Shown: positions 1 to 64,000 of the stretch, piece after piece
How positions within the stretch are numbered: position 1 is the first letter of the stretch
Layout: each line of letters begins with the position of its first letter
Assembly: GCA_002748355.1 (NCBI GenBank)
Contig: PDSF01000041.1
Location: 6,293-70,292, forward strand
DNA from: Planctomycetota bacterium
GTDB lineage: Bacteria; Planctomycetota; UBA1135; GCA-002748355
Direction of reading: 5' to 3'
DNA length: 64,000 bases
Notes under the pieces: generated by a model
Database searches by the model: none
Told to the model about the DNA's origin: nothing
Seen by the model: only the letters and a program-made list of their open reading frames with translations
Program-made: the position numbers and the translations under genes

Positions 1-1
1 C

Positions 2-2242
2 AAGGAGAACGACGGCGCTTCGCACAGCGAACTGGCCAAGCGGGCGGCGCTGGCGGCCAAGGCCCAGCGAGATGAGCTGAGCGCCGAATACACCCGCGAG
101 CTCACCCAGTTGGCGCAGGAGCAGGTTCGGCTGGCCCTGCATCTCGACCCTCCGCTCTGGGGGACACTCGAGTCCCTGCTGAAGCGACCTTCGCTCTCCG
201 GGCAGCAAGAGAGCTTGTTGGAGGTGGCCTATCAGGCCCTGACCAAGCGCTCCCTCGACCGCAAGAGTCTCAATGGTTCGCTTCCGGACCTGCGCTCCCT
301 GCATCGCTGGCTGGAGGAGGGTTTTGCAGCTGGGACGGGGCCCAAGAAGAAGCGGGCCCCCAACCTTGCGTGGCTCTCGCTTTGGGCGCGGAGCTCTCTG
401 CTGCTTGGCGACGAGGCGCGGCAGCTCTGCGTCAAGCGGCTGCTGCACGAGCTGAGCAGCTTGGCCGAGGGCAGCGAGGGGCGGCTCTTTGAGCTGCTCG
501 CAGCCTTCCCGGTGCCGGCGGTGCGCAAGCGGGTCCTGAGCCGAACGAGTGACCTGCTGGCCTCGGGCAAGAGCGCGGCACTGGGCCCGGCACTCAGCTG
601 TATCGAGGCCTTGGGACCTGGCGCCGACGAGGCTCTGCGCGCGACGACGGAGGCGCTGCTGGCCGACTGTGTGACGCGCTCCAGCCTCGACGAGCCCCTG
701 CGGCAGCGCGCCCTCGATCTCTTGGGCTCGATTCGCCGCGACAGCGTGCTGGGGCGGCTGCGTTCGCTGGTGCTTTCTGGCAAGGGTGGCAGGAGTTCGG
801 AGAAGGAACTCGGCGAGGGCATGCGGCTCAAGGCCTTTGCCTGGGCGGTGACGCAGTCGCGCAATCAGCTCGGGCAGCTGCAGCGCTCGGAGCTGCAAGA
901 TGCCGCCAAGGCGCAGCTGGACTTTTTGCTGTCGGCTTCGAGGGTGGAGGCGGCGCCCCGGGTGCGGCTGGCTGCCGTGCGTGAGCTGGGGCGTTTCCCG
1001 CCGTCGCCGCGCAGCTTCGAAGAGGATGCTCGCCAGGGGATGGGGATGCGGATCCTCTCGGCGCTCTTGCTGCGACTGGAGGCCGAGCGCGAGGGTAGCT
1101 TTGTTCGCGCGATCCTGGACTCGATGCAGGAGCAGGCCAGCCGCAACCGAAGCGAGTCACTGGGCTTGCAGCTCATCGTCCGTTCCATGGGCTTCCTTTC
1201 GGCGCGCGGCCCGAGCTATGCCGGAGTCGCCGCCGAAGATGTGCAGCGGCGTCGGCGCCTGCTTTCAGAACATCAGCAGCGCTACCGCGAGGCGCTTGCT
1301 GCCTTGAGTGGTGGCCATCAGGTTCCGGCCAAGGTCGCACTCGCGCTCGGCTCGCAGCTTGCCAAGGCGGCCCTGGAGCAGGAAGCCTTGCTCTTGCTGG
1401 CCAGTCCCCCGCTGCGCCGAGGTCTTGCCGGGACCGACTACGAACTCGGCAAGTCGGTGTCCTGGTCGGAGGTCGAGGCGCAGGGCTTCCGTTCGCAGTG
1501 GGCCCAGTTGCTCCTGGCGGCTTTGGCCGCGGGCGAAGCCTCGGGCCGAGTCGCGCCGAGCGCAGCGTATTGCCAAGCCGCGGTGCTGGCCGGCCAGTCC
1601 GCCTTGCGTGAGCTGGGAGCCGAGCGTCCGGATGCTCTCTTCGTCTTGGCTCGTGCCCTTGTCCTTGAGGGCAAGGGGGCCTCGGCCGCTGCCGCGCGCA
1701 AGCTCCTCACGCGCTTCCTGGCCCAGGTCTCCGCCGAGGACAAGCACCATGCGGCCGCGCGGCAGCTGCTTGGAAGAAGCTGGCTCGGCTCTGGGGATGC
1801 TGCGCAAGCCATTAAGGCTCTGCAGGGGGTGAATACTGCGGGAGCGAAGCGCCTCCTCGCCAAGGCCTATCTCCAGGGCAGGGACTATCCCGCAGCGGCG
1901 AAGCTCTACGACGCCCTGGCGCGCATTCCCCAGCTAGGACCCGACGAGAAGCTGGGCTTTGAACTGGGCGCCATCCAGGCACGCATCGAGATCGGTGAAG
2001 CCCTCGACGCTCTGGCAAAGCGCCTAGCAGCAATCAAGCCTGGCGACGACGCCGAGCTGCAGTCGCGCCTGCAGGCCCTCCAAAAGCGGCTCGCCGAACG
2101 TCGGAAGCAGGCGGCAGCTAAGGCGGGGGGAGCAAAGGGCAAAGCCCGCAAAACAACCGGCAGCAAAACATCCGGCAGCAAAACATCCGGCAGCAAAACA
2201 TCCGGCAGCAAAACATCCGGCAGCAAGGCCAAGGGCGGCTAG
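2..2242 (+). CDS. HEAT/ARM + TPR-like alpha-solenoid protein, 5' truncated by the window edge
   Basis: The frame is open from base 2 (KENDGASHSELAKR...) upstream of the track start at 110. It is L/A/R-rich and helical, with TPR-like segments near the C-terminus and a K/S/G low-complexity tail. Confidence 0.65.
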   Translation, partial: KENDGASHSELAKRAALAAKAQRDELSAEYTRELTQLAQEQVRLALHLDPPLWGTLESLLKRPSLSGQQESLLEVAYQALTKRSLDRKSLNGSLPDLRSLHRWLEEGFAAGTGPKKKRAPNLAWLSLWARSSLLLGDEARQLCVKRLLHELSSLAEGSEGRLFELLAAFPVPAVRKRVLSRTSDLLASGKSAALGPALSCIEALGPGADEALRATTEALLADCVTRSSLDEPLRQRALDLLGSIRRDSVLGRLRSLVLSGKGGRSSEKELGEGMRLKAFAWAVTQSRNQLGQLQRSELQDAAKAQLDFLLSASRVEAAPRVRLAAVRELGRFPPSPRSFEEDARQGMGMRILSALLLRLEAEREGSFVRAILDSMQEQASRNRSESLGLQLIVRSMGFLSARGPSYAGVAAEDVQRRRRLLSEHQQRYREALAALSGGHQVPAKVALALGSQLAKAALEQEALLLLASPPLRRGLAGTDYELGKSVSWSEVEAQGFRSQWAQLLLAALAAGEASGRVAPSAAYCQAAVLAGQSALRELGAERPDALFVLARALVLEGKGASAAAARKLLTRFLAQVSAEDKHHAAARQLLGRSWLGSGDAAQAIKALQGVNTAGAKRLLAKAYLQGRDYPAAAKLYDALARIPQLGPDEKLGFELGAIQARIEIGEALDALAKRLAAIKPGDDAELQSRLQALQKRLAERRKQAAAKAGGAKGKARKTTGSKTSGSKTSGSKTSGSKTSGSKAKGG
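2159..2226 (+). repeat. 15-bp tandem repeat GGCAGCAAAACATCC x4 plus a partial copy (encodes GSKTS)
   Basis: Read directly at 2159-2218; in frame in the CDS tail. Confidence 0.95.
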
Positions 2243-2286
2243 AACCCCCTCTCCGAGCTAGAGTTCGAGAGAGTTGGCACGGACTG

Positions 2287-2314
2287 TTGCAAAGCAAGCG
2301 GCTAGCACTACACT
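2287..2314 (+). promoter_or_regulatory. Putative sigma70-type promoter of tRNA-fMet
   Basis: TTGCAA (2287-2292), 16-bp spacer, TACACT (2309-2314), then a GC-rich stretch before the tRNA. Confidence 0.45.
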
Positions 2315-2328
2315 CCTCGCTCCTCCAA

Positions 2329-2405
<77 letters not shown>

Positions 2406-2411
2406 AAAAGT

Positions 2412-2457
2412 CAAACAGCCCCGATGGCCTTGCCAGCGGGGCTGTTTGCATTTTTTC
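2412..2457 (+). terminator. Rho-independent terminator after the tRNA
   Basis: 12-bp inverted repeat CAAACAGCCCCG / CGGGGCTGTTTG followed by a T-run. Confidence 0.75.
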
Positions 2458-2560
2458 GGTAGCGCTCGCATTTTCCAGCAGCGCTGCTTTGCGACTCTGG
2501 GCACCTAGCTTCCATCCGCATCGATCGACGCCTACGGAGTTCTTCGCTCGCCTGCAAAGG

Positions 2561-2790
2561 TTGCGTTTGGCGAATCCCCAGCTTTTTGTCCTAGCGACCT
2601 GTCCTAGTGACGAAGGCCAGGGCAGAGCGCGTGTCTTCTCGCCCTCCGCTGCGCCTCGAGCCTCGCATGGTCGTGGCCATGTACCTCGCGAACTCAAGCC
2701 GGCGAAGGGCTTCTTGTGCAGCGATGGCGACATGAAGCTCTTGGTCTTTGCGGCCCTTGCCTTTGCTTAGGCTCCGGTTTTGCCGCAGCA
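2561..2790 (-). pseudogene. Possible degraded tyrosine recombinase fragment
   Basis: The minus frame reads KGKGRKDQELHV...QEALRRL...LAFVTRTGR*DKKLGIRQTQ, resembling the Xer/integrase GKGxKxR...LF...G segment. It has an internal stop and lies next to a tRNA 3' end. Confidence 0.25.
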
Positions 2791-3030
2791 GGGTCGCTTT
2801 GTTATGCGAGTGCATGGCAGGGTATTGCAGCGCTGGATTTCCTGCAGTTTCGGGCATCTTAGGTGGGGCGCTCAGGCGGGGGATCTCCTTGCTGCCTATC
2901 GATTGAGGCGCAGCTTGCTTGGCGTTAGCTTCTGCCCGCTCTTGAAGGCGTGGCCCCGAAAGGGCCTGCGCTATTCGATGTACGGAATGAAGCCTTCGTT
3001 AACGAATGTGGCGCTCTCACGAATGGAGCA

Positions 3031-4062
3031 ATGATCCTGGGGCTTATCGTGAAGATCACCTTAGAAGACATACAAAAGCATCTGGATAGCCTGACCAAGC
3101 CCATAGGCAGCCTTGCTCGGCTTGAGGAGATTGCGGCCCAGTTGTGTTTATGTCAGCAGACGCTGCAGCCGCAGACTCGGCCTCGGAACATGGTGTTGTT
3201 TGCTGCGGATCACGGTGTCGTGGCGGAGGGAGTGTCGGCATGGCCCTCCGAGGTGACGGAGTTGATGATCCAAAATATCCTCGGCGGGGGCGCGGCCAGC
3301 AGTGTCCTGGCCCGGAATAACGGGACCGCGCTTCGCTTGGTGGATGTGGGCTCTCTGGGGCAGCCTCGGGTGGAGAGTGAGTCGTATCGCTGCGCGAAGC
3401 TTGCGGCGGGAACGGCGAATTTGGCTAAGCAGCCGGCGATGACCAAGGCGCAGTTTGAAGAGGCCTATGCCGTTGGGCAGCAGGAAGCTGAGGATGCGGT
3501 GCAGGGCGGAGCGAGGATCCTCGCTTCGGGTGAAATGGGGATTGGCAATACCACGGCGGCCACCTGCTTGACGGCCCTGCTCTGCGGCTGCGATGTTGCC
3601 TCTATCACCGGGCGGGGGGCTGGTGCCGACGATGCGGTTTTGCACAAGAAGATCGCGGTGATTCGCAAGGCTGTCGAGCGGGTGCAGCGCAGCTCTCGGG
3701 GCGATTTGGTCGAGGATATTGCAGCGCTTTGTGGCTTTGAGATCGCTGCTATGGCGGGGTTTTATAGCCGGGCAGCTGAGCTTACGACGATCGTGGTCAT
3801 TGACGGCTTCATCGCGACGGCTGCGGCGCTCATTGCCGAGAGGCTGGCCAAGGGCAGCCGCGAGTACATGATCGCCTCGCATTCCTCGGCTGAGCAGGGG
3901 CACCGGCACTTGCTCAATGAGCTGCAGCTACGGCCGCTGTTGGAGTGGTCCATGCGTCTAGGCGAGGGGAGCGGGGCCTTGCTGGTCATGCCCATGCTCG
4001 ATGCGGCGGCAGAGATCACCAAGATCATGGCGACCTTTGAGTCGCTTGGGATCGAGAGATGA
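3031..4062 (+). CDS. cobT: Nicotinate-nucleotide--dimethylbenzimidazole phosphoribosyltransferase
   Basis: LTKPIGSLARLE, FAADHGVVAEGVSAWP, GEMGIGNTT and MRLGEGSGA motifs. Start moved to ATG 3031, which follows GGAG. Confidence 0.95.
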   Translation: MILGLIVKITLEDIQKHLDSLTKPIGSLARLEEIAAQLCLCQQTLQPQTRPRNMVLFAADHGVVAEGVSAWPSEVTELMIQNILGGGAASSVLARNNGTALRLVDVGSLGQPRVESESYRCAKLAAGTANLAKQPAMTKAQFEEAYAVGQQEAEDAVQGGARILASGEMGIGNTTAATCLTALLCGCDVASITGRGAGADDAVLHKKIAVIRKAVERVQRSSRGDLVEDIAALCGFEIAAMAGFYSRAAELTTIVVIDGFIATAAALIAERLAKGSREYMIASHSSAEQGHRHLLNELQLRPLLEWSMRLGEGSGALLVMPMLDAAAEITKIMATFESLGIER

Positions 4063-4844
4063 TGAACTACGTGGTGCTGCCGTTTCTGACGGCAGTCCAG
4101 TTCTTGACGCGGCTTCCGGTTCCTGGCGGAAACAAGCCGGCAGGGCCAGAGGTCTTCCAGCGGGTTGTCATCTACCTGCCGCTGGTCGGCTTGCTGATTG
4201 GGGCCATTACCGCTCTGGTTTTTGGCTCGGCGAGTCTGGTCTTTAACCCCTTGTTGGCAGCAGCGATCGCTGTGGCTGTGGAGATGCTGGTGACCGGCGC
4301 TTTTCACGAAGACGCCGTTGCGGATTATTTTGACGCCTTTGGTGGTGGCTGGAGTAAAGAAGACATCCTGCGGATCCTGAAGGATAGTCGCATCGGCAGT
4401 TATGGGGCCTCGGCACTTATTGCCGCTCTCTTGTTGCGGATATTCGCCATGGCATCTTTGGAGGAGCAGCCCTACTTGGTGATTTTGGCCTCGGCGGCGC
4501 TGGGTCGGCTGGCCACGGTGCTGTCCATCCGCTGGCTGAAGCCCATCGCTGCGCGAGAGGGCTTGGCCAAGGAGGCCGGGCACCAGGCTCGGTGGAGAGA
4601 TGTGCTCCTTGCTGGCTTGCTTATTCTGCCCATGCTTCTGGTTTGGGCCTGGGTCATGCCCTTGAAGGCGGCGCTCAGCCTGCTCTGCGCAGCCGGGGCC
4701 ACGCTCTTGGTGCTGCACAAGATCCGCACGAAGATCGGCGGCATGACCGGGGATTGCCTGGGGATGATCTGTTATCTGACCCAGGTGATGGTTCTGCTTG
4801 TGGGGGCGGCGAATCTGCAGAGGCTGAATTGGCTCGGGTATTGA
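4059..4844 (+). CDS. cobS: Adenosylcobinamide-GDP ribazoletransferase (cobalamin synthase)
   Basis: QFLTRLP, TGAFHEDAVADYFDA, KDSRIGSYG and GGMTGDCLG motifs; multi-TM; ATGA overlap with cobT. Confidence 0.95.
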   Translation: MMNYVVLPFLTAVQFLTRLPVPGGNKPAGPEVFQRVVIYLPLVGLLIGAITALVFGSASLVFNPLLAAAIAVAVEMLVTGAFHEDAVADYFDAFGGGWSKEDILRILKDSRIGSYGASALIAALLLRIFAMASLEEQPYLVILASAALGRLATVLSIRWLKPIAAREGLAKEAGHQARWRDVLLAGLLILPMLLVWAWVMPLKAALSLLCAAGATLLVLHKIRTKIGGMTGDCLGMICYLTQVMVLLVGAANLQRLNWLGY

Positions 4845-5395
4845 TTCTCATCCGCCATGGGCAAGTCCATGAGCGCTACCAGGGAGTTTGTTATGGATCG
4901 AGGGATGTGGAGCTCAGCGAGCTTGGCAAGGCTCAGAGTCGGTCGCTGGTCGATGAGCTAGCAAACCAGGCGCTTACCGGGATTTACCACAGCGACATGC
5001 TGCGTACCCGATTTTTGGCGGAGCTCCTGGCGGAGAGATCTGGGGTCGAAGCCCTTCCCGATACGAGGCTGCGAGAGCGGTGTTTTGGCGCTTGGGAGCT
5101 GAAGAACTGGGATGAGATCTATGCCGAAAGCGGTGCGGCGATGGATGGGATGCTGGATGCTCCCGATTCCTTTGCCCCCGCCGGTGGCGAAACGACCTTC
5201 GCCCTGCGTGACCGGGTCTTGGCGTGGTACGCTGCGCTACCTGCGCGGGGCACTTTTGCCGTGGTCGCCCATGGTGGAGCCATCGCTTCGCTGCTTGGGA
5301 CGCTCAGGGAGCTTCCTGTCAGGCAGTGGACTGAGTTGATACCGGCATGTGGCAGGTATGTCCTTCACTCAGAGGAATCGAGGATCGAGTGCTGA
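4841..5395 (+). CDS. cobC: Histidine phosphatase family protein, probable alpha-ribazole phosphatase
   Basis: LIRHG, LRERCFGAWE and VAHGG motifs. TTG start overlaps the cobS stop; cob context. Confidence 0.85.
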   Translation: MILIRHGQVHERYQGVCYGSRDVELSELGKAQSRSLVDELANQALTGIYHSDMLRTRFLAELLAERSGVEALPDTRLRERCFGAWELKNWDEIYAESGAAMDGMLDAPDSFAPAGGETTFALRDRVLAWYAALPARGTFAVVAHGGAIASLLGTLRELPVRQWTELIPACGRYVLHSEESRIEC

Positions 5396-5397
5396 GT

Positions 5398-6300
5398 ATG
5401 CGTTCTGTCATCATCGCGATTGTTGGGATCGGTCTGCTGCTGTTTCTCAAGCTGGGAGGGAGTGAGCAGCTAGCCGAGAGGGGCGGATCCGCCTCTAGCA
5501 TCTCTGTGCCGCGGACTGTGGTCTGCGTGAACCCAGCCGCGACCGAGATGATCTATGCGATGGGGCGCGAGGACTTGTTGGTCGCGGTCAGTGATTATTG
5601 TGACTACCCGGCGCAAGCCGCTTCCAAAGAGAAGATTGGCGGGGTCATCAATCCCAACCTCGAGAAACTCGCTGCCTTGAGCCCCGATTTGATCATCCTG
5701 CAAGGTAAGAGCGAGGTTCTGGCTAAGTTCTGCCAGCTCAGAGGTATTGAGGTTCTTCGCCTAGACTTGAGGAACTTGAAAGAGATCCTTTATGGAATCC
5801 AGGCCCTAGGTAGTCGGCTTGGCTGCTCGGCTGCAGCGGAGAAGCTCTGCGGGCAAGTAACAGCAGATCTCGATGAGCTAAGGCGGGTCCTTGCTGCTTC
5901 AGAGAAGAAGAGCGTGTTCTTATCTCTGTACCGTACGCCGGGCTCCCTCTCGGGCATGACCACGGTGGGGCCTGGTACCTTTCTGAGTGAGGTGATTGAG
6001 GTCGCCGGTGGGAGTAACGTGTTTGGTGATCTTAGACAGGATTACTCACCTGTTTCTAAGGAGTCCCTGCTGAAGCGGCAGCCAGATATCATTATTGAGC
6101 CCTGTAGCCCTTTACCTGCTTCGGCTGAAACGCTGGCCAAGACCCTGCAAGACTGGAGCAAGCTTCCCTCCTTACGAGCCGTGCAGCGAGGACAGGTCTT
6201 TGTCATCGATGCTGATTTGCTGTTACGACCGGGGCCGCGGCTTGCTCGCGCCGCGCGCGACTTGGCTAAGTTGATTCACCCGGAGCTTTTTGATGACTGA
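5398..6300 (+). CDS. btuF: Cobalamin/Fe-siderophore ABC transporter substrate-binding protein (BtuF-like)
   Basis: PAATEMIYAMG, VAVSDYCDYP, PNLEKLAALSPDLI and RPGPRL motifs; N-terminal hydrophobic anchor; cob context. Confidence 0.85.
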   Translation: MRSVIIAIVGIGLLLFLKLGGSEQLAERGGSASSISVPRTVVCVNPAATEMIYAMGREDLLVAVSDYCDYPAQAASKEKIGGVINPNLEKLAALSPDLIILQGKSEVLAKFCQLRGIEVLRLDLRNLKEILYGIQALGSRLGCSAAAEKLCGQVTADLDELRRVLAASEKKSVFLSLYRTPGSLSGMTTVGPGTFLSEVIEVAGGSNVFGDLRQDYSPVSKESLLKRQPDIIIEPCSPLPASAETLAKTLQDWSKLPSLRAVQRGQVFVIDADLLLRPGPRLARAARDLAKLIHPELFDD

Positions 6301-7120
6301 CGATTTGCTTCGACTTGAAGACGTAAGCTATTCCTATCCGCAGTCGAGTTGGAAGCTGGATCGTGTGCAGTTCTCGATGAACAAGGGCGAGTTCCTTGCC
6401 CTCATTGGCTCCAACGGTTCGGGAAAGAGCACCCTGTTGAAAATTGCTGCGGGGATCACCGCGCCGGCAAGCGGAGCGGTCCGACTTCGTAGTGCGAATC
6501 TCCAGAAGATCGCCAGGAAGAGCTTGGCGCAGAGTATCGGGTATCTGCCTCAGAACATTTCGCCGACCTTCGACTTTAGCGTCGAAGATGTGGTAGCTAT
6601 GGGGCGGTTTTGTCGCTCCGGCTACTTTGGCGCGCTGACTAGCAAGGACCGCGAGATTGTCGATCAGTGCATGGAGGCCACAGAGATACGAGCTTTTAGG
6701 GGGCGCAAGATCAACCAGCTCTCGGGCGGGGAGCGCCAGAGGGTACTGCTGGCCTCGGTTCTGGCGCAGCAGCCGGAAATCCTGCTGCTGGACGAGCCGA
6801 CAACGGGCCTGGACATCCATCATCAGGCATCGTTTTTTTCGTTGCTGGAGAGCTTTGCTAGGCAGCAAATGGCGGTTCTGGTCATTACCCATGACCTCAA
6901 TCTGGCCAGTCAGTTTTGCGGTCGGGTCATGCTGATGGACAGGGGGCGCATCCAGGTCTCTGGGACGGCAAATGAGGTCTTTGCTCGGATCCAGGAGATG
7001 GGGGAGTTCGCTGAGAACCTGTCTTTTTTCGAGCACCCCATGAATCAGAAACCTTCCATCCTCCCCTGTCATTGGAGAGATGTGGGAGATGCGGGAGATG
7101 CGGGGCGCAGGCAAGCATGA
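6290..7120 (+). CDS. ABC transporter ATP-binding protein (BtuD/FepC-like)
   Basis: Walker A GSNGSGKST, signature LSGGERQR, Walker B LLLDEPT, H-loop ITHD. Confidence 0.92.
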   Translation: MMTDDLLRLEDVSYSYPQSSWKLDRVQFSMNKGEFLALIGSNGSGKSTLLKIAAGITAPASGAVRLRSANLQKIARKSLAQSIGYLPQNISPTFDFSVEDVVAMGRFCRSGYFGALTSKDREIVDQCMEATEIRAFRGRKINQLSGGERQRVLLASVLAQQPEILLLDEPTTGLDIHHQASFFSLLESFARQQMAVLVITHDLNLASQFCGRVMLMDRGRIQVSGTANEVFARIQEMGEFAENLSFFEHPMNQKPSILPCHWRDVGDAGDAGRRQA

Positions 7121-8130
7121 AGGCAAAGCTGCAGTCAGAACGCAGGCATTTTGGCCTATACCTCTATGCCGCTCTTGCTCTTCTCTCGCTTCTTATCTTT
7201 CCCTTTGTCGGGGCCGAAGATCTCTGCCTAAGGACGATTTGGAGTGATTTGTCCCAGGGCAGGGTTTCCCAGGTGGATACGGAGATCTTCGTTTCTCTCC
7301 GGCTTCCCCGGGTCTTGCTGGCCTTTTTGACGGGTGCGGTTCTGGCGGTATGCGGCAATGCCTTCCAGGTGATTTTGCGGAATCCTCTAGCCACCCCCTA
7401 TACGCTTGGCGTGACCGGTGGGGCTGCGGTAGGGGCCTACTTGGCCATCGCGTTTCCGGCTTTGAATCTCTCGCTGGGTACCGTGACGACGGTCCAGTTT
7501 ATGGCCATGGCGGGCTCCGCTTTGATCGTGTTTTTGATCTATGTCGCATCGCGAAAAAGGACGGGGATCTCCACGCACACCATGCTTCTGGCAGGGGTGA
7601 CGATCAGCATCATCTGTGGAGCCTTGATCCTTCTGATTCGCTATTTGACCAAGCCAGGTCTCCTAGTCTCGCTCGACAGGTGGACGATGGGGCAGCTTGA
7701 TACTGTGGGCTTTGAATCGCTCTATGCCGTCGCGGCGTTGTCGCTACTTGGGCTCTTGTTCATTGCTCTTAGTGCTCGGGGGCTCAACCACATATCCCTT
7801 GGCGAAGACTTGGCCATGGGGCACGGGGTGGATGTCGCGCGGGTGCAAAAACTCTGCTTCATCGGCGGTTCGCTGGCCACAGCGTCTGTTGTTTCGGTGG
7901 CTGGGCCTATTGGTTTTATTGGGCTGATCGTGCCGCACGCCGTGCGAAAGATCTCCGGGTTTCATAACCAGCGCGTTCTGCTCGGTTGTTTCTTTGTCGG
8001 TGGCGCCTTCCTGGTGATTTGCGACGCGGTGGCTCGGACGCTGCTTGCTCCCAGCGAAATCCCTGTGGGGGTCATTAGCGCTTTGATCGGCGGGCCGTGC
8101 TTTGTGTATGTGCTGCTCAAATTGCATTAG
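7117..8130 (+). CDS. FecCD/BtuC-family ABC permease
   Basis: LRLPRVLLA, RNPLATPYTLG, GPIGFIGLIVPH and EIPVGVISALIGGP motifs; ATGA overlap with the ATPase gene. Confidence 0.92.
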   Translation: MKAKLQSERRHFGLYLYAALALLSLLIFPFVGAEDLCLRTIWSDLSQGRVSQVDTEIFVSLRLPRVLLAFLTGAVLAVCGNAFQVILRNPLATPYTLGVTGGAAVGAYLAIAFPALNLSLGTVTTVQFMAMAGSALIVFLIYVASRKRTGISTHTMLLAGVTISIICGALILLIRYLTKPGLLVSLDRWTMGQLDTVGFESLYAVAALSLLGLLFIALSARGLNHISLGEDLAMGHGVDVARVQKLCFIGGSLATASVVSVAGPIGFIGLIVPHAVRKISGFHNQRVLLGCFFVGGAFLVICDAVARTLLAPSEIPVGVISALIGGPCFVYVLLKLH

Positions 8131-8158
8131 CACGTGCCATTCCTCTGCGCCGGAGCTG

Positions 8159-9070
8159 CTACTTCTCTGCCAGCAGCGTCTGCGGCCCTAGCCGCGAGAG
8201 CTCTGCCGGGGCGAGGAGGAGGATTTGGTTGGCCTTGGCGGCTTGCTCGGCGCCCTTGGTGTAGCCGTTGCTTGCGACTACCGCTGCGTATTCAGCTTGG
8301 TGGACGGCGCGGGCGCTGCTGATCTCTTGGACCGGGGTATTGCCGACGGCCCGGCTATAGCGTTTGCACTGGAGCACTAGGCGTTGGCCGTCGTGCTCAG
8401 CGATAACATCGGCGCCTTGGTCGCCAGAGCCGGCGGGGAGCCAGACCTTGTTCCAGCCGGCTTTCCGCAGGGCGTCAGCACACCAAGCTTCGAATTGAGC
8501 TGGGCTTAGAGCCTCAATCTCGTCGGCGGGAACTTGGCGAAGTCCGCCGCCAGCCTCGATGAATTTGCGGATGAACTGGTCGGCCCAGCGGCGCAGTTTG
8601 CCGCTGCCCAGCAGGGTCTTGCTTGGGTTCTGGCCGTAGACATAGGCGAGTTCGGGGAGCACGACCTCGTCGATGAAGAAATCGAGTTCTTTCTCCCATT
8701 TGGACGGCTTCGAGGTCCCGTAGCGCCCTGGCTGGGTGAGGGCGATGCGCTGCCTGCTCAGTGCTTCGATGTTCTCGAAGCAGATGCGCTGGGTGCTGCC
8801 CTTGGGCCCCTTGCGAATCTTGGGCTTGCGCAGGCCGAGTGCTGAGAGCTTGCTCCTGGCGGCACGCAGTCTCCCCCTTTCTTGGCGGTCGATGAGCTCC
8901 AGAAAGGCCAGGGCAGCGATGAGGAGGGAGCCGGGGACGAAGACCAGGGCCTGGAGCCAGACATGGCTGGAAGCGGCGCTGGCGATCGCGGCGCCGCCTG
9001 CCAGGCCCAGTAGAGCTGCCAGGGAGCCGAAGCGCTGGCGGTTCTGGCGCCTGACCACTTCGTCGATCAC
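8159..9070 (-). CDS. Membrane-anchored Mrr-family restriction endonuclease-domain protein
   Basis: Two N-terminal TM helices. C-terminal QFEAWCADAL...GDQGADVIAE...LQCKRY...GYTKGA matches the Mrr_cat D..QxK pattern. Confidence 0.8.
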   Translation of the reverse strand: MIDEVVRRQNRQRFGSLAALLGLAGGAAIASAASSHVWLQALVFVPGSLLIAALAFLELIDRQERGRLRAARSKLSALGLRKPKIRKGPKGSTQRICFENIEALSRQRIALTQPGRYGTSKPSKWEKELDFFIDEVVLPELAYVYGQNPSKTLLGSGKLRRWADQFIRKFIEAGGGLRQVPADEIEALSPAQFEAWCADALRKAGWNKVWLPAGSGDQGADVIAEHDGQRLVLQCKRYSRAVGNTPVQEISSARAVHQAEYAAVVASNGYTKGAEQAAKANQILLLAPAELSRLGPQTLLAEK

Positions 9071-9238
9071 TGTGCTCCCTCCTTCGAGTCCGGGCAGAAT
9101 TTCGCGGTCCGGCTGGGCCCTCGGCCTGCTTCCTTGGTCTTTCTTAGCGTTGCCGGCAGAGATGTCGACCGCGAGCCAGGTTGGTAGCTAGGGGCAAGCC
9201 TGCTTGCCTCTCTGGGTCCAGGGCGCAAACTTCCTGCT

Positions 9239-10438
9239 ATGAAAACCCGCTTGTTGATTCTGGGTGCGGTCACAGCGACTGCTTCTCTCTCCTTCGCCTC
9301 TCCTCTTTGGCCTTCCTTGCTGGGGCTGGTGGCTAGGCCTCAGCCCTGTGGCGGCGAGCATCCGCTTCCCGCGCAAGAGTCGCATTCGGGGGCTCAGCGC
9401 TCGGCTTCGGCCAAGCAGCGGCCCGGGGCTGCGGCCCAGAGACGGCCAGCGGCGCCGCTTCACGATCCGCGTGAGAAGCGACTGCGCAATATCCGCCAGC
9501 TGACCTTCGGCGGCGAGAATGCCGAGGGCTACTTCAACTCCGATGGAACGAAGCTCGTCTTCCAGGCGCGCAAGGGAGCGACCGGATACGACTGTGATCA
9601 GATCTTCGAACTCGATCTAAAGACGATGGCGACGCGTTTGATCTCGACCGGCCGCGGCCGGACCACCTGCGCCTACTACCACGACAGCGATCGGCGCATC
9701 CTCTTTGCGAGCACCCATCTCGGTGGCCACTCATGTCCGCCGGTGCCCGATATGAGTCAGGGCTACGTCTGGCCGCTGTACCCCAGCTTTGACATCTTCT
9801 CATGCCCGGCGAAGCAGCCCGAGCTGCTGGTACGGCTGACCAAGACGCCGGGCTACGATGCCGAAGGAACCACCTGCTACGCCAACGATCGCATCATCTT
9901 CACGAGCGTTCGCGACGGGGATCTCGAGCTCTACTCGATGAATAGCACCGGCGGCGACGTGAAGCGGCTGACGCACGAGCTCGGCTACGATGGCGGAGCC
10001 TTCTTCAGCTCCGATGGCGAGTGGATCGTCTGGCGGGCGCATCATCCGAAGGAGAAGGCGGCTATCGCCGACTACAAGCGTCTGCTCGCCCAGGGGCTGG
10101 TACGTCCGAGCACGATGGAGATCTTCGTTGCCAAGAGCGATGGCTCACAGCGCCGGCAGGTGACCAAGTTTGGCAAGGCCTCCTTTGCTCCTTTCTTCTT
10201 CCCCTCGAACAAGCGGGTCATCTTCGCGGCCAACCTCGAAGGTCCGCGGAGCTTCAATCTCTACGCCATTGACGTGGACGGGAAGAACCTGGAGAGAGTC
10301 ACCTACAGCTCCGCCTTCAACTCCTTCCCCATGTTCTCGCCGGACGGTAAGTACCTGGTCTTTGCTAGCAACCGCAACAATGCGCGGCCACGCGAGACCA
10401 ATCTCTTCCTCGCCGAGTGGGTCGAGGACGCGAAGTAG
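9239..10438 (+). CDS. TolB-like beta-propeller (PD40 repeats), exported
   Basis: QLTFGGENAEGYFNSDG, GYDGGAFFSSDGEWIVWRA and FPMFSPDGKYLVFASNR repeats; signal-like N-terminus. Confidence 0.85.
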   Translation: MKTRLLILGAVTATASLSFASPLWPSLLGLVARPQPCGGEHPLPAQESHSGAQRSASAKQRPGAAAQRRPAAPLHDPREKRLRNIRQLTFGGENAEGYFNSDGTKLVFQARKGATGYDCDQIFELDLKTMATRLISTGRGRTTCAYYHDSDRRILFASTHLGGHSCPPVPDMSQGYVWPLYPSFDIFSCPAKQPELLVRLTKTPGYDAEGTTCYANDRIIFTSVRDGDLELYSMNSTGGDVKRLTHELGYDGGAFFSSDGEWIVWRAHHPKEKAAIADYKRLLAQGLVRPSTMEIFVAKSDGSQRRQVTKFGKASFAPFFFPSNKRVIFAANLEGPRSFNLYAIDVDGKNLERVTYSSAFNSFPMFSPDGKYLVFASNRNNARPRETNLFLAEWVEDAK

Positions 10439-10456
10439 CGCTGGGCGGTGGCATAG

Positions 10457-11365
10457 ATGGGAAGCGGCAGCGACGCGGGTGACTTGATCTCGATCGGCGA
10501 GCTGGCGCAGCGCACCGGGATTTCGATCGACACCCTCAGGGCTTGGGAGCGGCGCTATGGCGAACCCAAGCCGCTGCGTTTGCCCTCCGGACACCGTCGC
10601 TACAGCAAGGATCAGCTGCGGCGCCTGATGGGCGTCTCCGAGGCACTGGCCCATGGCCTACGCCCCAGCCGTTTCCTCGGACAGCCGCCGGAAGTGCTCG
10701 AGAGGATCCTCGAAGAGCTTTCTCCTCGGACCCCGAACGATCCGACTCTCGACACCCTGCTTGAGTATGTTCAGGGCTATGAGCGTGGGCGCTTAGAGCG
10801 TGAGTTGGTGGCGCTGTGGCAGCGCTTTCCAGTGGTGCAATGGTTGCAGCGCTTCGTTGTGCCCTTACTCGCGACCGTCGGGCGCCTTTGGGCAGAAGGG
10901 CAGATCACGATTCGGCAGGAGCACTTCATGAGCGAGGTGCTTGAGGATTTGCTGCGCATGCTGCGCCTGGAGCTCCTCAGTGATCAGATCGATGCCGGGA
11001 CCGCGCCGATACTCCTTACCTCGCTCCCAGGCGAGCGGCATGCCCTGGGGTTGCAGATGGTGGCGCTGCTTTGCGCGGCTCAGCAAGTCCCGCAGCGCTT
11101 GATGGGCGCCGACATGCCGGTGGCGGAGATCGTGGCTGCTGCCCGCGACTGCGCGGCCAAGGTGGTTGCGGTTTCGGTGTCACTGGCCAGCGGCGGTCCA
11201 CATGCCGGCAATGTCCTGTACGAACTGCGTGAGCAGCTTCCGAGTGAGGTCCATATCCTGGTCGGCGGCCGGGGCGCCCGTGGATCGCGCCGCTGCAAAG
11301 ACGGGGTCGAATACTTGGACTCGCTCCCGGACTTTGTCCAGTGGCTGGAAAGCCAAGAGTTCTGA
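10457..11365 (+). CDS. carH: MerR-family regulator with cobalamin-binding domain (CarH/LitR-type photoreceptor)
   Basis: RAWERRY DNA-binding motif, W-x9-EH (WAEGQITIRQEH), PGERHALG, SVS...VGG. Confidence 0.85.
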   Translation: MGSGSDAGDLISIGELAQRTGISIDTLRAWERRYGEPKPLRLPSGHRRYSKDQLRRLMGVSEALAHGLRPSRFLGQPPEVLERILEELSPRTPNDPTLDTLLEYVQGYERGRLERELVALWQRFPVVQWLQRFVVPLLATVGRLWAEGQITIRQEHFMSEVLEDLLRMLRLELLSDQIDAGTAPILLTSLPGERHALGLQMVALLCAAQQVPQRLMGADMPVAEIVAAARDCAAKVVAVSVSLASGGPHAGNVLYELREQLPSEVHILVGGRGARGSRRCKDGVEYLDSLPDFVQWLESQEF

Positions 11366-11374
11366 TCGGCTAGC

Positions 11375-11730
11375 TCAGAGACTTTGGCGCCGGCGCTGCT
11401 TAGGCAGCGGGTCCTTGTCTTCGGGCACCCGGTACTTCTGCCGCAGGCGGCCGAGTTCGACGAGCAAGCGCGTGCGGATCTCCGCGTACTGAGGGTCGTC
11501 ATAGACACTGCGCAGCTCGTGCGGATCCTCCTTCAGGTCGAAGAACTCCCATTCGCCGATCTGGTAGTAGTGGATCAGCTTGTAGCGTTCGCTGCGAACC
11601 CCGTAGTGGCGGTGGACCATGTGGGCGCCGGGGAACTCGTAGTACTGGTAGTAGATGGATTTGCGCCAAGGCTCGGCTGGCTTGCGATCCTCGAGCAGGG
11701 GGGGCGAGGCTGCGTCCCTGCATTTGGCGT
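11375..11730 (-). pseudogene. C-terminal remnant of a sulfatase, frameshifted
   Basis: MQGRSLAP lies in one frame and LLEDRKPAEPWRKSIYYQYYEFPGAHMVHRHYGVRSERYKLIHYY...WEFFDLKEDPHEL in another. They join at a G7 run (11698-11704). No catalytic N-terminal domain is present. Confidence 0.75.
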
Positions 11731-12083
11731 CTCGGCTTGCGCTGAAGCCGGCGTGGCACGGCAGGACATGGGCTTCGATTTTTCGAGAAACCCCGTGGCC
11801 TTTTGGCTCACTCACTAGGCATGAGAGCTTCCTTTCGATCAGGGCTCGGCCCATGCCTCTTGGCCATAGTCCTTCTCCTGCTTTGGTGCTGGCTTCTGGC
11901 GGGGCCGCGACGGCCGCGGGCTCCGGGCTGGGGGCGTTCTCCGCGAGCTGTGGGCTTTGGTGCTGGGTCCTGGGAAGCAGCCCAGGAATCCTCCCAAGAA
12001 CGGCCGAGCAGCGGCTTGCGGCGTAGCCAGGCCCAGAGCTCGGGACTAGGCTCCCAGGCAGCTCCAGACATGGGTTCTCTACG

Positions 12084-13574
12084 ATGAAGTACGCACGTGC
12101 CGGTACCGCTGCCGCGGTGTTCCTTACCTTCGCCGCCTTCGCTCTCTTTGCTGGGCCCAGCCTTGCCCAGAAGGAGGCTCCCAAGGAGGAGAAGCCTATC
12201 GCCGTCGACGAGCTCATGAAGAAGCTTGAGCCCAAGCTGGCAGAAGTGCAGAAGCACATTACATTCTGGCGAAAGCACCAGAACTCGCAGGATGTCACTG
12301 GCAAGGACGAGAAGGAGCGCAAGCAGAAGCGCATCGCCTTCCGCAAAGAGAGCGCAAGGCTGCTGGCGCGGGTGACCCGAAGCTTGGCCTCGGTCGATCA
12401 CCTACTGCAGCCACTGCTTGAGGCCAAGAAGGACAAGAACAAGGGCTTCAGCCCGGAGCACTACATCGCTGCCGCGCAGAAGCTCCTTGCTGCCGAGCAG
12501 GCCGGGCGCGGAGTGCGGATGACGGGGAAAGGCGTCGAGGTCTTCCCCAAGAACTTTGGGCTACGGATCCAGCACGGCAACGCCCTGCTCCTGCTGGCCA
12601 ATGATATGGGCGACGAGGACTTCGATGACTTCGTCGAGGCGGCGGAGAAGAGCTTCTTCCGGGCTCGGGCTCTCGACAAGGCGAGCGCCAAGCCTTGGTT
12701 CGGGTTGTACCGGGTGCAGGATGCTCTCGGTGAGGATGAGAAGGCGCTGGAGTATCTCGACACGGCCCTTGAGAAGTCCGGCGCGGACGAAGAGGTGGAT
12801 CGGCCGCGCATCCGGCGTGGGCAGCTGCTGATTCGGCTGGGGCGGATCAAGGATGCGGCGAAGCAGTTGGACACGAGCCGGGCGCGCAAGCAGGAGCTGT
12901 TTCAGGCCTGCGTCTTGGCCTCTCGCTGCTACGTGCTCCTGGGCGATGCCAACCGTGCCAAGCGAGCGTTTGCGCGACTGGAGAAGGCGGAGGGCGAGAG
13001 CTTGCGGGTGCTGCAGGCGAAGGCCGACATGCTCTTGGCGCTGGGAATGAAGTCCGAAGCGCAGGATGAGCTGCTAGCAAAGCTGCCGCCGAAGCAGGCC
13101 AAGGAGAGCAGCGAGCAGCTACACGAGCGCCAGAGCGGCCAGGCCATGCTCTGCCTGCTGAAGCATCTGGGGGGGGATCTGGAGCAGGCGCGGCGCAAGT
13201 TGCCGGCCATCCTGGGGATCAGCTTCTACACGATGATGCCGAGCAAGGCCGATCCGAAGAAGCGCGAGCGGCGCAACATGGATCAGAACCCGAGCTTCAT
13301 GCTCTATGAGCTGCGGCGCACTGAGAAGTCGGCCCAGTACTGGGCCGAGGAAGTGCTCGCGACTCTCTGCCAGAAGGCCTTGAAGACGTATGAGAGCAGC
13401 GACTCGGAGAAGTTCATCGAGGTGCAGATCTTCGACTATGACGAGCGCGAGGAGCTGCGTAGTTCGGAGTCCTGGGACCTACAGCTTGAGTATCTGGAGG
13501 GTTACCTCGGGTCGCCGGACTTCCGTGGAGCCTTGCTAGCCCGGGCGTTGTGTAAGCAGCTACGTGGGAACTAG
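12084..13574 (+). CDS. Exported TPR-repeat protein
   Basis: Signal peptide (MKYARAGTAAAVFLTFAAFALFAGPSLA) and several TPR-like helical pairs. Confidence 0.75.
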   Translation: MKYARAGTAAAVFLTFAAFALFAGPSLAQKEAPKEEKPIAVDELMKKLEPKLAEVQKHITFWRKHQNSQDVTGKDEKERKQKRIAFRKESARLLARVTRSLASVDHLLQPLLEAKKDKNKGFSPEHYIAAAQKLLAAEQAGRGVRMTGKGVEVFPKNFGLRIQHGNALLLLANDMGDEDFDDFVEAAEKSFFRARALDKASAKPWFGLYRVQDALGEDEKALEYLDTALEKSGADEEVDRPRIRRGQLLIRLGRIKDAAKQLDTSRARKQELFQACVLASRCYVLLGDANRAKRAFARLEKAEGESLRVLQAKADMLLALGMKSEAQDELLAKLPPKQAKESSEQLHERQSGQAMLCLLKHLGGDLEQARRKLPAILGISFYTMMPSKADPKKRERRNMDQNPSFMLYELRRTEKSAQYWAEEVLATLCQKALKTYESSDSEKFIEVQIFDYDEREELRSSESWDLQLEYLEGYLGSPDFRGALLARALCKQLRGN

Positions 13575-13611
13575 CTGAGCGCTAGATCGCTGACAGCTAG
13601 GTCACTGACAG
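13571..13611. repeat. Imperfect 15-bp intergenic tandem repeat (CTAGATCGCTGACAG / CTAGGTCACTGACAG)
   Basis: Read directly just after the stop at 13574. Confidence 0.7.
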
Positions 13612-13751
13612 CCATGGGCTGCGGTTGCGCTTTTGCGGCGTTCCGCCTGGTAGTAGGCCGCTGACCAAGGCTATGCTCCCGGCTTTTCGGCTTGCGATCC
13701 CATCTCGCAAGCGAAACCAACTAGAGAATTAGGAATAAGGAGCGCCCCAGA

Positions 13752-14252
13752 ATGCTCAAGGCACTTCGCGACAAGGCCCGCCAGGCCCTCTCCATTGAAG
13801 AAGCTCAGGCACACTGCGACATCCCCTGCGGGATTTATGACACCGGCCCGGCGCTCATCGCTGCGCTGACTGTCGTTCGCATGATCGATATCATCGACGG
13901 ACTCGTCGCGAACAAGCCGGCGTGCGAGGCGGAGTACCAGAACAAACTGGGCCGCGCCATCGCCGAGAAGGAAAAGCACGCCGAGATCGTCAAGCACGAG
14001 ATCCGGGTGATCTGGGGTGACTACTTCAAGGCGCCCCAGTTCGAGAAGTTCCCGAAGACGAACGAGCTGGTGCACAGCATCATGCTCCAGGGCAGTAAGG
14101 TGCGTCAGGGAGCCAGCCGCGAGGAGGCCGTGAAGCTGGTCGAACTCGTCAACGAGTTCGCCGAGATCTTCTGGGAGACCAAGGGCGTGGAGAGCAAGCG
14201 GGCGATCTGCCCCTACGAGCCCAAGCTGGAGACGGTGTACCCCGTTCTGTAG
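13752..14252 (+). CDS. sodN: Nickel superoxide dismutase precursor
   Basis: Ni-hook HCDIPCGIYD after a 20-aa leader; IWGDYFK; RBS AAGGAG. Confidence 0.96.
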   Translation: MLKALRDKARQALSIEEAQAHCDIPCGIYDTGPALIAALTVVRMIDIIDGLVANKPACEAEYQNKLGRAIAEKEKHAEIVKHEIRVIWGDYFKAPQFEKFPKTNELVHSIMLQGSKVRQGASREEAVKLVELVNEFAEIFWETKGVESKRAICPYEPKLETVYPVL

Positions 14253-14254
14253 TC

Positions 14255-14321
14255 GCTGAGACACAGGTTTAGCTGAGACACAGGTTTAGCTGAGCACCGG
14301 TCTAGCTGAGAAGCCGGGCTA
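14255..14321. repeat. Four 16-17 bp tandem units beginning GCTGAG and ending TA
   Basis: GCTGAGACACAGGTTTA x2, GCTGAGCACCGGTCTA, GCTGAGAAGCCGGGCTA. Confidence 0.85.
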
Positions 14322-14589
14322 GCGGAGACCCAGGGCGGGATAGGCCTAGTCCTGGGGCCCGGTCTCTGTTCGCTCCGGCGAGCAGGTCGGCCCTGCGGCC
14401 GGCCGCAGGAGAGAGGCCCGGCGGCAGAGCCGCGTCTTCGGCGCTCCTTTGACGGCGGATTGCTGTGGCGAATCCGCTTCTCTGTCGCTCTGTTCCGCCA
14501 GCGCCGGACTGTCCCCTTCGTCGCTATTGGGATACTGGCAGCTTGCCGTAGTCCTTCGGCAGCCGGCAAGGTCCCCGACTCGTATCTCG

Positions 14590-14937
14590 ATGTGGAAGCT
14601 CGTGCGCGTTCGCGGCGTCAGTATGTCTCCCGTGCTGGGAGACCGCGACCTGCTCCTGGTCCGCCGGCTTGCCGACGCTAGTAGCGAGTCCCTGAGGGCT
14701 GGGGACATCGCCTGCTTCCGGCATCCCGACTTGGGACTCATCGTCAAGCGCGTTCTCGAGCGGCTTCCCGCTCCGACCCACTTTCGCATTGGAAGCGAGA
14801 ATCTTCTCGGTAGCGATGAGAGTGCCTTGGGGCCGCTGCCGGCCTCTGCCCTGGTCGGTCGCGTTGTGCTGCGGCTGTGGCCGCGCCCGCGGCCCTTCCG
14901 GCGACGCGGTCCTCGGCCCGGGCGCAGCGGCGCTTGA
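14590..14937 (+). CDS. sodX: Ni-SOD maturation protease (S26-like)
   Basis: VRGVSMSPVL (Ser) and GDIACFRHP..LIVKRV (Lys dyad), downstream of sodN. Start moved to ATG 14590. Confidence 0.85.
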   Translation: MWKLVRVRGVSMSPVLGDRDLLLVRRLADASSESLRAGDIACFRHPDLGLIVKRVLERLPAPTHFRIGSENLLGSDESALGPLPASALVGRVVLRLWPRPRPFRRRGPRPGRSGA

Positions 14938-15190
14938 GTCGCCCAGCCAGCTTGCACTGCCTGCTTGGCCGCCTTGTCATCGGGCCCAGTTCAGCAAGGG
15001 GTCGTGGGCAGGGCTATTTCAATGCCTTGCTAGGAGTGCGAGGCCACCGCCTGTTACACTAAGGTCTTGCTTTGCTACCGTGCTCGGGCGCGGGTTTGTG
15101 GGCCACTGCACCCGGCCTTCCTGTCCTGCGCCTTCCCTCGTGCGCGTGCCCCCGCGTACCCCCGGTTGACCCCAGAGAACCAGGGTCTCG

Positions 15191-17302
15191 ATGCCGAAGT
15201 TCGTTCTCAATGTCCTCGACGGTCCCGGAAAGGGCCGCTCGATTCCCCTGTCCCTGGATGTGCCGCTGCTCATCGGTCGCAAGCCGAGCAATCAGCTGCG
15301 CTTGTCTCATGACGAGAAGGTCTCGGGCCAGCATGCCGAGATCCGCAGCGAAGGCGAGATGCTCATCCTGAAGGATCTCGGTTCGACCAACGGCACTCGC
15401 GTCGACGGCAAGAAGATCCAGGAGGTGCCGATCGGGCATGGCGATCGCTTCCAGATCGGCGAGACCATGCTGCAGCTGATCGATGTGCAGCAGGATGCTG
15501 GCGTCGACGAAGACATGTCGATCCAGATTGACCAGGCGATGCTTGCCAAATCGCGCAAGCGCAGCCCGGCGACACTCCTGTTCCTGCTGGTCCTGATCTT
15601 GGCCGGCGGCGCGGCGTACTACTTCTTCGGCAGCCCAGCTTCGAGTGCGGGGCCTGCCCGAGCCAGGGGGGCGAAGCTCGTTGAGATTCCTGGCAACCTG
15701 CTCCAGGCGGCGGATGCCTACTTCGAAAAGGGTGCGAACTTATGGCTGCCGCTCGCCAGCGGTGGGAGCTTCGATCTGGGGACGGAGGCCAGTAGTGGGC
15801 GTCACGGGCTTTGGGCTCAGCTTGGTGCTGCCGAGGGAACGGAGCTTGGGGAGAGCGACCGCTTTGCCGGCTCGGCGAGCCCGGCCATCCCCGTGCAGGA
15901 GGGGCGCGCCTACCGGGCGCAGGCGATGCTGGCAGCTGACGAAGGCGTGCGGGTTGCGCTGCGCTTGGCCTTCTACGCCGCGGCCCCGGCCCCCGATCCG
16001 GAGGCCGAGCCTAATCCCGAAGCGGAGCAACGCCTGATCCGAGCACCTCTCCTCGTGGTCGGTTCGAGGCTCGAAGCCTTACAGGGTCGGGACTTCGCTG
16101 AGCGCAGCGTGAGCGCTCTTGCCCCAAGCGGTGCTGTCGAAGCCCGCGCCATCCTGGTCGCCGTGCTCGCGCCCGGTAGCAGCCAGGAATGCAGCGCCTA
16201 CGCCGACGACATCGCTCTCGTCCAGCAGGGGGCGGCCGATCCGGTGCTGGAGCTGGCGGGTAGTCGGCTGCAGGTGACAGGGAGCAGCCAAGGGGTAGAT
16301 AGCCCTGAGGTCGGCGGAATCGGGAATGCCTGGCTTCGGATCGCCGGGCGAACGGCGTTGGCTTCTTTCGCTAGTGCTCCAGCCGAGAACGATCCCTCAC
16401 TGCAAGCGCTGGCGAAGCTGCTGCCGCTACCGCTGAATGACATCTTTGGCGATATGCGCGTGCTCAAGGGCGAAGGTGCCTTCCAGCTGCGGAGCAGCGC
16501 TGCTGGGGCGATGCAGTTCCTGGTGCCCGGCGACATGCTTGGAGGGCAGGGCTACCTGGTGCGGCGCGAAGCTCAGAAAGAGGGTGCCCACAAAGGGCGC
16601 ATCTTTGAGGGGCATCGTGGAGCGGCTCAGGTCGCGGACGTGAGCGGGATCTTGCTCGGCGAGGGCATCGTGCGCTTCTTGCTGAGCTGGCCAAAGGCTG
16701 GCGCCTTCCGGGCCGATGCGCTGCCGAATGGAGCGCTGCGTTTCACCATTGACTTCGGGGGGGAACTCGACATCCAACTCGAGTTCCAAGACGAGGTGCG
16801 GAAGGCTCAACGGCTCTACCGCGAGGCGTTGGCGGCCGATCGCGCAGGGCAGATCGGAAAGGCCCTGCAAGCGTATGCCGAGTTGGTCAAGAGATGGCCC
16901 TTCGACCAGGATGCCACCAACAAAGCTCGGGCGCGGCGCTCCCAGCTGCTACTCGCCGGGAAGGAGCGCTTCCTCGCCCAGCAAAGGGCTTTCGACGAAG
17001 CAAAGGCCTTCGGTTACGAGGGGCTCTATCGGCGCTTGCTCAAGGACCTGGACCAGATGCTTCTGACCTATGCGGGCGCAGAAAAAACAGCGTTTTATGA
17101 GCAGGCGCAGAGCTTCCGCGCAGAAGTGCACAAGGCTCTGACGCAGCTGCTGCGGGAAAAGGCCAAGGGGGTTGCCGAGCGCTATTTGCGCATTCACGAC
17201 AGCCTTGTCGAGAGCGACTTGAAGAGACTCGCGGAACTCGTTGAGCGCTATATGCGCCAGGAATTCCCCGAGAGCGAAGCAGTACAAAAACTCGGGCGCT
17301 GA
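15191..17302 (+). CDS. FHA-domain membrane protein with a CBM-like periplasmic domain and a C-terminal TPR/coiled region
   Basis: IGR...VSGQH...DLGSTNGT FHA motifs; one TM helix; GNLLQAADAYFE...PVQEGRAYRAQA resembles CBM4/9. Confidence 0.8.
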   Translation: MPKFVLNVLDGPGKGRSIPLSLDVPLLIGRKPSNQLRLSHDEKVSGQHAEIRSEGEMLILKDLGSTNGTRVDGKKIQEVPIGHGDRFQIGETMLQLIDVQQDAGVDEDMSIQIDQAMLAKSRKRSPATLLFLLVLILAGGAAYYFFGSPASSAGPARARGAKLVEIPGNLLQAADAYFEKGANLWLPLASGGSFDLGTEASSGRHGLWAQLGAAEGTELGESDRFAGSASPAIPVQEGRAYRAQAMLAADEGVRVALRLAFYAAAPAPDPEAEPNPEAEQRLIRAPLLVVGSRLEALQGRDFAERSVSALAPSGAVEARAILVAVLAPGSSQECSAYADDIALVQQGAADPVLELAGSRLQVTGSSQGVDSPEVGGIGNAWLRIAGRTALASFASAPAENDPSLQALAKLLPLPLNDIFGDMRVLKGEGAFQLRSSAAGAMQFLVPGDMLGGQGYLVRREAQKEGAHKGRIFEGHRGAAQVADVSGILLGEGIVRFLLSWPKAGAFRADALPNGALRFTIDFGGELDIQLEFQDEVRKAQRLYREALAADRAGQIGKALQAYAELVKRWPFDQDATNKARARRSQLLLAGKERFLAQQRAFDEAKAFGYEGLYRRLLKDLDQMLLTYAGAEKTAFYEQAQSFRAEVHKALTQLLREKAKGVAERYLRIHDSLVESDLKRLAELVERYMRQEFPESEAVQKLGR

Positions 17303-17317
17303 AGCGGAGCAAGCAGC

Positions 17318-18979
17318 ATGGCAAAACAAGGCATCGGCTTCGACCTCAGCGGTGAAGAAGCCCTCCTCCTCAGCGGACGCAAGAAGGGAGCGGCCTTCCA
17401 GGTCACTCGTTTCGAACGGCTTGCGCACGAGGAACGGCGCGTGCTTGGCGCGCGGGCGCCACTCGGCGCGATCTGCACCGGGCTGAGCGGTCGCGACCTG
17501 ATCCTCAAATACTCGCGGGTGCCGACCGTCCCGGATTGGCAGTTGGCGAAGCTGATGGAGTTCGAGGTCGAGGGCATCGCCCAGCAGGCGGGCGGCAAAC
17601 TCAGCTATGACTACAACCTGCTGCCGGTCCAGAACGAGATGACGGGGGAGGACACCGTCCTCCTGGCCCTGGCCAAATCCGACGCCCTGGATGGGCTGAT
17701 CGCCAAGGCCGCCACGGCGAAGGGCCGGGTGCAGGCCTTCACTCCCAATGCGATTGCGGCCTACAACTGTTTCCTGCAGTTCGGGCACATCAGCGATGAG
17801 GTAACGCTCATCGCCTGGATGGGAGAATCCTCCATTGACCTTGCTTTGCTGCGTGGGGCGAGCTTGCTCTTCGCCCGCAATGTTACTGGTGGTCTCGGGG
17901 TTCTCGATGGCGCGATCCGCCAATCCTTCAACGTGCGTGAGGAGCGGGCGCGCAAGATTCGCCGAGAGCTGCTCGACCTCGATCCCAGCAAGCGCGGCCA
18001 GCACGCGAGCTCGCAAGAAGAGAAGGTCGCCCACGCCGTGCAGGGGGTCCAGGGGCAGTTGCAAGCGGCCCTGCGCTCGACCCTCGCCTTCTGCCAGTCG
18101 CAGATCCAAATCCAGGACCTGAGCCTTGATCGTGTTTTGCTTTGTGGGCCGGGGGCGAAGTTGCGAGGCCTGGACCGCTTCCTTGCCCAGGGCCTGGGCA
18201 GCGCGGTCGAAATCTGGGACCCGGTGCCAGGCTGCGAACTCTCGCAATGCCCGGCCGAGGATGCTGCTGCCTTGGAAGAGGCCGGCCCCGAGTCGGTCTT
18301 GGCGCTTGGGCTAGCTCTGGCGCCCTGCTTCGAGGATCTCTATTCGATCGAGATCCTCCCCGAGGCGGTAAAGAAGCAGCGCCGTTTCCAAGAGCGCTAT
18401 GTGTGGAACATCGCCGCGGCCTTGCTCGCCGTGGCCTTCTTGGTCTTCAGTTTCTTCAAGTCGCAGGGGCGTTTCGAAGAACTGCAGCAGGCTGAACGAG
18501 TCCTTCGCCGTCAGGCTGACACGATCAAGAGTCGGCACCAAAGAACGGAGAAGCTCATTGCGGGCATCGAGGAAAACTCCGAGAGGATCCGCAAGCTGGA
18601 AGAACTGGCGGTGCCGCTGCACGCCAGCATTCGCACCCTGCGCACCCTGCGGACTTCTTTGCCGGAGAACCTCTGGGTTACCGAGCTGCGTTCGCAGCGC
18701 GGACCGATTTCCTGGGAAAAGCCGGTCAAGCGGTCGTCTCGCGGCCGGCCCAGGCAGCTCATCCGTCCCTACCTCAGCATCGAGGGATTGGGGGTGCCCC
18801 TTGCCGGGAAAACCCCGCGCGTGAGTTATACGAAGTTCAAGACGCTGCTCGATGGCGTCCTCCCGATGGTCGAGTCGAGTGCTGGAAGCCGAGACGGAGC
18901 GTTCCGCTTTACCTGCAAGCTCGACTTCCTCCTCCGGACTCCGGAGAAGAAGACGGACAAGGAAGAGGAGGGGCGCTGA
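17318..18979 (+). CDS. PilM-PilN fusion (type IV filament alignment complex)
   Basis: Actin-like PilM (GFDLSG..., VLLCGPGAKLRGLDRFL), then TM, coiled coil and PilN-like LRTSLPENLWVTEL. Confidence 0.8.
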   Translation: MAKQGIGFDLSGEEALLLSGRKKGAAFQVTRFERLAHEERRVLGARAPLGAICTGLSGRDLILKYSRVPTVPDWQLAKLMEFEVEGIAQQAGGKLSYDYNLLPVQNEMTGEDTVLLALAKSDALDGLIAKAATAKGRVQAFTPNAIAAYNCFLQFGHISDEVTLIAWMGESSIDLALLRGASLLFARNVTGGLGVLDGAIRQSFNVREERARKIRRELLDLDPSKRGQHASSQEEKVAHAVQGVQGQLQAALRSTLAFCQSQIQIQDLSLDRVLLCGPGAKLRGLDRFLAQGLGSAVEIWDPVPGCELSQCPAEDAAALEEAGPESVLALGLALAPCFEDLYSIEILPEAVKKQRRFQERYVWNIAAALLAVAFLVFSFFKSQGRFEELQQAERVLRRQADTIKSRHQRTEKLIAGIEENSERIRKLEELAVPLHASIRTLRTLRTSLPENLWVTELRSQRGPISWEKPVKRSSRGRPRQLIRPYLSIEGLGVPLAGKTPRVSYTKFKTLLDGVLPMVESSAGSRDGAFRFTCKLDFLLRTPEKKTDKEEEGR

Positions 18980-18981
18980 AC

Positions 18982-19866
18982 ATGGACCTCAACGATCTCT
19001 GGCAAGAACACAAGACTTGGATCCTCGGCATTGTCGCTGGGCTGATCCTCTTCCTCGCCTGTAACTCAGTGATCGGCGGCAGCTTCGGCACCGAAAAGCT
19101 CAAACGGGCGATGGCCGGGCACCAGCGCAGCGTGGCCAGTAGCAAGATGTATGGCCAAGAAGAAGAACGGCAGGCGCGCAAGCTCAGCAAGGAGCTGGAG
19201 CAGCGCCTGCTGAGCTTGCAGCAGCGCAGCTACTTCGACCCGCAAGACCGTTACCTGCTTGAGGGCAAGGGCGATTACTCGACGCATTATCTGACCGTGA
19301 CCAGTGAGGACGAGATAGAGATGCGGCGGGCGATGAATACCGCCAACGTCGACTTCCTCGCGGCAAGGCTCGGTCTGCCGGCGAGTTCGCCGACCGAGCG
19401 GGATGAGGTGCAGAGGATGCTCCTTGGGCTGGATCTGGTCACCGATGCCTTGACCCGCCTGCTCGCGGCCTCCGATGAGGTCCTGACCCAGTTGCCCGGC
19501 CAGCACGGGCTGCGTGCGGTCGACAAGATCCAGATCGAGGCGGCGCCCAGGAAGCGAAACCGAAGCTCCCGTGGCTCCAAGGCTCCGGTCCAGCTTGGGG
19601 AGGAGGTCACGGTGCGCCTGGTCTTTCGTTCGGACTCGGTCACCGTCGAGCGTTGGCTCGAGCGCCTCCTGGGCGAGCGGGCTCTGCCGAGCTCGGGGGA
19701 CGAGGACGAGGTGAGCGAAGCGGAAGGCGGCGAGGCCGAGGCCGAGCACCAAGGCCCGCGCCCCATCCTGCTCAAGTCTCTGCAAGTCGAGGACGTCGGG
19801 CGCGAGTCTGGTGAGCCTCTGAAGGTGAGCGTCACGCTGTTGGCCCTGATTGCTAAGGAGAGCTGA
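18982..19866 (+). CDS. PilO/GspM-like protein
   Basis: N-terminal TM, coiled coil, ferredoxin-like beta strands; position after PilMN. Confidence 0.55.
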   Translation: MDLNDLWQEHKTWILGIVAGLILFLACNSVIGGSFGTEKLKRAMAGHQRSVASSKMYGQEEERQARKLSKELEQRLLSLQQRSYFDPQDRYLLEGKGDYSTHYLTVTSEDEIEMRRAMNTANVDFLAARLGLPASSPTERDEVQRMLLGLDLVTDALTRLLAASDEVLTQLPGQHGLRAVDKIQIEAAPRKRNRSSRGSKAPVQLGEEVTVRLVFRSDSVTVERWLERLLGERALPSSGDEDEVSEAEGGEAEAEHQGPRPILLKSLQVEDVGRESGEPLKVSVTLLALIAKES

Positions 19867-19868
19867 GC

Positions 19869-22751
19869 GTGCAGCTTCGCAAAGAACAGATTCTCTTCGT
19901 CGTTGTCCTGCTGATCGTGGTGTGGCTTTTCGCCTCCGATAAGGACGGCCGCATAGGCCGCAAGCTTCGGCGTCCCAGCAAGAAGGCCGTTCCGGCTATC
20001 GAACTACCCAACTCTTCGCTGGCCCAAGGAGCACAGAAAGAACTGGAGCGCGATGCCCGCGACCTCTTCCTCAAGCCCTCGGCCAGCAAGCCTTTGCCGC
20101 CGCTCGAATTGCCTCTGCCGGCGCTTGCCGATCTGCCGGTGCAGCTGCCGCTGCTTGAGCCTGGGCCGGTATTGGCCCGGGCGCATCTTTTGCGCGTAAA
20201 GCTTGGCGACTTGCCGAGGGTGGCCGCCCAGGCGAGGGGTGCCGAGGCGGGGGGCAGCGAGGACTCAGGTCCGGGTTCCGAGACCTCGGATGGGGCGCCG
20301 GATGAGGATCCGGATGGGAATGGGGCCGCAGATGGGGCGCCGCAGGAAGCTCCAGCAGGGCCGTCGTTTGAGCAGGAGCCCAGCACGGTCGTCGATCACA
20401 GCGACGAGTATGACCTCCTCACTCTGAATGATGGCCGCAAGGTCTGGGGCCAAGTGCGTGGGGAGCATCCCTTCGCCTATGGGCGTCCAGAGGACTCCAA
20501 TGTCTGGGCGTTGATCGGGCCCTTCAAGCAGCCCGTTCTCTTCCAGACCTATCGTCCGGAGAAGGGCACGGCTGGCATCACCAACCCGTGGCCTGCCGAA
20601 AAGGTGCTACGGGTCGAGTTTGCCAAGCGCGTCGAGAACAAGATCGCCTTGATGCAGCGGCGCATTCCCGATGACGACAGCGGGCTCAGCCTGCGTAAGG
20701 CCTTTGTGCTCGACTTGCTCCAGAATCATCGCGACAGCGAGGATGCTCTCAAGGAGGCGGCGCGGCAGGCGCAGCGGCACATCGAGCTGGCGCCCCATTA
20801 CATCGACGGCTACGAGCTGCTGGCGTTCGTCTACCATGCGACCGGCCAGTTCGAGAAGGAACTCGAGTTCTACGACAGCCTGGCGAACGGACCGTTCAAA
20901 GAGGCCGCATTCGTGCACGTTGGCCGGGCGGTGGTCGCGCGCAAGCTCGGCATGCACAGCTTGGCCGTGCGCGAGCTCGAGGCCGCGATCGCTAGAGATC
21001 GTAGCTACAGCCGAGCCTGGTTGGAGCTGGCTCGCTGTGCTCTCCAGGCCGGTGCTTCGGAGAAGGCGGTGGAGCATGCTCGCCGGGCCGCTTTGACCCG
21101 GGCCTCGGGCATGGAGGCGCGCGTCTCGATCGAGGTGGACCTGGTCCTCGTGCAGGCTTTGCTGGCAGGCGGGCAGTTCCAGGAAGCCGCCACCAGCCTG
21201 CTCGAGTTCGAGAATCGTGTTCGCGACCCGCAAGCTGCTCTGCTTGGCGAGATGCGCAAGTTGCGTGCTGCCGCCCAGCTCGGCCTCGGCAAGATCGCTG
21301 AAGCGCGCGCCAGCTATGAAGAGGCGGCGACCTTGGCACCCAGCGATGCCGAGGCCGCACTCGGGGCCTGTGTCGCCTCGCTGCGCAGTGGCGATCGCGC
21401 GGCGGCCCTGGCCCACGCCAAGGATGCGGCCCGGCGCGACCCCTTGCTGCGCGGCCGCGCCTACGCGGCTGAGGCCCTGCTCCTCGATTTGGCCGGCGGC
21501 CACGCCGAGGCGTTGGCGCGGCTGGCCGAGGCGCGCGAGATTGCGCCGCGAGGTCCCTACCTGCTCTATCTCCTGGGGCGCAGTTTGCGTTTGGCCGGAG
21601 AGTTTGGCGAGGCGCGGGAGGTCTTGCAGCTGCTCTTGCAGGAGCGCAGCGACTTCCTCGAATCGATGGCCGAGCGTGCTCTCGCCACCATGCAGCTGGC
21701 GCAGAGCGAGGCCAAGAACGACCCCGCTGGCGCCCTCGCGATGTTGGAGGAGGCCGAACGCTTTGCCGCGCGGGTGGCTCGTGACGAGGCCGAGCGGGGC
21801 AAGGATCCGATCTTCCTCGACCTCCTCGGGACCATTCGCTACCACCAACTCGATGGCGAAGGTGCTAAGGAAGCCTTCGAGCAGTCCCTGGCCTGGAAGC
21901 CCGGTCCCTACGCCAAGATCATGCTTGCCTTGATTGCCTACCGGCAGGGCTATACCGATCGGGCCATCACCGAGCTCGTGACCCTGACCCAGGAGATCCG
22001 CGATCCGAAGGACCGCTTCCGTAAGTTCGCGGAGAGGGCTCGCGATGCCATCATCGACCATCGCGGTAAGCGTCTCTTCGTCGATGAGTTCGAGCGGGAG
22101 CTCGGTGAGCTTTGGCAGCCCGAGTCGCGCCACCAGGCGAAATGGATGGCGGTGAATGGCCGGGTGCAGCTGCGCGGTACGTCGCAGGGCGAAGATCGTC
22201 TGGCCCGTTGCCGCTACACCGTGGACCAGGCCCGCAACTTCCTCGAACTGTCCACCGAGATCACTTTGTTGAAGGGCTTCAGTGCCCGCAAAGCGGTGTT
22301 GCGCATCAGTGATCTGCGCAGCTCCAATCTCAGCAGCGCCCGCAAATCGCGCTTCCTTCTGGAGGTCGGCTACGACGCCACGCGGGCGCAAGGCGCGGGT
22401 GGAGCCTTCGTCCACTTCCACCAGAATCATGGTGGTTCAAAGAAGGACCTCAGCGAGATTGGTGCCGGAGACCCCGGTTTCCCAGCGGAGCTGCGCATCG
22501 AGCGGGGCAAGCCTTTCACTGTCGTCGTGCGACGTCTCGGTGCCCAGCGGCAGAGCGGTCCCGGCGCCCGGCAAAAGGAGACGCTTGTCGTGCTGATCGA
22601 CGGCTTCGAGGTGCTGCGCCGTGATGTGGTGCAGGCCTTTGGTCTGCGCCAAAACCCGCTCGCCATCGACTTCCACGTTCAGGGTCTCGAGGGAACGAGG
22701 CTCGACACCGCCTTCGACAAGTTCCGTCTCGTGCGCTACGGCGAGGGATGA
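19869..22751 (+). CDS. Membrane-anchored TPR-rich protein with a C-terminal beta-sandwich (lectin-like) domain
   Basis: GTG start; TM; proline-rich linker; DLLTLNDGRKVWG barrel; many TPRs; beta-rich C-terminus (FVDEFER...W...). Confidence 0.75.
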   Translation: MQLRKEQILFVVVLLIVVWLFASDKDGRIGRKLRRPSKKAVPAIELPNSSLAQGAQKELERDARDLFLKPSASKPLPPLELPLPALADLPVQLPLLEPGPVLARAHLLRVKLGDLPRVAAQARGAEAGGSEDSGPGSETSDGAPDEDPDGNGAADGAPQEAPAGPSFEQEPSTVVDHSDEYDLLTLNDGRKVWGQVRGEHPFAYGRPEDSNVWALIGPFKQPVLFQTYRPEKGTAGITNPWPAEKVLRVEFAKRVENKIALMQRRIPDDDSGLSLRKAFVLDLLQNHRDSEDALKEAARQAQRHIELAPHYIDGYELLAFVYHATGQFEKELEFYDSLANGPFKEAAFVHVGRAVVARKLGMHSLAVRELEAAIARDRSYSRAWLELARCALQAGASEKAVEHARRAALTRASGMEARVSIEVDLVLVQALLAGGQFQEAATSLLEFENRVRDPQAALLGEMRKLRAAAQLGLGKIAEARASYEEAATLAPSDAEAALGACVASLRSGDRAAALAHAKDAARRDPLLRGRAYAAEALLLDLAGGHAEALARLAEAREIAPRGPYLLYLLGRSLRLAGEFGEAREVLQLLLQERSDFLESMAERALATMQLAQSEAKNDPAGALAMLEEAERFAARVARDEAERGKDPIFLDLLGTIRYHQLDGEGAKEAFEQSLAWKPGPYAKIMLALIAYRQGYTDRAITELVTLTQEIRDPKDRFRKFAERARDAIIDHRGKRLFVDEFERELGELWQPESRHQAKWMAVNGRVQLRGTSQGEDRLARCRYTVDQARNFLELSTEITLLKGFSARKAVLRISDLRSSNLSSARKSRFLLEVGYDATRAQGAGGAFVHFHQNHGGSKKDLSEIGAGDPGFPAELRIERGKPFTVVVRRLGAQRQSGPGARQKETLVVLIDGFEVLRRDVVQAFGLRQNPLAIDFHVQGLEGTRLDTAFDKFRLVRYGEG

Positions 22752-23431
22752 GCATGCAGTACAGAAGAGAGCCCATGCCGATGCGGAGCCAGCGAGGCCG
22801 CGCCGGTTTCACCCTGATCGAGCTTCTGATCGTCATCGGCATCATCTCCGGTCTGATGGTCTGGATCGTGCCGACCTTGTTGGGCGCGAGTCAGGAGACG
22901 GCGAAGATCAAGGAGACCCAGGTTCTGCTCCATGAGCTGGCCTCGCGGGCGGAGTCTTATGCGAACCAGCGTCGCTTCGGTGACTATCCTCCCGACAACT
23001 TCCGCGACCCCGCGCGCAAGCTCTTGGTCGTTGCCGACTCGATCAATCCCGGCATCGAGTCGCTCGTTGCCTTCCTCTCACGCGAAGACTCGAAGGACGA
23101 GGACCTGAGCCGCTTGCAGGAGAAGTTTTCGAATACCGACAATGACAAGTCCGATGCGCCGATCGGCCGTCTCGATCGCCCGGACAAGCTTGAGATCGTC
23201 GATGCCTGGGGCAACCCGATCGTCTACTTCACTCGCCGCAGCTACCGCCAAGAGCCCCAGACCTATCGCAACCAATATGGGGAAGACTTCTCGGTCTCAG
23301 CATGGAAGCGCAAAGACGGGAGCTTCTTCAACAACCGGCACTTCCAGCTGTTTTCTGCCGGGCCGGATGAGAAATACGGGACCCCGGACGATATAGGCCA
23401 CAACTTCGTGCCCGAAGAGCAGGGCGACTGA
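22748..23431 (+). CDS. Major pseudopilin-like protein (GspG-type)
   Basis: Class III signal G|FTLIELLIVIGII; DAWGNPIVY; SAGPDEKYGTPDDI. Confidence 0.88.
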   Translation: MSMQYRREPMPMRSQRGRAGFTLIELLIVIGIISGLMVWIVPTLLGASQETAKIKETQVLLHELASRAESYANQRRFGDYPPDNFRDPARKLLVVADSINPGIESLVAFLSREDSKDEDLSRLQEKFSNTDNDKSDAPIGRLDRPDKLEIVDAWGNPIVYFTRRSYRQEPQTYRNQYGEDFSVSAWKRKDGSFFNNRHFQLFSAGPDEKYGTPDDIGHNFVPEEQGD

Positions 23432-24507
23432 TGGGGCGTGGGGGGAGCGGCAGGGGGGCGCGATGGCAGCGTGAGCGCGGCTTCACGTTGCTGGAGATGC
23501 TGGTCGTCGTCGGGCTCATCGGCATCATGCTCGGCCTAGGCGTCGGCGCCTTGCAGCGACAGCGCAAGGCTCTCGAGCAGAGCGTGGTCAGCTTGCGCGA
23601 TCTGGTGCGCCTGGCCCGTGGCAATGCTCGCTTCTACCAGAGTTCCGTGCGCCTGGTTGTCGATCCGCCGCCGCGCAACGCTGCGCTGACTCAAACGCCG
23701 ACGGGAGAGCTCTATGAGCAGAGCTTCCGGGTGCTGGCGCTGCGGCCCTTGAGCGAGTGGAACTTCGATTTGGATGCCGCCAACGGCAGTTTTGGTATCG
23801 AAGCTAGCTTGGGGGCGGCGAGCATTGTTGACGCCGGGCGCTTCGGCCGCGGCCTGCGCCCTGACCCCGAAGGTGGGCAGCCGGGCGTTTTTGTGCGCAC
23901 GAGTCACTACAGCGAGTTCGACCTCAGGGAAGGCTTCGTGGCTCGCCTCGACCTCTGGCTTGAGTCGCACGAAGCCTGCACCATCCTGCGCCTGGGGCAG
24001 AGCTTTGAGCTTGGCGTGGATACCGGTGGCTATGCGCGCGGGCAGCTGACCTTCAGTGATGGGGCTGGCCAGGCCGGGCGCACGATTCGCTTGCGCGGGC
24101 TGCGGCCGCTGCCGCTGCGGCAGTGGTTCCGGCTGGCGTTCTCCTACGATGGACACAGCATCGTGCTGGAGCGGGATGGCTTGGAAGAGGACGAGAAGCC
24201 CGGTGCTGGACCGGTTTACTACGACACCCAGGCGGAGTTCTGGATCTCGGCCGGTGACACGCCGGTGCCGGGGCGCATCGACAGCGTTGAACTCTTCGCC
24301 TACGAGGCTCTCAGCGAGTTTTTGATCCCGCAGGATGTCCAGCTGGTCGAGGGGCCGGCGGCCCTGCACTTTGCGAAGGATGGGCGTCTCGACCCGCGCT
24401 ACCACTCAGCGCCAGTCACCTTCCGCATGAGCATGGGCGATGCGGCTGGCGGCACGAAGCCGCGACAAGAGAGCGTCACGATCGAGCTTGGGGGCCTGCC
24501 ACGATGA
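23431..24507 (+). CDS. Minor pilin (GspH/FimT-type) with an inserted LamG/ConA-like domain
   Basis: G|FTLLEMLVVVGLIG; WNFD...GRFGRGL...QWFRLAFSYDG..IVLERDG...G.ID LamG-like pattern. Confidence 0.82.
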   Translation: MGRGGSGRGARWQRERGFTLLEMLVVVGLIGIMLGLGVGALQRQRKALEQSVVSLRDLVRLARGNARFYQSSVRLVVDPPPRNAALTQTPTGELYEQSFRVLALRPLSEWNFDLDAANGSFGIEASLGAASIVDAGRFGRGLRPDPEGGQPGVFVRTSHYSEFDLREGFVARLDLWLESHEACTILRLGQSFELGVDTGGYARGQLTFSDGAGQAGRTIRLRGLRPLPLRQWFRLAFSYDGHSIVLERDGLEEDEKPGAGPVYYDTQAEFWISAGDTPVPGRIDSVELFAYEALSEFLIPQDVQLVEGPAALHFAKDGRLDPRYHSAPVTFRMSMGDAAGGTKPRQESVTIELGGLPR

Positions 24508-27500
24508 AGAGATCTGCACGCGCAGCGAGGCGGGGCCAAGGTCCTGCGAGCGGGGGGGCTCGGCCGGAATCGGGACTGGCCTTGCTGGCCGTCCTGGTGG
24601 TGCTGGGGATCATGGTCGCTCTGGTTGGGCCCTTCTTGGTCAGCATGTCCCAGTCCGGGGCTGCGGCCGAGCAGGAGGCCAGTGTTCGCGAAGCTCGCGT
24701 GCTGGTGCGTAGCTTGCGTGACAGCGCCTTGCAGAGCATCGCCGAGTCCCAGGGGGATGCTGACCCGACGCCTTCCTTCGACGGGCGCGAGGAGTTTCCC
24801 GAGTATTGGACTCCGCCGGTGCTGGCTGAGGAACAAGCCGGGCCTGATGCCGAGGAGCATCCTCTTGGTGAGACCCGACCGCTGCAAGTGGAGCTGCACG
24901 ATGTGCAGGGGCGCATTTTTGCGCCGACCATGCCCCAGCAAGTCTGGGCCAATCACTTTGCTTGGTGGGCGGTGCTGGCGCAGGACCTTGAGCCAGATGA
25001 GAGCGAGGAGCTGTCGATTCGCGGTGGCGAAGGGCTGCCCGATGCTGGCTATATCTGGATTGATAACGAGTGCGTTCGCTATGAGCGAAAGGAGGGGGGG
25101 CGGCTCTCTGGTTTGACCCGCGGCTGGTCTCCCGCTGGCGAGGTCAAGGCCGGAACCATTCCCGATCCCTACGGGCCGGCGGCGAAGCACCGCTCGGGCA
25201 CGAGCATCCACGACATGCGGGTGCGGCTGCTGGCGACTTGGGCCTTCGACCCGATGTTGAAGCCGCGGCGGGGGCAGCGCCGGGACTTCGTGCCTTTTGC
25301 CAGTGTCGAGGACATCGCTCGCGTCGAGTGCGAGCCGTTCGGGGGCTTTGCTCGCGACAAGGTCGAGGCGCTGCGGCGGCTCCTGGTCTTCGATAGCGCA
25401 CGGGTCGATGGCGGCATGCTTGGGCGAGCGGAGCGGGTCTTCAATACCATTCGAGCTGGCGAGACCCTTTCCTTGGTGGTCAAGGATGGCAGCTCCTTTC
25501 CCCCCGGAACCGTCGTCTGCGTGGAGATTGGTGACAGCATCGAGTGGAGCCTCGTGGTGTCGCTGCGCTTCCAAGGCCGTGGCAGCTCGGCGCGGCTGCC
25601 AGGCGGTGGCCGCACCCTGGTGCTCGACCGCCCGCTCGCCTTGAGCGCTGGCGAAGAGGAAGCTCGCGTGCGCCCCTTGCTGCCGGTTCCTGTCAACATC
25701 AACACGGCCGATGCCGAGCTGCTAGCGCTTCTCTTCGAGGCGCTGCGTAGTCACCGCCTGGGGAAGCAGCAGGGCGGCAGCCATGACCCGCTGCCTCGCT
25801 CCAAGGCCAAGCTCATCGCCGAACGCATCCTCCAGATGCGCAGCTACGACCCGGAATCTGAGGAGGCGGTGGAGCGGCCGTTTGAGAACTGGCAGGCCCT
25901 ACACGAGCGCGTGCTGGAGCCGCTGCGCGACGAGAAGCTGCTCAGCAATGCCGAACTCTTTCATCTCTACGCGCAGATGATGAACGGTCTCGACCAGCGG
26001 CTTGACCAAGCTCGGGTGCCGGTGGCCTTTGAGAGTTCGGGGCTGGTGGAATACCGTGCTGCGGCGGCCGTGCTTTCGGGGGCCGGCAGAACGCTTGCGC
26101 GCCGAGAGGTGCAAGGGCTGGCGCTGCCGCAGCCGGCTCGTAGTGTCGAGCGCCTCTACGCCACTCAAGAGCGCTTCGACGAGGCCACACGGCTGTCGCG
26201 CTCCCGGCCCTATTGGAGCACGGGGCCGATGGCGACAACGCTCCGCCAGGAGCGCAACTATCAGGAACCTCCCGATCCCGCCTTCGCGCAGCTGCTGCCA
26301 TGGCTCAAGGGTGAGTCGGCTCGCTGGCCGTCCCAGAGTGAGAGCGACAGTGTGGCGATGCTGGGGACCAGCCGTTTGCCCAATCTCCATCCTTTCAGCA
26401 TGGGCGCGAGTTTTCCCCTGGCCAATCACCCCGAGGGCAGGGACCTGTCGGCGCAGCCGTCTGAGCCCTTACTGGTCGAGGTTTCGGCGGAAACCCTGTC
26501 GACGGCCGTCCGCCAGATGATCGAGAAGGTGGCGAAGGGTGCTGAGGCTCTGCTGCCGATGTCCCTGCGCTTCGGCAGCGGCCAAGGTGGCGGCATGGGG
26601 ATCGGCTGGGGGCTCTCGGCCTGGTGGAAGCCCCGCTCCCTCCGCGAGTCTGTCCTCTTCGACCTCAACGGCGGCGAGGCCTTCCGTAACCGAATCTTCC
26701 TCGGTCTCGACAGCCAGGGCCTTAGCCTCCGGCTTTATGACAACGCCGGTCAGGACCCCGATCCGGGCGTTACCCAGCCGACCGAAACGGCACTTCGCTG
26801 GGAAGTCCCCATCGATCAGGCAGCCCTCGAAAAGGATCTCTGGTTCCACACGGCGATCGAGATCGCCCGTGGCTCGCCCAGTGGCCTCGCCCTCTTTACC
26901 GACGGGGCTTTGCTCGGCAAGCCGGCGTATCTGAGCTACGCCCGCGAGGGCCTGGGGGAACTGAGCTTGGACCTGAAGCCGGAGATCTCCTTCGCGGCGC
27001 AGCTGCAAGCGATGTCGCAGCCGCTCTCGGTCGAGGATGGCTCCAGCTTCCCGGAGAAGGGGGTGTACCGCATCGGTAACGAACTCTACGAGGCGACCCG
27101 AAATGGAAACAAGCTGAATCCGCGCCTGGATGACTCGATGGGCGGGCGCATGGCCCGCGGAACTTTCCGTATCCAAGACTCGGGGGGGCAAAATTCGCTG
27201 CAGCTTGGCCAAAACCCAGGGCAGCGCGGTTTCCTGAATCGGCGGGCGTTCGCCGATGCCTGCCCCGCTGGGGCGAGCCTTGAACTCTACGGCTATAGCA
27301 ACCCGGTGCTACGCGACAGCTTTATCGTTCCCGGTAAGGCGAAGTTGCAGGGCAGCTGCGGCCGCTGGCGGCCGCTGGTGGTGCTTGAAGCTCCTGATGA
27401 TGTCGTGCTCAACGAGGGCTCACGCTCGCTCAAGCTTGGCAAGGGCCTGCTCGAGGACAGCCATACTGCGAAGCTGGTTCTGGGGCCAGCCGATGGCAGC

Positions 27501-29720
27501 AACGCTAGGGTCTCGGGGCTCGACAGTGCTGGCGGTTATGCCGTGCTTGTGCAGCGGCGTTATCGTTGGTTGGGCCCCCGCGTTCAAGGCAAGGAGATTC
27601 GTATCGAAGAGAACGTTGGCGGCGTCGAACTCGTACGTTACTCCGGCTTCGCCGGTAGCGCCGTCACCATTACCCGAGGCAATTTCCAGCTGGGCGTGCT
27701 GCCACGGAGTCCATCGGGTAACGCTGGGGCCTCGGCTTCAGGAGCCGATTACTTGACGAAGCGCCACTTCGTCACCGAGTGGAACAAGGAGCTTTTTACC
27801 GGCGACCCCAATGCCGAAGAGACGATGTGGTGCTATTTCGTTCCGGTATCGATCGCGATCACGGGGGGGCTGAACCTGAGGGATCCGGCAGAGCTGGGGT
27901 ATTCGAATTACCTGCAGATCTACAACCCTAATGATGAGAGCAAGTGTGAGTGGGTACGCTACGACAAGCTTGCGGATAACGGCCGTTACGCCCTGCGCAT
28001 CCACCCCCGTGCTCTTAGGAATCTGGAGCAGCTGCTCACGACGCAGAGGTCGCAGCGGCAAAAAGAACCGAGTGCTCAGGGCCCGTACCAGGTCGATACC
28101 GGCGACCGAGTTCTGGTCGAGCCACCGCGCACGGGGTGGCCCCGTATTGGCGAACCGGACAGCAAAGAGACGGCTCTCGAATACAGCGCCCGGCTGCGCT
28201 TCCGCTTTCGTGGCGACCCTTTTACTGGGACCGCGACCCACGAGCAGGCGAACTGCGATGTGATGCCGGTATTCCGGACGCTGTTCAGCTGGCGCCTCGA
28301 ACTTGGGCGCCCGGGGCGGGGCGATCGCGTCGCGCTGATGACCGGGGCCGATAGCGCCAACCAGTACGTCGATTGGCAGACGGTGAATTGGAGCGCCCGC
28401 GTCGCGGTGGAATACGCAAGCAGATTGCCGCTTGGTGGGAGCTTTGCCAGTCAGGCCGGTGATCCGGTAGGGCCCATCATCCAGGGGCAGAGGGAGCCGC
28501 GTTTCAATCTCGTGGCCCTTAGGGATGGGGCGCAGTACTTGTATCAGGGCCGCCGCTTCGTGCCCGATACCCGGCGCCTGGACCGCATGGTCAAGTTTCC
28601 CTCCGGGGAGTTGCCGATGCAGCTGGACTCCAAGGCCTATGTCGGCCGCTCAGGCATCGAGGGGCTGCCCTTCGATGGTCTCGTCGACAAGCTTCGCGGC
28701 TACCTCGGTCAGGCTGCCCGGGCTGGGGCAAACGGGGCGATCGACTCCCTCTATGGCGTCCTTGCTGCGCCGGTTAGCGCCGCTGACATGACGTGGAAGG
28801 TAGCTTTCAGTCCCTCTTCGTTTTCTATAGGAGGAGCCGGCGTCCATGGAGGTCTCCTCCTGGTCGGCGGTGAGATCGTCGGCTGGACTAGGCGGGATCG
28901 GAGCAACGGGACCCTGGAGATCGCGAGCAATGGCCGCGGTCTGCTCGGAAGCGAGGCTCGCGCCCACGGCGCTGGCACCCATGTGCACTGGGTCTCTTGC
29001 CGGCCAGCGAGCTTCCTCTCCGTCCCCATGCAGGCGAAGGACGACAGCTTTGCGGTGGCCTATGGAAGGGCTCTGCCGCAGCAAGAGGGCACGGTGCTGA
29101 TAGGTAAGGAACTCCTGCATTACTGTTGGTCGCGCTCCCAAGATGGCGGCATGACTCTGCTGCATATGCCGAGCGGCGAGACTTGGTCGCAGGGTGGAGA
29201 GGATTCTCTCGGGCGCTCCGGCCTATTCCGGGGGCGATATGGGACGACTGCGGCGCCGCATGGCAACGGCGAAATGGTCATCTCCTGGCCCTTCCGTTAC
29301 TGGGATCGCTTCAAGGAACGCGCAGATGATCCCGAGCTGGCCTACCTGGGCTTTAGCGCCGAGATGCCGGACATCTTCGTGACCCGGGTCTCCTGGGAGG
29401 AAGAGATTCCCGACCCGACTCTCGACCTGGTCTTGCTAGTGCGCTGTGACGAACGGGCGCCATGGACCGCGGACCCCAGACAGAACCCGTGGCTGTGGCG
29501 TTTTCGCCATCCGCGCAGCCCAAGCGGCGATCCTGAGCTGCGGGTGATGGCTCAGGGCAGCAAGTGGGAGTTCCGCTTCGGCGCTCTCTATCGAAGCGGC
29601 GCCTTTGATCCGGAACGCTTCCGGGCCACTGGCTGGAAGCGCACGCCCATCTTGCGCAAGTTCTCTTGGTCGTACGAGGGGCAGACGCGGATCTTCCGCG
29701 AGCGGGAGAGTTCCCGATGA
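24504..29720 (+). CDS. Giant GspK/PilX-type minor pilin (1738 aa) with a LamG-like domain and repeated beta-modules
   Basis: G|LALLAVLVVLG with no Glu at +5; LHDVQGRI; PFASVEDI; VNINTA; repeated ...G.I.IgxE...Y...RG..GT.A..H modules. Confidence 0.8.
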   Translation: MKRSARAARRGQGPASGGARPESGLALLAVLVVLGIMVALVGPFLVSMSQSGAAAEQEASVREARVLVRSLRDSALQSIAESQGDADPTPSFDGREEFPEYWTPPVLAEEQAGPDAEEHPLGETRPLQVELHDVQGRIFAPTMPQQVWANHFAWWAVLAQDLEPDESEELSIRGGEGLPDAGYIWIDNECVRYERKEGGRLSGLTRGWSPAGEVKAGTIPDPYGPAAKHRSGTSIHDMRVRLLATWAFDPMLKPRRGQRRDFVPFASVEDIARVECEPFGGFARDKVEALRRLLVFDSARVDGGMLGRAERVFNTIRAGETLSLVVKDGSSFPPGTVVCVEIGDSIEWSLVVSLRFQGRGSSARLPGGGRTLVLDRPLALSAGEEEARVRPLLPVPVNINTADAELLALLFEALRSHRLGKQQGGSHDPLPRSKAKLIAERILQMRSYDPESEEAVERPFENWQALHERVLEPLRDEKLLSNAELFHLYAQMMNGLDQRLDQARVPVAFESSGLVEYRAAAAVLSGAGRTLARREVQGLALPQPARSVERLYATQERFDEATRLSRSRPYWSTGPMATTLRQERNYQEPPDPAFAQLLPWLKGESARWPSQSESDSVAMLGTSRLPNLHPFSMGASFPLANHPEGRDLSAQPSEPLLVEVSAETLSTAVRQMIEKVAKGAEALLPMSLRFGSGQGGGMGIGWGLSAWWKPRSLRESVLFDLNGGEAFRNRIFLGLDSQGLSLRLYDNAGQDPDPGVTQPTETALRWEVPIDQAALEKDLWFHTAIEIARGSPSGLALFTDGALLGKPAYLSYAREGLGELSLDLKPEISFAAQLQAMSQPLSVEDGSSFPEKGVYRIGNELYEATRNGNKLNPRLDDSMGGRMARGTFRIQDSGGQNSLQLGQNPGQRGFLNRRAFADACPAGASLELYGYSNPVLRDSFIVPGKAKLQGSCGRWRPLVVLEAPDDVVLNEGSRSLKLGKGLLEDSHTAKLVLGPADGSNARVSGLDSAGGYAVLVQRRYRWLGPRVQGKEIRIEENVGGVELVRYSGFAGSAVTITRGNFQLGVLPRSPSGNAGASASGADYLTKRHFVTEWNKELFTGDPNAEETMWCYFVPVSIAITGGLNLRDPAELGYSNYLQIYNPNDESKCEWVRYDKLADNGRYALRIHPRALRNLEQLLTTQRSQRQKEPSAQGPYQVDTGDRVLVEPPRTGWPRIGEPDSKETALEYSARLRFRFRGDPFTGTATHEQANCDVMPVFRTLFSWRLELGRPGRGDRVALMTGADSANQYVDWQTVNWSARVAVEYASRLPLGGSFASQAGDPVGPIIQGQREPRFNLVALRDGAQYLYQGRRFVPDTRRLDRMVKFPSGELPMQLDSKAYVGRSGIEGLPFDGLVDKLRGYLGQAARAGANGAIDSLYGVLAAPVSAADMTWKVAFSPSSFSIGGAGVHGGLLLVGGEIVGWTRRDRSNGTLEIASNGRGLLGSEARAHGAGTHVHWVSCRPASFLSVPMQAKDDSFAVAYGRALPQQEGTVLIGKELLHYCWSRSQDGGMTLLHMPSGETWSQGGEDSLGRSGLFRGRYGTTAAPHGNGEMVISWPFRYWDRFKERADDPELAYLGFSAEMPDIFVTRVSWEEEIPDPTLDLVLLVRCDERAPWTADPRQNPWLWRFRHPRSPSGDPELRVMAQGSKWEFRFGALYRSGAFDPERFRATGWKRTPILRKFSWSYEGQTRIFRERESSR

Positions 29721-30943
29721 GTCCTTCAGCAAGCGATGCGAGGCGGGGCAGCAGCAGCGGTATGACGCTGCTGGAACTGATGGTCGTTCTCGGGCTTTTG
29801 GTCATGCTGCTCGGGGGACTGGTGACCATCCTGGATCGCTCGCTCTTCATCTGGCAGGTGGGGGAGGAAGGCGCGGATCTGGAAGCGCGGGCGTACTCGG
29901 CCCTCGACAGTATCTCCGGCGATCTCGACCGTATGGCACCGCTCCAGTCGAAGAGCTGGCGCCTTGGCCGCGTGGCTGTGCTGCAGGGGCGTGAGGGGCA
30001 GGTGAGTGCCACTGGTCGCTTCGTTCTTGATCACCTGCCCTATCTTGAGGATGGCAAGCCAGTCGCCATTGAGGATACCGAGGGCAAGGCCCAGCTCTTC
30101 GACTGGTATCCGCGGCTGCGCTTCGTCATGCAGCTCGACCCGATCGAGGCCGAGCGCCGGCTTCGTGGACAGCTGCGCCGGCAGATCCTCGAGGACGAAG
30201 GCGACTTGGGCCGCTCCGAGCTCGAACGCCGGGTGCGCGAGAAGCTGGTGGACCATAGTCCGGAGACTCTCGGGGAGATCCTGCTGCGCGTGCGCCCGCA
30301 GCTTGAGGGCGAGGGCGTCTACCTCGATCTCTATCGGGACTGGCGAAGCCTGGGCGAAGTGAAGGCGGGGCGCTGGGTCGACGGCGCCAGGATGCCGGAT
30401 CCGGGTGAGCCTTGGCTGCGGCACTTGCTCTACGTGGGCCTGAGGCTGCGTTCGCAGTTCACCAGTGATTTCGACGCGGCTCCTGGAGACGAAGCTGCGG
30501 CGGAGTCGGCTTGGGATTCGGCGCGTGCCGGGCTCCTCGGAAGCGATCATCCTGTGCTCGGCTTCAGCCTCGACTTGGATGCACAGAGCGAAGAGGATCC
30601 ACTCGACGACGTCATGCCCAAGGCCTACGAGCTTACGGTGGTCGTCGACGGCGGACCGGGTCGATCGCAGCTGGCCTTCCTCAGCAGCGCCATCGATGCC
30701 AAGGAAAAGCACATCCAAGTGGACTACCCCGAGCGCCTGCCAAACGGCGAGCGCAACCATATAAAGATCGGCCCCGAGTGGATTCGCTACAGCGGGATTG
30801 ACGGCAATCGCTTGCTTGGGGTGCATCGAGGCGTGCGCAATACCAAGGCGCGGCCGCATGCCGCCGCTGCGAGGATCCACTCTGGCCGCGAGGCAGTGCT
30901 GCGCGTGCCGATAGCAGTCTCCCGGAGCAACTGGAATGGATAG
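29717..30943 (+). CDS. Minor pilin (GspJ/PilW-type) with one C-terminal beta-module
   Basis: G|MTLLELMVVLGLL; DDVMPKAYELTVVV; ATGA overlap with the preceding gene. Confidence 0.82.
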   Translation: MSPSASDARRGSSSGMTLLELMVVLGLLVMLLGGLVTILDRSLFIWQVGEEGADLEARAYSALDSISGDLDRMAPLQSKSWRLGRVAVLQGREGQVSATGRFVLDHLPYLEDGKPVAIEDTEGKAQLFDWYPRLRFVMQLDPIEAERRLRGQLRRQILEDEGDLGRSELERRVREKLVDHSPETLGEILLRVRPQLEGEGVYLDLYRDWRSLGEVKAGRWVDGARMPDPGEPWLRHLLYVGLRLRSQFTSDFDAAPGDEAAAESAWDSARAGLLGSDHPVLGFSLDLDAQSEEDPLDDVMPKAYELTVVVDGGPGRSQLAFLSSAIDAKEKHIQVDYPERLPNGERNHIKIGPEWIRYSGIDGNRLLGVHRGVRNTKARPHAAAARIHSGREAVLRVPIAVSRSNWNG

Positions 30944-31376
30944 GCGCAAGACCCAGCAAGGCGGCTTCACGCTGATCGAGATCCTGGTTGCGCTGGCGAT
31001 CCTAGGGCTCGGTGTCGGGACTGCGGTCGGCGGCTTTGTTCGGGGCGCGACGACCCAGGCCCAGGGCGTATTGGTGCGTGATGCCTCGCGCATCGCCGAA
31101 ATCGTCCAGGAGCGCTTGCGGAGCGAGGACCTACTCGGGCGCGACTTCGATGCCCGGCCCCAGGACCTTCTCGACCAGAAACTCGTGGGCTATCCCGGCC
31201 TTCGCTACGACCTCGTCTTCGAGGGCGAAGTGCAGCTGGGCTTCCCCCTCTACGTTCGCTTGACCGTCCGCTGGCTCAGCCGCGGGCAAGAGGTCAGCGA
31301 GATCTTTCGTTTTCCTCTTCCGCGTGGCGCTAGCCTCCCCGCGCGGATCCGAGCGGCACAGGAGTCCTCCCGATGA
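30936..31376 (+). CDS. Minor pilin (GspI/PilV-type)
   Basis: G|FTLIEILVALAILG; 146 aa; YVRLTVRW strand. Confidence 0.85.
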   Translation: MDRRKTQQGGFTLIEILVALAILGLGVGTAVGGFVRGATTQAQGVLVRDASRIAEIVQERLRSEDLLGRDFDARPQDLLDQKLVGYPGLRYDLVFEGEVQLGFPLYVRLTVRWLSRGQEVSEIFRFPLPRGASLPARIRAAQESSR

Positions 31377-32875
31377 AGAAGCCCGCCTTAGTCTCTGTCC
31401 TGCTGGTGATAGCGCTCCTCCTCGGGCTCTCCTCCAGCGCCGCCGCCGAAACCCTGCGTCTGCGCAACGGCGCTCTGCTCGTCGGGAAAATCGAGAATCC
31501 CGATGAGAACGGCTTCGTCTTCCTGCGCATTCGCGATGGCGGGAGGATCCACTTGCGTTGGGAGGATCTGATCCTGCGCGATGCCGAGCGGCTGCGCGCC
31601 TCCTTCCAGCTCCTTGGTCAGAGCGACGGCGACGTGGTGAGCTTCCGCGCCTTCCGGGTCTGGCGCAAGACCAGTGGGGCACCCAAGGCGTTGACCGGTG
31701 AGCTGCTGGGGCGCGATGGGCAGAAGATCCGCCTGCGCATCCTGGGCAATACCATCGAGCTGCCGCTGATGAGCTTGACCGGGACGCCGCAGTTCGTGGA
31801 TGTGCCGATTCGCGAGATCCTGACCCCTGACGAGATCTACCGGCGCAAGCTGGGCGAGATGAATCCGGGGGAGGATGCTGACAAGCACGTGCTGCTCGCC
31901 GACTACCTGATCCGCGTGGAAGAGTTCCAGCGGGCGAAGGAGCATCTGCAGGAGGCGCAGAGGCTCGGCAGTGGGAGCCAACCCAACAAGATCATCGGCC
32001 TGCTTGAGCGTGTGGAGAGCATGCTTGCGAACAAGGCGGAGGCCGATCACTTGCGTGAGATCTCGGTCGCGGCCAACCGCAACAAGTTTCCGAAGGCCTT
32101 GCAGCTGATGGCTTCCTTCGAAGAGAAGTATCCGAGCAGCAAGCTCGCCAGCGAGTTCAGCCGTCGCAAGGCCTTGGTCATGAAGGCGCGTGAGCGCTAC
32201 TTGATCGACAAGGTCACCGAAGACTGGTACCGCTATGCCCGTGACGAAGCAAAGAAGCTGGCCCGTTCGCGTGACCTGGGGGTCGAGCAAGTCCAGGTGA
32301 AGGCTGCCGAAGACATGGGCCAGGCGATTCGTGAGCGCATCGCTCGTATGAGGAAAATCGAAGTGCCGGAAGTCGAGGCGCTTTTCCGCCGGCGCTTCGA
32401 GTTTCCGCTCGTGCCGAAAATCCAGCCGGCGACCTATGGTCAGGGCTCCTGGATTCTGGGCGAGAAGGATCTGATCGCCGGAACCGCGCGCGGCAAGCTC
32501 GCAGAGAAGGCGGAGTCCAATACTATTACGCTGGGGAACCAGGTGCGGCGCGAGCGGGAGCGGCGTCTGCGCGAGTTCATTCGTAGCCAAGGCCGGCGGG
32601 CTGGCCAGAACCCTCAGCAAGCGGCGCAACGACTCGACAGCCCTAGCGATTGGTGGCAGGAGGCTTCGACGCGGGAGCGGCAGCTCTTCATCCTGGCGAG
32701 CTATGCCGAACGTTCGGGAGACATGAAGGTCGAGAGGGCGCAGCTGCGTCCGTGCATGACCTGTGCCGCCTCGGGGCGGGTTCAGGTCCCGACCGCGGAG
32801 GCGGGGCGCATGGTTTCGGTGACTTGCCCGACCTGTCATGGGCTGAAGCACTTCCGAACCATTCGTTTCCGATGA
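31373..32875 (+). CDS. Exported protein with N-terminal small beta-barrels, helical repeats and a C-terminal CxxC...CxxC zinc finger
   Basis: Signal peptide; ETLRLRNGALLVGKI; CMTCAASG...CPTCHG. Confidence 0.75.
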   Translation: MKKPALVSVLLVIALLLGLSSSAAAETLRLRNGALLVGKIENPDENGFVFLRIRDGGRIHLRWEDLILRDAERLRASFQLLGQSDGDVVSFRAFRVWRKTSGAPKALTGELLGRDGQKIRLRILGNTIELPLMSLTGTPQFVDVPIREILTPDEIYRRKLGEMNPGEDADKHVLLADYLIRVEEFQRAKEHLQEAQRLGSGSQPNKIIGLLERVESMLANKAEADHLREISVAANRNKFPKALQLMASFEEKYPSSKLASEFSRRKALVMKARERYLIDKVTEDWYRYARDEAKKLARSRDLGVEQVQVKAAEDMGQAIRERIARMRKIEVPEVEALFRRRFEFPLVPKIQPATYGQGSWILGEKDLIAGTARGKLAEKAESNTITLGNQVRRERERRLREFIRSQGRRAGQNPQQAAQRLDSPSDWWQEASTRERQLFILASYAERSGDMKVERAQLRPCMTCAASGRVQVPTAEAGRMVSVTCPTCHGLKHFRTIRFR

Positions 32876-33867
32876 GGATGCTCTTTGGGGGCGGAGTCCT
32901 CGGTCTGGCTTTGCTTTGCTGTGCCTGCACGGGCCACCGGGTGCCCAGCCCTCGGCCGGAAACGGCTCCGTTGCCCAGCGCGGGGCCAAGCTCCCGTCTC
33001 TCCGCCGATGGCGCCTCGGCGACTACGGGGGCCGAGAGCGCAGTGGAGAAAGCTCGCATTGCCGTGCCGGCGCTGCGGGCACCGGGCTTGGCGGCCTTGC
33101 TGCCGGAGCCGGGCAGGGAGGAGACGGTGCTGCGCTACGGCGAGCGGCGAATCACCCGTGGCGATCTCTTTGAGCGGCTGCGTGAGCGGGAGCCAGCCAA
33201 GGCGCAGGAGCTGATCGAGCTGGCGCTACTGGATGCGCGGGTGCATGAGATCGCTGAGCGCGAGAAGGTCTTTGTGCCCAAGGGCGAGCTGCGTCTGGCG
33301 CTTGGCCGGGAGCTGGCGCGCATGCGCCGGGCCTACCAGCGGCGCCCGGAGGGGGCTGTGGACTTCGATGACTTCCTCATGCGCAGCTATGGCCTCGACG
33401 AGGCTGGCGCTCGCAAGCGTGCTGAGCTGCTGGCCTACCGCCGGCTACTGCGGGCCTATACCGTGCGCTTCTGGCTGCGGCAGCGGGGGCAGGTCGGTTT
33501 GCAGCTCTTTGTGGCGGCGGACGCCGAGGCCGCGGCACGGGCGCGCGAGCAGATCAGCCTGGGAGCGGACTTTGCCGCACTCGCTCAGAAGAACTCGCGG
33601 GATCAAAGCGCTCGCGGCGGTGGCCGCTTACCCCAGCTGCCGCTGGGCCTCGGGCATCCGCTCGAGAAGCTGGCACAGGGCGTGCCCGTTGGCGGACTCT
33701 CCAAGATTGCCGCTTACGGCAAGGCGGGTCCCGCCTTCGTGCGGGTGCTGAGTCGCCGGGCGCCGGATCGCCGGAGCTTTGCCGAGATGGCGGAAGACCT
33801 GCGCTCGGAGCTGGCGCGGCAGCCGATTGCCGCCCACGAACTGGCCTTATTCTTGGCGCAGAACTAG
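32872..33867 (+). CDS. Parvulin/PpiC-type peptidyl-prolyl isomerase lipoprotein
   Basis: Lipobox-like LCCAC; GADFAALAQKNSRDQSARGGGRL rotamase motif. Start moved to ATG 32872. Confidence 0.75.
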   Translation: MRMLFGGGVLGLALLCCACTGHRVPSPRPETAPLPSAGPSSRLSADGASATTGAESAVEKARIAVPALRAPGLAALLPEPGREETVLRYGERRITRGDLFERLREREPAKAQELIELALLDARVHEIAEREKVFVPKGELRLALGRELARMRRAYQRRPEGAVDFDDFLMRSYGLDEAGARKRAELLAYRRLLRAYTVRFWLRQRGQVGLQLFVAADAEAAARAREQISLGADFAALAQKNSRDQSARGGGRLPQLPLGLGHPLEKLAQGVPVGGLSKIAAYGKAGPAFVRVLSRRAPDRRSFAEMAEDLRSELARQPIAAHELALFLAQN

Positions 33868-33911
33868 CGGGCTAGAGAAGAACTCGCGCAGCGGGCTCTC
33901 CGGCTTCTGCT

Positions 33912-35018
33912 ATGCTTCGGCGCTTCTGGGCGGGGAGGGCCGAGATGATTCGACGTATCGACGAAGAAACGGGCCAGTTGCGGGACGAAGACACAGAAGC
34001 GAAGCCAGGGCCCGAAGGGCGGCTTGGCGATCTGGCGGAAGAGGTGGCGGCGGAGTCTGGGGCGGCGGCTTCTGAGTCCTCGGAGAAGAGGGCTGCGGAA
34101 GAGCCGGGACAGAAGCCGGGAGAGGCAGAAGCCGAGGGCTCCAGCTTGAGCGGCGAGGACCAGCCCTTGCCGGGAGAAGAGCCGGGCTCTGAGGCTGCAG
34201 CCGAGAGCGCGGAGCGCTGGCCCGAGGAAGCTGCGGCCGAGCCCCCGGTCTCCGAAGAGGCGGTTTGCGAGGACGCTGCCATGCCCGAAGAGGCGGCGGT
34301 GGTTCAAGATTCAGGCCCAGAGCCGGGGGGAGAGCCCAGCGAGGCGCAGGAGCTTGGCGAGGCCGCCGCCGCGCCAGTTTCGGAGGAGGAGCAAAGGCTT
34401 CAGGATGCCGAGTCGGAACTCGGCCCGGCTGCTCCCGATAGCCAGGTCGAGAAACTTCCCGAGCACCAGCTCTTCTTGGACCCGGAGGGGGAGGATCGGG
34501 AACGACTGCTCTCGGTCCTGGAGGCCCTGCTCTTCGCCTCACCCGAGCCGCTTTCCCATGCGCGCCTCTCCGAAATCGTGGGGCTTGGCATTGGCGTCGT
34601 GAAGACGGCGCTTGAGGAGCTGCAGCTGCGCCTCGACCAGGAGCAGCGCCCCTATCAGCTGGCTAGCTACGGGGCTGGATGGCGCCTCTTCACCCGCCGC
34701 GAGTTCTATCCCTTCCTCCTGCGCCTGCGCAGTATCAAGAAGGTCGAAAAACTGACGCCGGCGGCCCTGGAGACTCTTGCCATCGTCGCCTATCGCCAGC
34801 CGGTGATGCGCGCCGACATCGAAGCGATCCGCGGTGTCAAGGCGGGGCCGATGCTACGGGCCCTGCTCGACCGCAAGCTGGTGCGGGTTCTCGGCCGGGC
34901 GGAAGTCCCCGGTGCTCCGCTGCAATACGGGACGACCCAGCGTTTTCTCGACCGCTTTGGGCTGGCCAGCCTCAATGACCTGCCCTCGCTCAAAGAGTTT
35001 CAGCAGGGGCGCATCTGA
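33912..35018 (+). CDS. scpB: SMC-Scp complex subunit ScpB with a long acidic N-terminal extension
   Basis: LEALLFASPEPL, LETLAIVAYRQPVMRADIEAIRGV, GRAEVPGAPLQYGTT..FLDRFGL. Confidence 0.93.
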   Translation: MLRRFWAGRAEMIRRIDEETGQLRDEDTEAKPGPEGRLGDLAEEVAAESGAAASESSEKRAAEEPGQKPGEAEAEGSSLSGEDQPLPGEEPGSEAAAESAERWPEEAAAEPPVSEEAVCEDAAMPEEAAVVQDSGPEPGGEPSEAQELGEAAAAPVSEEEQRLQDAESELGPAAPDSQVEKLPEHQLFLDPEGEDRERLLSVLEALLFASPEPLSHARLSEIVGLGIGVVKTALEELQLRLDQEQRPYQLASYGAGWRLFTRREFYPFLLRLRSIKKVEKLTPAALETLAIVAYRQPVMRADIEAIRGVKAGPMLRALLDRKLVRVLGRAEVPGAPLQYGTTQRFLDRFGLASLNDLPSLKEFQQGRI

Positions 35019-35245
35019 AGCAGGCGTTCTGCCTGGGCAGAACAGCGGCGGTGGGCCAGCTCTCAGGGCTTGGGGCCGGTGATGCTTTGGGCCCAAGGGG
35101 CGACTGGCCCGTCTTTCGCTTTTCGAGAGACTTCTTCACTGTCCAGTTTTGGGGCTGGCTCTCGTCGCGTGCTATGCTTCTCGGCTTTTCTTCGAGGGAT
35201 CCCCCCTCGAATCTTGCCCTAGTCCGGCCTGCGAGCTCCGCTGCG

Positions 35246-37618
35246 ATGTCCAAAAGAAGAAAGCTCCTGATCCTTGGTCTGACCGTGTTCGCCCTTCTCA
35301 CCTTCTCGGTGACGGGCATCATGTCCACGGTTCTGACCAGTTGGTTCAACCCGCCGCTCAGTCGCGACATCGTTCTCGAGGATGGCCGAGCGGCTGGGGT
35401 CGTTGACGAAGATGTCAGGTTCGGGCATTGGCTACTGCGCCTGCAAAGCGTCCTGCAGGGGAGCTTTGCCCGCGGTTTCAACCAAGCCATTGCGATCCCG
35501 GCTCACCTGCTGGCCTACAGTCCTGCCGACGATCGCAATAGCGATAGTCGCGAGCTCGCGTACGCGATGCTCCGTCGCGCCGCTATCGAAAATGGCATTG
35601 AGGTCTCGGACGACGAGCTGGATGCCACGATTGACTACACCCTTTCCAGTTCCCCGCAGGGTGGCTGGACGTTGGAGGCTCTGGCTGCGGGCATGGGCTT
35701 CAAAGGCATGTCCGGGCTGACGGAGCTGCGCCTGACCTTCCGCGAGGCGCTGCGTATTACCAAGTTCGTCCGCTTGCTGATGCTCGGCACGGTGGACGTC
35801 AGTGATGCGGAGCTGGCCGAGTTCGTCAAGGAAGAGCGCAAGCTCGTGACGGCCGACTACGTATCTTGGTCCGTTCCCGAGCTGCGCGCCGAGCTGGAGA
35901 AGAAGCCGGTGAGCGACCAGGCGCTCAGCAAGTGGCTGATGGAGCTACCCGACTCCAAGCGCAGCGATGCGGCCCTCTTCGACCCGATTCGCGTGCGAGC
36001 GGACTTCGTTGGCATGCTCTACGAGGAAGCGGACCCCGCGGATTTCGAGGCCGAACTCGAGGACACGGTCATCGGTGACGCGGAGGCGCAGCAGCGCTAC
36101 GAGCGTGACAAGGACATGCTCTATCGCAAGCCCTTGCCGAAGAAGCCCGAGCCCAAGCAGGACGGTGAGAAGCCGGGCGCCAAGAAAAAGGGCGATGCCG
36201 GCAAGAAGCCGGAGCAAAAGAAGGCTGAGCCCAAGAAGGCTGAACCCAAGAAGCCGGAGCCCAAGCAGCCGGAGCCTAAGCAGCCGGAGCCTAAGCAGCC
36301 GGAGCCTAAGCAGCCGGAGCCCAAGAAGGATTCGAACGGCGGCCTACAGCAAGCTCCCTTGGTGCAGGAGCCGAAGCCACAGACGGTCATCCTTGGCGGC
36401 AAACCTACGGACGAGGCCAAATCGGAGGTACAGGGCGCGAAGATCGAGTACCGGCCCTTCGAAGAGGTCAAGGAAGAGATCCTCCGCAAGCTAAAGCTCG
36501 AGGCGGCTCTCAAAAGCATCTTGGCTTCGGCTCGTGTCGCGCGTCAGAAGCACGAGGATGAGCAGCAGAAGAAGGAAAAGGCGGAGGAGCGCCTCCCCTT
36601 CGATTTCGCGGCTTGGTGGAAGACTATGGCGAAGGGGCGGCCGGGTCTGGTCTTCGTGCCTGCGGCGAAGACGGCGCAGCCGCCTTCGGACTTTGCCGTC
36701 TTGGCGCCCTTTGGCAGCTTTGCTGTGAACTACCGCTTGGGTGAGACGACGCGCAGCGATCCGCTGCCGAGCGACATCGCCGGGGCCGAGAAGGGCGCTC
36801 TCTTCTTCTACGTCCAAGAGCGCGTGGAAAACGCAGTGAAGCCGCTCGACAGCATCCGCAAGGAGGCGAGGGAGTTCTACTACGAGACCCTGGCGAGCGA
36901 GAAGGCCGAGGAGGCTGTGAAGAGCTTCCTCAAGCTGGTCCGCAGTAAGGCAGAGGAGCTGAAGAAGGATGAGGTTGCGGCCCACAAGAAGTCCGTCGAG
37001 GAGCGGGTTTCCGGCCAGTTCGACCGTTGGCTGGCCGATTTGCAGGCGAAGCTGAAGAGCTTCGATACCAAGCTCGCAGACCCGAACCGGCCTAAGCGTG
37101 CCCTCGCCAAGATGCAGGAGAGAAAGGCCGAACTCATAGCGCTGATCGCGAAGAAGGACGAGAGGCGCAGCGAGATCAAGAAGAAGATCGAGGAAGAGAG
37201 CAAGGACGAGCTGAGCAAGAAGCTTGAGCCGGCGATGGCCGAGGCCTTTGACCTCGCTGTGGCGGCGCAAAAGCTCTCGACAAAGCGACTCGGCCCCTTC
37301 TACATCGATGAGTCGCGGGGGAGCCGCTTCTCCTTGGTGAGCAAGGGGACAGAACTCTTCCTCAAGACCCACGCCACGCTGACCCAGGACCCCAAGGAGG
37401 GCCATGTCAGCGAGGAACTCTTCGATGCTGGCGAGAGGGTGCGCTACGTCGTGCGCCTGAGCAAGGTCGAAAAGGGTGGCGAGGACGCGCTCAGTCGTCG
37501 CCATCTCGAAGAGAAGCGCTGGGTCTTCAAGATGCGGCGCTATCAGAACGCGCTGATGTGGGGCTGGGACTTCCAGTCGCTCAAAGATCGCTACCAGTGG
37601 AAGGAAGCCAAACAGTGA
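35246..37618 (+). CDS. PpiD/SurA-N-like membrane-anchored periplasmic chaperone
   Basis: MSKRRKLLILG TM anchor; GIEVSDDEL; VSDAELAEFVKEERKLVTADYVSW; K/E-rich coiled coil. Start moved to ATG 35246. Confidence 0.6.
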   Translation: MSKRRKLLILGLTVFALLTFSVTGIMSTVLTSWFNPPLSRDIVLEDGRAAGVVDEDVRFGHWLLRLQSVLQGSFARGFNQAIAIPAHLLAYSPADDRNSDSRELAYAMLRRAAIENGIEVSDDELDATIDYTLSSSPQGGWTLEALAAGMGFKGMSGLTELRLTFREALRITKFVRLLMLGTVDVSDAELAEFVKEERKLVTADYVSWSVPELRAELEKKPVSDQALSKWLMELPDSKRSDAALFDPIRVRADFVGMLYEEADPADFEAELEDTVIGDAEAQQRYERDKDMLYRKPLPKKPEPKQDGEKPGAKKKGDAGKKPEQKKAEPKKAEPKKPEPKQPEPKQPEPKQPEPKQPEPKKDSNGGLQQAPLVQEPKPQTVILGGKPTDEAKSEVQGAKIEYRPFEEVKEEILRKLKLEAALKSILASARVARQKHEDEQQKKEKAEERLPFDFAAWWKTMAKGRPGLVFVPAAKTAQPPSDFAVLAPFGSFAVNYRLGETTRSDPLPSDIAGAEKGALFFYVQERVENAVKPLDSIRKEAREFYYETLASEKAEEAVKSFLKLVRSKAEELKKDEVAAHKKSVEERVSGQFDRWLADLQAKLKSFDTKLADPNRPKRALAKMQERKAELIALIAKKDERRSEIKKKIEEESKDELSKKLEPAMAEAFDLAVAAQKLSTKRLGPFYIDESRGSRFSLVSKGTELFLKTHATLTQDPKEGHVSEELFDAGERVRYVVRLSKVEKGGEDALSRRHLEEKRWVFKMRRYQNALMWGWDFQSLKDRYQWKEAKQ
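36206..36325 (+). repeat. 15-bp coding tandem repeat x8 (K/Q-P/A-E-P-K)
   Basis: CAGCCGGAGCCTAAG and variants, in frame. Confidence 0.9.
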
Positions 37619-37668
37619 GGCGCCGCTGGCGCCCTCTGCAGCGCCGGGCTAGCGAGCTTTGCTGAGGA

Positions 37669-37785
37669 GGGGCCCGTATCGCCGGCCCTGTATCGCGGGC
37701 CCCGTATCGCTCCGAGAGCTTCCTCGCTGAGCGAGCTTCCTCTTCTTGGCAGCTTTCTCTTCGCGGGCAGCTTCTTCGATGCTCT
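37669..37785. repeat. Composite intergenic repeats between convergent genes
   Basis: 14-bp ..GGCCCGTATCGC-like unit x3 (37669-37710), then about four AGCTT(C/T)CTC-like units. Confidence 0.7.
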
Positions 37786-37817
37786 AGGGGCAGGAAAGCC
37801 TAGGAGCAGGGAGCCGG

Positions 37818-39581
37818 CTAGGCCTTGTCGCCTTGGCTTGGCGGCTCTTCCCCAGCTTCTTGAACCACGCGCTCGATGGCGTGGACCAGGAGTTCGATGG
37901 CGCCATGTTCGGCGCGGGCTGCCAGACGGGGTGAGTAGACGAGTTGCCAAGCGGCTGGGCGTTTGACGAACTCTTCGATCCGGGCGCCGAGCCGCGGGGC
38001 CAGGGCACGGAGCGCCACCCCGTTTTGGATGGCGGTGAAGCAAAGGCCGCGGGCGCTGGGGCCGATACGGCGCAGGCCGCTACCGATGCGCACGTCGCGG
38101 GCGAGGAAGCGGGGCGGCTCATTGCCCTCGCCGAAGGGGCGAAAGCGTGCCAGCTGACGCAGCTCGCTGCTGCTCCAGTGCGAGAGGGGGGCCTCTGCGT
38201 CGACGGAGACGAGATGCGGCCCCAGGTTCGGCAGCTTTTGGCTGTGCTGATCGAGGAGCTGCTGCAGCTCGGGTAGCCGGGCGCTGGCGATTTCGAGACC
38301 GACGGCGAAGGCATGCCCACCATAGCGAGTGACAGGCGCGCTGGCGGCGTCGAGGACGCTCTTCAGGTCGATGCGGCCGTAGCTGCGGCCGGAGCCACGG
38401 CTGCGTCCCTCCTGGTCGGAAAGAATGAGCGCTGGCTTGCGGAAGTCCTCGGAGATGCGTGCGGCCACGATGCCGAGCACTCCGAGGTGCCAGCCTTCGC
38501 CGTGGGCCAGCAGGACGCGGCGATTCGGGGTCTCTGGGTCGGCCAGGAGCTGGTCACGGGCTTTGATAAAGAGATCGGCCTCGACCTGCTGCCTCTGGCT
38601 GTTGAGCTTTTCGAGGCGGGAGGCGAGCTTGCGCGCTTCGCCGTAGGAGTCCGCCGTCAGGAGTTGGACGGCGAGCTTTGCATGTCCCATGCGGCCAGCT
38701 GCATTGAGGCGTGGGCCGATGCGAAAGGACACGTCTTCGGCGCGGAGGTTGCGCGCGCTAGCGCCGAGCACGTCGACCAGCGCCCGCATGCCAGGGCTGC
38801 GCGACTCAAGCAGGGCCTTGAGTCCGACCCGGACCATGGCGCGGTTTTCGCCGACAAGGGGCACGACGTCGGCGATCGAACCGAGGGCCACGAGGCTGGC
38901 GGCATCGATCAAGAAACTCTGCAGCTCGTTGCTGAGCTTGCGGTCCTTGGAGAGGGACTCGGTGATGGCGCAGGCGAGTTTGAAGGCGACGCCGACCCCG
39001 GCGAGGTGGGGGAAGGGGTAGCCGGAGTCCTCGAGGCGAGGGTTGAGGACGGCGCAGGCCGGTGCGATGACCGGGCCGGTGTGATGGTGGTCGGTGACGA
39101 TGACGTCGACCCCGGCTTCCTGGAGGCTGCGGACCTCGTCGATCGCGGCGGTGCCATTGTCCACCGAGATCACGACGTCGTACTTGCGCTCGAGAATGCG
39201 CCGCACTGAGCTCTCGCCGATCGAATAGCCCTCCTCGCGCGAGGGAATATACGGGTCGACATCGGCGCCGATCATGCGGAAGAAGTTGAGCAGCAACACC
39301 GTCGCCGTGAGTCCGTCCACGTCGTAGTCGCCGTGGATCATGATGCGCTCGTTGCCGTAGAGCGCCTTGCGGATGCGCTGCACAGCCTTGGGCATATCGT
39401 GGAACTGCGCCGGGTCCTCAAGCTGTGAGAGGTCGGCATCGAGCCATTTGCGTGCAGCCTCTACGTCCCTATGACCACGCCGGTAGAGCAGCGTGGCGAG
39501 AACTGGAGAGAGATGGAGCTGGCGAGCGAGTTCGTTGACTTCCTCGGTCGCTGGCTGGCTGTCGAACTGGATGCTGGACAT
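37818..39581 (-). CDS. recJ: Single-stranded-DNA-specific exonuclease RecJ
   Basis: GDYDVDG, IVTDHH, LAGVGVAFKL, GSIADVVPL, IGPRLNAAGR and YGGHAFAVG motifs. Start moved to ATG 39581. Confidence 0.95.
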   Translation of the reverse strand: MSSIQFDSQPATEEVNELARQLHLSPVLATLLYRRGHRDVEAARKWLDADLSQLEDPAQFHDMPKAVQRIRKALYGNERIMIHGDYDVDGLTATVLLLNFFRMIGADVDPYIPSREEGYSIGESSVRRILERKYDVVISVDNGTAAIDEVRSLQEAGVDVIVTDHHHTGPVIAPACAVLNPRLEDSGYPFPHLAGVGVAFKLACAITESLSKDRKLSNELQSFLIDAASLVALGSIADVVPLVGENRAMVRVGLKALLESRSPGMRALVDVLGASARNLRAEDVSFRIGPRLNAAGRMGHAKLAVQLLTADSYGEARKLASRLEKLNSQRQQVEADLFIKARDQLLADPETPNRRVLLAHGEGWHLGVLGIVAARISEDFRKPALILSDQEGRSRGSGRSYGRIDLKSVLDAASAPVTRYGGHAFAVGLEIASARLPELQQLLDQHSQKLPNLGPHLVSVDAEAPLSHWSSSELRQLARFRPFGEGNEPPRFLARDVRIGSGLRRIGPSARGLCFTAIQNGVALRALAPRLGARIEEFVKRPAAWQLVYSPRLAARAEHGAIELLVHAIERVVQEAGEEPPSQGDKA

Positions 39582-39711
39582 CGAATAGCGGCGGGGCGCG
39601 GCGGATTCTCCCGGACTGGTCTGGCAGGTCCGCGGAAACGCAAGCGCGGGAGTGTATCGTCGCCGGGCCACAACGGCACCGCACAATCGAAGACGAGGAG
39701 CCTCCGATCCG

Positions 39712-41094
39712 ATGACCGAAGCCCCATTTCGCCAGATACCCTCCGTCGATCGCCTGGTTCGTATGCAGGGGGGAGTTCCGTCGCTGCTCGCTTCCACGGC
39801 GGCACGCTCCCTTGTCGCCGCGATGCGGAGCGAACTCCGCGACTCGTGGCCGCCGCTCGAAGGCGAGAAGGATTATTTCAGTGAGCAGCGGCTTTGCGAG
39901 CGGCTGGCGCGGCTGCGGCAGGCGCTGTCCTTGCCCTATCACCGCCGGGTGCTCAATGCCACCGGCATCCTCCTGCACACCGGGCTAGGACGAGCGCCGC
40001 TGGCGGAGGCCGCACAAGCTGCCCTGCTGGCGGCCTCAGGGGCGGCGCTGACCGAAGTGTCCCCGAGCACGGGCAAGCGTTCGAAGCGGGAGGAGGCGGT
40101 CGCCGCCCTGCTCTGCGACTTGACGGGGGCGGAGGCTGGGCTGGTCCTCAACAACAATGCCGCTGCGACCATGCTGGCCCTGGATGCCACGGCTCGGGGG
40201 CGGGAGGTGCCCATCTCGCGCGGCGAGCTGGTCGAGATCGGCGGCGGTTATCGCATGCCTGATGTCATGGAATGCGCCGGCTGCCTCATGGTCGAGATCG
40301 GCACCACCAACCGCACTCGCCTGCGCGACTACGCCGGGGCCATCGGCGAGAACACCGGCGCCTTGCTCAAGGTGCATCCGAGCAACTACCGCATCGAGGG
40401 CTTTTCGGAGTCGGTCGAGCTCGCCGATTTGGTGGCGCTTGGGCGGGAGCATGGAATCCCGGTCATCGAGGACCTCGGGAGTGGGTTGATGCTCTCCGGT
40501 GGTCTCCCAGGCGATCCGCGCGAGCCGAGCACCCTCGACAGCGTGCAGGCCGGAGCCGATCTCGTCTGCGTTTCCGGCGACAAACTACTCGGTGGGCCGC
40601 AGGCCGGGATCATCGTTGGCCGCGCCGAGGCCGTGGCCCGGGTGCGGGCGCATCCTCTCTACCGGGCGATGCGCTGTAGCAAGCTGGCGCTGTCGGCGCT
40701 GGAGGCGACCTTGCGGATCTATCGCTATGGCGATCCCAAGCGCGAGATTCCGGTGCAGTTTGCTCTCTGGCGGGAGCCTGCGGAGCTGCGGGTGCGGGCC
40801 GAGGAGCTGCTGGCTGCGGGGAAGTCCTGCTGGACCAAGCTTGGCTACGCAGCTGAGATTCAGGACACAGATGCTTTCGTGGGCTCGGGTGCCTCGCCGG
40901 CGCGGCCCGTGGCTTCGCTCTGCGTGGTGCTGCGTTCGGAGAGTCGCAAGCTGGAGGAGGATCTGCGCGTGCTGCGCGAAGGCGATCCCTCGGTCTGGGC
41001 TCGGCTCGAGGACGGGGCCATCTATTTGGATATGCGCTCTCTGGCGGAAGGCGCTGAGGAGGACTTGCTGGCGAGCTTTGCGCGTTTGGACTAG
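39712..41094 (+). CDS. selA: L-seryl-tRNA(Sec) selenium transferase
   Basis: NATGILLHTGLGRAPL, SRGELVEIGGGYR, EIGTTNRT, SGDKLLGGPQAG (PLP Lys); RBS GAGGAG. Confidence 0.96.
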   Translation: MTEAPFRQIPSVDRLVRMQGGVPSLLASTAARSLVAAMRSELRDSWPPLEGEKDYFSEQRLCERLARLRQALSLPYHRRVLNATGILLHTGLGRAPLAEAAQAALLAASGAALTEVSPSTGKRSKREEAVAALLCDLTGAEAGLVLNNNAAATMLALDATARGREVPISRGELVEIGGGYRMPDVMECAGCLMVEIGTTNRTRLRDYAGAIGENTGALLKVHPSNYRIEGFSESVELADLVALGREHGIPVIEDLGSGLMLSGGLPGDPREPSTLDSVQAGADLVCVSGDKLLGGPQAGIIVGRAEAVARVRAHPLYRAMRCSKLALSALEATLRIYRYGDPKREIPVQFALWREPAELRVRAEELLAAGKSCWTKLGYAAEIQDTDAFVGSGASPARPVASLCVVLRSESRKLEEDLRVLREGDPSVWARLEDGAIYLDMRSLAEGAEEDLLASFARLD

Positions 41095-41188
41095 ATGCGG
41101 AACCTGGCAGGCTGCGACGCTATCGTCAGCCGCCCTTTTGTCAGCCCTTCAGCCCCTCATCCCCTTCACACAGCCGTAGGAGACCGGA

Positions 41189-42241
41189 ATGCCTTTCTGG
41201 AAGAAAGACTGCCGATTGACCCAGTTCGCCTCCTGCGCTGGCTGAGCGGCGAAGATGAACCCGAAGGACCTCGTGAAGGCCCTTCAAAACCTTCCACTGG
41301 CCGACTCGACTCGCCTCCTCGTGGGACCGTCGACCCTCGATGACGCGGGGGTCGTTCGCCTCAGCGATGACTTGGCGCTGGTGCAGACCGTGGACTTCTT
41401 CCCGCCGATCGTCGATGAACCTCGCGAATACGGACAGATTGCGGCAGCCAACTCCCTGAGCGATGTCTATGCGATGGGGGGCACGCCGCACAGCTGCCTC
41501 TCGGTGGTGGCATGGCCGGCAACCCTGCCGCCGGAGCTACTCGGAGAGATCCTCCTCGGTGGGCAGGACAAGATCGACGAGTCGGGGGCGGTGCTGGCTG
41601 GGGGACACACGATCAGCGATCCGGAGATCAAGTATGGCTTGTCGGTGACCGGCACGGTGCACCCGCAGCGGGTCATGACCAATGCTGGCGCCCAGCCTGG
41701 TGATCTTTTGATCCTGAGCAAGCGCCTCGGCATGGGGGCGATCTCGACGGCCATCGGCAAGCAGGAGATCGACAGCGGGGTGGCCCAGGCGGCGATGCGG
41801 CAGATGGCGGTACTCAACAAGGACGCGGCTGAGGTGGCGGTGAAGCATGAGCTGCGCTGCGCCACCGACGTGACCGGCTTTGGCCTGCTCGGGCACCTGC
41901 GCGAGATCGCGGTGGCGAGTGAGGTGACGGTCGAGGTCGATGCCACTGCGGTGCCTGCCTTCGACGCGGCGCTGGACTGCATCGAGCGCGGATTCGCTTC
42001 CGGTGGATGGAAGCGGAACCTGAGCTTCATGGAGGCCGAGATCCAGATCGACGCCGGCGTCTCCGAGGCGACGAAGAAACTTTGCCTCGACGCGGAGACT
42101 TCGGGGGGGCTGGTTTTGGCGGTAGCGGCGGACAAGGCCGAGGCGCTTGTGGCCGATCTCAAGGCTGTCGGCACCCCCTGCGCGGCGGTGATCGGGCGCG
42201 TTAGCCGGCGGGGCGCCAAGAGCATCCTCTTGCGGGCCTAA
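41189..42241 (+). CDS. selD: Selenide, water dikinase; selenoprotein with an in-frame UGA (Sec) at 41243-41245
   Basis: ATG 41189 follows AGGAG and reads MPFWKKDCRLTQFASCAG-U-AAKMNPKDL. Also DDAGV, TVDFFPPIVD, NSLSDVYAMGG, GGHT and TDVTGFGLLGH. Confidence 0.93.
41263..41285 (+). promoter_or_regulatory. Candidate bacterial SECIS hairpin
   Basis: GAAGG-A-CCT-[CGTGA]-AGG-C-CCTTC; the apical loop starts 26 nt after the UGA and contains G at position 2. Confidence 0.55.
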
Positions 42242-42368
42242 GCCCTCGCTGGCGAAGCTACGGCGAGGGCCTAGGCGGCTACTGAGCCTAACTGTCCCCT
42301 GCGCCCGGGCTCGGATTGAGGCGCACGGCGCCGTTGCGGGCAGGGGCCCGGATCTGCACACTCCTGGC

Positions 42369-43481
42369 ATGGCTGCGCCGCACCCGGAAAAAGAGATGCA
42401 GCGCCTCGAGGCGCTCGTAAAGGGGAATCCCCCCTCCGTGCTCGTGTTTGTCGGCCCGGAGCGCTGGTTCCGTGACCGGGCTCTTGACCTGGTGCGCCGC
42501 TCCCTGGGCGCCAAGGGCGACCTCTTCGAGCTGGATGCCGGCGAACGAGAGGGCGGCACTCAGGAGGCGGCGTCGTTCTTGATGGACCTGCGCACGGCCA
42601 GCCTCTTCGGCGGCAACAAGGTGCTGCTGCTGCGCTCTGCCGAGAAGTGGCTGCGTAGCCACGGGAAGGTGCTGGTGGGGACTCTCGAGGCCATCGCCCG
42701 CGGCAACACCCTGGTCCTCGACCTGGCCAAGCTCGACGGTCGCAGCTCCCTGGCCAAGAAGCTCAACAAGATCGGCGAGCGCTTTGACTTCCGTCGGCTT
42801 TATGAGAGCGCCTGGGAAGGGCGACCGCCGACCAGTGCCGAGATCGTTCAGTGGACGCAGCAGCGGGCCAAGACCAAGAAACTGGGGCTTAGCCTCGATC
42901 TCGCCCTCTTTGTCGTGCAGGTCGTGGGCCATGAGCCTTCGCAGATCGAAGGCTGCCTCGATCAGCTGGCCATCAGCCACGCCGGCCAGCGTCTCGACGC
43001 CGAGACCCTCCGCGCCAGCCTCACGGCCTCCTTCGGCAGCAGCCAGTTCGAGTTTGTCGATGCCCTGCTCGCTCAAGATCCGCGCGCGGCGCTGCGCTCG
43101 CTGCTGGCGCTCTACCGGGAGGGCTTGCGCGATCGCGAAGGCAAGCGCCTCGATTCCGGCGCCATTTTCCCGATGGTCAGCTCCTGGCTGGGCAGCAGCC
43201 TCGACAAGCTCTGCGCCGCCCGCGAAGAACTCGAGGCCGGGCATCCGATCTCCGAGCTCGTGCGTCGCCACGGTGGGGCCTTTCAGGCGCGTTTCGAACG
43301 CCAGCTGCGCGGCCTGGATCTCTCGCGCCTGCGTTTGATGCGCGCGGCGCTGATCCGTGCCGAAGAACGCCTGCGCGGCAGTGGTGAGGAGTCGGAGATC
43401 CTTCTTGAACGCTTGATTGCCGAGTGCTGCTTGCCGATCCGCAAGCAGCTCCTGGGCGAGGGGAGTCAGCGCGCATGGTGA
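42369..43481 (+). CDS. holA: DNA polymerase III subunit delta
   Basis: VFVGPERWFRDRALD, LRTASLFGGNKVLLL, FEFVDALLAQD; degenerate clamp-loader layout. Confidence 0.8.
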   Translation: MAAPHPEKEMQRLEALVKGNPPSVLVFVGPERWFRDRALDLVRRSLGAKGDLFELDAGEREGGTQEAASFLMDLRTASLFGGNKVLLLRSAEKWLRSHGKVLVGTLEAIARGNTLVLDLAKLDGRSSLAKKLNKIGERFDFRRLYESAWEGRPPTSAEIVQWTQQRAKTKKLGLSLDLALFVVQVVGHEPSQIEGCLDQLAISHAGQRLDAETLRASLTASFGSSQFEFVDALLAQDPRAALRSLLALYREGLRDREGKRLDSGAIFPMVSSWLGSSLDKLCAAREELEAGHPISELVRRHGGAFQARFERQLRGLDLSRLRLMRAALIRAEERLRGSGEESEILLERLIAECCLPIRKQLLGEGSQRAW

Positions 43482-45313
43482 TTCGCATCCTGCCGCCCGA
43501 GGTCATCAACCAGATCGCCGCTGGCGAGGTCATCGAACGTCCGTTTTCCATCGTCAAGGAATGCCTGGAGAACAGCATCGACGCCGGAGCGACCCGCATC
43601 GAACTCGAGCTCGAAGAGGGCGGTAAGAGCCTGGTTCGCATTCGCGACAACGGCCGCGGCATGACGCCGGAGGATCTGGAGCTGGCCTTTGTCAGCCACG
43701 CGACGAGCAAGCTCACCAGCCTTGCCGATCTGGATGCCATCATCAGCCTCGGCTTCCGTGGCGAGGCCCTGGCCTCGATTGGTTCGGTGGCTCGGGTGCG
43801 GGTGCTCTCGCGGCCTGAGGGCAGCGAAGCCGGCGCCGAGATTCGGGTCGATGGCGGCAAGATCTCCCCGGTCATGCCGGCGGCGGCGCCACCAGGCACC
43901 CTCTTCGAAGTGCGCGACCTCTTCTACAACGTGCCGGCTCGGCGCCGCTTTCTGCGCACGCCGCAGGGGGAGCGCGCGCGCTGCGTTGATGTCTTTACCA
44001 AGCTGGCCCTGGCCAACCCCGAGCTCGGCTTTGTTTTGCACGGCAAGCGCGAGCTGCGGATGGAGCCTGGGGAGGAGCTGTCTGTGCGGGTGCAGAAGCT
44101 CTTTGGCAGCAAGCTCTCTGAGCAGATGCTGCCGGTGCAGCTGGAGCGGGGTGGCATCGTGGTGCAGGGCCTGGTCGGCGATCCCGACGTGGCGCGCCGC
44201 GATCGCACCCAGATGCAGCTCTTTCTCAACGGGCGCCCCTTCCAGGACCGCGGCCTGGTGCGCGCGATCCAGGATGCCTTCCAGGAATACCTGATGGGCG
44301 GCAAGTTTCCGGTCGCCTTTCTCTTCCTGAGCATGGACCCGGCGCGCGTCGACGTGAACGTGCACCCGCAGAAGAGCGAGGTGCGATTTGTCGAGCAGCG
44401 CCTGGTCTTTTCTGTGCTGCGACAAGCGGTGAAGGAAGCGCTCGAAGGCCGGGCCAAGCGCATCTTTTCTCGTGGCGCCGTGAGCGAGGGCGCGACGCCC
44501 GAGGCGATACGTCCGGTTACTGGCTTCCCCGAGCTGCCCCAGGGGCTCTTTGGCCGCGGGGCGATGGGGGGCGGGCTCAGCGCTGCGCCAAGCTCTCCGG
44601 AGACGCCGCTGCGCTCGCCTTCGATGCTGCCGGGGGATTCGCCGCTGGGGTCTGGGGAGGATGCTCCCAGAGTCGCCGATTCCAGCCCAGCATTCCAAAG
44701 CCCGCAAACCCCGCCTCCGAGAGGCTTCGTGCACGGCACTCGGGTGCACCGCTTCTTACAGGTCAAGAACCTCTACCTGATCTTCGAAACCGAGGACGGC
44801 ATCGCTGTCGTTGACCAGCATGCCCTGCACGAGCGAGTGCTCTATGAGAAGTTGCTCGCCGAATACCGGGCGGGCACGGTCAAGGTGCAGAAGCTCTTGA
44901 TCCCGATGCTGGTGGACCTCACCCCGGCCGATAAGGAGCTGCTGATCGAATACCAGGAGCGCTTTGCTCAGGCCGGTCTCCTGCTTGAGGACTTTGGTGG
45001 GAACAGCATCAAGCTCGAAGGATATCCCGCGGCCCTTCGGCGCATCGATCCAAAGGCTTTGGTCGAAGGCTTCCTTGAGGAGCTGCGCGAAGAGGGGCGG
45101 CCGCAGGAGCCGGAGGATGTGCGCGATCGCTTCCACCATGCGGCTTGCCGGGCTGCGATCATGGCTGGCGATAAGCTTAGCGAGGATGAGATCGCGATGC
45201 TGATCGAAGCGGCCTCCAAGCTAGAACATCCCGATAACTGCCCGCACGGTCGGCCGACGGTTCTCAACTTCTCCCTGAACCAGCTTGAGCGCTGGTTCCA
45301 GCGTCAGCTCTGA
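43475..45313 (+). CDS. mutL: DNA mismatch repair endonuclease MutL
   Basis: NQIAAGEVIERP, ATSK, GFRGEALASI, DVNVHPQK, DQHALHERVLYE, ACR and CPHGRP motifs. Confidence 0.97.
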   Translation: MVIRILPPEVINQIAAGEVIERPFSIVKECLENSIDAGATRIELELEEGGKSLVRIRDNGRGMTPEDLELAFVSHATSKLTSLADLDAIISLGFRGEALASIGSVARVRVLSRPEGSEAGAEIRVDGGKISPVMPAAAPPGTLFEVRDLFYNVPARRRFLRTPQGERARCVDVFTKLALANPELGFVLHGKRELRMEPGEELSVRVQKLFGSKLSEQMLPVQLERGGIVVQGLVGDPDVARRDRTQMQLFLNGRPFQDRGLVRAIQDAFQEYLMGGKFPVAFLFLSMDPARVDVNVHPQKSEVRFVEQRLVFSVLRQAVKEALEGRAKRIFSRGAVSEGATPEAIRPVTGFPELPQGLFGRGAMGGGLSAAPSSPETPLRSPSMLPGDSPLGSGEDAPRVADSSPAFQSPQTPPPRGFVHGTRVHRFLQVKNLYLIFETEDGIAVVDQHALHERVLYEKLLAEYRAGTVKVQKLLIPMLVDLTPADKELLIEYQERFAQAGLLLEDFGGNSIKLEGYPAALRRIDPKALVEGFLEELREEGRPQEPEDVRDRFHHAACRAAIMAGDKLSEDEIAMLIEAASKLEHPDNCPHGRPTVLNFSLNQLERWFQRQL

Positions 45314-45359
45314 TCGAGGCCCAGCTCTCGCAAGCCCTTTCCCAGGTCCAGCTACTGCC

Positions 45360-46847
45360 ATGTCGATCTACGTCATCGTCGTCTCGCTCTACCTGTTCGC
45401 CCTGATCGGGCTCGGTGCTCTGAAGGCTGGCAAGGTCAAGAGCCAGGAAGACTTCAGTCTGGCCGGACGCGGCCTGAGCACCTTTGTGCTGGTGGGCACC
45501 CTGCTAGCGACCTGGATCGGCACCGGCAGCGTCTTTGGCAATGCGCAGAAGACCTACCAGCTCGGCGTCGGGGCCTTTGTGCTGCCGGTTGCTGGCACGC
45601 TTGGCATCTTGCTGCTCTCGTTCCTGGCCTTCCGCATCCGGCGTTTCGAAGGCTTCACCATCCAAGACATCCTCGAGAAGCGTTTTGGTGTTGGGGCGCG
45701 GATCGTGGGGGTGATTACCCTGGCGCTCGCCTACGTCATTATCGTCAGCTACCAATATCGAGCGGGCGCGGCGGTGCTGGAACGTCTGGCTCCCAGTATC
45801 GCCGGCACGGTCTGGCCGGTCTTGATCGTGGCCTTCTTCGTCATCGCCTACACCGCGCTGGCCGGGATGATCTCGGTGGCCTACACCGATGTGGCAGGCG
45901 GCATCTTGATCGTCATTGGTATTGCCATCGCCCTGCCGATACTCATTTCGCAGGCCGGCGGCATCGAAGCTGGCCTGGAGGCGCTGCCCCAAGACCTGCA
46001 AGAACCGAGCAGCGGCTACTCCTCGCTCAAGCTGATCAACTGGCTGCTGCCTCCCTTCCTGCTGATTCTTGGCGACGCCAATATGTATCAGCGCTTCTTC
46101 TCGGCGAAGACAGCAAAGGTGGCGCGAGCGAGTGCCCTGTGGCTGATCCTCGGTATTGCCGTGATCGAAGCCGCGATTATCGCGACGGCGCTCTTTGGCC
46201 GCATCCTCGTCGAGCAGGGCAAGCTCACGGCGCCGGATAACGCCGCCCACATTATCGTGGCCATCTCCTTCGAGGTGCTGCCGCCCTTCCTTGGGGCGAT
46301 GCTGATAGCGGTGATTATCGCTATCGTTGTTTCCACCGCCGATAGCTATCTGCTGGCGCCGGCCACCTCGATGGTGCGAGACGTCTACCAGCGCTTCATT
46401 GCGCCCGAAGCCCCGGTCAGGCGCGTGGTCTTCCTCGGCCGACTGATCGTGGTGATTCTCGGCCTGATCGCGCTGTGGATGGCCTTCCAGTCCGATCTCT
46501 TCTTCGAAGTCTCGCTCTTCGCTTACACGGTCTACGGGGCGACGATTACCCCGGTCATGTTGGCGGCCTTCTTCTGGCCAAGAGCGACCAAGAAAGGGGC
46601 TCTCTTCGGCATGCTGGCCGGCATTACCGTCGCTCTCATCTGGCAGGCCCTAGCTTTCCACTGGGAAGGGCCTACGGTTCCATGCGTCTTCGAAACTTGG
46701 ATCTTTGGCGGCCTACCCGAGAAGGGCGAGACGCATTTGATCACCAGCATCGACGCCGTGCTGCCAGCGCTCGTGGCTAGCAGCCTGGTCCTGGTTGTCG
46801 TCAGCCTGCTCGGCAAGGCGCCGGAGCGAGGTGAGCGCACGATTTGA
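45360..46847 (+). CDS. Sodium:solute symporter family protein
   Basis: DFSLAGRGL, ATWIGTGS, YTALAGMISVAYTD, QRFFSAK, STADS; about 13 TM helices. Confidence 0.92.
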   Translation: MSIYVIVVSLYLFALIGLGALKAGKVKSQEDFSLAGRGLSTFVLVGTLLATWIGTGSVFGNAQKTYQLGVGAFVLPVAGTLGILLLSFLAFRIRRFEGFTIQDILEKRFGVGARIVGVITLALAYVIIVSYQYRAGAAVLERLAPSIAGTVWPVLIVAFFVIAYTALAGMISVAYTDVAGGILIVIGIAIALPILISQAGGIEAGLEALPQDLQEPSSGYSSLKLINWLLPPFLLILGDANMYQRFFSAKTAKVARASALWLILGIAVIEAAIIATALFGRILVEQGKLTAPDNAAHIIVAISFEVLPPFLGAMLIAVIIAIVVSTADSYLLAPATSMVRDVYQRFIAPEAPVRRVVFLGRLIVVILGLIALWMAFQSDLFFEVSLFAYTVYGATITPVMLAAFFWPRATKKGALFGMLAGITVALIWQALAFHWEGPTVPCVFETWIFGGLPEKGETHLITSIDAVLPALVASSLVLVVVSLLGKAPERGERTI

Positions 46848-46880
46848 GTAGGTCGACTGCCTGCGAGCTGGCCCTCAATA

Positions 46881-46920
46881 ACGCCTCGGCGAATCGATGG
46901 CTTCACCGAGGCGTGTTGTT
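46881..46920. terminator. Terminator-like hairpin between convergent genes
   Basis: ACGCCTCGGCGAA / TTCACCGAGGCGT (one mismatch), followed by GTTGTT. Confidence 0.6.
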
Positions 46921-47030
46921 GCCGCCGTGCCGCCGTGCCGCCGTGCCACTGTGCCGCCGTGCCACTGTGCCGCCGTGCCACTGTGCCGCCGTGCCGCCGT
47001 GCCACTGTGCCGCTGTGCCGCGGTGCCGCT
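46919..47030. repeat. 8-bp intergenic VNTR GTGCC(G/A)C(C/T/G), 13 full units plus one degenerate unit
   Basis: GTGCCGCC, GTGCCACT, GTGCCGCT and GTGCCGCG units read directly at 46927-47030. Confidence 0.95.
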
Positions 47031-47044
47031 GTGGCTAGCGTGAA

Positions 47045-49747
47045 CTAGTGCTGGAAGTGATAGAGATACACCGTTCCTGGAGGCATACCTTTGACGCTGC
47101 CACCGGTTTTCTCGTTGATGACGAAGGTCTTGGAGAACTCTGTGAGCGGGATTTCCTGTTCGACGATGGCGATTTCTTCACTGTTGCGGTTATTGGCTCG
47201 CGGGTCGGCGGCGCTGCCATCGGGTTTGGCGAGCTTATAGAGCTTGATCGAGCGCGGCGTGTTACTGAAGGGCAGATCCAGGGCCACGGTGGTGTAGCCA
47301 TCGCCGAAATCGACGCCGTCGTGCTTGCCGTCTAGCTTACGCGAGAGGATGAAGACGCTGGTGGACGACTTGCCGTCCCTGATGGCGTAGGCGCCGATGA
47401 GCGGCAGCTCCTTGCCCTGCCGGGTGATCGTCGGGCCGGGGGTGACGCTGACTTCGAGCATTTCCTCGCCCGGGGCATAGCGGTTGCGTAGCGCCAGGGC
47501 TAGCCAACCGGGGTGGGCGCGGAAGCCGCCAGCCTCGGGAGGGGTGTGGGAGGACCACCACTTTCCAGCTTTGAAACCAAGATAGCATTGGTGCCCGTAG
47601 CCGTTCTGGCTCGAGTAAAGCCAGGAGTCGAGAGCTGCCACGCCCATGCCCAGTGACTTGCCGTATAGCTCGTCGACCTCAGGATTGTTCTTATTCTGCC
47701 AGTAACCGCTCGGGCCTCCTTCGTAGGCGATAACCCGGTACTCCGTGCCCTGAGAAGCACCTAGCTGTTTTTGCATGGCCACAGCGTTTTCGATGAGCTG
47801 TTTCATTCTGGTGAGCATGCCCAGCAGGGTCTCCTGCATACCGTGGTCATTGAAGGAGCTTGATCCTGAGTCCCCGGTCTCCCACTTAGGGCCGACATAG
47901 TTGGCGTGGCCGACATAGCTGATGATGGGGCCGGCCGCCTTGACCGCTGCTTCGGCGTACGTCGTCTGCGTGGCTTGGTAGTTGCCGCCTAGGGCGAACT
48001 TGATCTTGTTACTCAGCTTGTATTGGCTCCAGGCAGGCATCTGCGCCACGTTGTTTTGGAACATGAAGCGGGCGAACAGTCCATACTCCACTCCGCCATA
48101 ATGAACGTAGCCTGGCCGTCCAAAGCCATGCCAGCCGTAGCCTCCGGCGCCGTTGTGCCAGGTTTCGTTGCCATACTCGATGATGATTTCTCGGAACTCC
48201 TCGGTCCAGGGTGTGCCGTTGTTGCCGCGCTGCTTGTAACGCATATGGGCGTAAGGTTTGCTTGTCGGCGTATCCTTGGATGGGTCATAGGGGACACCGA
48301 GGTATTCCACCACCGCCATCCAGTCATGCTCGGTAAACTCCTCGCTGAGAGTCAGGTAGGGGACAACGCGATCGTCGGGATGATTACCTGTTTTGAGTGC
48401 CCAGAGCATGTTCTGGGCGATGCTTGCACCAGAGAACGCTTTGAATCTACCGCTGTTTCCGTCATAGGAAGCGTTTGGATAATTACTCAGCAGGGCCTGC
48501 ACCGTCGAGTTGCTATAGCTAAGAGGGAAAAAACGAATCGCCGGCTTGATTCCTCTCGTAGGTGAACTCCGCATCATTTCGTCGAAGCTGATCTCATGAG
48601 GACCAAAGGGCTTCTTGTCGTGCTTGCTGTCGTAGCGGTAGACGAGGAAGTTATCGATGTAGAGTTTTCCCGGGCCGGTGAACTCAAGGCCCTGAGCTAT
48701 ATGCCCTCCCGAGCTGGGATATTTTGGCGCAACGAAATCGTAGCTGAAGTGCTGCCAAGTGCCGGTGACCTTCCATGCGGTCTTTTGATTGGCGCTGTCA
48801 TAGGCGCGGTTTGAATAAAAACGGAAGCGCACCTTGCCGTCATCACCGAGTCCTTCCTGACGTAGCCAGGCCTCGGCACGGTAGCTCGCCCCGGGGTGCA
48901 GCTGGGAATACCACTGTCCCTCGCCCTGGTCGTAGGGGTGGTAGATGTACTGGCCAGCCCTCTGAGTGCTGGCATTGGTTGCGGTGAGTTCAAGGCACGT
49001 CTCGCCGGGCTCGCTGAAGCTCGCTGGTATTGGCGTGGGGTGCGGAACGAGCTTTCCCTTGGTGCCGCTGTCAGAGAGTTTGAGATAGGGGCTATCCCCG
49101 TCGTAGTACTGGTGTAGGCGACTGTGGAGCAGGTTTTTGGCGATGTAATTGCTCTTTAACTGCAGCAGGATGTAGTCGCCGATCTGTAGGTCTAGTTCCT
49201 TGTCCAGATAGACCTGGTTCTGTCCTCCTGGGCCCTGGGCGATCCAGCCGCCTTGTGGAACCTTGGCTTGGCCGAGCTTCTTTACATGGTCTGCCCCCGC
49301 AGCATTTTGAAGCCCTCCGGTGAAGGCTAAGGGCTGGCCCGAGGCATCTACCAGGCGGTAGGCGTCGATCCTGGCCCCGTCGCCGAAGCCGCTGCTGTTG
49401 GTCTTCCAGTGGTGTACCCCGCCGGCAGAATCCCAGGAAAACCACTGTCCCTTGCTGTCGACGCCGGCCCGCTCCACCCGAAGGAGTTTACGGAGCACCA
49501 TGGGTTCGAAGCCGCTGCCTCGAACATGATTGTTCATGGCGAGGTTTGTGCCCCCAGTGATGGTTCCGAGGTTGGCCCCTAGGGGCTCCACACCGGTCTG
49601 GATCACCTTTGAAGAAACGATGACCTTCGCCGCTGTCTTCACGGGGGGGGTGAGCTTGTTGGAAATCTGTGCGGATCCAGGACTGCAAGAGCTTGCGAGA
49701 GGGAGCAGGGTTGCAGCCACCAACCACGATTGCATGAATCGCATCAT
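47045..49747 (-). CDS. Large lipoprotein, probable clan GH-A glycoside hydrolase with a CBM-like domain
   Basis: Lipobox LASSC; PGASYRAEAW...YIDNF CBM4/9-like domain; EYGNETW acid/base-like motif; AYEGGP nucleophile-like motif; C-terminal beta-sandwich. Confidence 0.65.
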   Translation of the reverse strand: MMRFMQSWLVAATLLPLASSCSPGSAQISNKLTPPVKTAAKVIVSSKVIQTGVEPLGANLGTITGGTNLAMNNHVRGSGFEPMVLRKLLRVERAGVDSKGQWFSWDSAGGVHHWKTNSSGFGDGARIDAYRLVDASGQPLAFTGGLQNAAGADHVKKLGQAKVPQGGWIAQGPGGQNQVYLDKELDLQIGDYILLQLKSNYIAKNLLHSRLHQYYDGDSPYLKLSDSGTKGKLVPHPTPIPASFSEPGETCLELTATNASTQRAGQYIYHPYDQGEGQWYSQLHPGASYRAEAWLRQEGLGDDGKVRFRFYSNRAYDSANQKTAWKVTGTWQHFSYDFVAPKYPSSGGHIAQGLEFTGPGKLYIDNFLVYRYDSKHDKKPFGPHEISFDEMMRSSPTRGIKPAIRFFPLSYSNSTVQALLSNYPNASYDGNSGRFKAFSGASIAQNMLWALKTGNHPDDRVVPYLTLSEEFTEHDWMAVVEYLGVPYDPSKDTPTSKPYAHMRYKQRGNNGTPWTEEFREIIIEYGNETWHNGAGGYGWHGFGRPGYVHYGGVEYGLFARFMFQNNVAQMPAWSQYKLSNKIKFALGGNYQATQTTYAEAAVKAAGPIISYVGHANYVGPKWETGDSGSSSFNDHGMQETLLGMLTRMKQLIENAVAMQKQLGASQGTEYRVIAYEGGPSGYWQNKNNPEVDELYGKSLGMGVAALDSWLYSSQNGYGHQCYLGFKAGKWWSSHTPPEAGGFRAHPGWLALALRNRYAPGEEMLEVSVTPGPTITRQGKELPLIGAYAIRDGKSSTSVFILSRKLDGKHDGVDFGDGYTTVALDLPFSNTPRSIKLYKLAKPDGSAADPRANNRNSEEIAIVEQEIPLTEFSKTFVINEKTGGSVKGMPPGTVYLYHFQH

Positions 49748-50398
49748 ACGGACCTCTTGTTCATCCTCGGACATATCGTCGATGGGGGGGGCTGGCTGGC
49801 GGCCGCAACTGAGCGGCGAGCAAAGCCATGCTCCTCATTGTTGTGAGCTAGGGTTAGGAGCTTCGGCGCATTTCAGTATCGGGTCATGCCTTGGTGACCG
49901 ATCGGAATCGCCCTCTTTCCGGTTTGCTTTGCTTATGAAGAAGCTAGGCCATGGCCCATGGCTGGTGCCGTAGTCTGCCGTTTGCGCCGGACCGTACCTT
50001 GGGCGATGACCTTGCACAGCCGTGCTTTTGAACCTCTGATTCGACAAGAAATTCTCAGGCGGAAACCTCTGCCTCTGTAAGGGAAAAACCTCGTTTCAGT
50101 TTGCAGAGGACGTGAACCCGGTATCGGTGAAATCATGCCTCATCTTTAGGATGGCCCCACTCAGCATCCCGATCATCGCCCTCGATTCGTTTGCGGGGCG
50201 GCGCCCCTTATGCGGCTCACTTGCTAGTCGGTCTGCGCCTGAATCCTGGTGGGAACTGTCAACTATCTGCATCGGGGCTGGTCCATGTCGATGCTTGCCA
50301 AAAGGCTGTGCCCCTTCGTATGAGAAACATGGTTGATGTTTCATATGCTTTGGACAGCTTTTGGGTTACAGGGTCGCTCCTCGTAGCCAGGGCCGTGG

Positions 50399-52051
50399 TT
50401 ACCAACCCGCGGCTTGGCCGTCTTTGCGTGACTCGCTGGCGCCGATGTACACGCCGCGTTGCGTGTCGTGGAGGATGGCTTGGTAGCCGCCGAAGCCTCC
50501 CATGCGTCGCCGGAGCTGGTGGCCGAGGCTTTTGAGGCGGTAGATGCTCGCCTCGGGCGTGCCGTTCTCGACGTAGACCCGTCCCGCACCGCTCATGGGT
50601 TCTCCCGTCGCTTGCGAGCTGCCGTAGTGCCGGAGCCGGGGCGCGTCGCCGGCTTCTTGCAGGCCTAGACCGAAGTCGATCATGTTGACCAGGATCTGCA
50701 CCTGGCCCTGTGCTTGCATGGCGCCGCCCATGACGCCGAAGCTCATGTAGGGCTCGCCGTCCTTGGTCACGAAGGCGGGGATCAGGGTGTGGAAGGGGCG
50801 CTTTCCTGGGGCGTAGCTATTGGGCCGACCCGCTTGCAGGTCGAAGAGTTCTCCGCGGTTTTGCAGGACGAAACCGAGCCCCGCCGGGGTGATGCCTGAG
50901 CCCATGCCGCGGTAGTTGCTCTGGGTCAGCGAGACCATGTTGCCCTCGCTGTCGGCGACCGTCAGGTAGACGGTGTCGCCGTCCTCGAGTCCGAACTCCG
51001 GAGGAGGAAGCTCTTTGAGCACCGAGTCTCGGCGGATGAGCTTGCGACGCTGCTCGGCATAGCTTTTGGAGATCAGCTGTTCGGTGGGGACCCTTGCGAA
51101 GTCGGGGTCGGCATAGAATCGCGCCCTATCCTCGAAGGCCAGTTTCTTGGCTTCGATGAGGAGGTGGAGCCACTCGGGGCTGCCGCGGCCCATGGCCGGC
51201 AGGTCGTAGGCCTCCAGGAGATTGAGCATCTGTAGGGTGCAGATCCCCTGGCTGTTGGGAGGAAGCTCCCAGACTTCATAGCCACGATAGGTCGTCGATA
51301 CGGGCGTAACCCACTCGCTGTGCTGCCCTGCCAGGTCGGACAGGCTCATAAAGCCGCCCTGCTCCCGCAGTTCTTTGACGATCGCGCTGGCGATTTCGCC
51401 GCTGTAGAAGGCCTGGCGTCCGCCCTCGGCGATGATCTCCAGCGTGTTTGCCAGGGCAGGGTTCTCGAAGACCTCGCCCTTACGCGGGGCCCTGCCGCCG
51501 GGTAGGTAGATTTCGGCGAAGTTCGGGAAATGCCGCAGGAGCTCGGCATGGTGCTGCCATTCGTAGGCGATGACTTCACTGACCGGGAAGCCCTCGCGCG
51601 CGTAGTGGATGGCTGGTCTGAGCACTTCGGCCATTGGCAGCTTGCCGAAGCGCTGGTGCAAGGTGAACCAGCCGTCGACACATGCCGGGACGCTCACCGA
51701 TAACGCGCCCAAGGCCGGGATTTTTTCCAGGCCCATGCTTTGCAAGTCTCGCAGGCTCAGCGCCTGTGGGGAGCGTCCGGAGCCATTGAGCCCGTGGAGT
51801 TTTCTCTCCTTGGCGTCCCAGAGCATGGCGAAGAGGTCGCCGCCGATACCGCTACCGGTCGGCTCGACGACACCGAGCAGGGCGCCTGCGGCGATGGCGG
51901 CATCGACAGCGCTTCCGCCCTGTCTCAGGATCTCTAAGGCGCACTGGGTCGCAAGCGGCTGGCTCGTTGCCGCCATCGCGTTTCTGGCGAGGCTTTCCGA
52001 ACGGGTGGCCCAGGGCTGGCCAACGAAGCGGTTTTCTATCGGAGAGCTCAT
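50399..52051 (-). CDS. ggt: Gamma-glutamyltransferase-family Ntn hydrolase without signal peptide (HT-type)
   Basis: GGSAVDAAIA, ELPPNSQG, GDTVYLTVAD, PGKRPFHTLIP, GVMGG, ESRKDG. Confidence 0.9.
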   Translation of the reverse strand: MSSPIENRFVGQPWATRSESLARNAMAATSQPLATQCALEILRQGGSAVDAAIAAGALLGVVEPTGSGIGGDLFAMLWDAKERKLHGLNGSGRSPQALSLRDLQSMGLEKIPALGALSVSVPACVDGWFTLHQRFGKLPMAEVLRPAIHYAREGFPVSEVIAYEWQHHAELLRHFPNFAEIYLPGGRAPRKGEVFENPALANTLEIIAEGGRQAFYSGEIASAIVKELREQGGFMSLSDLAGQHSEWVTPVSTTYRGYEVWELPPNSQGICTLQMLNLLEAYDLPAMGRGSPEWLHLLIEAKKLAFEDRARFYADPDFARVPTEQLISKSYAEQRRKLIRRDSVLKELPPPEFGLEDGDTVYLTVADSEGNMVSLTQSNYRGMGSGITPAGLGFVLQNRGELFDLQAGRPNSYAPGKRPFHTLIPAFVTKDGEPYMSFGVMGGAMQAQGQVQILVNMIDFGLGLQEAGDAPRLRHYGSSQATGEPMSGAGRVYVENGTPEASIYRLKSLGHQLRRRMGGFGGYQAILHDTQRGVYIGASESRKDGQAAGW

Positions 52052-52063
52052 GGGGAAGGCCGG

Positions 52064-52966
52064 CTAGCGGGGCTTGGAGAAAACGAGGGGGCTGAACTCG
52101 GGATTGGGGGTGAAGTCCTCGAGATACCAGTGCTGGGCTTGTTGCATCTTGTGGGTCTTTGGATCTTCGACTCGCTTGATCCACTGGGTGGGCAGCTGCA
52201 TGCCGGCGTAGGAGCGAGGACGGATAAAGATGAGCTCCTCCAGGGCGCTGATCTTCTTGCCGGACACTGCGTCCATGGCGTAGTAGCGGTAGGCCAGAGG
52301 GAGGAAGCTCTTGGTATCGATGAGCATCGCCAGCTGCTGTGGCCCATCATGGTCGCGTAGGGACTGCAGTGGATAGTTGTCGCCGGCCGGATTCACGAAG
52401 CTGAGTTCGTAGGCCTCGCGCAGGGGGAAGCGTTTATTGATGCGCCATTCGACGAGGCCTGGCCCCTTCGGCTCTGCGGCTGCCTGCAAGATTTGATCGG
52501 GGAAGATCAGTCGCGGCACCAGGCGAGCGATGCGGAGGTAATCATTCGCCTGTTCGCGGTCGCGCTGATACTCCTTCTTGCGTGATAAATCCTGCACCTG
52601 GCCCTGACTCTTGAGCCAGAGCTGGCGGCCGTTGCGTACGTATTCAATCTGGTTCCGGTTCGCTTCGATCTCTACCCGCAGCGCCAGGGGTTTGCTTCGG
52701 TACCAGATCTTTGGCTGCAGGATGCTCTTGCCCTTGCTGTTCTCCAGTTTGAACTCGAGGCGGAGTTGGGCGCGGAAGGCGTGGAGCTTTTTAGGGGCCT
52801 TCTCGTCGCGTACGGCGTTGGCGATGCTTTGGATCAGCTTGGGCAGCTTGGGCAGCTTGGATTGGGCGCTGCTCTTTGTCGCATCCGCTTTTCCCTCTTG
52901 GGCGAGCAGGGAGCTGCTGAGCAGGGGGACGGCGAGAAAGGCTGCTAGGAGCACTGTGGTCTTCAT
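52064..52966 (-). CDS. Exported hypothetical protein, possibly LolA-like fold
   Basis: Signal peptide MKTTVLLAAFLAVPLLSSSLLAQ; beta-rich; IDTKSFLPL...P..W pattern. Confidence 0.55.
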   Translation of the reverse strand: MKTTVLLAAFLAVPLLSSSLLAQEGKADATKSSAQSKLPKLPKLIQSIANAVRDEKAPKKLHAFRAQLRLEFKLENSKGKSILQPKIWYRSKPLALRVEIEANRNQIEYVRNGRQLWLKSQGQVQDLSRKKEYQRDREQANDYLRIARLVPRLIFPDQILQAAAEPKGPGLVEWRINKRFPLREAYELSFVNPAGDNYPLQSLRDHDGPQQLAMLIDTKSFLPLAYRYYAMDAVSGKKISALEELIFIRPRSYAGMQLPTQWIKRVEDPKTHKMQQAQHWYLEDFTPNPEFSPLVFSKPR

Positions 52967-53008
52967 GGGGCCAGTGTTGCGCATGAGAGGGGGGGCGTTC
53001 CAGCGCGG

Positions 53009-53980
53009 TCAGAGAAGGGAGAGGCTGCCGACTGCCAGCAACAGGTGGAGGGCGGCGAGGACGGGAGCCACGGCCGCATGGGGGAGCAGGGCCTCGAGTC
53101 GATGGGCTAGGTGCCGACGATCAGCCTGCCAGGGCGGGATGCGGTGGAGGATTCGGACAATGCTGACCTGGACCAGGTCGAGCAGGGGTAAGGCGCTGGT
53201 CGCTAGGAGGAAGGCGAGCAGGTCCTGTAGGTCGAGGATTGCCAGTGTTTCCACGGCTGAGCCTCGGTTCGTGAGCCAGAGCAGAGCCCCTTGCAGACTC
53301 ATATAGGCGAAGCCGAGGCCGAGGAGGTGGGAGCCGGCGTCGCCGAGGTAGCAGCGTGCGCGCGGGTAGTTCCAATAGAGAAAGCCCAGGAGCGGGAGCC
53401 CTAGACTCAGGGCAACGCGAAGGCTGAGGGCGCTGGTCAGTGGCGTGGAGCCCTCGCTGGGAAAGGCCCCAGAGAGGATGAGCAGGCAGCTGCTGCCGGC
53501 GACCCAGACGGCGGCGCCGTCGAAGTTGTCGAAGAAGTTCCAGGCGTTCTGCAGGAGCATGACGACAAAGCAGGTGCCGAGCACGAAGAGCATGCTCTCG
53601 AAGCTGAGGCCGAGGCTGCCCCAGTGCGTCTCTAGGAGAGCTGCAGCGACCGCGAGGCCGATGGCAGCTTGTCCCAGGACTTTGGGCAGGGCCCTGAGAC
53701 CCTGGGGCAGGCGATCGTCGCGGATGCCGAGGACCAGGGTGAGCAGGACGGCGATAAGGAAGGCGAGTGGCGCCTTGCTGCCTTCGCGCAAGGCGTCGCT
53801 CGCCAGCAGCAGGGAGCCGAGTCCCAAGGTGCCGGCACCGGCTAGCGGGATGGCTGCGCTTTGCCGTTTACGAGCCTGCCCCTCGGGATGATCGCTGCCA
53901 AAGATGGGGTAGCGCCGCAGCAGCAAGGGGGGGATCGCGCCGATGGCTATGCCGCTCAAGAGCATCCAGTTTTCGAACAT
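53009..53980 (-). CDS. Glycosyltransferase family 4 (WecA/TagO/MraY-like) polyprenyl-phosphate sugar-1-phosphate transferase
   Basis: LGIRDD, NAWNFFDNFDG, YLGDAGS, DRRHLAHRL; multi-TM. Confidence 0.85.
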   Translation of the reverse strand: MFENWMLLSGIAIGAIPPLLLRRYPIFGSDHPEGQARKRQSAAIPLAGAGTLGLGSLLLASDALREGSKAPLAFLIAVLLTLVLGIRDDRLPQGLRALPKVLGQAAIGLAVAAALLETHWGSLGLSFESMLFVLGTCFVVMLLQNAWNFFDNFDGAAVWVAGSSCLLILSGAFPSEGSTPLTSALSLRVALSLGLPLLGFLYWNYPRARCYLGDAGSHLLGLGFAYMSLQGALLWLTNRGSAVETLAILDLQDLLAFLLATSALPLLDLVQVSIVRILHRIPPWQADRRHLAHRLEALLPHAAVAPVLAALHLLLAVGSLSLL

Positions 53981-53993
53981 GCTTGGCTCGGTC

Positions 53994-54611
53994 TCAGCTT
54001 CTGTAGAGCCCGAGTTGGCGAATTCGGGCTAGGACTGCGGGGGAGATCAGTGTGCTGACCTCTTGGCCTTGGGCTAGTCGAGTGCGGACCTCGGTGGAGC
54101 TGATCGGGGCCGCCAAGCTCTTGCCGAGGATTCCGGCTCGCAGCTGTTTCTTTTCTTTGGCATCGAAGCCGGAGAGCTGCTCCAGGTCAGCGACCGAGAA
54201 ACCGGGGCGGGGAACGGTCAAGATTTGGCAGAGGCTCAGGATCTCGTGCACCTTGCGCCAGGACTCGAGATCGAGCAGGGAGTCGGAGCCGAGGAGCCAG
54301 CAGAGTTCCGCTTCCTGGCCCAGTTCGCCGCGGTGGCGCCGGAGGGTCTCCACCGTGTAGCTGGTCCCGCCGCGGCGGATCTCCTCGTCGCTGACCCGAA
54401 CCCTTGCCAGGGAGCCGAAGGCTAGCTCGCAGAGTTCAAACCGCAGCTCGGCGGAACTCATGGTTTGGGCATCCTTGTGCGGGGGGCTGCCTGCTGGCAC
54501 GACCCAGCACTCTGCCTGTGGCCGCGCGGCGAGCGCTCGGGCGATCAGCTCTTCATGGGCCCTTTGCGGGGGGTCGAAGCTGCCTCCGAATAGAATCCTG
54601 CACTTTGGCAT
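53994..54611 (-). CDS. nadD: Nicotinate-nucleotide adenylyltransferase
   Basis: FGGSFDPPQRAH, SYTVETL, LLGSDSL, ISSTEVR. Start moved to ATG 54611. Confidence 0.88.
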   Translation of the reverse strand: MPKCRILFGGSFDPPQRAHEELIARALAARPQAECWVVPAGSPPHKDAQTMSSAELRFELCELAFGSLARVRVSDEEIRRGGTSYTVETLRRHRGELGQEAELCWLLGSDSLLDLESWRKVHEILSLCQILTVPRPGFSVADLEQLSGFDAKEKKQLRAGILGKSLAAPISSTEVRTRLAQGQEVSTLISPAVLARIRQLGLYRS

Positions 54612-55104
54612 CGTGGCTCCCTGGCCGGCGGAGAAGGAGGGGCGCGTGGGCAGTGGGGCGAAGCTGGCACTCTGCCACTCAGCGGCCTCTTGCAACAGCT
54701 TGCTCGGCCAAAGCCTCGATGGGTCGAGGCTTTCTCTTCGTGCCCCGAGGAATCGGTCGATTCTCCGGTGTTTTCTGGCAGCAATTGGGTGCCGAATCCG
54801 GCCCTCAGTCACATGCGGGCTTTTTTCAGCGGCCTGCTAGGCCCGCTCCTGGGAAAAGCCTGTTGTTCCGGCTCTTATGCAAGGCTAGGTTGTCGCGCCT
54901 TCGAGGCCCCGGCCTCGGCTGCCCTTTCTTTCACCTCGTTCTCGCTCCGAAGCCTTGTCCCGGCCCGGCTGCGCGACCGAGTTCGTAACCCCACGATCCC
55001 GCATCGCAGCGCCTGGACGGATGGACCGTCAAATGCGCTGCGAGGTTCAGAGCTTACTCGCCGAGTCCGGCAGCCGAGCTCTGCATCACGCAATCGGAGG
55101 ACTG

Positions 55105-55410
55105 ATGCTGCACCGTTCGTTCGGCCGTCTCGCCAAGCTCACCCTTCCCGGCGTCCTTCTCCTGGCCGCGTCCTGCACCTCGTTCAGCTGGACCAGCCGT
55201 CCCATCATCACCGAGGAGCAGGAAGCTGCTGGCATCAAGAGCGTTCAGGAACTGCGCAACGACTATGAATCGCAGCGCTACTGGGCGTTCTGGCGCGACA
55301 ACCTCCACGGCAAGTGGGACAGCTTGGGTCGGCGCCTGAGCAACCTCCACCAGACCTTTGACCGCCATTTCATGAGCTACGACTGGGACGAGCCGAACGC
55401 GACTCGCTGA
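55105..55410 (+). CDS. Small hypothetical lipoprotein (101 aa)
   Basis: RBS GGAGG; lipobox LAASC. Confidence 0.7.
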   Translation: MLHRSFGRLAKLTLPGVLLLAASCTSFSWTSRPIITEEQEAAGIKSVQELRNDYESQRYWAFWRDNLHGKWDSLGRRLSNLHQTFDRHFMSYDWDEPNATR

Positions 55411-55676
55411 GTCGTTTTTCTGGCTGGGTTTCTCGGGGCGGAGGAGGACGTTCAGGGGCGGGCCGGGATGGCTTCCTTGTTCCTTCTCGCGCCTCCCCAA
55501 AACGCTCTTCCCTAGGAGCCGGGAACGGTCTGAGGGCTTTGCATGGGGCTATCCCCGTGTGTCGCCCTGATCTTCTGCTCCCAGGTCTTGGCTTCGCTTC
55601 TCGCTCTTGCCGGGGATTTTTCTTTCTTCCAGGGCAAGGGCTCGGCAGCCTCTCCCGCGTCTTTCGCGGTTCACAA

Positions 55677-55753
55677 GGTGACGTGCCCGAGTGGCCTAAG
55701 GGAACGGATTGCAAATCCGTGATTCGCCGGTTCGAATCCGGCCGTCACCTCCA
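55677..55753 (+). tRNA. tRNA-Cys (anticodon GCA)
   Basis: GGTGACG/CGTCACC acceptor stem, U73, encoded CCA; anticodon arm ACGGA-TTGCAAA-TCCGT; T-loop GTTCGAATC. Confidence 0.96.
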
Positions 55754-55808
55754 CTTCTTTTCTGTGCCTCTGCCCGGGCTTGCAGCCCTTCCGCTGGAGG
55801 GAGCTTGG

Positions 55809-55861
55809 CCCCGAGTCGCAGACCCCGAGTCGACACCCAGAGTCGACACCCCGAGTTGTCA
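55809..55861. repeat. Four 13-14 bp tandem units (CCCCGAGTCGACA-like)
   Basis: CCCCGAGTCGCAGA, CCCCGAGTCGACA, CCCAGAGTCGACA, CCCCGAGTTGTCA. Confidence 0.8.
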
Positions 55862-55871
55862 CGCCGAGGTA

Positions 55872-56096
55872 ATGCACGTGGTCACCCGCAAGATCTACTG
55901 TGCCTTTCCGCAGGAGATCATCCAGGAGCCGCTGCTCTACAGCATCGCCACGCAGTTCTCCGTTGTGCCCAATATCCGTGGCGCTTCGGTGCGCGAGGAC
56001 GAGGCGACGATGGATCTTGAGCTGGAAGGCGACGAGCAGGCCATCGAGTCTGTGATCGAGTATCTGCGCAAGCGTGGAATCACCGTCAACGAGTGA
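55872..56096 (+). CDS. Stand-alone NIL-domain protein
   Basis: FPQEIIQEPLLY...NIRGASV...MDLELEG...IEYLRKRGITV; RBS GAGG. Confidence 0.85.
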   Translation: MHVVTRKIYCAFPQEIIQEPLLYSIATQFSVVPNIRGASVREDEATMDLELEGDEQAIESVIEYLRKRGITVNE

Positions 56097-56156
56097 TTTC
56101 CTGAAGGGGCAGTTAGGCTAGGGGCTCTTGGGCTAGGGGGCTGCTAGACTCCCGGC

Positions 56157-57878
56157 ATGCTGCGCCTACTGCTTCCTGTGTCCCTCGTTCTGGCTGCGGC
56201 TCCCCCGCAGCTCCACGCCAATGACCTCTATGCCCGCGGCGCCAAAGCGGCCGTCGTCTCGGCCCATCCACTTGCGAGTGAGGTCGGGCTCCAGGTCCTG
56301 AAAGAGGGCGGCAACGCCGTCGATGCTGCCGTGGCTGTGGGCTTCGCCCTTGCCGTTGTGCATCCCCAGGCCGGCAACCTTGGCGGCGGCGGCTTTGCGC
56401 TGCTGTTTCAGGCCAATGGTGAGAGTCTGGCGCTCGACTTCCGCGAACGAGCTCCGGCACGTGCCCATCGGGACATGTACCTAGACAAGGACGGCAAGGT
56501 CCTGCGCAGCGCTTCGCTCTGGACAGCGAAGGCGGCCGGCGTCCCCGGATCGCCCAAGGGCTTGTGCCACCTGCATGCCAAGCACGGGAGTAAGCCTCTC
56601 CCAGAGCTACTCGCCCCGGCGATTCGCCTGGCTAAGCAGGGCTTCGTCGTCGACCACTTCCTTTCCTCGGCGATCCACGCCAAGCGCAAGATCCTCGGGC
56701 TGTGGAAGGAGAGTTCGCGGGTCTTTCTTCCGAATGGCCATGCCCTGGCCCAGGGAAGCGTGCTCCAGCAGCCAGAGCTGGCTCGCACCCTCGAGCGCAT
56801 CGCAGAGCACGGCGATGCTGGCTTCTACGAGGGCCCTGTCGCGGAGGCCCTGGTCGCGGCCATGCGGCGCCATAAGGGCTTGATCGATCTGGCCGACCTG
56901 AAGCAGTACCACGTCGTCGAGCGCAAGGTGCTTCGGGGCAGCTACCGCGGCCACCCGGTGCTGGCGATGCCGCCACCGAGTTCGGGCGGCGTGGCCGTGA
57001 TCCAGATGCTGCATTTCGTCGAGCCCTTCGACCTGGGGCGCCTTGGTTTTGGGAGTGCCCGCGGCTTGCATCTACGCATCGAGGCCATGCGCCGGGCCTT
57101 TGCCGATCGCGCCAAGTGGCTCGGCGATCCCGACTTCTTCCCGGTGCCGGTGGCCGGGCTTATCGACAAGGACTACGTCGCCAAGCGGCGTCAGGACTTC
57201 GATTGGGAGCGGGCGACGCCTGGGCTCGGCGCTGGCCAGCCGAAGGGGGCGCCAAAGATCGACGATCCCCAGGGCGTGCGGCGAGAGTCGAAGGACACGA
57301 CGCATTATTCGATCGTCGACGCCGCGGGTAACGCGGTCTCGATTACGACGACGATTAACTCGAGCTTCGGTAATGGCCAGCTGGTCCCGGGCGCGGGCTT
57401 CTTGCTCAATAACGAGATGGATGATTTCTCGGCCAAGCCCGGAGTGCCGAATCAGTTTGGCTTGGTGGGAGCCAAGGCGAACGAAATCCAGCCCGGTAAG
57501 CGCCCGCTCAGCTCAATGAGTCCGACCATCGTCCTGAGCAAGGACGGTAAGCGGCCCTTGCTGATCCTCGGTAGCCCGGGGGGCAGCCGTATTATCAATA
57601 CGACCTTCCAGGTGATCCTAAATGTCCTCGATCACCAGATGCCGATTCGGCAGGCGGTGCCTGCGCCGCGTATCCACCACCAGTTTTTGCCGCCGGCGCT
57701 TTATTGGGAGCCCTTGGCTCTGCCGCAGGAGGTGCGTGCAGCGCTTCTCGCCCGCGGGCATAGCATTCAGGACAAAGCCCGCATCATTGGTCGCTGCCAA
57801 GCGATTTGGCTGCCCCGGCCCGGGCGAGTCGAGGCGATGGCGGATCCGCGTAGCGGGGGGGCGGCGAAGGCCTGGTAG
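56157..57878 (+). CDS. ggt: Periplasmic gamma-glutamyltranspeptidase (canonical)
   Basis: Signal peptide; GGNAVDAAVA; LDFRE; PPPSSGG; DTTHYSIVD; NNEMDDF; RPLSSMSP; GSPGGSRI. Confidence 0.95.
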   Translation: MLRLLLPVSLVLAAAPPQLHANDLYARGAKAAVVSAHPLASEVGLQVLKEGGNAVDAAVAVGFALAVVHPQAGNLGGGGFALLFQANGESLALDFRERAPARAHRDMYLDKDGKVLRSASLWTAKAAGVPGSPKGLCHLHAKHGSKPLPELLAPAIRLAKQGFVVDHFLSSAIHAKRKILGLWKESSRVFLPNGHALAQGSVLQQPELARTLERIAEHGDAGFYEGPVAEALVAAMRRHKGLIDLADLKQYHVVERKVLRGSYRGHPVLAMPPPSSGGVAVIQMLHFVEPFDLGRLGFGSARGLHLRIEAMRRAFADRAKWLGDPDFFPVPVAGLIDKDYVAKRRQDFDWERATPGLGAGQPKGAPKIDDPQGVRRESKDTTHYSIVDAAGNAVSITTTINSSFGNGQLVPGAGFLLNNEMDDFSAKPGVPNQFGLVGAKANEIQPGKRPLSSMSPTIVLSKDGKRPLLILGSPGGSRIINTTFQVILNVLDHQMPIRQAVPAPRIHHQFLPPALYWEPLALPQEVRAALLARGHSIQDKARIIGRCQAIWLPRPGRVEAMADPRSGGAAKAW

Positions 57879-57926
57879 CCCGGCCATTCGCCGCCTGCTA
57901 GCGATCGCCCTATTCCCGATCGCCGG

Positions 57927-59957
57927 CTACGGCTTGATGTAGATCTGCACCGGGTTATCCCGCCCGCCAAAGACCCGGATCTCCTTTTTGGAGGTCTGCA
58001 GGTCCTTCATCTTCAGGAAGGGGTTGGGCAGGTCGGTTCGTGCGGCATTGATCTCGTAGGTCCCCTCTGGCAAGGGCCGGGAGATTTTGAAGCTGCCGTC
58101 TGGGCCAGTGAAGGTCTTCTCCCAGAAGGGCTGCGCCTTATTGCCCTCACCCGAGTTGCCGCTAATCGTTACCTCAGCGCCGGCCACCGGCCGTCCCTGG
58201 AAAAACACCTTGCCCGAGACCGTGCCGCCCTGGTTCAGGCGGATGGTGCCGAGCTCGTTCTTTTGTGCCTCCTGCACGACGATGTCGGTCTTATTCATGC
58301 GTGTGTAGGCGGGGTGGTCTACGACGATCTGGTAGGTGCCAGGAGTGAGCTTGCTGAGGGTGAATCGCCCCTTGTCGTTGGTCGTGGTCGCTGTGTGGGT
58401 AACGATCTTCGGGATGAAGTCCTTAAAGGCTTTGAAAAAGGGATTGTCCTGGTAGCTGTTTTCCTGGGTCTTGATCGAAACGGCGCTAATGGGGTTACCT
58501 GAGGCATCGGTTACCGTGCCGGTAATCGTCCCGCCCTGGTTCATTTGGATACGCAGCTCGATGGGGCTTGTCTGGCCAGCGCTACTGGTGAAGTTCTTGC
58601 TATAGGTCTTCGCGTAACCGATCGCGGTGACCTGGAACACGTAGTTCCCCTGCGGGATGCCACTGAAGAGCGAGGACCCATCCCGGTTGGCACGCATTTC
58701 CTGGGCGGGAACATTGCTGCGCCCATAGTTCGCTTCGCCCTCACCTTCGAAATAACTGCGAAGCTCAAGGCGGTAGGCCGTCAGCGCTCGCCCCTGCTTG
58801 CTGGTGACCGTGACCCTGGCTTGACCGAGGGTTTCGAGGACGATCTGCACATCCTCAGCTTTGACGCCGTTGCCAGCGCGCACCGGCTTCTGCTCACCTT
58901 CGATATAGCCGGTCGCTTTTGCCAGCAGGCGGTAGCTGCCCTCTTCCAGGCCGAGCAGCTCGAACTTCCCCTCGTCGTCGGTGAAGCAGGAGTTAGGCTG
59001 CTGATTTTCGCGGGAGAAGGCCAGCGCCTCGACCTGGGCCCGCGAAATACCCTTGCCCTGGGCATCGGTCACGAAGCCCGAGATAACGAAGCCACCCCCG
59101 AGCTGGAAATCCATCGACTGCTGGCGATCGCTCTTGCCAAAGGTCAGGTCGTCACGGAAGACGGAGCCATACCCGCGTGCTACGGCCTTCACCGTGAAGC
59201 TGCCCATTGGCAGGTTGTCGACCACGTAGCGGCCCTTGGCGTCGCTGATCCCGGTTGCGCCTTCCTCAAAGCCCGGGGTCGCTTGCAAGAGGTTGGTCTG
59301 GGGGAGGGTGACTCGAACGATGGCGCCTTCGATCGGGGCCTTGCTCTTCGCGTCGCGCACAAAGCCTGTCAGCTTGTGTCCGGCACTGAGCCTGAGCAGC
59401 TGCAGGTCCTCCCATTTGCCGGACTGCACCCGCACCGGCTTCTTGAAGATGCTATGTCCCGGAGCCACGACGTGGAGTTCGTAGCTGTGCTCTCCCTCGC
59501 TCGGAGCTGCACCCAATTGGAAGGCGCCGTTGGCACCGCTTACCCCTTGGGCGCCGATTTGACTGAGCGGCTGGGTGCCCGCCTGCTGGGCGGCGATGAT
59601 CATGCCGAGCATGTCCGTTGCCGGCAGAGTCCGCACCAGGTAGATCTTGGCCCCGACAGCTGGCCCGCCCTGGCTGGTGACGATGCGGCCGCGGATCCCC
59701 TGCGGATACTCCTTCGATTGCCGCTCCGACCTTCTCCGCCGCACGGGTTGGTCTTGGTTCTTCGTCTCGCTATCGCTCCCAGCGCTCGGCTCTTTGGCGC
59801 CGATGCTCTCGCCGATGCTCGGGGCTTCCTGCGGACCGCCTAGGGCCGGGGCCGAAGTCTCTGCCTCTCGAGCCCCTTGGGTCTCGTTCTTGAATGCGAA
59901 GAGATAGACGAGCCCGGCGAGGACCAGGATCAGGAGAGGGATGAGGACTTTGTTCAT
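57927..59957 (-). CDS. Membrane-anchored protein with tandem carboxypeptidase-regulatory-like (Cna-B/transthyretin-like) domains
   Basis: N-terminal TM; repeated G.I.G.V.D..G.PI.GA.V...T...G.F...L..G.Y modules. Confidence 0.8.
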   Translation of the reverse strand: MNKVLIPLLILVLAGLVYLFAFKNETQGAREAETSAPALGGPQEAPSIGESIGAKEPSAGSDSETKNQDQPVRRRRSERQSKEYPQGIRGRIVTSQGGPAVGAKIYLVRTLPATDMLGMIIAAQQAGTQPLSQIGAQGVSGANGAFQLGAAPSEGEHSYELHVVAPGHSIFKKPVRVQSGKWEDLQLLRLSAGHKLTGFVRDAKSKAPIEGAIVRVTLPQTNLLQATPGFEEGATGISDAKGRYVVDNLPMGSFTVKAVARGYGSVFRDDLTFGKSDRQQSMDFQLGGGFVISGFVTDAQGKGISRAQVEALAFSRENQQPNSCFTDDEGKFELLGLEEGSYRLLAKATGYIEGEQKPVRAGNGVKAEDVQIVLETLGQARVTVTSKQGRALTAYRLELRSYFEGEGEANYGRSNVPAQEMRANRDGSSLFSGIPQGNYVFQVTAIGYAKTYSKNFTSSAGQTSPIELRIQMNQGGTITGTVTDASGNPISAVSIKTQENSYQDNPFFKAFKDFIPKIVTHTATTTNDKGRFTLSKLTPGTYQIVVDHPAYTRMNKTDIVVQEAQKNELGTIRLNQGGTVSGKVFFQGRPVAGAEVTISGNSGEGNKAQPFWEKTFTGPDGSFKISRPLPEGTYEINAARTDLPNPFLKMKDLQTSKKEIRVFGGRDNPVQIYIKP

Positions 59958-60060
59958 CGTGCAAAGGCAGCTGGGGTCAGGCTTGTGGAGTCCGGCAGGT
60001 AGAGTCAGGCCCTTGGAGGCCTTGCGCCCTGCGGCCGCACAACTTCTTTCGGGCGGCCTG

Positions 60061-61860
60061 CTAGCGCAAGTTGATTGAGACGGATTGGCCGCTGGAAACT
60101 TGCGCGAGCTCGGGCGCTTTCTGGCTGCCGACGCGCTGGACCATATAGCCACCGGGGGCGAGTCCGCGCCACTCGTGCTCTCGGCTCACGACAAAGCAGT
60201 GACGCAGCGGCGGACCACCGTGCAGGGGGCGGAGGATGACTTGGCAGGGTAGTGGCAGCTCGTTGCTGAGCCTCAGCTGCAGGCAAGCGTCGCCAGGGGG
60301 CCATCGCAGCGTGAGTTCCTGCTTCTCGCTTGCCGAGACTTCGCCGCGCGCAAGGAGTTGGGCCGGGGCCCGGCCCAGGCTGCCTTCGAGTTCGAAGGGG
60401 CCGGCAGCCAAGCCGGAAAGCTCGAATCGCCCCTCAGCATCGCTGCTTGTCCAGGCCAAGAGACGTCGGCGAACTTCCAGCTTCCGGCTACCGAGAGGCA
60501 GGGGCCGGCGCAGCTCAAGGCGCAGCCCTGTGAGGGGATGGCCTTGGGCGTCGAGCACGCGGCCGCGCAGAGTCTTGCCTGGGTCGAGCTGGACGCTGCG
60601 TTCGACGAAGGGCTCGCCGCGCAGCCGCAGCTCAAACTCGCTCGCTGCGAAGCCCGCCACCCGCAGCGCGACTCGCCAATCCCCCGGCCCCAGCCCCTGG
60701 ACGCGAAGCAGGCTGCCTTGGATGGGCAGGGGGCCGAAGCTTATGGGCTGCCGCTGTCCGGCCGCGCTCAGCAGGAGGCTCAGGCTCTGCGGCAGCGGTC
60801 GGCCGGCGCTGGCCAGGCGAAGGCGGAGCTCGGTGCCGCTTGGCAAGCGCAGCTGTAGCGGGGCCGGATGCGGCAGGTTGAGTTCGCGTTCGACGGCAGC
60901 CCCAGCTGGATGGGCGCGTGCGCTGACCAGGCAGGGCCCGGGCAGGAGTCCCTCGGCCGCGAAATACCCTTCGGCATCGCTGAGCAGTTCCCGGGGAGCC
61001 TGCTTTTCCCCAGGGAGGATGCGGATGAGGGCCTGGGCACCTGGCTTCCCCTCGGGTCCGAGGACCCGGCCGCGAAGCCGGTGCCCGCGTTCCAAAACCA
61101 CTTCGATCTCTGCGCCGTCGGCCACCAGCCCCGTGCGTCGCTGCTCGGCCCAGGGAGGCGGGGGCAGGACCGAGAGCTCGTAGGGCTGGTCGGCAAGACC
61201 ATGGAAGGCGAAGTGGCCGACGCTGTCGCTGCGGCTGCTCCGGGCCTGGGGGGCGAAGGGTCCTTCGGCGCTGGCGAGGCTGGGCAGCAGCTCCAGCACG
61301 GCGCCTGCTAGGCCAGCGCCGCTGGGAAGGGCCACGCGCCCTCGCAGGCTTAGCCCGCTCTGCAGGCGCAGAGAGCCGAGCTCAAGGAGGCCTTCAGCAG
61401 GAAGATCCAGGTAGCGCAGCATGGGGAGCGAGGCGTATTCGGGATGCTCGACTGCGAGCGAATAGCCGGAGCCTGGGGGGGCGGGTAGGCGGAAGCGCCC
61501 CAGGGCATCGCTGCGGCCCTCGCGCGGCGGCTTGCCAGGCAGGCGCTCGTAGAGCAGGATCCGCGCGCCTCGCACCGGCACGTCCAGGGGGTCGATGACC
61601 CGGCCGCGGATGCCGGAGCTTGCTTGCGGCGGGCTGCTCGGGCTGCTCGGGCTGCCAGCTCCGGTGAAGGGGGCTTGCTTCTGGGCTGGAGCGGACTTCG
61701 CCGCTGCCGGCGCTAGTGGAGCGCCCTCTTGGCTCGCCTCCTGCTCCAGCCGCTCCGGCACTTCGCTGGAAGCTGGAGCAAAGAGGCCTGGGAGCAGGAG
61801 CCAGAGAGCGAGTGGCAGCAATACTAGGGAAATCAGCAACAGGGTTTTCGCTCGTGCCAT
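60061..61860 (-). CDS. Second carboxypeptidase-regulatory-like repeat protein
   Basis: N-terminal TM; repeated LRGRV...G.P..GA...SDAEG.F...GL..G modules. Confidence 0.75.
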   Translation of the reverse strand: MARAKTLLLISLVLLPLALWLLLPGLFAPASSEVPERLEQEASQEGAPLAPAAAKSAPAQKQAPFTGAGSPSSPSSPPQASSGIRGRVIDPLDVPVRGARILLYERLPGKPPREGRSDALGRFRLPAPPGSGYSLAVEHPEYASLPMLRYLDLPAEGLLELGSLRLQSGLSLRGRVALPSGAGLAGAVLELLPSLASAEGPFAPQARSSRSDSVGHFAFHGLADQPYELSVLPPPPWAEQRRTGLVADGAEIEVVLERGHRLRGRVLGPEGKPGAQALIRILPGEKQAPRELLSDAEGYFAAEGLLPGPCLVSARAHPAGAAVERELNLPHPAPLQLRLPSGTELRLRLASAGRPLPQSLSLLLSAAGQRQPISFGPLPIQGSLLRVQGLGPGDWRVALRVAGFAASEFELRLRGEPFVERSVQLDPGKTLRGRVLDAQGHPLTGLRLELRRPLPLGSRKLEVRRRLLAWTSSDAEGRFELSGLAAGPFELEGSLGRAPAQLLARGEVSASEKQELTLRWPPGDACLQLRLSNELPLPCQVILRPLHGGPPLRHCFVVSREHEWRGLAPGGYMVQRVGSQKAPELAQVSSGQSVSINLR

Positions 61861-61992
61861 GCCTGCTTCTACCATCTCGCGGCCCTGTTCCGGTCAAGTC
61901 CGCCGGGAGTATTCACGGGATATCGACGAAGTGGATGGCCTAAAGGCCACTCCTTCGTCTTGTTCACTCATCCCTCGGAGTTCAGTCAAAGC

Positions 61993-62712
61993 ATGCTCGC
62001 CTACTTCTTTGATCCTATGTACTTTCTCTTCGTCGGCCCCTTCATGCTTCTGGCGTGGTGGGCTTCTTCGAAGGTGAAGGGCACTTTTCGTCGCTACAAC
62101 CAGCAGCAGATTCGCTCTGGGATCAGCGGCCAAGAGGCGGCCGCTACGATCCTTCGTGCTGCTGGCTTGCACGACGTACAGATCGGGCGGGTGGAGGGCA
62201 TGCTCTCCGATCACTACAACCCCCAGACCCGGTCGGTGATGCTCTCGGACGAGATCCTCCACGGTCGCACACCGGCGGCGGTGGCCGTTGCGGCGCACGA
62301 ATGTGGGCACGCCTTGCAGCACCAGCAGGGATACCGGCCGATGGAGTGGCGTTCGACCTTGGTGCCGGTGGTGCAGATCGGCAGCTCGCTCGCCACGCCG
62401 CTGATCATGGGCGGTCTGATCCTCTTGGTTTTGACCAAGGCTTCCTTCGGACTCTACATCGCGATGTTTGGCGTCATCGCCTTCGCTTTGGCGGTGCTCT
62501 TCCACTTCGTGACCCTGCCTGTCGAGTTCGATGCTTCGGCTCGCGCCATCCGCATCTTGGAACAGTCGGGGATCGTGGCTGAGGACGAGATGCCCGGCGT
62601 GCGCAAGACCCTCTATGCCGCGGGCTTTACCTATGTCGCCTCGGCCTTGGTCGCCTTGGCCCAGCTCGCCTACTTCTTGATGTTGATCCTACGGGCGCAG
62701 TCCGAGGACTAG
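61993..62712 (+). CDS. Putative neutral zinc metallopeptidase (YugP/Zn_peptidase_2 family)
   Basis: LSDHYNP, AVAAHECGHALQH, TLPVEFDASARA, AAGFTYVA. Confidence 0.9.
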   Translation: MLAYFFDPMYFLFVGPFMLLAWWASSKVKGTFRRYNQQQIRSGISGQEAAATILRAAGLHDVQIGRVEGMLSDHYNPQTRSVMLSDEILHGRTPAAVAVAAHECGHALQHQQGYRPMEWRSTLVPVVQIGSSLATPLIMGGLILLVLTKASFGLYIAMFGVIAFALAVLFHFVTLPVEFDASARAIRILEQSGIVAEDEMPGVRKTLYAAGFTYVASALVALAQLAYFLMLILRAQSED

Positions 62713-62774
62713 CCGGCAGCTGGAAAGGCTCGCAGAGGAAAATAGCCTTGAGCTGGCGCCCGGACATCGACGTA

Positions 62775-62812
62775 GAAAAGCCCGGCGAATCGAGGGATTC
62801 GTCGGGCTTTTC
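62775..62812. terminator. Bidirectional intrinsic terminator
   Basis: GAAAAGCCCGGCGAATC-GAGG-GATTCGTCGGGCTTTTC, between convergent genes. Confidence 0.8.
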
Positions 62813-62844
62813 TGTGGCAATAGGGCTTCGAGGGCAGCCGCCGT

Positions 62845-62895
62845 GTTCTCGAGGAGTCAGAGTTCTCGAGGAGTCAGAGTTCTCGCGGAGTCAGA
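62845..62895. repeat. 17-bp intergenic tandem repeat x3
   Basis: GTTCTCGAGGAGTCAGA x2 plus GTTCTCGCGGAGTCAGA. Confidence 0.92.
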
Positions 62896-62945
62896 AACGG
62901 CCGTCTCGCTGGCCCGCATCGCTGACAGGGCTGCGCTTCTCCGGC

Positions 62946-63680
62946 TCAGATCTGACCGGCGTTATCAATCGGGCCGGCGCTGGTTGGATCTATGTCGATG
63001 GCGACCGAGACGCTGGAAAGCAGCTCCTTAATCCGGTTTTCGACCACGTTGACATTGATCACGTTGTCGATGACCACCGCTTCGCGTGTTGTTGCCGGAT
63101 AAAAGATGATCCGCCCCGAGCGCAGAAGCAGATACTCCATCAGGTCGTAGATCTCCTTCTGCATGCGCATGGCCGAGGTCGGGGTGCGCTGAATATCGCC
63201 AAGGTAGCCTGAGTGGTGGAGGATCTCGTTGCGGTTGATCTCGTAGTAATTGAATCGCGAGTTCACGAAGACCAATAGGTAGATCAGCGCGAAGAACAGG
63301 ACGACGAAGAAGTAGAAGTCTCTGCTCATTCGGATGTCGATACTGTTGATGAAATCCCGGATCGGGGTCATCACTTCGTATTTATTGTTGGCCCACATCA
63401 GGGCGAACATGATGGCGATTGCGATGAAGACGATGGTGATCGACTTGATGCGGCTGAAGTCGAAGGAGAAGACCAGCAGGTTGGTCAAGAAAACGATCAT
63501 GAAGATGCCGCCGAGCATGGGGCTGCCCGGCTGCCCCGCCTTCTGCGAATCCAAGATGAAGGCGGCGACCCAGGCCACTAAGGCGACCAGTAGGGTTGGG
63601 TAGAAGAAGATCACCTTCGGCCAGGGACGGATGATGATGCGGTCAAAGCGCTTCGGCTTCTGCTCGCTGGCGTTGTTCAT
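62946..63680 (-). CDS. Hypothetical membrane protein with a C-terminal bacterial PH-like domain
   Basis: Four TM helices, then NYYEINRNEI...YLLLRSGRIIFY, typical of bPH-type tails. Confidence 0.7.
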   Translation of the reverse strand: MNNASEQKPKRFDRIIIRPWPKVIFFYPTLLVALVAWVAAFILDSQKAGQPGSPMLGGIFMIVFLTNLLVFSFDFSRIKSITIVFIAIAIMFALMWANNKYEVMTPIRDFINSIDIRMSRDFYFFVVLFFALIYLLVFVNSRFNYYEINRNEILHHSGYLGDIQRTPTSAMRMQKEIYDLMEYLLLRSGRIIFYPATTREAVVIDNVINVNVVENRIKELLSSVSVAIDIDPTSAGPIDNAGQI

Positions 63681-63822
63681 AATCGGGGTCCGTGCTTCTC
63701 ATGTCCTGTTGGGATCAATGCTTTGCGATCATCGCCAGAGCCCGGAAGTCGGTCAAAGGCTGATTCGATTGAGGTCTTGCTCTGGCTTGCGATGGTTTCG
63801 CGACTTCGAGTTCCTGGGCAGG

Positions 63823-63999
63823 CTACTTTCTGCGGAGTTCGTCTCTGCTGAGTTTGTCGGTTTCGGGCAGAGCCTTCAGTTGTTCCTGCACGAAGGCCTG
63901 GGCGGCCGGGTCGTCGCAGGCGGCAATTGCGCCTAGGCGTAGGCGCCGCTCTTCCGCATCGAGCCTCGTTGGGCTGGATTGATAGCTCGCGATCATTTC
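63823..63999 (-). CDS. 3' end of a CDS running in from beyond the window
   Basis: Open minus frame EMIASYQSSPTRLDAEERRLRLGAIAACDDPAAQAFVQEQLKALPETDKLSRDELRRK* with host-like codons. Confidence 0.5.
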   Translation of the reverse strand, partial: EMIASYQSSPTRLDAEERRLRLGAIAACDDPAAQAFVQEQLKALPETDKLSRDELRRK

Positions 64000-64000
64000 C

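What the first reader, a model, noticed from the sequence alone, without database searches (positions are those of the whole stretch)
15191..35018. ~20 kb coupled type IV filament/T2SS-like operon with no motor, platform, secretin or peptidase
Seen: twelve co-directional genes, seven junctions overlapping (22748, 23431, 24504, 29717, 30936, 31373, 32872). Order: FHA, PilMN, PilO-like, TPR, pilins G-H-K-J-I, Zn-finger exported protein, PPIase, scpB. No GspE/PilB ATPase, GspF/PilC, secretin or prepilin peptidase is in the window. Established: these components are required for filament assembly. Inference: this is a dedicated alignment-plus-pilin module that uses machinery encoded elsewhere, with an unusual mix of T4P-type PilMNO and T2SS-type pilins, possibly a lineage-specific TFF subtype.
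Basis: partly seen in the sequence, partly recalled or inferred. Interest (0 to 1): 0.65.

Follow-up and report, generated by a model that had tools for sequence, protein, structure and literature searches.

The report
Planctomycete pilus operon, giant tip pilin
This is a real, tightly packed operon, conserved across uncultured Planctomycetota, that encodes the membrane scaffold and five pilin subunits (one 1,738 residues long) of a pilus/secretion-type fibre; its motor, pore and peptidase genes lie elsewhere in the genome, and two scaffold proteins resemble the Akkermansia Amuc_1101/Amuc_1100 pair.

Summary
Twelve co-directional genes lie at 15191-35018. Seven junctions overlap by 1-8 nt. No ATPase, platform, secretin or prepilin peptidase is on this contig.

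Eleven genes (15191-33867) form a type IV filament module:
- an FHA-TM protein with CBM-like periplasmic domains;
- a PilM-PilN fusion;
- a PilO-like protein whose predicted fold best matches Akkermansia Amuc_1100;
- a membrane-anchored TPR protein;
- a GspG-like major pilin;
- a LamG-bearing pilin;
- a 1,738-aa GspK-like pilin without Glu5;
- two further pilins;
- an exported TPR/Cys4 protein;
- a lipoprotein PPIase.

scpB is only a conserved neighbour.

Conservation is strong. The PilMN gene is single copy in 60 of 61 genomes of the order, with one extra partial match in three fragmented assemblies. Gene order is kept in 10 of 10 order genomes inspected, in 36 of 36 full-flank loci up to the start of the giant pilin gene, and largely in 10 more distant families.

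The missing parts exist elsewhere in the genome:
- one prepilin peptidase;
- four PilB/GspE-like ATPases;
- three platforms;
- five secretins.

The likeliest motor is a conserved PilB-like/PilT-like/PilB-like/PilC-like locus. That pairing rests on elimination only.

The J and I labels are unsupported. The module meets no curated T2SS cut-off, so it does not classify cleanly. I rate it a new variant of a known kind.

The parts
15191..17302 (+). Bitopic inner-membrane protein. It has a cytoplasmic FHA domain (1-100), a TM helix (126-146), two periplasmic beta-sandwich domains (about 160-346 and 350-530) and a helical C-terminal bundle (533-701).
   Evidence: PF00498 scores 64 bits. The AF2 model has mean pLDDT 88. 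Foldseek matches the FHA domain to GarA/OdhI (E 2e-8) and the periplasmic jelly roll to CBM16/CBM4 (3oea, 2zex, 3k4z; E about 1e-6, TM about 0.7 by target). The gene is present upstream of PilMN in 36 of 36 full-flank loci.
17318..18979 (+). PilM-PilN fusion. It has an actin-like PilM domain (1-340), a conserved 'YSIEILPE' motif (compare the PilN INLLP motif), a TM helix (362-380), a coiled coil and a PilN-like periplasmic domain.
   Evidence: PF11104 scores 40.6 bits against a cut-off of 27. The family profile hits M. xanthus PilM at 9e-30 (positions 4-338) and PilN at 1.3e-5 (positions 345-465). NCBIfam Amuc_1101 family scores 91 bits, below its cut-off of 650. The gene is single copy in 60 of 61 genomes of the order; three fragmented assemblies add one partial match each.
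18982..19866 (+). Bitopic PilO-like / Amuc_1100-like protein. It has an N-terminal TM helix (14-32), a coiled coil and a ferredoxin-like C-terminal domain.
   Evidence: The family profile hits M. xanthus PilO at E 0.027. The AF2 model has pLDDT 87.5. Foldseek's best matches are the Amuc_1100 crystal structures 6lad/6kny/6laf (E 2.4e-5, TM 0.6-0.7 by target), followed by P. aeruginosa and M. xanthus PilO (E about 0.01).
19869..22751 (+). Membrane-anchored (TM 6-24) periplasmic TPR protein of 960 aa.
   Evidence: TPR_19, TPR_16 and other TPR families match. Only TPR-level resemblance to Tgl/PilW was seen. The position is conserved in relatives.
22748..23431 (+). GspG-like pilin of 227 aa, the probable major subunit. 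The prepilin motif is G|FTLIE.
   Evidence: N_methyl matches. TIGR01710 GspG scores 33.9 bits, below its cut-off of 88.85. The ortholog profile hits GspG 5wda at E 2.4e-16, including the C-terminal Ca-loop motif. PF08334 T2SSG is found in 12 of 21 orthologs.
23431..24507 (+). Modular minor pilin of 358 aa: a GspH-like N-terminus plus a concanavalin-A-like (LamG) domain.
   Evidence: N_methyl and Laminin_G_3 (residues 189-291, E 1.7e-7) match. TIGR01708 GspH scores 35.9 bits, below its cut-off of 80.
24504..29720 (+). Giant GspK-like pilin of 1,738 aa. Its class III signal lacks Glu5 (SG|LALLA). The body contains repeated modules shared with the next pilin.
   Evidence: NF037980 GspK scores 26.6 bits on the N-terminus, below its cut-off of 130. 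Among 11 orthologs, T2SSK is found in 6, LamG in 2 and Rcc01698_C in 1. An HMM of the pil408 C-terminal module finds 6 stretches here, best i-E 2.6e-5. Orthologs of about 1,460-1,990 aa (one of 1,067 aa, probably a truncated call) occur in 18 of 20 genomes inspected.
29717..30943 (+). Minor pilin of 408 aa (G|MTLLE) with a C-terminal module resembling phage tail proteins.
   Evidence: N_methyl is the only Pfam match in all 17 members of the alignment (window protein plus 16 orthologs). The profile's C-terminus hits a phage minor tail protein, 8vjh, at E 6.5e-5, and a tip-attachment-J domain at E 0.036. The 'GspJ' label is not supported.
30936..31376 (+). Small minor pilin of 146 aa (G|FTLIE).
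   Evidence: N_methyl matches at E 3.8e-8. GspI scores 22.4 and PilV 24 bits, both below their cut-offs. Nothing else is found in orthologs. The 'GspI' label is not supported.
31373..32875 (+). Exported protein of 500 aa. It has a signal peptide, an N-terminal beta domain, a TPR segment, a basic linker and a C-terminal CxxCxGxG...CPxCxG four-cysteine ribbon.
   Evidence: Alignment A6 shows the invariant cysteines. The TPR segment hits PDB entries. DnaJ_CXXCXGXG matches weakly. The position is conserved in 17 of 20 genomes.
32872..33867 (+). Lipoprotein parvulin-type peptidyl-prolyl isomerase of 331 aa.
   Evidence: Rotamase_2, Rotamase and Rotamase_3 match. The N-terminus has a lipobox-like LLCCAC. 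The position is conserved.
33912..35018 (+). ScpB with an acidic N-terminal extension. It is a conserved downstream neighbour and is probably not part of the machine.
   Evidence: SMC_ScpB scores 164 bits. A 44-nt gap separates it from the PPIase gene. It follows the PPIase gene in 16 of 20 genomes.

Best explanation
Genes 15191-33867 form one translationally coupled operon. It encodes the non-motor half of a type IV filament machine specific to (mostly uncultured) Planctomycetota.

Shown:
- The operon encodes an inner-membrane scaffold: a PilM-PilN fusion, a PilO/Amuc_1100-like partner, an FHA-TM-CBM-like protein and a membrane-anchored TPR protein.
- It encodes five prepilins: a GspG-like probable major subunit, a LamG-bearing pilin, a 1,738-aa GspK-like pilin without Glu5, and two further minor pilins.
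- It encodes two periplasmic helpers: a TPR/Cys4 protein and a lipoprotein PPIase.

Inferred:
- The single prepilin peptidase (contig C48) processes the pilins.
- The Glu5-less giant pilin and the other minor pilins form the priming/cap complex.
- The GspG-like subunit polymerises beneath the cap on a trans-encoded PilC/GspF platform, driven by PilB-like ATPases. The likeliest source is the conserved PilB-like/PilT-like/PilB-like/PilC-like locus, here split between C70 and C66.
- The fibre leaves through a trans-encoded secretin (C4 or C27 type).
- The tip displays lectin-like and phage-tail-like modules that bind polysaccharide or particles.
- The PilT-like ATPase retracts the fibre.
- The FHA domain ties assembly to Ser/Thr phosphorylation.
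- The PPIase and Cys4/TPR protein help fold or deliver the oversized pilins.
For: - Operon structure.
- PilM and PilN homology in one polypeptide.
- PilO/Amuc_1100-like fold.
- FHA plus CBM-like periplasmic domains.
- GspG-type first pilin.
- LamG pilin.
- GspK-like giant pilin without Glu5.
- Module shared between the giant pilin and pil408.
- Strict synteny in 10 of 10 genomes of the order, in 36 of 36 full-flank loci up to the start of the giant pilin gene, and largely in 10 more distant genomes.
- Near-universal, single-copy PilMN in the order.
- Machinery present elsewhere in the same genome.
- An E-T-E-F locus is present in all 12 relatives checked: four adjacent genes in 7 (confirmed from sequence in six), near-contiguous in G042, and F detached in four. 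A histidine kinase follows F, as in the Myxococcus/Geobacter pilB-pilT-pilC-pilS arrangement (recalled from knowledge, not tested).
- The two smallest genomes checked (2.3-2.4 Mb) have only two ATPase/platform sets. One is a D-E-F locus, which in the window's own genome carries its own pseudopilins; the other is E-T-E-F, which has no pilins.
Against: - No experiment, expression data or structure of the assembled machine exists.
- The motor pairing is by elimination only. The E-T-E(-F) triad also occurs in 10 of 12 complete Planctomycetota genomes that lack a detectable PilMN cluster.
- Platform homologs occur in 247 of 251 genomes of the phylum, so co-occurrence does not discriminate.
- No PilP/GspC equivalent was identified.
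- Which secretin is used is unknown.
- Sugar binding by the LamG, CBM-like and tip modules is inferred from folds, not shown.
- T2SS pseudopili normally stay periplasmic, so a GspG-like subunit could equally mean secretion rather than a surface fibre.
Confidence: 0.75

Rival explanations
1. Split type II secretion system. The operon supplies the missing GspL/GspM-like platform and a GspK-type cap, plus a second pilin set, to the incomplete GspD-E-F-G-H-I-J locus on contig C55. The whole then acts as a protein secretion piston, not a surface pilus.
For: - The C55 locus has a secretin, a GspE-type ATPase (620 bits for GspE against 553 for PilB), a platform and four pseudopilins. It has no K, L or M.
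- The first pilin of the operon is GspG-type and the giant one is GspK-type.
- A PilM-PilN fusion has the same architecture as GspL.
- PVC-type T2SS are known to lack GspLM and minor pilins in cis (PMC6668835).
- One earlier scan note reached this reading.
Against: - Both loci carry their own G- and H-like pilins, which argues for two filaments.
- The PilMN profile hits PilM/PilN and not GspL.
- A 190-kDa cap with lectin/phage-tail-like modules is hard to reconcile with a periplasmic piston.
- A pilin-less, secretin-less PilB/PilT/PilB/PilC locus would then be left without pilins or scaffold in the 2.3-Mb genomes.
Confidence: 0.17
2. Shared platform. The PilMN/PilO-like scaffold serves more than one ATPase/platform set (both E-T-E-F and D-E-F), switching between extension of an adhesive or capture fibre and secretion. 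The FHA protein acts as the phospho-dependent switch.
For: - Only one long PilMN gene was found per genome in the order, against two or more ATPase sets.
- FHA heads the operon.
- A PP2C phosphatase sits next to the lone platform gene in this genome.
Against: There is no direct evidence. This genome also has a canonical PilMNOPQ (C48) and a second long PilM-like gene (C32), so scaffolds are not generally limiting.
Confidence: 0.06
3. The genes are a conserved syntenic block of unrelated envelope proteins that does not build a filament. The pilin-like proteins would act as periplasmic or cell-surface binding proteins, as is suspected for many prepilin-motif proteins in PVC bacteria.
For: PVC genomes carry many prepilin-motif proteins of unknown role (knowledge, not tested). 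Three of the five pilins match only the N-terminal motif or weak N-terminal profiles.
Against: - The operon combines PilM, PilN, a PilO-like protein, a GspG-type subunit and a Glu5-less K-type pilin.
- The genes are translationally coupled and strictly syntenic across the phylum.
- This is the signature of a filament assembly system.
Confidence: 0.02

Closest known systems
Type IVa pilus machine of Myxococcus xanthus / Pseudomonas aeruginosa (PilMNOPQ alignment complex, PilB/PilT/PilC, minor-pilin-PilY1 priming complex)
   Same: - PilM and PilN homology (E 9e-30 and 1.3e-5, best to M. xanthus).
- A PilO-like partner.
- A set of four minor pilins plus a very large tip component.
- A likely PilB/PilT/PilC-type motor encoded at a separate locus and followed by a histidine kinase.
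- Split loci.
   Different: - PilM and PilN are fused.
- No PilP or PilQ is in the locus.
- The major subunit is GspG-type, not PilA-type.
- The large tip protein is itself a pilin (GspK-like, 1,738 aa) rather than a non-pilin PilY1.
- The FHA-CBM protein, TM-TPR protein, Cys4/TPR protein and PPIase are extra.
Type II secretion system pseudopilus and platform (GspG-H-I-J-K, GspL, GspM)
   Same: - A GspG-like first pilin with the C-terminal Ca-loop motif.
- A GspK-like Glu5-less pilin.
- The PilM-N fusion has the domain architecture of GspL, and a bitopic partner sits where GspM would be.
   Different: - All Gsp equivalogs score below their curated cut-offs.
- The fusion matches PilM/PilN, not GspL.
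- Gene order is G-H-K-x-x.
- The pilins are 1.5 to 5 times the usual size.
- No GspC, D, E or F is in the locus.
- A PilT-like retraction ATPase sits in the likely motor locus.
Akkermansia muciniphila MUL2 locus (amuc_1099-1102 with secretin Amuc_1098); Amuc_1101 = MUL2B PilM protein, needed for mucin uptake (PMC13174399, PMC12418764)
   Same: - An adjacent pair of a long PilM-type protein (the best NCBIfam hit of PilMN is the Amuc_1101 family, 91 bits, covering the PilM domain, the TM helix and beyond) and a protein with the Amuc_1100 fold.
- PVC superphylum.
- Proposed role in attachment to or uptake of glycans.
   Different: - The Amuc_1101 family cut-off (650 bits) is far from met.
- Akkermansia has an archaeal-type pilin (Amuc_1102) and an adjacent secretin.
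- Akkermansia's four-gene locus (amuc_1099-1102, per PMC13174399) holds no FHA, TPR, GspG/K-type pilin set, Cys4 protein or PPIase gene.
Modular minor pilins of Streptococcus sanguinis type IV pili (PilB with a vWA module; a lectin-module pilin) (10.1101/2021.01.27.428410, listed; otherwise from knowledge)
   Same: Pilins with grafted binding modules (LamG in the second pilin; large multi-module body in the giant pilin).
   Different: S. sanguinis is a monoderm with a Com-like T4P machinery. Its modules are far smaller, and it has no GspK-type cap.

Membership tests
Type II secretion system (Gsp) | Major pseudopilin GspG (TIGR01710 / PF08334) | tested here: inconclusive
   TIGR01710 scores 33.9 bits against a cut-off of 88.85, on the N-terminal 50 residues only. 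The window protein itself has no PF08334 hit, but 12 of 21 orthologs do. The family profile hits GspG 5wda at E 2.4e-16, including the C-terminal loop.
Type II secretion system (Gsp) | Minor pseudopilins GspH, I, J, K | tested here: not met
   Scores against cut-offs: GspH 35.9 vs 80; GspI 22.4 vs 44; GspJ 14 vs 65 (hit on the 146-aa pilin only); GspK 26.6 vs 130. T2SSK is weak, found in 6 of 11 orthologs. pil408 and pil146 orthologs match only N_methyl.
Type II secretion system (Gsp) | GspL/GspM assembly platform | tested here: not met
   The PilMN profile finds PilM, PilN, MreB and FtsA in the PDB and no GspL at E <= 1. The p294 profile and fold find PilO/Amuc_1100, not GspM. The architecture (fusion plus bitopic partner) does resemble GspL/M.
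Type II secretion system (Gsp) | GspD secretin, GspE ATPase and GspF platform in the system | tested here: not met
   None is in the window or on its contig. A separate D-E-F-G-H-I-J locus lies on C55.
Type IVa pilus (T4aP) | PilM | tested here: met
   PF11104 scores 40.6 bits against a gathering score of 27. The profile hits M. xanthus PilM at E 9e-30 and T. thermophilus PilM at 1e-27.
Type IVa pilus (T4aP) | PilN and PilO | tested here: inconclusive
   PilN: profile positions 345-465 hit M. xanthus PilN at E 1.3e-5, but the region is fused to PilM. PilO: profile E 0.027 and fold E about 0.01, weaker than the match to Amuc_1100.
Type IVa pilus (T4aP) | PilP and PilQ linked to PilMNO | tested here: not met
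   No secretin is in the window. No PilP-like lipoprotein was recognised among the operon's products.
Type IVa pilus (T4aP) | PilA-type major pilin | tested here: not met
   The first pilin is GspG-type. PilA models match only the N-terminal helix.
Type IVa pilus (T4aP) | PilB extension ATPase, PilT retraction ATPase and PilC platform somewhere in the genome | tested here: met
   The C70 PilB/GspE-like pair scores 594/581 and 590/583 bits (GspE/PilB). The C70 PilT-family protein scores 424 bits against a cut-off of 319. There is also the C66 platform, plus a separate canonical set on C48. Assignment of these to this operon is inferred, not shown.
Akkermansia MUL2 / Amuc_1098-1102 pilus-like locus | Amuc_1101-family PilM-like protein (NF045709) | tested here: not met
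   It is the best NCBIfam hit, but scores only 91.4 bits against a cut-off of 650.
Akkermansia MUL2 / Amuc_1098-1102 pilus-like locus | Amuc_1100-type protein adjacent to the PilM-like gene | tested here: met
   Met at fold level only. The AF2 model (pLDDT 87.5) best matches 6lad/6kny/6laf, at E 2.4e-5 and TM 0.6-0.7 by target. No sequence-level match was found.
Akkermansia MUL2 / Amuc_1098-1102 pilus-like locus | Archaeal-type pilin Amuc_1102 and adjacent secretin Amuc_1098 | tested here: not met
   No secretin is in the window. The pilins here are bacterial GspG/H/K-like. An Amuc_1102 homolog was not specifically searched for.
FHA-domain phosphothreonine readers | FHA fold | tested here: met
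   PF00498 scores 64 bits. The profile hits GarA at E 1e-18. Foldseek gives TM 0.9 by target. Phosphopeptide binding itself is not testable here.

The most novel reading that the evidence does not exclude
The operon, together with the conserved PilB/PilT/PilB/PilC locus, builds a PVC-specific retractile capture fibre. Its scaffold pair (PilMN plus the Amuc_1100-like protein) is homologous to Akkermansia MUL2B/Amuc_1100. A GspG-derived filament would be capped by a 190-kDa pilin and a LamG pilin. It would catch polysaccharide or particles and reel them to the secretin for periplasmic ('selfish') uptake, and the CBM-like periplasmic domains of the FHA protein would sense the cargo. If so, this is the genetic basis of macromolecule-uptake fibres in Planctomycetota, and it would recast Amuc_1100 as a PilO-class platform protein of the same ancestral machine.
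Probability: 0.2. Interest if true: 0.85.

Novelty: new variant of a known kind. Interest (0 to 1): 0.6.

Why it matters
Type IV filaments are classified from proteobacterial and firmicute models, and PVC bacteria are poorly covered. This operon adds four things.
- It is a phylum-wide, strictly syntenic cassette that joins a T4aP-type scaffold (as a GspL-like PilM-PilN fusion) to T2SS-type pilins. That bears on how T2SS platforms arose from T4P parts.
- It makes the tip pilin itself a roughly 190-kDa multi-module protein.
- It adds an FHA-CBM transmembrane protein that could couple periplasmic glycan sensing to phospho-signalling.
- It links the planctomycete scaffold to the Akkermansia Amuc_1101/Amuc_1100 pair, which is genetically tied to mucin uptake.

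It therefore gives concrete candidate genes for particle attachment or macromolecule uptake in abundant uncultured aquatic Planctomycetota, such as the CL500-15 lineage.

Tried and rejected
- Paralogous cluster in the same genome: none. Only the N-terminus of one orphan pilin (C65) and generic FHA/PilM hits were found.
- Co-occurrence of the operon with the lone platform gene across 251 genomes of the phylum: uninformative. Homologs occur in 247 of 251 genomes and E-values form a continuum.
- Does the E-T-E-F motor locus track the operon? No. The triad is present in 10 of 12 complete genomes without a PilMN hit, so exclusive pairing is rejected.
- Physical linkage to any motor or secretin in about 100 genomes: one secretin only.
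- Sequence-profile searches of the giant pilin, pil146 and the FHA periplasmic part against the PDB gave nothing significant beyond pilin N-termini, FHA, and weak CBM or phage-fibre hits.
- Sigma-70 promoter and intrinsic terminator scans at the operon ends found nothing above shuffles.
- Literature searches found no description of this cassette in Planctomycetota.

Full report
**1. What is there**

The + strand between 15191 and 35018 carries twelve ORFs with coding-type composition (GC3 0.76-0.82). They are tightly packed.
- Seven junctions overlap, at 22748, 23431, 24504, 29717, 30936, 31373 and 32872, by 1-8 nt.
- Three junctions have gaps of 2-15 nt.
- Only scpB is set off, by 44 nt.

The flanks are housekeeping genes: Ni-SOD and its protease upstream; recJ, selD and holA downstream.

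**2. The gene products**

- *Gene 1 (703 aa).* It has a cytoplasmic FHA domain (64 bits), one TM helix and a 550-residue periplasmic part.
  - With a 46-sequence alignment, AlphaFold2 gives mean pLDDT 88.
  - Foldseek matches the N-terminus to FHA domains, and the first periplasmic domain to carbohydrate-binding modules CBM16/CBM4 (E about 1e-6, TM about 0.7 by target).
  - A second beta domain and a helical bundle follow.
- *Gene 2 (553 aa).* It is a PilM-PilN fusion.
  - PF11104 passes its gathering score.
  - The alignment shows a conserved 'YSIEILPE' motif just before the TM helix, where PilN carries its PilM-binding INLLP motif.
  - The family profile hits M. xanthus PilM (E 9e-30, positions 4-338) and PilN (E 1.3e-5, positions 345-465), and no GspL.
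  - Its best NCBIfam hit is the Akkermansia Amuc_1101 family, at 91 bits, far below the cut-off.
- *Gene 3 (294 aa, bitopic).* It hits M. xanthus PilO weakly (E 0.027).
  - Its AF2 model has pLDDT 87.5.
  - The model best matches the crystal structures of Akkermansia Amuc_1100 (E 2.4e-5, TM 0.6-0.7 by target), ahead of PilO (E about 0.01).
- *Gene 4 (960 aa).* It is a membrane-anchored TPR protein.
- *Genes 5-9.* All carry class III signal peptides.
  - The first is GspG-type. Its profile hits GspG at E 2.4e-16, including the C-terminal S-GPDG...DDI loop. T2SSG is found in 12 of 21 orthologs.
  - The second adds a LamG/concanavalin-like domain.
  - The third is 1,738 aa and lacks Glu5 (SG|LALLA). 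It gives weak GspK/T2SSK matches.
  - The fourth (408 aa) ends in a module that resembles phage minor-tail / tip-attachment proteins (E 6.5e-5). That module recurs inside the giant pilin (best i-E 2.6e-5).
- The fourth and fifth match nothing beyond the prepilin motif.
- *Gene 10.* It is exported. It has a beta domain, a TPR segment and an invariant CxxCxGxG...CPxCxG ribbon.
- *Gene 11.* It is a lipoprotein parvulin PPIase.
- *Gene 12.* It is ScpB.

**3. Conservation**

- Homologs of the PilMN protein come only from uncultured 'Planctomycetota bacterium' MAGs. These include a Lake Biwa CL500-15 MAG.
- In the window's order, 60 of 61 genomes have the gene. It is single copy apart from one extra partial match in each of three fragmented assemblies.
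- In ten genomes from eight families of the order, the order FHA-PilMN-PilO-like-TPR-five pilins-Cys4 protein-PPIase-ScpB is kept. In 36 of 36 loci with full flanks, the FHA, TPR, first two pilin genes and the start of the giant pilin gene are in place; those flanks end inside the giant pilin gene.
- Across the phylum, 163 of 251 sampled genomes have a hit at E <= 1e-15.
- Ten more distant genomes largely keep the same order. Two lack the giant pilin, and three lack the p500 and ScpB genes (two of those also lack the PPIase gene).
- Complete genomes with 99-100% completeness mostly lack a hit. This suggests that the cultured Planctomycetia do not have it or have a much diverged form.

**4. The missing machinery**

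None of it is on this contig. Elsewhere the genome has the following.
- A canonical T4aP on C48: PilB, PilC, PilA, PilT, the only prepilin peptidase, and PilMNOPQ.
- A minimal T2SS-like locus on C55: GspD-E-F plus four pseudopilins, with no K, L or M.
- A PilB/GspE-like - PilT-like - PilB/GspE-like trio on C70. By score the two large ATPases are ambiguous between GspE and PilB. The middle gene passes the PilT family cut-off.
- A lone GspF/PilC on C66, beside a PP2C phosphatase and a histidine kinase.
- Three further secretins, one on C4 and two on C27.

All 12 relatives checked carry the trio and a matching platform. E-T-E-F is four adjacent genes in seven of them (confirmed from sequence in six, and followed by the histidine kinase in four of those) and near-contiguous in G042; F lies apart in the other four.

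In the two smallest genomes checked (2.3-2.4 Mb), only two ATPase/platform sets exist: D-E-F and the pilin-less E-T-E-F. In the window's own genome the D-E-F locus has its own pseudopilins.

By elimination, E-T-E-F is the best candidate motor for the operon, but this is weak.
- The triad also occurs in 10 of 12 complete genomes without a PilMN hit.
- Platform homologs are nearly universal in the phylum.
- In about 2 Mb of context from about 100 genomes, the operon is never next to a motor and only once near a secretin.

**5. Mechanism**

Shown: the operon encodes a scaffold, a pilin set and periplasmic helpers of a type IV filament machine.

Inferred:
- A trans-encoded peptidase, platform, ATPases and secretin complete it.
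- The Glu5-less giant pilin, with the other minor pilins, caps and primes a GspG-like filament.
- Lectin-like and phage-tail-like modules at the tip bind glycans or particles.
- A PilT-like ATPase retracts the fibre.
- FHA-mediated phospho-signalling gates assembly.
- The PPIase and Cys4/TPR protein help fold or deliver the oversized pilins.

The main rival is that the operon completes the C55 T2SS-like locus for secretion.

**6. Comparison with what is known**

- It works like a T4aP/T2SS hybrid. It is not a member of either by curated criteria, because all Gsp equivalogs score below their cut-offs. PilP, PilQ and a PilA-type pilin are absent.
- The adjacent PilMN / Amuc_1100-like pair parallels the Akkermansia MUL2 locus (amuc_1099-1102). 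There, Amuc_1101 (MUL2B) is a PilM protein, and mul genes are needed for mucin accumulation (PMC13174399; PMC12418764).
- Family membership is not met for Amuc_1101, and the rest of the loci differ.
- Denise et al. 2019 noted that Chlamydiae T2SS lack GspLM and minor pilins and class as 'generic' (PMC6668835). They do not mention Planctomycetes.
- I found no paper describing this cassette.
- Earlier notes of this scan report the same cassette in at least six other genomes, with similar readings. I treated them as leads and tested what I could.

**7. Verdict**

This is a real, ancient and conserved operon. I rate it a new variant of a known kind. Interest is moderate to high because of four features:
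- the PilM-PilN fusion combined with GspG/K-type pilins;
- the giant pilin;
- the FHA-CBM protein;
- the structural link to Amuc_1100.

Function, motor and secretin remain inferred.

Noticed in passing
own genome, contig C55:93818-102284 (outside the window): A minimal T2SS-like locus: GspD-GspE-GspF plus four pseudopilins (135-326 aa from the motif). No GspK, L, M or C was recognisable. It resembles the reduced PVC/Chlamydia-type T2SS.
   Followed up: partly
own genome, C70:112906-117336 and C66:22564-25294 (outside the window): A PilB/GspE-like - PilT-like - PilB/GspE-like trio. In most relatives it is directly followed by a PilC/GspF-like gene and a histidine kinase. In this genome the platform and kinase lie on another contig, next to a PP2C phosphatase.
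   Followed up: partly
own genome, C4:28535-38586 (outside the window): A short secretin (547 aa) is flanked by a 545-aa protein with a weak T2SSK match. A 1,878-aa sigma-54 activator lies nearby, carrying CBM9, HAMP, GAF and GGDEF domains.
   Followed up: partly
own genome, C27:52254-65607 (outside the window): Two unusually long secretins (982 and 926 aa) lie 7.6 kb apart, with two ExbD-like small genes between them. The pair is conserved in all 12 relatives checked. In G014 and G092 it lies within 10-20 kb of the pilin operon.
   Followed up: no
own genome, C32:19200-21727 and C60:21791-26198 (outside the window): A second long PilM-like gene (628 aa) is followed by a 209-aa bitopic protein. 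Separately, there is a pair of prepilin-motif genes (1,126 and 328 aa) in a stretch with lower GC3.
   Followed up: no
window 35051-37618 (+): An 855-aa membrane-anchored protein (TM 72-90) with no Pfam or NCBIfam match. It was found after scpB in 5 of the 20 inspected genomes. Its N-terminus looks PpiD-like (from memory, not tested).
   Followed up: no
window 33912-35018 (+): ScpB carries a roughly 200-residue acidic, low-complexity N-terminal extension. Its position after the PPIase gene is conserved across the phylum although the functions are unrelated.
   Followed up: partly
window 10457-14937 (+): A CarH-like B12-dependent MerR regulator (110 bits, below cut-off) is followed by a TPR protein, Ni-superoxide dismutase SodN and its maturation protease.
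   Followed up: no
window 41255-42241 (+): SelD (337 bits). I did not check this.
   Followed up: no

What the first reader, a model, noticed from the sequence alone, without database searches (positions are those of the whole stretch)
24504..29720. Giant K-type pilin built from repeated phage-tail-like beta-modules
Seen in sequence: a 1738-aa protein with a GspK/PilX-type N-terminus (no Glu+5, LHDVQGRI, NINTA). It carries at least four clear and up to seven copies of a 60-80 aa module. Examples: LSIRGGEGLPDAGYIWIDNECVRYERKEGGRLSGLTRG...AAKHRSG (~24975-25214); LVVKDGSSFPPG (~25470); LSVEDGSSFPEKGVYRIGNELYE (~27020); GLLLVGGEIVGW...RGLLGSEARAHGAG (~28850-28985); VAYGRALPQQEGTVLIGKELLHY...RGRYGTTAAPHGNG (~29040-29270). 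A LamG-like domain sits at about 26600-26930. Established: K/X pilins cap the filament tip, and GspK is usually a few hundred aa. Inference from memory: the consensus V.d.s.fP..G.i.Ig.E.i.Y....l.g..RG..GT.A..H..G resembles a module common in phage tail/baseplate and other virion structural proteins. This suggests a type IV filament tipped by a multivalent, virion-like adhesin. I do not recognise a described system with this architecture.
Basis: partly seen in the sequence, partly recalled or inferred. Interest (0 to 1): 0.85.

Follow-up and report, generated by a model that had tools for sequence, protein, structure and literature searches.

The report
Giant GspK-type pilin with phage-tail modules
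This is an intact 1738-residue version of GspK, the small cap subunit of secretion and type IV pilus fibres, enlarged by a lectin-like domain and five or six copies of a small beta module that otherwise fills phage tail fibres; about half of sampled Planctomycetota carry it, it has not been studied, and it probably forms a large binding head at the fibre tip.

Summary
ORF 24504-29720 (+) encodes a 1738-aa protein with a GspK-type N-terminus: invariant Gly before a hydrophobic helix, no Glu+5, and the NxNTA helix-hairpin-helix region.

Profile comparisons show that four modules are mutually homologous (M1 166-240, M3 838-932, M4 1445-1498, M5 1517-1596; hhalign probability 85-97%, controls 2.5% or less). 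A fifth (MX, about 1005-1065) is a divergent copy. A sixth (MY) is suggestive only.

The phage link is real at profile level:
- Module instances hit PHROG tail, baseplate and virion-structural families (best E 8e-9).
- They also hit Pfam PF23666, the Rcc01698 (RcGTA megatron) C-terminal domain.
- A module HMM finds 5114 representative proteins. The top hits are phage fibre or virion giants with 10-25 copies.

The adjacent J-like pilin carries one further copy. Nothing else in this genome does.

The family and its FHA-PilM-TPR-G-H-K-J-I operon are conserved in over 100 species, and 143 of 301 sampled Planctomycetota genomes have a homolog.

Most likely this is a built-in giant head on a type IV filament tip complex. 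That function is inferred, not shown. I rate it a new variant of the known "modular pilin" principle.

The parts
24504..29720 (+). Whole gene: 1738-aa giant GspK-type minor pseudopilin (K1738, P0001)
   Evidence: ORF and translation. There are 24 near-full-length homologs in the protein database and 112 species genomes. No internal stops occur in any of the full-length homologs.
24504..24998 (+). Leader (res 1-24, predicted prepilin-peptidase site after invariant G24), hydrophobic/amphipathic alpha1 helix (25-80) and first pilin strand with LHDVQGRI (127-133)
   Evidence: Sequence. Invariant G24/A26/L27/L31/P43. AF2 helix H25-80 and strand E127-133 at pLDDT 85-97. NCBIfam GspK NF037980 matches residues 23-137 at E 4e-6, and up to 5e-11 in shorter family members.
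24999..25223 (+). Module M1 (res 166-240), inserted inside the GspK fold
   Evidence: hhalign probability 96-97% against M3, M4 and M5. HMM iE 1.6e-11. Weak PHROG baseplate-wedge and virion hits. AF2 shows 6 short strands at 169-237.
25455..25679 (+). M2-like beta domain (res 318-392).
   Evidence: hhalign probability 6% or less against every module. The HMM does not detect it. AF2 predicts a confident beta domain at 323-392.
25680..26183 (+). GspK-type helical insert with the PVNINTA helix-hairpin-helix motif (398-402), followed by the last pilin strands (515-540)
   Evidence: Family profile against PDB hits GspK 5vtm_X at E 0.0024, aligned at ...aPVNvNTAs.evL.a.f. Pfam T2SSK PF03934 hits residues about 397-414 at E 0.016, below cut-off. 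AF2 helices at 404-493 and strands at 515-540.
26601..26963 (+). LamG / concanavalin-A-like lectin domain (res about 700-820)
   Evidence: Foldseek PDB matches agrin, neurexin and Gas6 LamG domains at probability 0.94-0.98 over about 105 columns. PF13385 is present in homologs P0005-7, P0046 and P0051 at the collinear position. The window's own protein has no Pfam hit at E<=0.01.
27015..27299 (+). Module M3 (res 838-932), with a roughly 40-residue disordered loop inside
   Evidence: hhalign probability 85-97% against M1, M4 and M5. HMM iE 3.6e-9. AF2 shows low pLDDT at 877-917.
27516..27698 (+). Module MX (res about 1005-1065), a divergent fifth copy
   Evidence: hhalign probability 95.8% against M1 and 76% against M3. 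MX was not in the HMM training set, yet it is detected in 63/63 homologs and in 13 at iE<1e-3. The window's own copy scores only -1.3 bits.
27906..28289 (+). MY (res about 1135-1262), a possible sixth copy split by an insert of about 65 residues (EWVRYD ... FRGDPFTGTATHEQ)
   Evidence: Not detected intact. Spliced halves score a median of 5.5 bits over 63 homologs, against a null 99th percentile of 3.5 and maximum of 7.2. Six homologs exceed 10 bits. The window's own copy scores 0.8 bits. Suggestive only, and I chose the splice points by eye.
28836..28997 (+). Module M4 (res 1445-1498)
   Evidence: hhalign probability 85-97%. HMM iE 2.3e-10. PHROG 1101 'tail protein' matches residues 1417-1494 at E 0.0024.
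29052..29291 (+). Module M5 (res 1517-1596)
   Evidence: hhalign probability 94-96%. HMM iE 6.5e-15.
29301..29717 (+). Highly conserved C-terminal beta-sandwich (res 1600-1738) of unknown family
   Evidence: Many invariant residues. AF2 shows long strands at 1615-1725 with pLDDT about 80-92. This is the part best conserved across the phylum: matches to residues 1350-1735 occur in distant families.
29717..30943 (+). J-like prepilin (G|MTLLE) with one module copy at its C-terminus (30710-30883)
   Evidence: N_methyl motif. N- and C-terminal sequence. Module HMM E 6.6e-7; this protein was not in the training set. The C-terminal module is present in the downstream gene of about 65 of 73 loci.
22748..24507 (+). 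G-like prepilin (227 aa, 22748-23431) and H-like prepilin carrying its own LamG domain (358 aa, 23431-24507)
   Evidence: N_methyl and GspG/GspH N-terminal hits, and Laminin_G_3 at E 1.7e-7. Conserved upstream of K in 62-64 of 80 loci.
30936..32875 (+). I-like prepilin (146 aa, 30936-31376) and a Sec-exported 500-aa protein with a C-terminal CxxC...CxxC zinc-ribbon-like motif (31373-32875)
   Evidence: GspI/PilV N-terminal hits. Signal peptide and Cys motifs. The 500-aa protein is conserved in 72 of 80 loci.
15191..22751 (+). Upstream operon genes: FHA-domain membrane protein, PilM-like protein (553 aa), 294-aa bitopic protein, and a 960-aa TPR protein
   Evidence: Pfam FHA at E 1e-17, PilM_2 at E 2e-10, and TPR families. 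The order is conserved in 43-56 of 80 loci.

Best explanation
K1738 is the K-type (GspK/PilX-class) cap subunit of a type IV filament tip complex that is widespread in Planctomycetota.

Shown:
- It has a prepilin-like N-terminus without Glu+5 and the two GspK signature regions.
- G-, H-, J- and I-like prepilins flank it in a translationally coupled operon.
- It carries a LamG-like domain and five (perhaps six) copies of a ~65-residue beta module. This module is homologous to the Rcc01698_C / phage tail-fibre repeat.
- The J-like neighbour carries one more copy.

Inferred:
- A prepilin peptidase cuts after G24.
- The pilin core (about 1-165 plus 393-560, with M1 and M2 as inserts) joins the J- and I-like subunits to prime a filament of the G-like pilin. 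The H-like subunit would link this tip complex to the filament.
- One of the four GspE/PilB-type ATPase machines encoded elsewhere in the genome drives assembly. The operon's PilM-like, bitopic, TPR and FHA proteins would form the alignment and regulatory parts.
- The ~1200-residue C-terminal extension (LamG, modules, conserved beta-sandwich) rides on the filament tip as a large head. It would bind a ligand, most plausibly a glycan or polymer, or dock other proteins.
- The module on J probably packs against those on K.
For: GspK identity:
- NF037980 matches at E 4e-6 here and up to 5e-11 in collinear shorter members.
- The family profile's only significant PDB hit is GspK (E 0.0024).
- PF03934 hits the same spot.
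- The AF2 topology fits, at pLDDT 80 and pTM 0.77.

Pilin neighbours and coupling.

Operon conservation: the gene order holds in nearly all 80 loci. 112 species genomes encode the family, and 143 of 301 genomes across the phylum have a homolog.

Modules.

Phage and GTA homology of the module.

Other points:
- In this 3.95-Mb genome the module occurs only in the K and J proteins.
- The module is also fused to other pilin classes elsewhere: P0038 (HpsC-like), P0100 and P0158 (PilV-like).
- The LamG-like domain is supported.
- ATPases and secretins exist elsewhere in the genome.
- Bulky modules grafted on tip pilins act as adhesins in known cases (PMC8179133).
Against: - No experiment bears on this. 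All relatives found in the locus scan come from metagenome-assembled genomes.
- The GspK matches are far below the curated cut-off (26.6 against 130 bits). Foldseek of the N-terminal model did not list GspK among its 50 best PDB matches.
- The operon has no ATPase, platform, secretin or peptidase gene, so the partner machine is unknown.
- A head of roughly 190 kDa must pass a secretin, or the fibre may stay periplasmic.
- The module's function in phages is unknown. In RcGTA the corresponding region is a fibre-binding domain, not a receptor-binding one (PMC7296036).
- BFVD holds only viral proteins, so its hits cannot show that the fold is virus-specific. Foldseek against PDB gave no hit at E<=1e-3.
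Confidence: 0.65

Rival explanations
1. This is a T2SS-type periplasmic pseudopilus. The filament never leaves the cell, and the giant K head works inside the periplasm or secretin vestibule as a piston head, plug or substrate-recruiting platform rather than as a surface adhesin.
For: - The subunits score best against T2SS models (GspG, GspH, GspI, GspK).
- The closest solved relative is T2SS GspK.
- A roughly 190-kDa head is large for a secretin channel.
- Periplasmic helper genes follow the pilin genes: a PPIase and a Sec-exported zinc-ribbon protein.
Against: - The genome already has a compact canonical T2SS-like cluster on contig C55, with four pseudopilins, an ATPase and a secretin.
- The operon has a PilM-like gene, which is typical of type IVa pilus systems.
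- LamG and fibre-type modules fit an exposed binding role better.
- PilY1-size tip proteins are known to be presented on type IV pili (PMC7541494).
Confidence: 0.17
2. The head is a docking scaffold. The K and J modules are protein-protein attachment sites, as in the fibre-binding domain of the RcGTA megatron, and they hold separate secreted binding proteins at the filament tip. K itself would not bind the final ligand.
For: - The module matches PF23666, which lies in the C-terminal, fibre-binding region of Rcc01698 (PMC7296036).
- The same module sits on two subunits of one tip complex.
- There is precedent in CofB, which acts as an adapter for the secreted protein CofJ (discussed in PMC8179133).
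- A conserved exported 500-aa protein lies in the operon.
Against: - No partner carrying a matching module exists elsewhere in the genome.
- K also carries a LamG-like lectin domain of its own.
- In phage fibres the module occurs in 9-25 tandem copies, which looks more like a shaft or spacer element.
Confidence: 0.12
3. K is not a filament subunit. The GspK-like N-terminus serves only as an uncleaved membrane anchor for a large periplasmic or surface structural protein.
For: - The GspK similarity is weak.
- There is no peptidase or motor in the operon.
- K-type subunits lack Glu+5, so sequence alone cannot prove processing.
Against: - The position between H- and J-like prepilins, with overlapping start and stop codons, is conserved in over 60 loci.
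- Both GspK signature regions are kept, together with the invariant Gly at -1.
- The AF2 pilin topology fits.
Confidence: 0.05

Closest known systems
GspK / XcpX / EpsK, the T2SS minor pseudopilin K (NCBIfam NF037980, Pfam PF03934; structures 5VTM, 6UTU), and its type IVa pilus counterpart PilX/PilK
   Same: It has a prepilin-like N-terminus without Glu+5 and a long alpha1 helix. A helical insert with the NxNTA helix-hairpin-helix motif sits inside the pilin sheet. It is encoded next to I-, J- and H-like subunits, and it presumably takes the cap position in the tip complex.
   Different: It is five to six times larger (1738 aa against about 300). Two beta domains are inserted before the helical insert, and a ~1200-residue C-terminal extension follows the pilin core. 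It scores far below the family cut-off (26.6 against 130 bits). The gene order is G-H-K-J-I, and no motor or secretin gene is in the operon.
Modular pilins: S. sanguinis PilB (vWA module) and PilC (ConA-like lectin), ETEC CofB, V. cholerae TcpB, T. thermophilus ComZ (PMC8179133)
   Same: The principle is the same: a pilin module carries grafted functional modules that are presented at the filament tip. A concanavalin-A-like lectin module is among them.
   Different: The carrier is a K-type cap subunit. The cargo is much larger; the survey in PMC8179133 names an 860-residue protein as its extreme case. The cargo is built from a phage-fibre-type repeat that InterPro-based surveys would miss, since the window protein has no Pfam hit.
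PilY1/PilC tip adhesins of type IVa pili (PMC7541494)
   Same: It is a large (>100 kDa) multi-domain protein thought to sit on the minor-pilin tip complex and to mediate adhesion.
   Different: PilY1 is a separate non-pilin protein with a C-terminal beta-propeller that docks on the minor pilins. Here the large head is covalently part of the K pilin, and no PilY1-like gene was seen in the operon.
Rcc01698 (RcGTA g15 'megatron') C-terminal domain, Pfam PF23666; phage gpJ-type tip attachment proteins (JBD30, 8RK3); giant phage tail-fibre and virion structural proteins (PHROG 4406, 2885, 1101, 11439, 708)
   Same: It has the same ~65-residue module, with consensus V......P...G.L.IG.EL..Y...G..RG..G..P..H..G..V.
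   Different: Those are virion or GTA tail components, often with 9-25 tandem copies. Here five or six dispersed copies sit in a cellular pilin. The similarity is detectable only with profiles; tblastn against 50,697 phage records found nothing.
Verru_Chthon cassette proteins (TIGR02596 and relatives), a PVC-group set of prepilin-type proteins that includes a very large one. My recollection of the large member is from memory.
   Same: It is a PVC-superphylum cassette of several prepilin-type proteins. The G-like neighbour has a weak hit to cassette protein D (E 0.0095).
   Different: K1738 itself hits no Verru_Chthon model at E<=0.01, so it is not a member on the evidence here.

Membership tests
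GspK-type minor pseudopilin (NF037980 / PF03934) | Class III (prepilin) signal: Gly at -1, hydrophobic alpha1, no Glu at +5 | tested here: met
   The sequence reads ESG|LALLAVLVVLGIMVAL. G24, A26 and L27 are invariant in 63 homologs. AF2 predicts helix 25-80. Cleavage itself was not tested.
GspK-type minor pseudopilin (NF037980 / PF03934) | Score above the curated family cut-off | tested here: not met
   NF037980 scores 26.6 bits against a cut-off of 130 and covers only model positions 2-100 of 307. PF03934 scores 17.9 bits against 24.2.
GspK-type minor pseudopilin (NF037980 / PF03934) | Helical insert with the helix-hairpin-helix NxNTA motif inside the pilin fold | tested here: met
   PVNINTADAELLALLF lies at 396-411. 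The family profile aligns this region to solved GspK 5vtm_X at E 0.0024. AF2 predicts helices at 404-493, followed by strands at 515-540.
GspK-type minor pseudopilin (NF037980 / PF03934) | Whole-fold similarity to solved GspK | tested here: inconclusive
   Foldseek of the 840-residue model did not list GspK among the 50 best of 392 PDB matches. The model could not be cut into domains with the tools at hand.
GspK-type minor pseudopilin (NF037980 / PF03934) | Encoded with, and forming a complex with, I- and J-type subunits | tested here: inconclusive
   Adjacent J-like and I-like prepilins are present and conserved. Complex formation could not be tested because no multimer folding was available.
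Modular pilin (sensu PMC8179133) | N-terminal pilin module plus one or more extra domains not specific to type IV filament biology | tested here: met
   The protein has a pilin core plus a LamG-like domain and phage-type modules.
Rcc01698_C domain (Pfam PF23666) / phage tail-fibre repeat | Significant match of the module to the family model | tested here: inconclusive
   14 of 128 family module instances match at E<0.1 (best 6.6e-4), and none of the window's own copies does. A PilV-like protein found with the module HMM passes the cut-off (P0100, 31.5 against 27 bits). PHROG tail and virion families match 13-39 of 128 instances, down to E 8e-9.
LamG / Laminin_G_3 (PF13385) | Match to the family model or fold | tested here: inconclusive
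   The window protein has no Pfam hit at E<=0.01. Homologs hit PF13385 at the collinear position: P0051 passes the cut-off at 32.4 bits (cut-off 27.6) and P0046 falls just below it at 25.9 bits. Foldseek gives probability 0.94-0.98 to LamG structures, at E 0.1-0.2.
PilY1/PilC tip adhesin | C-terminal PilY1 beta-propeller (IPR008707); not a pilin | tested here: not met
   There is no Pfam or NCBIfam hit of that kind, and the protein has a pilin N-terminus.
Verru_Chthon cassette protein A-type giant prepilin-cassette protein | Match to the NCBIfam/TIGRFAM model | tested here: not met
   GspK is the only NCBIfam hit of K1738 at E<=0.01.

The most novel reading that the evidence does not exclude
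Planctomycetota have built the business end of a retractile type IV fibre from the same repeat that phages use in their tail fibres and baseplates. The K and J subunits together would form a virion-tail-like, multivalent capture device with lectin-like domains on K (and on the H-like neighbour). This device could be the so-far unidentified tip of the fibres proposed to 'fish' polysaccharides into the planctomycetal periplasm (Boedeker et al. 2017, cited in PMC12673574). Module exchange between phage fibres and pilus tips would then be a route by which each acquires binding specificities.
Probability: 0.15. Interest if true: 0.85.

Novelty: new variant of a known kind. Interest (0 to 1): 0.62.

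Why it matters
Type IV filaments owe much of their versatility to what sits at their tip. Here the cap subunit itself has grown into a protein of about 190 kDa, built from a lectin-like domain and a repeat shared with phage tail fibres.

The family is large. Of the 149 best module-HMM representatives, 128 are 50%-identity clusters of this family, and about half of the sampled Planctomycetota genomes carry it. It sits in a strictly conserved operon, and no paper found in the literature searches describes it.

It offers concrete candidates for the unknown surface fibres and polymer-capture apparatus of planctomycetes. It also extends the 'modular pilin' idea to the K-type cap. Finally, it defines a widespread ~65-residue module (5114 representative proteins) that links pilins, a gene transfer agent and phage fibres, and whose function nobody has determined.

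Tried and rejected
- Self-BLAST of the protein gave no off-diagonal hits. Pairwise Smith-Waterman between the modules is mostly insignificant. The repeats become visible only with family profiles.
- Pfam on the whole protein found no family.
- Foldseek against PDB gave no match at E<=1e-3 for either model. GspK was not among the 50 listed matches.
- tblastn of the M4-M5 segment against 50,697 annotated phage records found no match. There is therefore no recent transfer from a known phage.
- The module profile against PDB sequences gave only one weak hit, JBD30 tip attachment protein J at E 0.33.
- M2 as a module copy is rejected on sequence grounds.
- Mis-assembly or a fused-gene artefact is rejected. 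Full-length collinear homologs without stops occur in over 60 loci from independent assemblies.
- A prophage remnant is rejected. In this genome the module occurs only in the K and J pilins, and the flanks are pilus and housekeeping genes.
- Cluster names gave almost no taxonomy for the non-family hits.
- The partner machine could not be identified. The ATPase cluster on contig C70 has no pilin genes nearby by a regex scan, but that is only a hint.

Full report
**The gene.** ORF 24504-29720 (+) is open and encodes 1738 residues. Its ATG overlaps the TGA of the upstream gene (ATGA at 24504-24507). Its own TGA overlaps the ATG of the downstream gene at 29717. It is therefore one link in a chain of translationally coupled genes. 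G+C is about 64-66%, like the surroundings.

**Surroundings.** The + strand from 15191 to about 33900 reads as follows:
- an FHA-domain protein
- a PilM-like protein (553 aa)
- a 294-aa bitopic protein
- a 960-aa TPR protein
- a G-like prepilin (227 aa)
- an H-like prepilin with its own LamG domain (358 aa)
- K1738
- a J-like prepilin (start 29717)
- an I-like prepilin (146 aa)
- a Sec-exported 500-aa protein with a zinc-ribbon-like C-terminus
- a PPIase

ScpB follows these genes. The four small pilins have canonical G|FTLxE or G|MTLLE sites. K1738 has ESG|LALLAVLVVL with no Glu+5, as GspK/PilX-type subunits do.

No ATPase, platform protein, secretin or peptidase is in the window. The 3.95-Mb genome holds four GspE/PilB-type ATPases, several PilT-like ATPases and five secretins on other contigs. 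One of these groups, on C55, is a compact T2SS-like cluster with its own four pseudopilins. Another, on C48, has a pilin next to PilB- and PilT-like genes.

**Is it a K-type pilin?** Two separate GspK signatures match, in the right order.
- The N-terminal 115 residues hit NCBIfam GspK at E 4e-6. Shorter collinear family members reach 5e-11.
- For a profile of residues 1-840 from 63 homologs, the only PDB sequence hit below E 0.01 is GspK (5vtm_X, E 0.0024). The alignment falls on the PVNvNTAs..vL helix-hairpin-helix region. Pfam T2SSK touches the same residues weakly.

The AF2 model of residues 1-840 has mean pLDDT 80 and pTM 0.77. It shows a 55-residue N-terminal helix, a strand at 127-133, two beta domains (M1 and M2), a helical block at 404-493 and a strand pair at 515-540. 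This is a pilin fold with a helical insert, as in GspK, plus two extra inserts.

The scores are far below the curated cut-offs, and Foldseek did not list GspK among its 50 best PDB hits. I therefore call it GspK-type, not a certified family member.

**The repeats.** Within the single sequence the copies are barely detectable. On an alignment of 63 full-length homologs, profile-profile comparison gives these results:
- M1 (166-240), M3 (838-932), M4 (1445-1498) and M5 (1517-1596) match each other at probability 85-97%, with E-values down to 6e-11.
- MX (about 1005-1065) matches M1 at 95.8%.
- All 35 comparisons with unrelated stretches of the same protein give 2.5% or less.

Aligning 128 instances yields the consensus V......P...G.L.IG.EL..Y...(17)...G..RG..G..P..H..G..V. 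The Glu is invariant, and Pro, Gly, Tyr and Arg are nearly invariant.

An HMM of these instances finds MX in all 63 homologs although MX was not used to build it; 13 are found at iE<1e-3.

MY looks like a copy split by an insert of about 65 residues. Spliced halves score a median of 5.5 bits, against a null 99th percentile of 3.5. I chose the splice points by eye, and the window's own copy scores only 0.8 bits, so this is suggestive only.

Verdict on the repeats: four clear copies, a fifth that is solid at family level, a possible sixth, and seven not shown.

**A second carrier.** A six-frame scan of the whole genome with the module HMM finds the module in only two proteins. One is K1738. The other is the C-terminus of the adjacent J-like pilin (E 6.6e-7; window 30710-30883). 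The copy on J is conserved in about 65 of 73 loci that extend far enough downstream.

**The phage connection.**
- Of the 128 module instances, 39 hit PHROG 4406 (virion structural protein, best E 4e-7), 37 hit 2885 (baseplate wedge), 32 hit 1101 (tail protein, 8e-9), 21 hit 11439 (tail fibre) and 14 hit 708 (baseplate wedge).
- 14 of 128 hit Pfam PF23666, Rcc01698_C. Rcc01698 is the 'megatron' baseplate protein of the Rhodobacter gene transfer agent, and its C-terminal region is the fibre-binding domain (PMC7296036).
- In reverse, the module HMM finds 5114 representative proteins at E<=1e-3 among 1.84 billion.
- Ten giants of 3.8-7.6 kaa with 10-25 copies head that list. The two that were scanned match phage virion, tail-fibre and tail-collar families. 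Smaller multi-copy hits are phage-like too, and one is a T4-type long tail fibre with nine copies.
- Of the 149 best representatives, 128 belong to the K family and about 17 are not pilins; those scanned against PHROGs matched phage tail or virion families. Three carry the module on other pilin types: HpsC-like P0038, and PilV-like P0100 and P0158.
- The only PDB sequence hit of the module profile is the tip attachment protein J of phage JBD30 (E 0.33).
- Foldseek of the C-terminal model (mean pLDDT 77) against BFVD gives 31 hits at E<=1e-3. The named ones are tail fibre, fibre, structural, tip-attachment and tail-hub proteins.

Three caveats apply. BFVD is viral only. Against PDB nothing reaches E 1e-3, although phage portal-tail and baseplate chains head the list. 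Direct tblastn against 50,697 phage genomes finds nothing, so the relationship is ancient or fast-evolving and not a recent capture.

**Other domains.** Residues about 700-820 form a LamG-type beta-sandwich.
- Foldseek gives probability 0.94-0.98 to agrin, neurexin and Gas6.
- PF13385 is present at the collinear position in homologs.

The last 140 residues form a strongly conserved beta-sandwich with no family assignment. Residues 626-698 and 877-917 are predicted to be disordered.

**Distribution.**
- The protein database gives 24 homologs, most of 1700-1780 aa.
- The species-genome collection gives 112 genomes, and almost all of the 80 listed loci are labelled Planctomycetota MAGs.
- The gene order FHA-PilM-u294-TPR-G-H-K-J-(I)-u500-(PPIase)-ScpB is kept almost everywhere.
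- An even sample of the phylum shows a homolog at E<=1e-10 in 143 of 301 genomes, which is 118 of 238 genera. Some of these assemblies are closed. The conservation is best at the two ends of the protein.
- Shorter collinear members of about 1340-1450 aa exist.

**Mechanism.** What is shown is the anatomy described above. I infer that K1738 is processed like a prepilin. It would form the top of an H-I-J-K priming complex for a filament of the G-like pilin. It would carry its ~1200-residue extension on the filament tip as a binding or docking head, with the J module packing against it.

The partner motor is unknown. The ATPase cluster on C70 has no pilin genes nearby, but that is only a hint.

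I considered three rivals: a purely periplasmic T2SS-type pseudopilus with K as piston head, a docking scaffold for separate binding proteins, and a mere membrane anchor. None is excluded by computation.

**Comparison with the known.** Grafting modules on pilins is established (PilB, PilC, CofB, ComZ; PMC8179133), and GspK itself is cited there as a pilin with an extra domain. Three things are new here:
- the scale, since the survey in that paper names 860 residues as its extreme
- the K-type carrier
- cargo built from a phage-fibre/GTA repeat that domain databases barely cover

Two literature searches found no description of this family. A recent review of the phylum does not mention type IV pili or type II secretion, and says only that pili from crateriform structures are discussed as part of a polymer-uptake system.

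Earlier reports of this scan on homologs in other genomes reach the same reading. They are not independent evidence. I reached my reading before I saw them, and I tested the claims here.

**Verdict.** It is a new variant of a known kind, of real interest to people working on type IV filaments and on planctomycete cell biology. Its function remains entirely inferred.

Noticed in passing
window 29717-30943 (module at 30710-30883): The J-like prepilin ends in one clean copy of the same module (...HIKIGPEWIRYSGIDGNRLLGVHRGVRNTKARPHAAAARI...). This is conserved in about 65 of 73 related loci. Canonical GspJ/PilW has no such appendage.
   Followed up: yes
window 23431-24507: The H-like prepilin (358 aa) carries its own Laminin_G_3 domain (E 1.7e-7). 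Two subunits of the putative tip complex therefore bear lectin-like domains.
   Followed up: partly
window 31373-32875: A Sec-exported 500-aa protein has a C-terminal CxxC...CxxC zinc-ribbon-like motif and no family assignment. It is conserved directly after the pilin genes in 72 of 80 loci.
   Followed up: partly
window 33912-35018: ScpB (chromosome segregation) follows the pilus operon in 63 of 80 related loci. This is an unexpectedly stable neighbourhood for a housekeeping gene.
   Followed up: no
genome contig C65, about 29578 (- strand): A 215-aa paralog of the G-like prepilin has a nearly identical N-terminus (RGFTLIELLIVIGIIAGMMVWLVP). It lies outside the window and may be an alternative major subunit.
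   Followed up: no
genome contig C70, 112918-116862: A cluster of two GspE/PilB-like ATPases and one PilT-like ATPase has no prepilin genes detected nearby by a motif scan. It is a candidate motor for the window's motor-less pilin operon.
   Followed up: no
proteins P0038, P0100, P0158 (from the module HMM search): The same phage-type module is fused to other pilin classes elsewhere: an HpsC-like pseudopilin with 6 copies, and PilV-like pilins of 836-880 aa. Pilin-plus-module fusions are therefore not confined to the K family.
   Followed up: partly
window 50399-52051 (-) and 56157-57878 (+): Two gamma-glutamyltranspeptidase paralogs (E 2e-159 and 1e-167) lie about 4 kb apart on opposite strands.
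   Followed up: no
window 57927-60152 (-): A 741-aa protein is built from at least five CarboxypepD_reg-like (transthyretin-like) repeats.
   Followed up: no
window 10457-11365: A MerR-HTH protein with a B12-binding domain (CarH-like architecture) sits next to cobamide salvage genes (CobT- and CobS-like) and a FecCD/periplasmic-binding-protein transporter.
   Followed up: no
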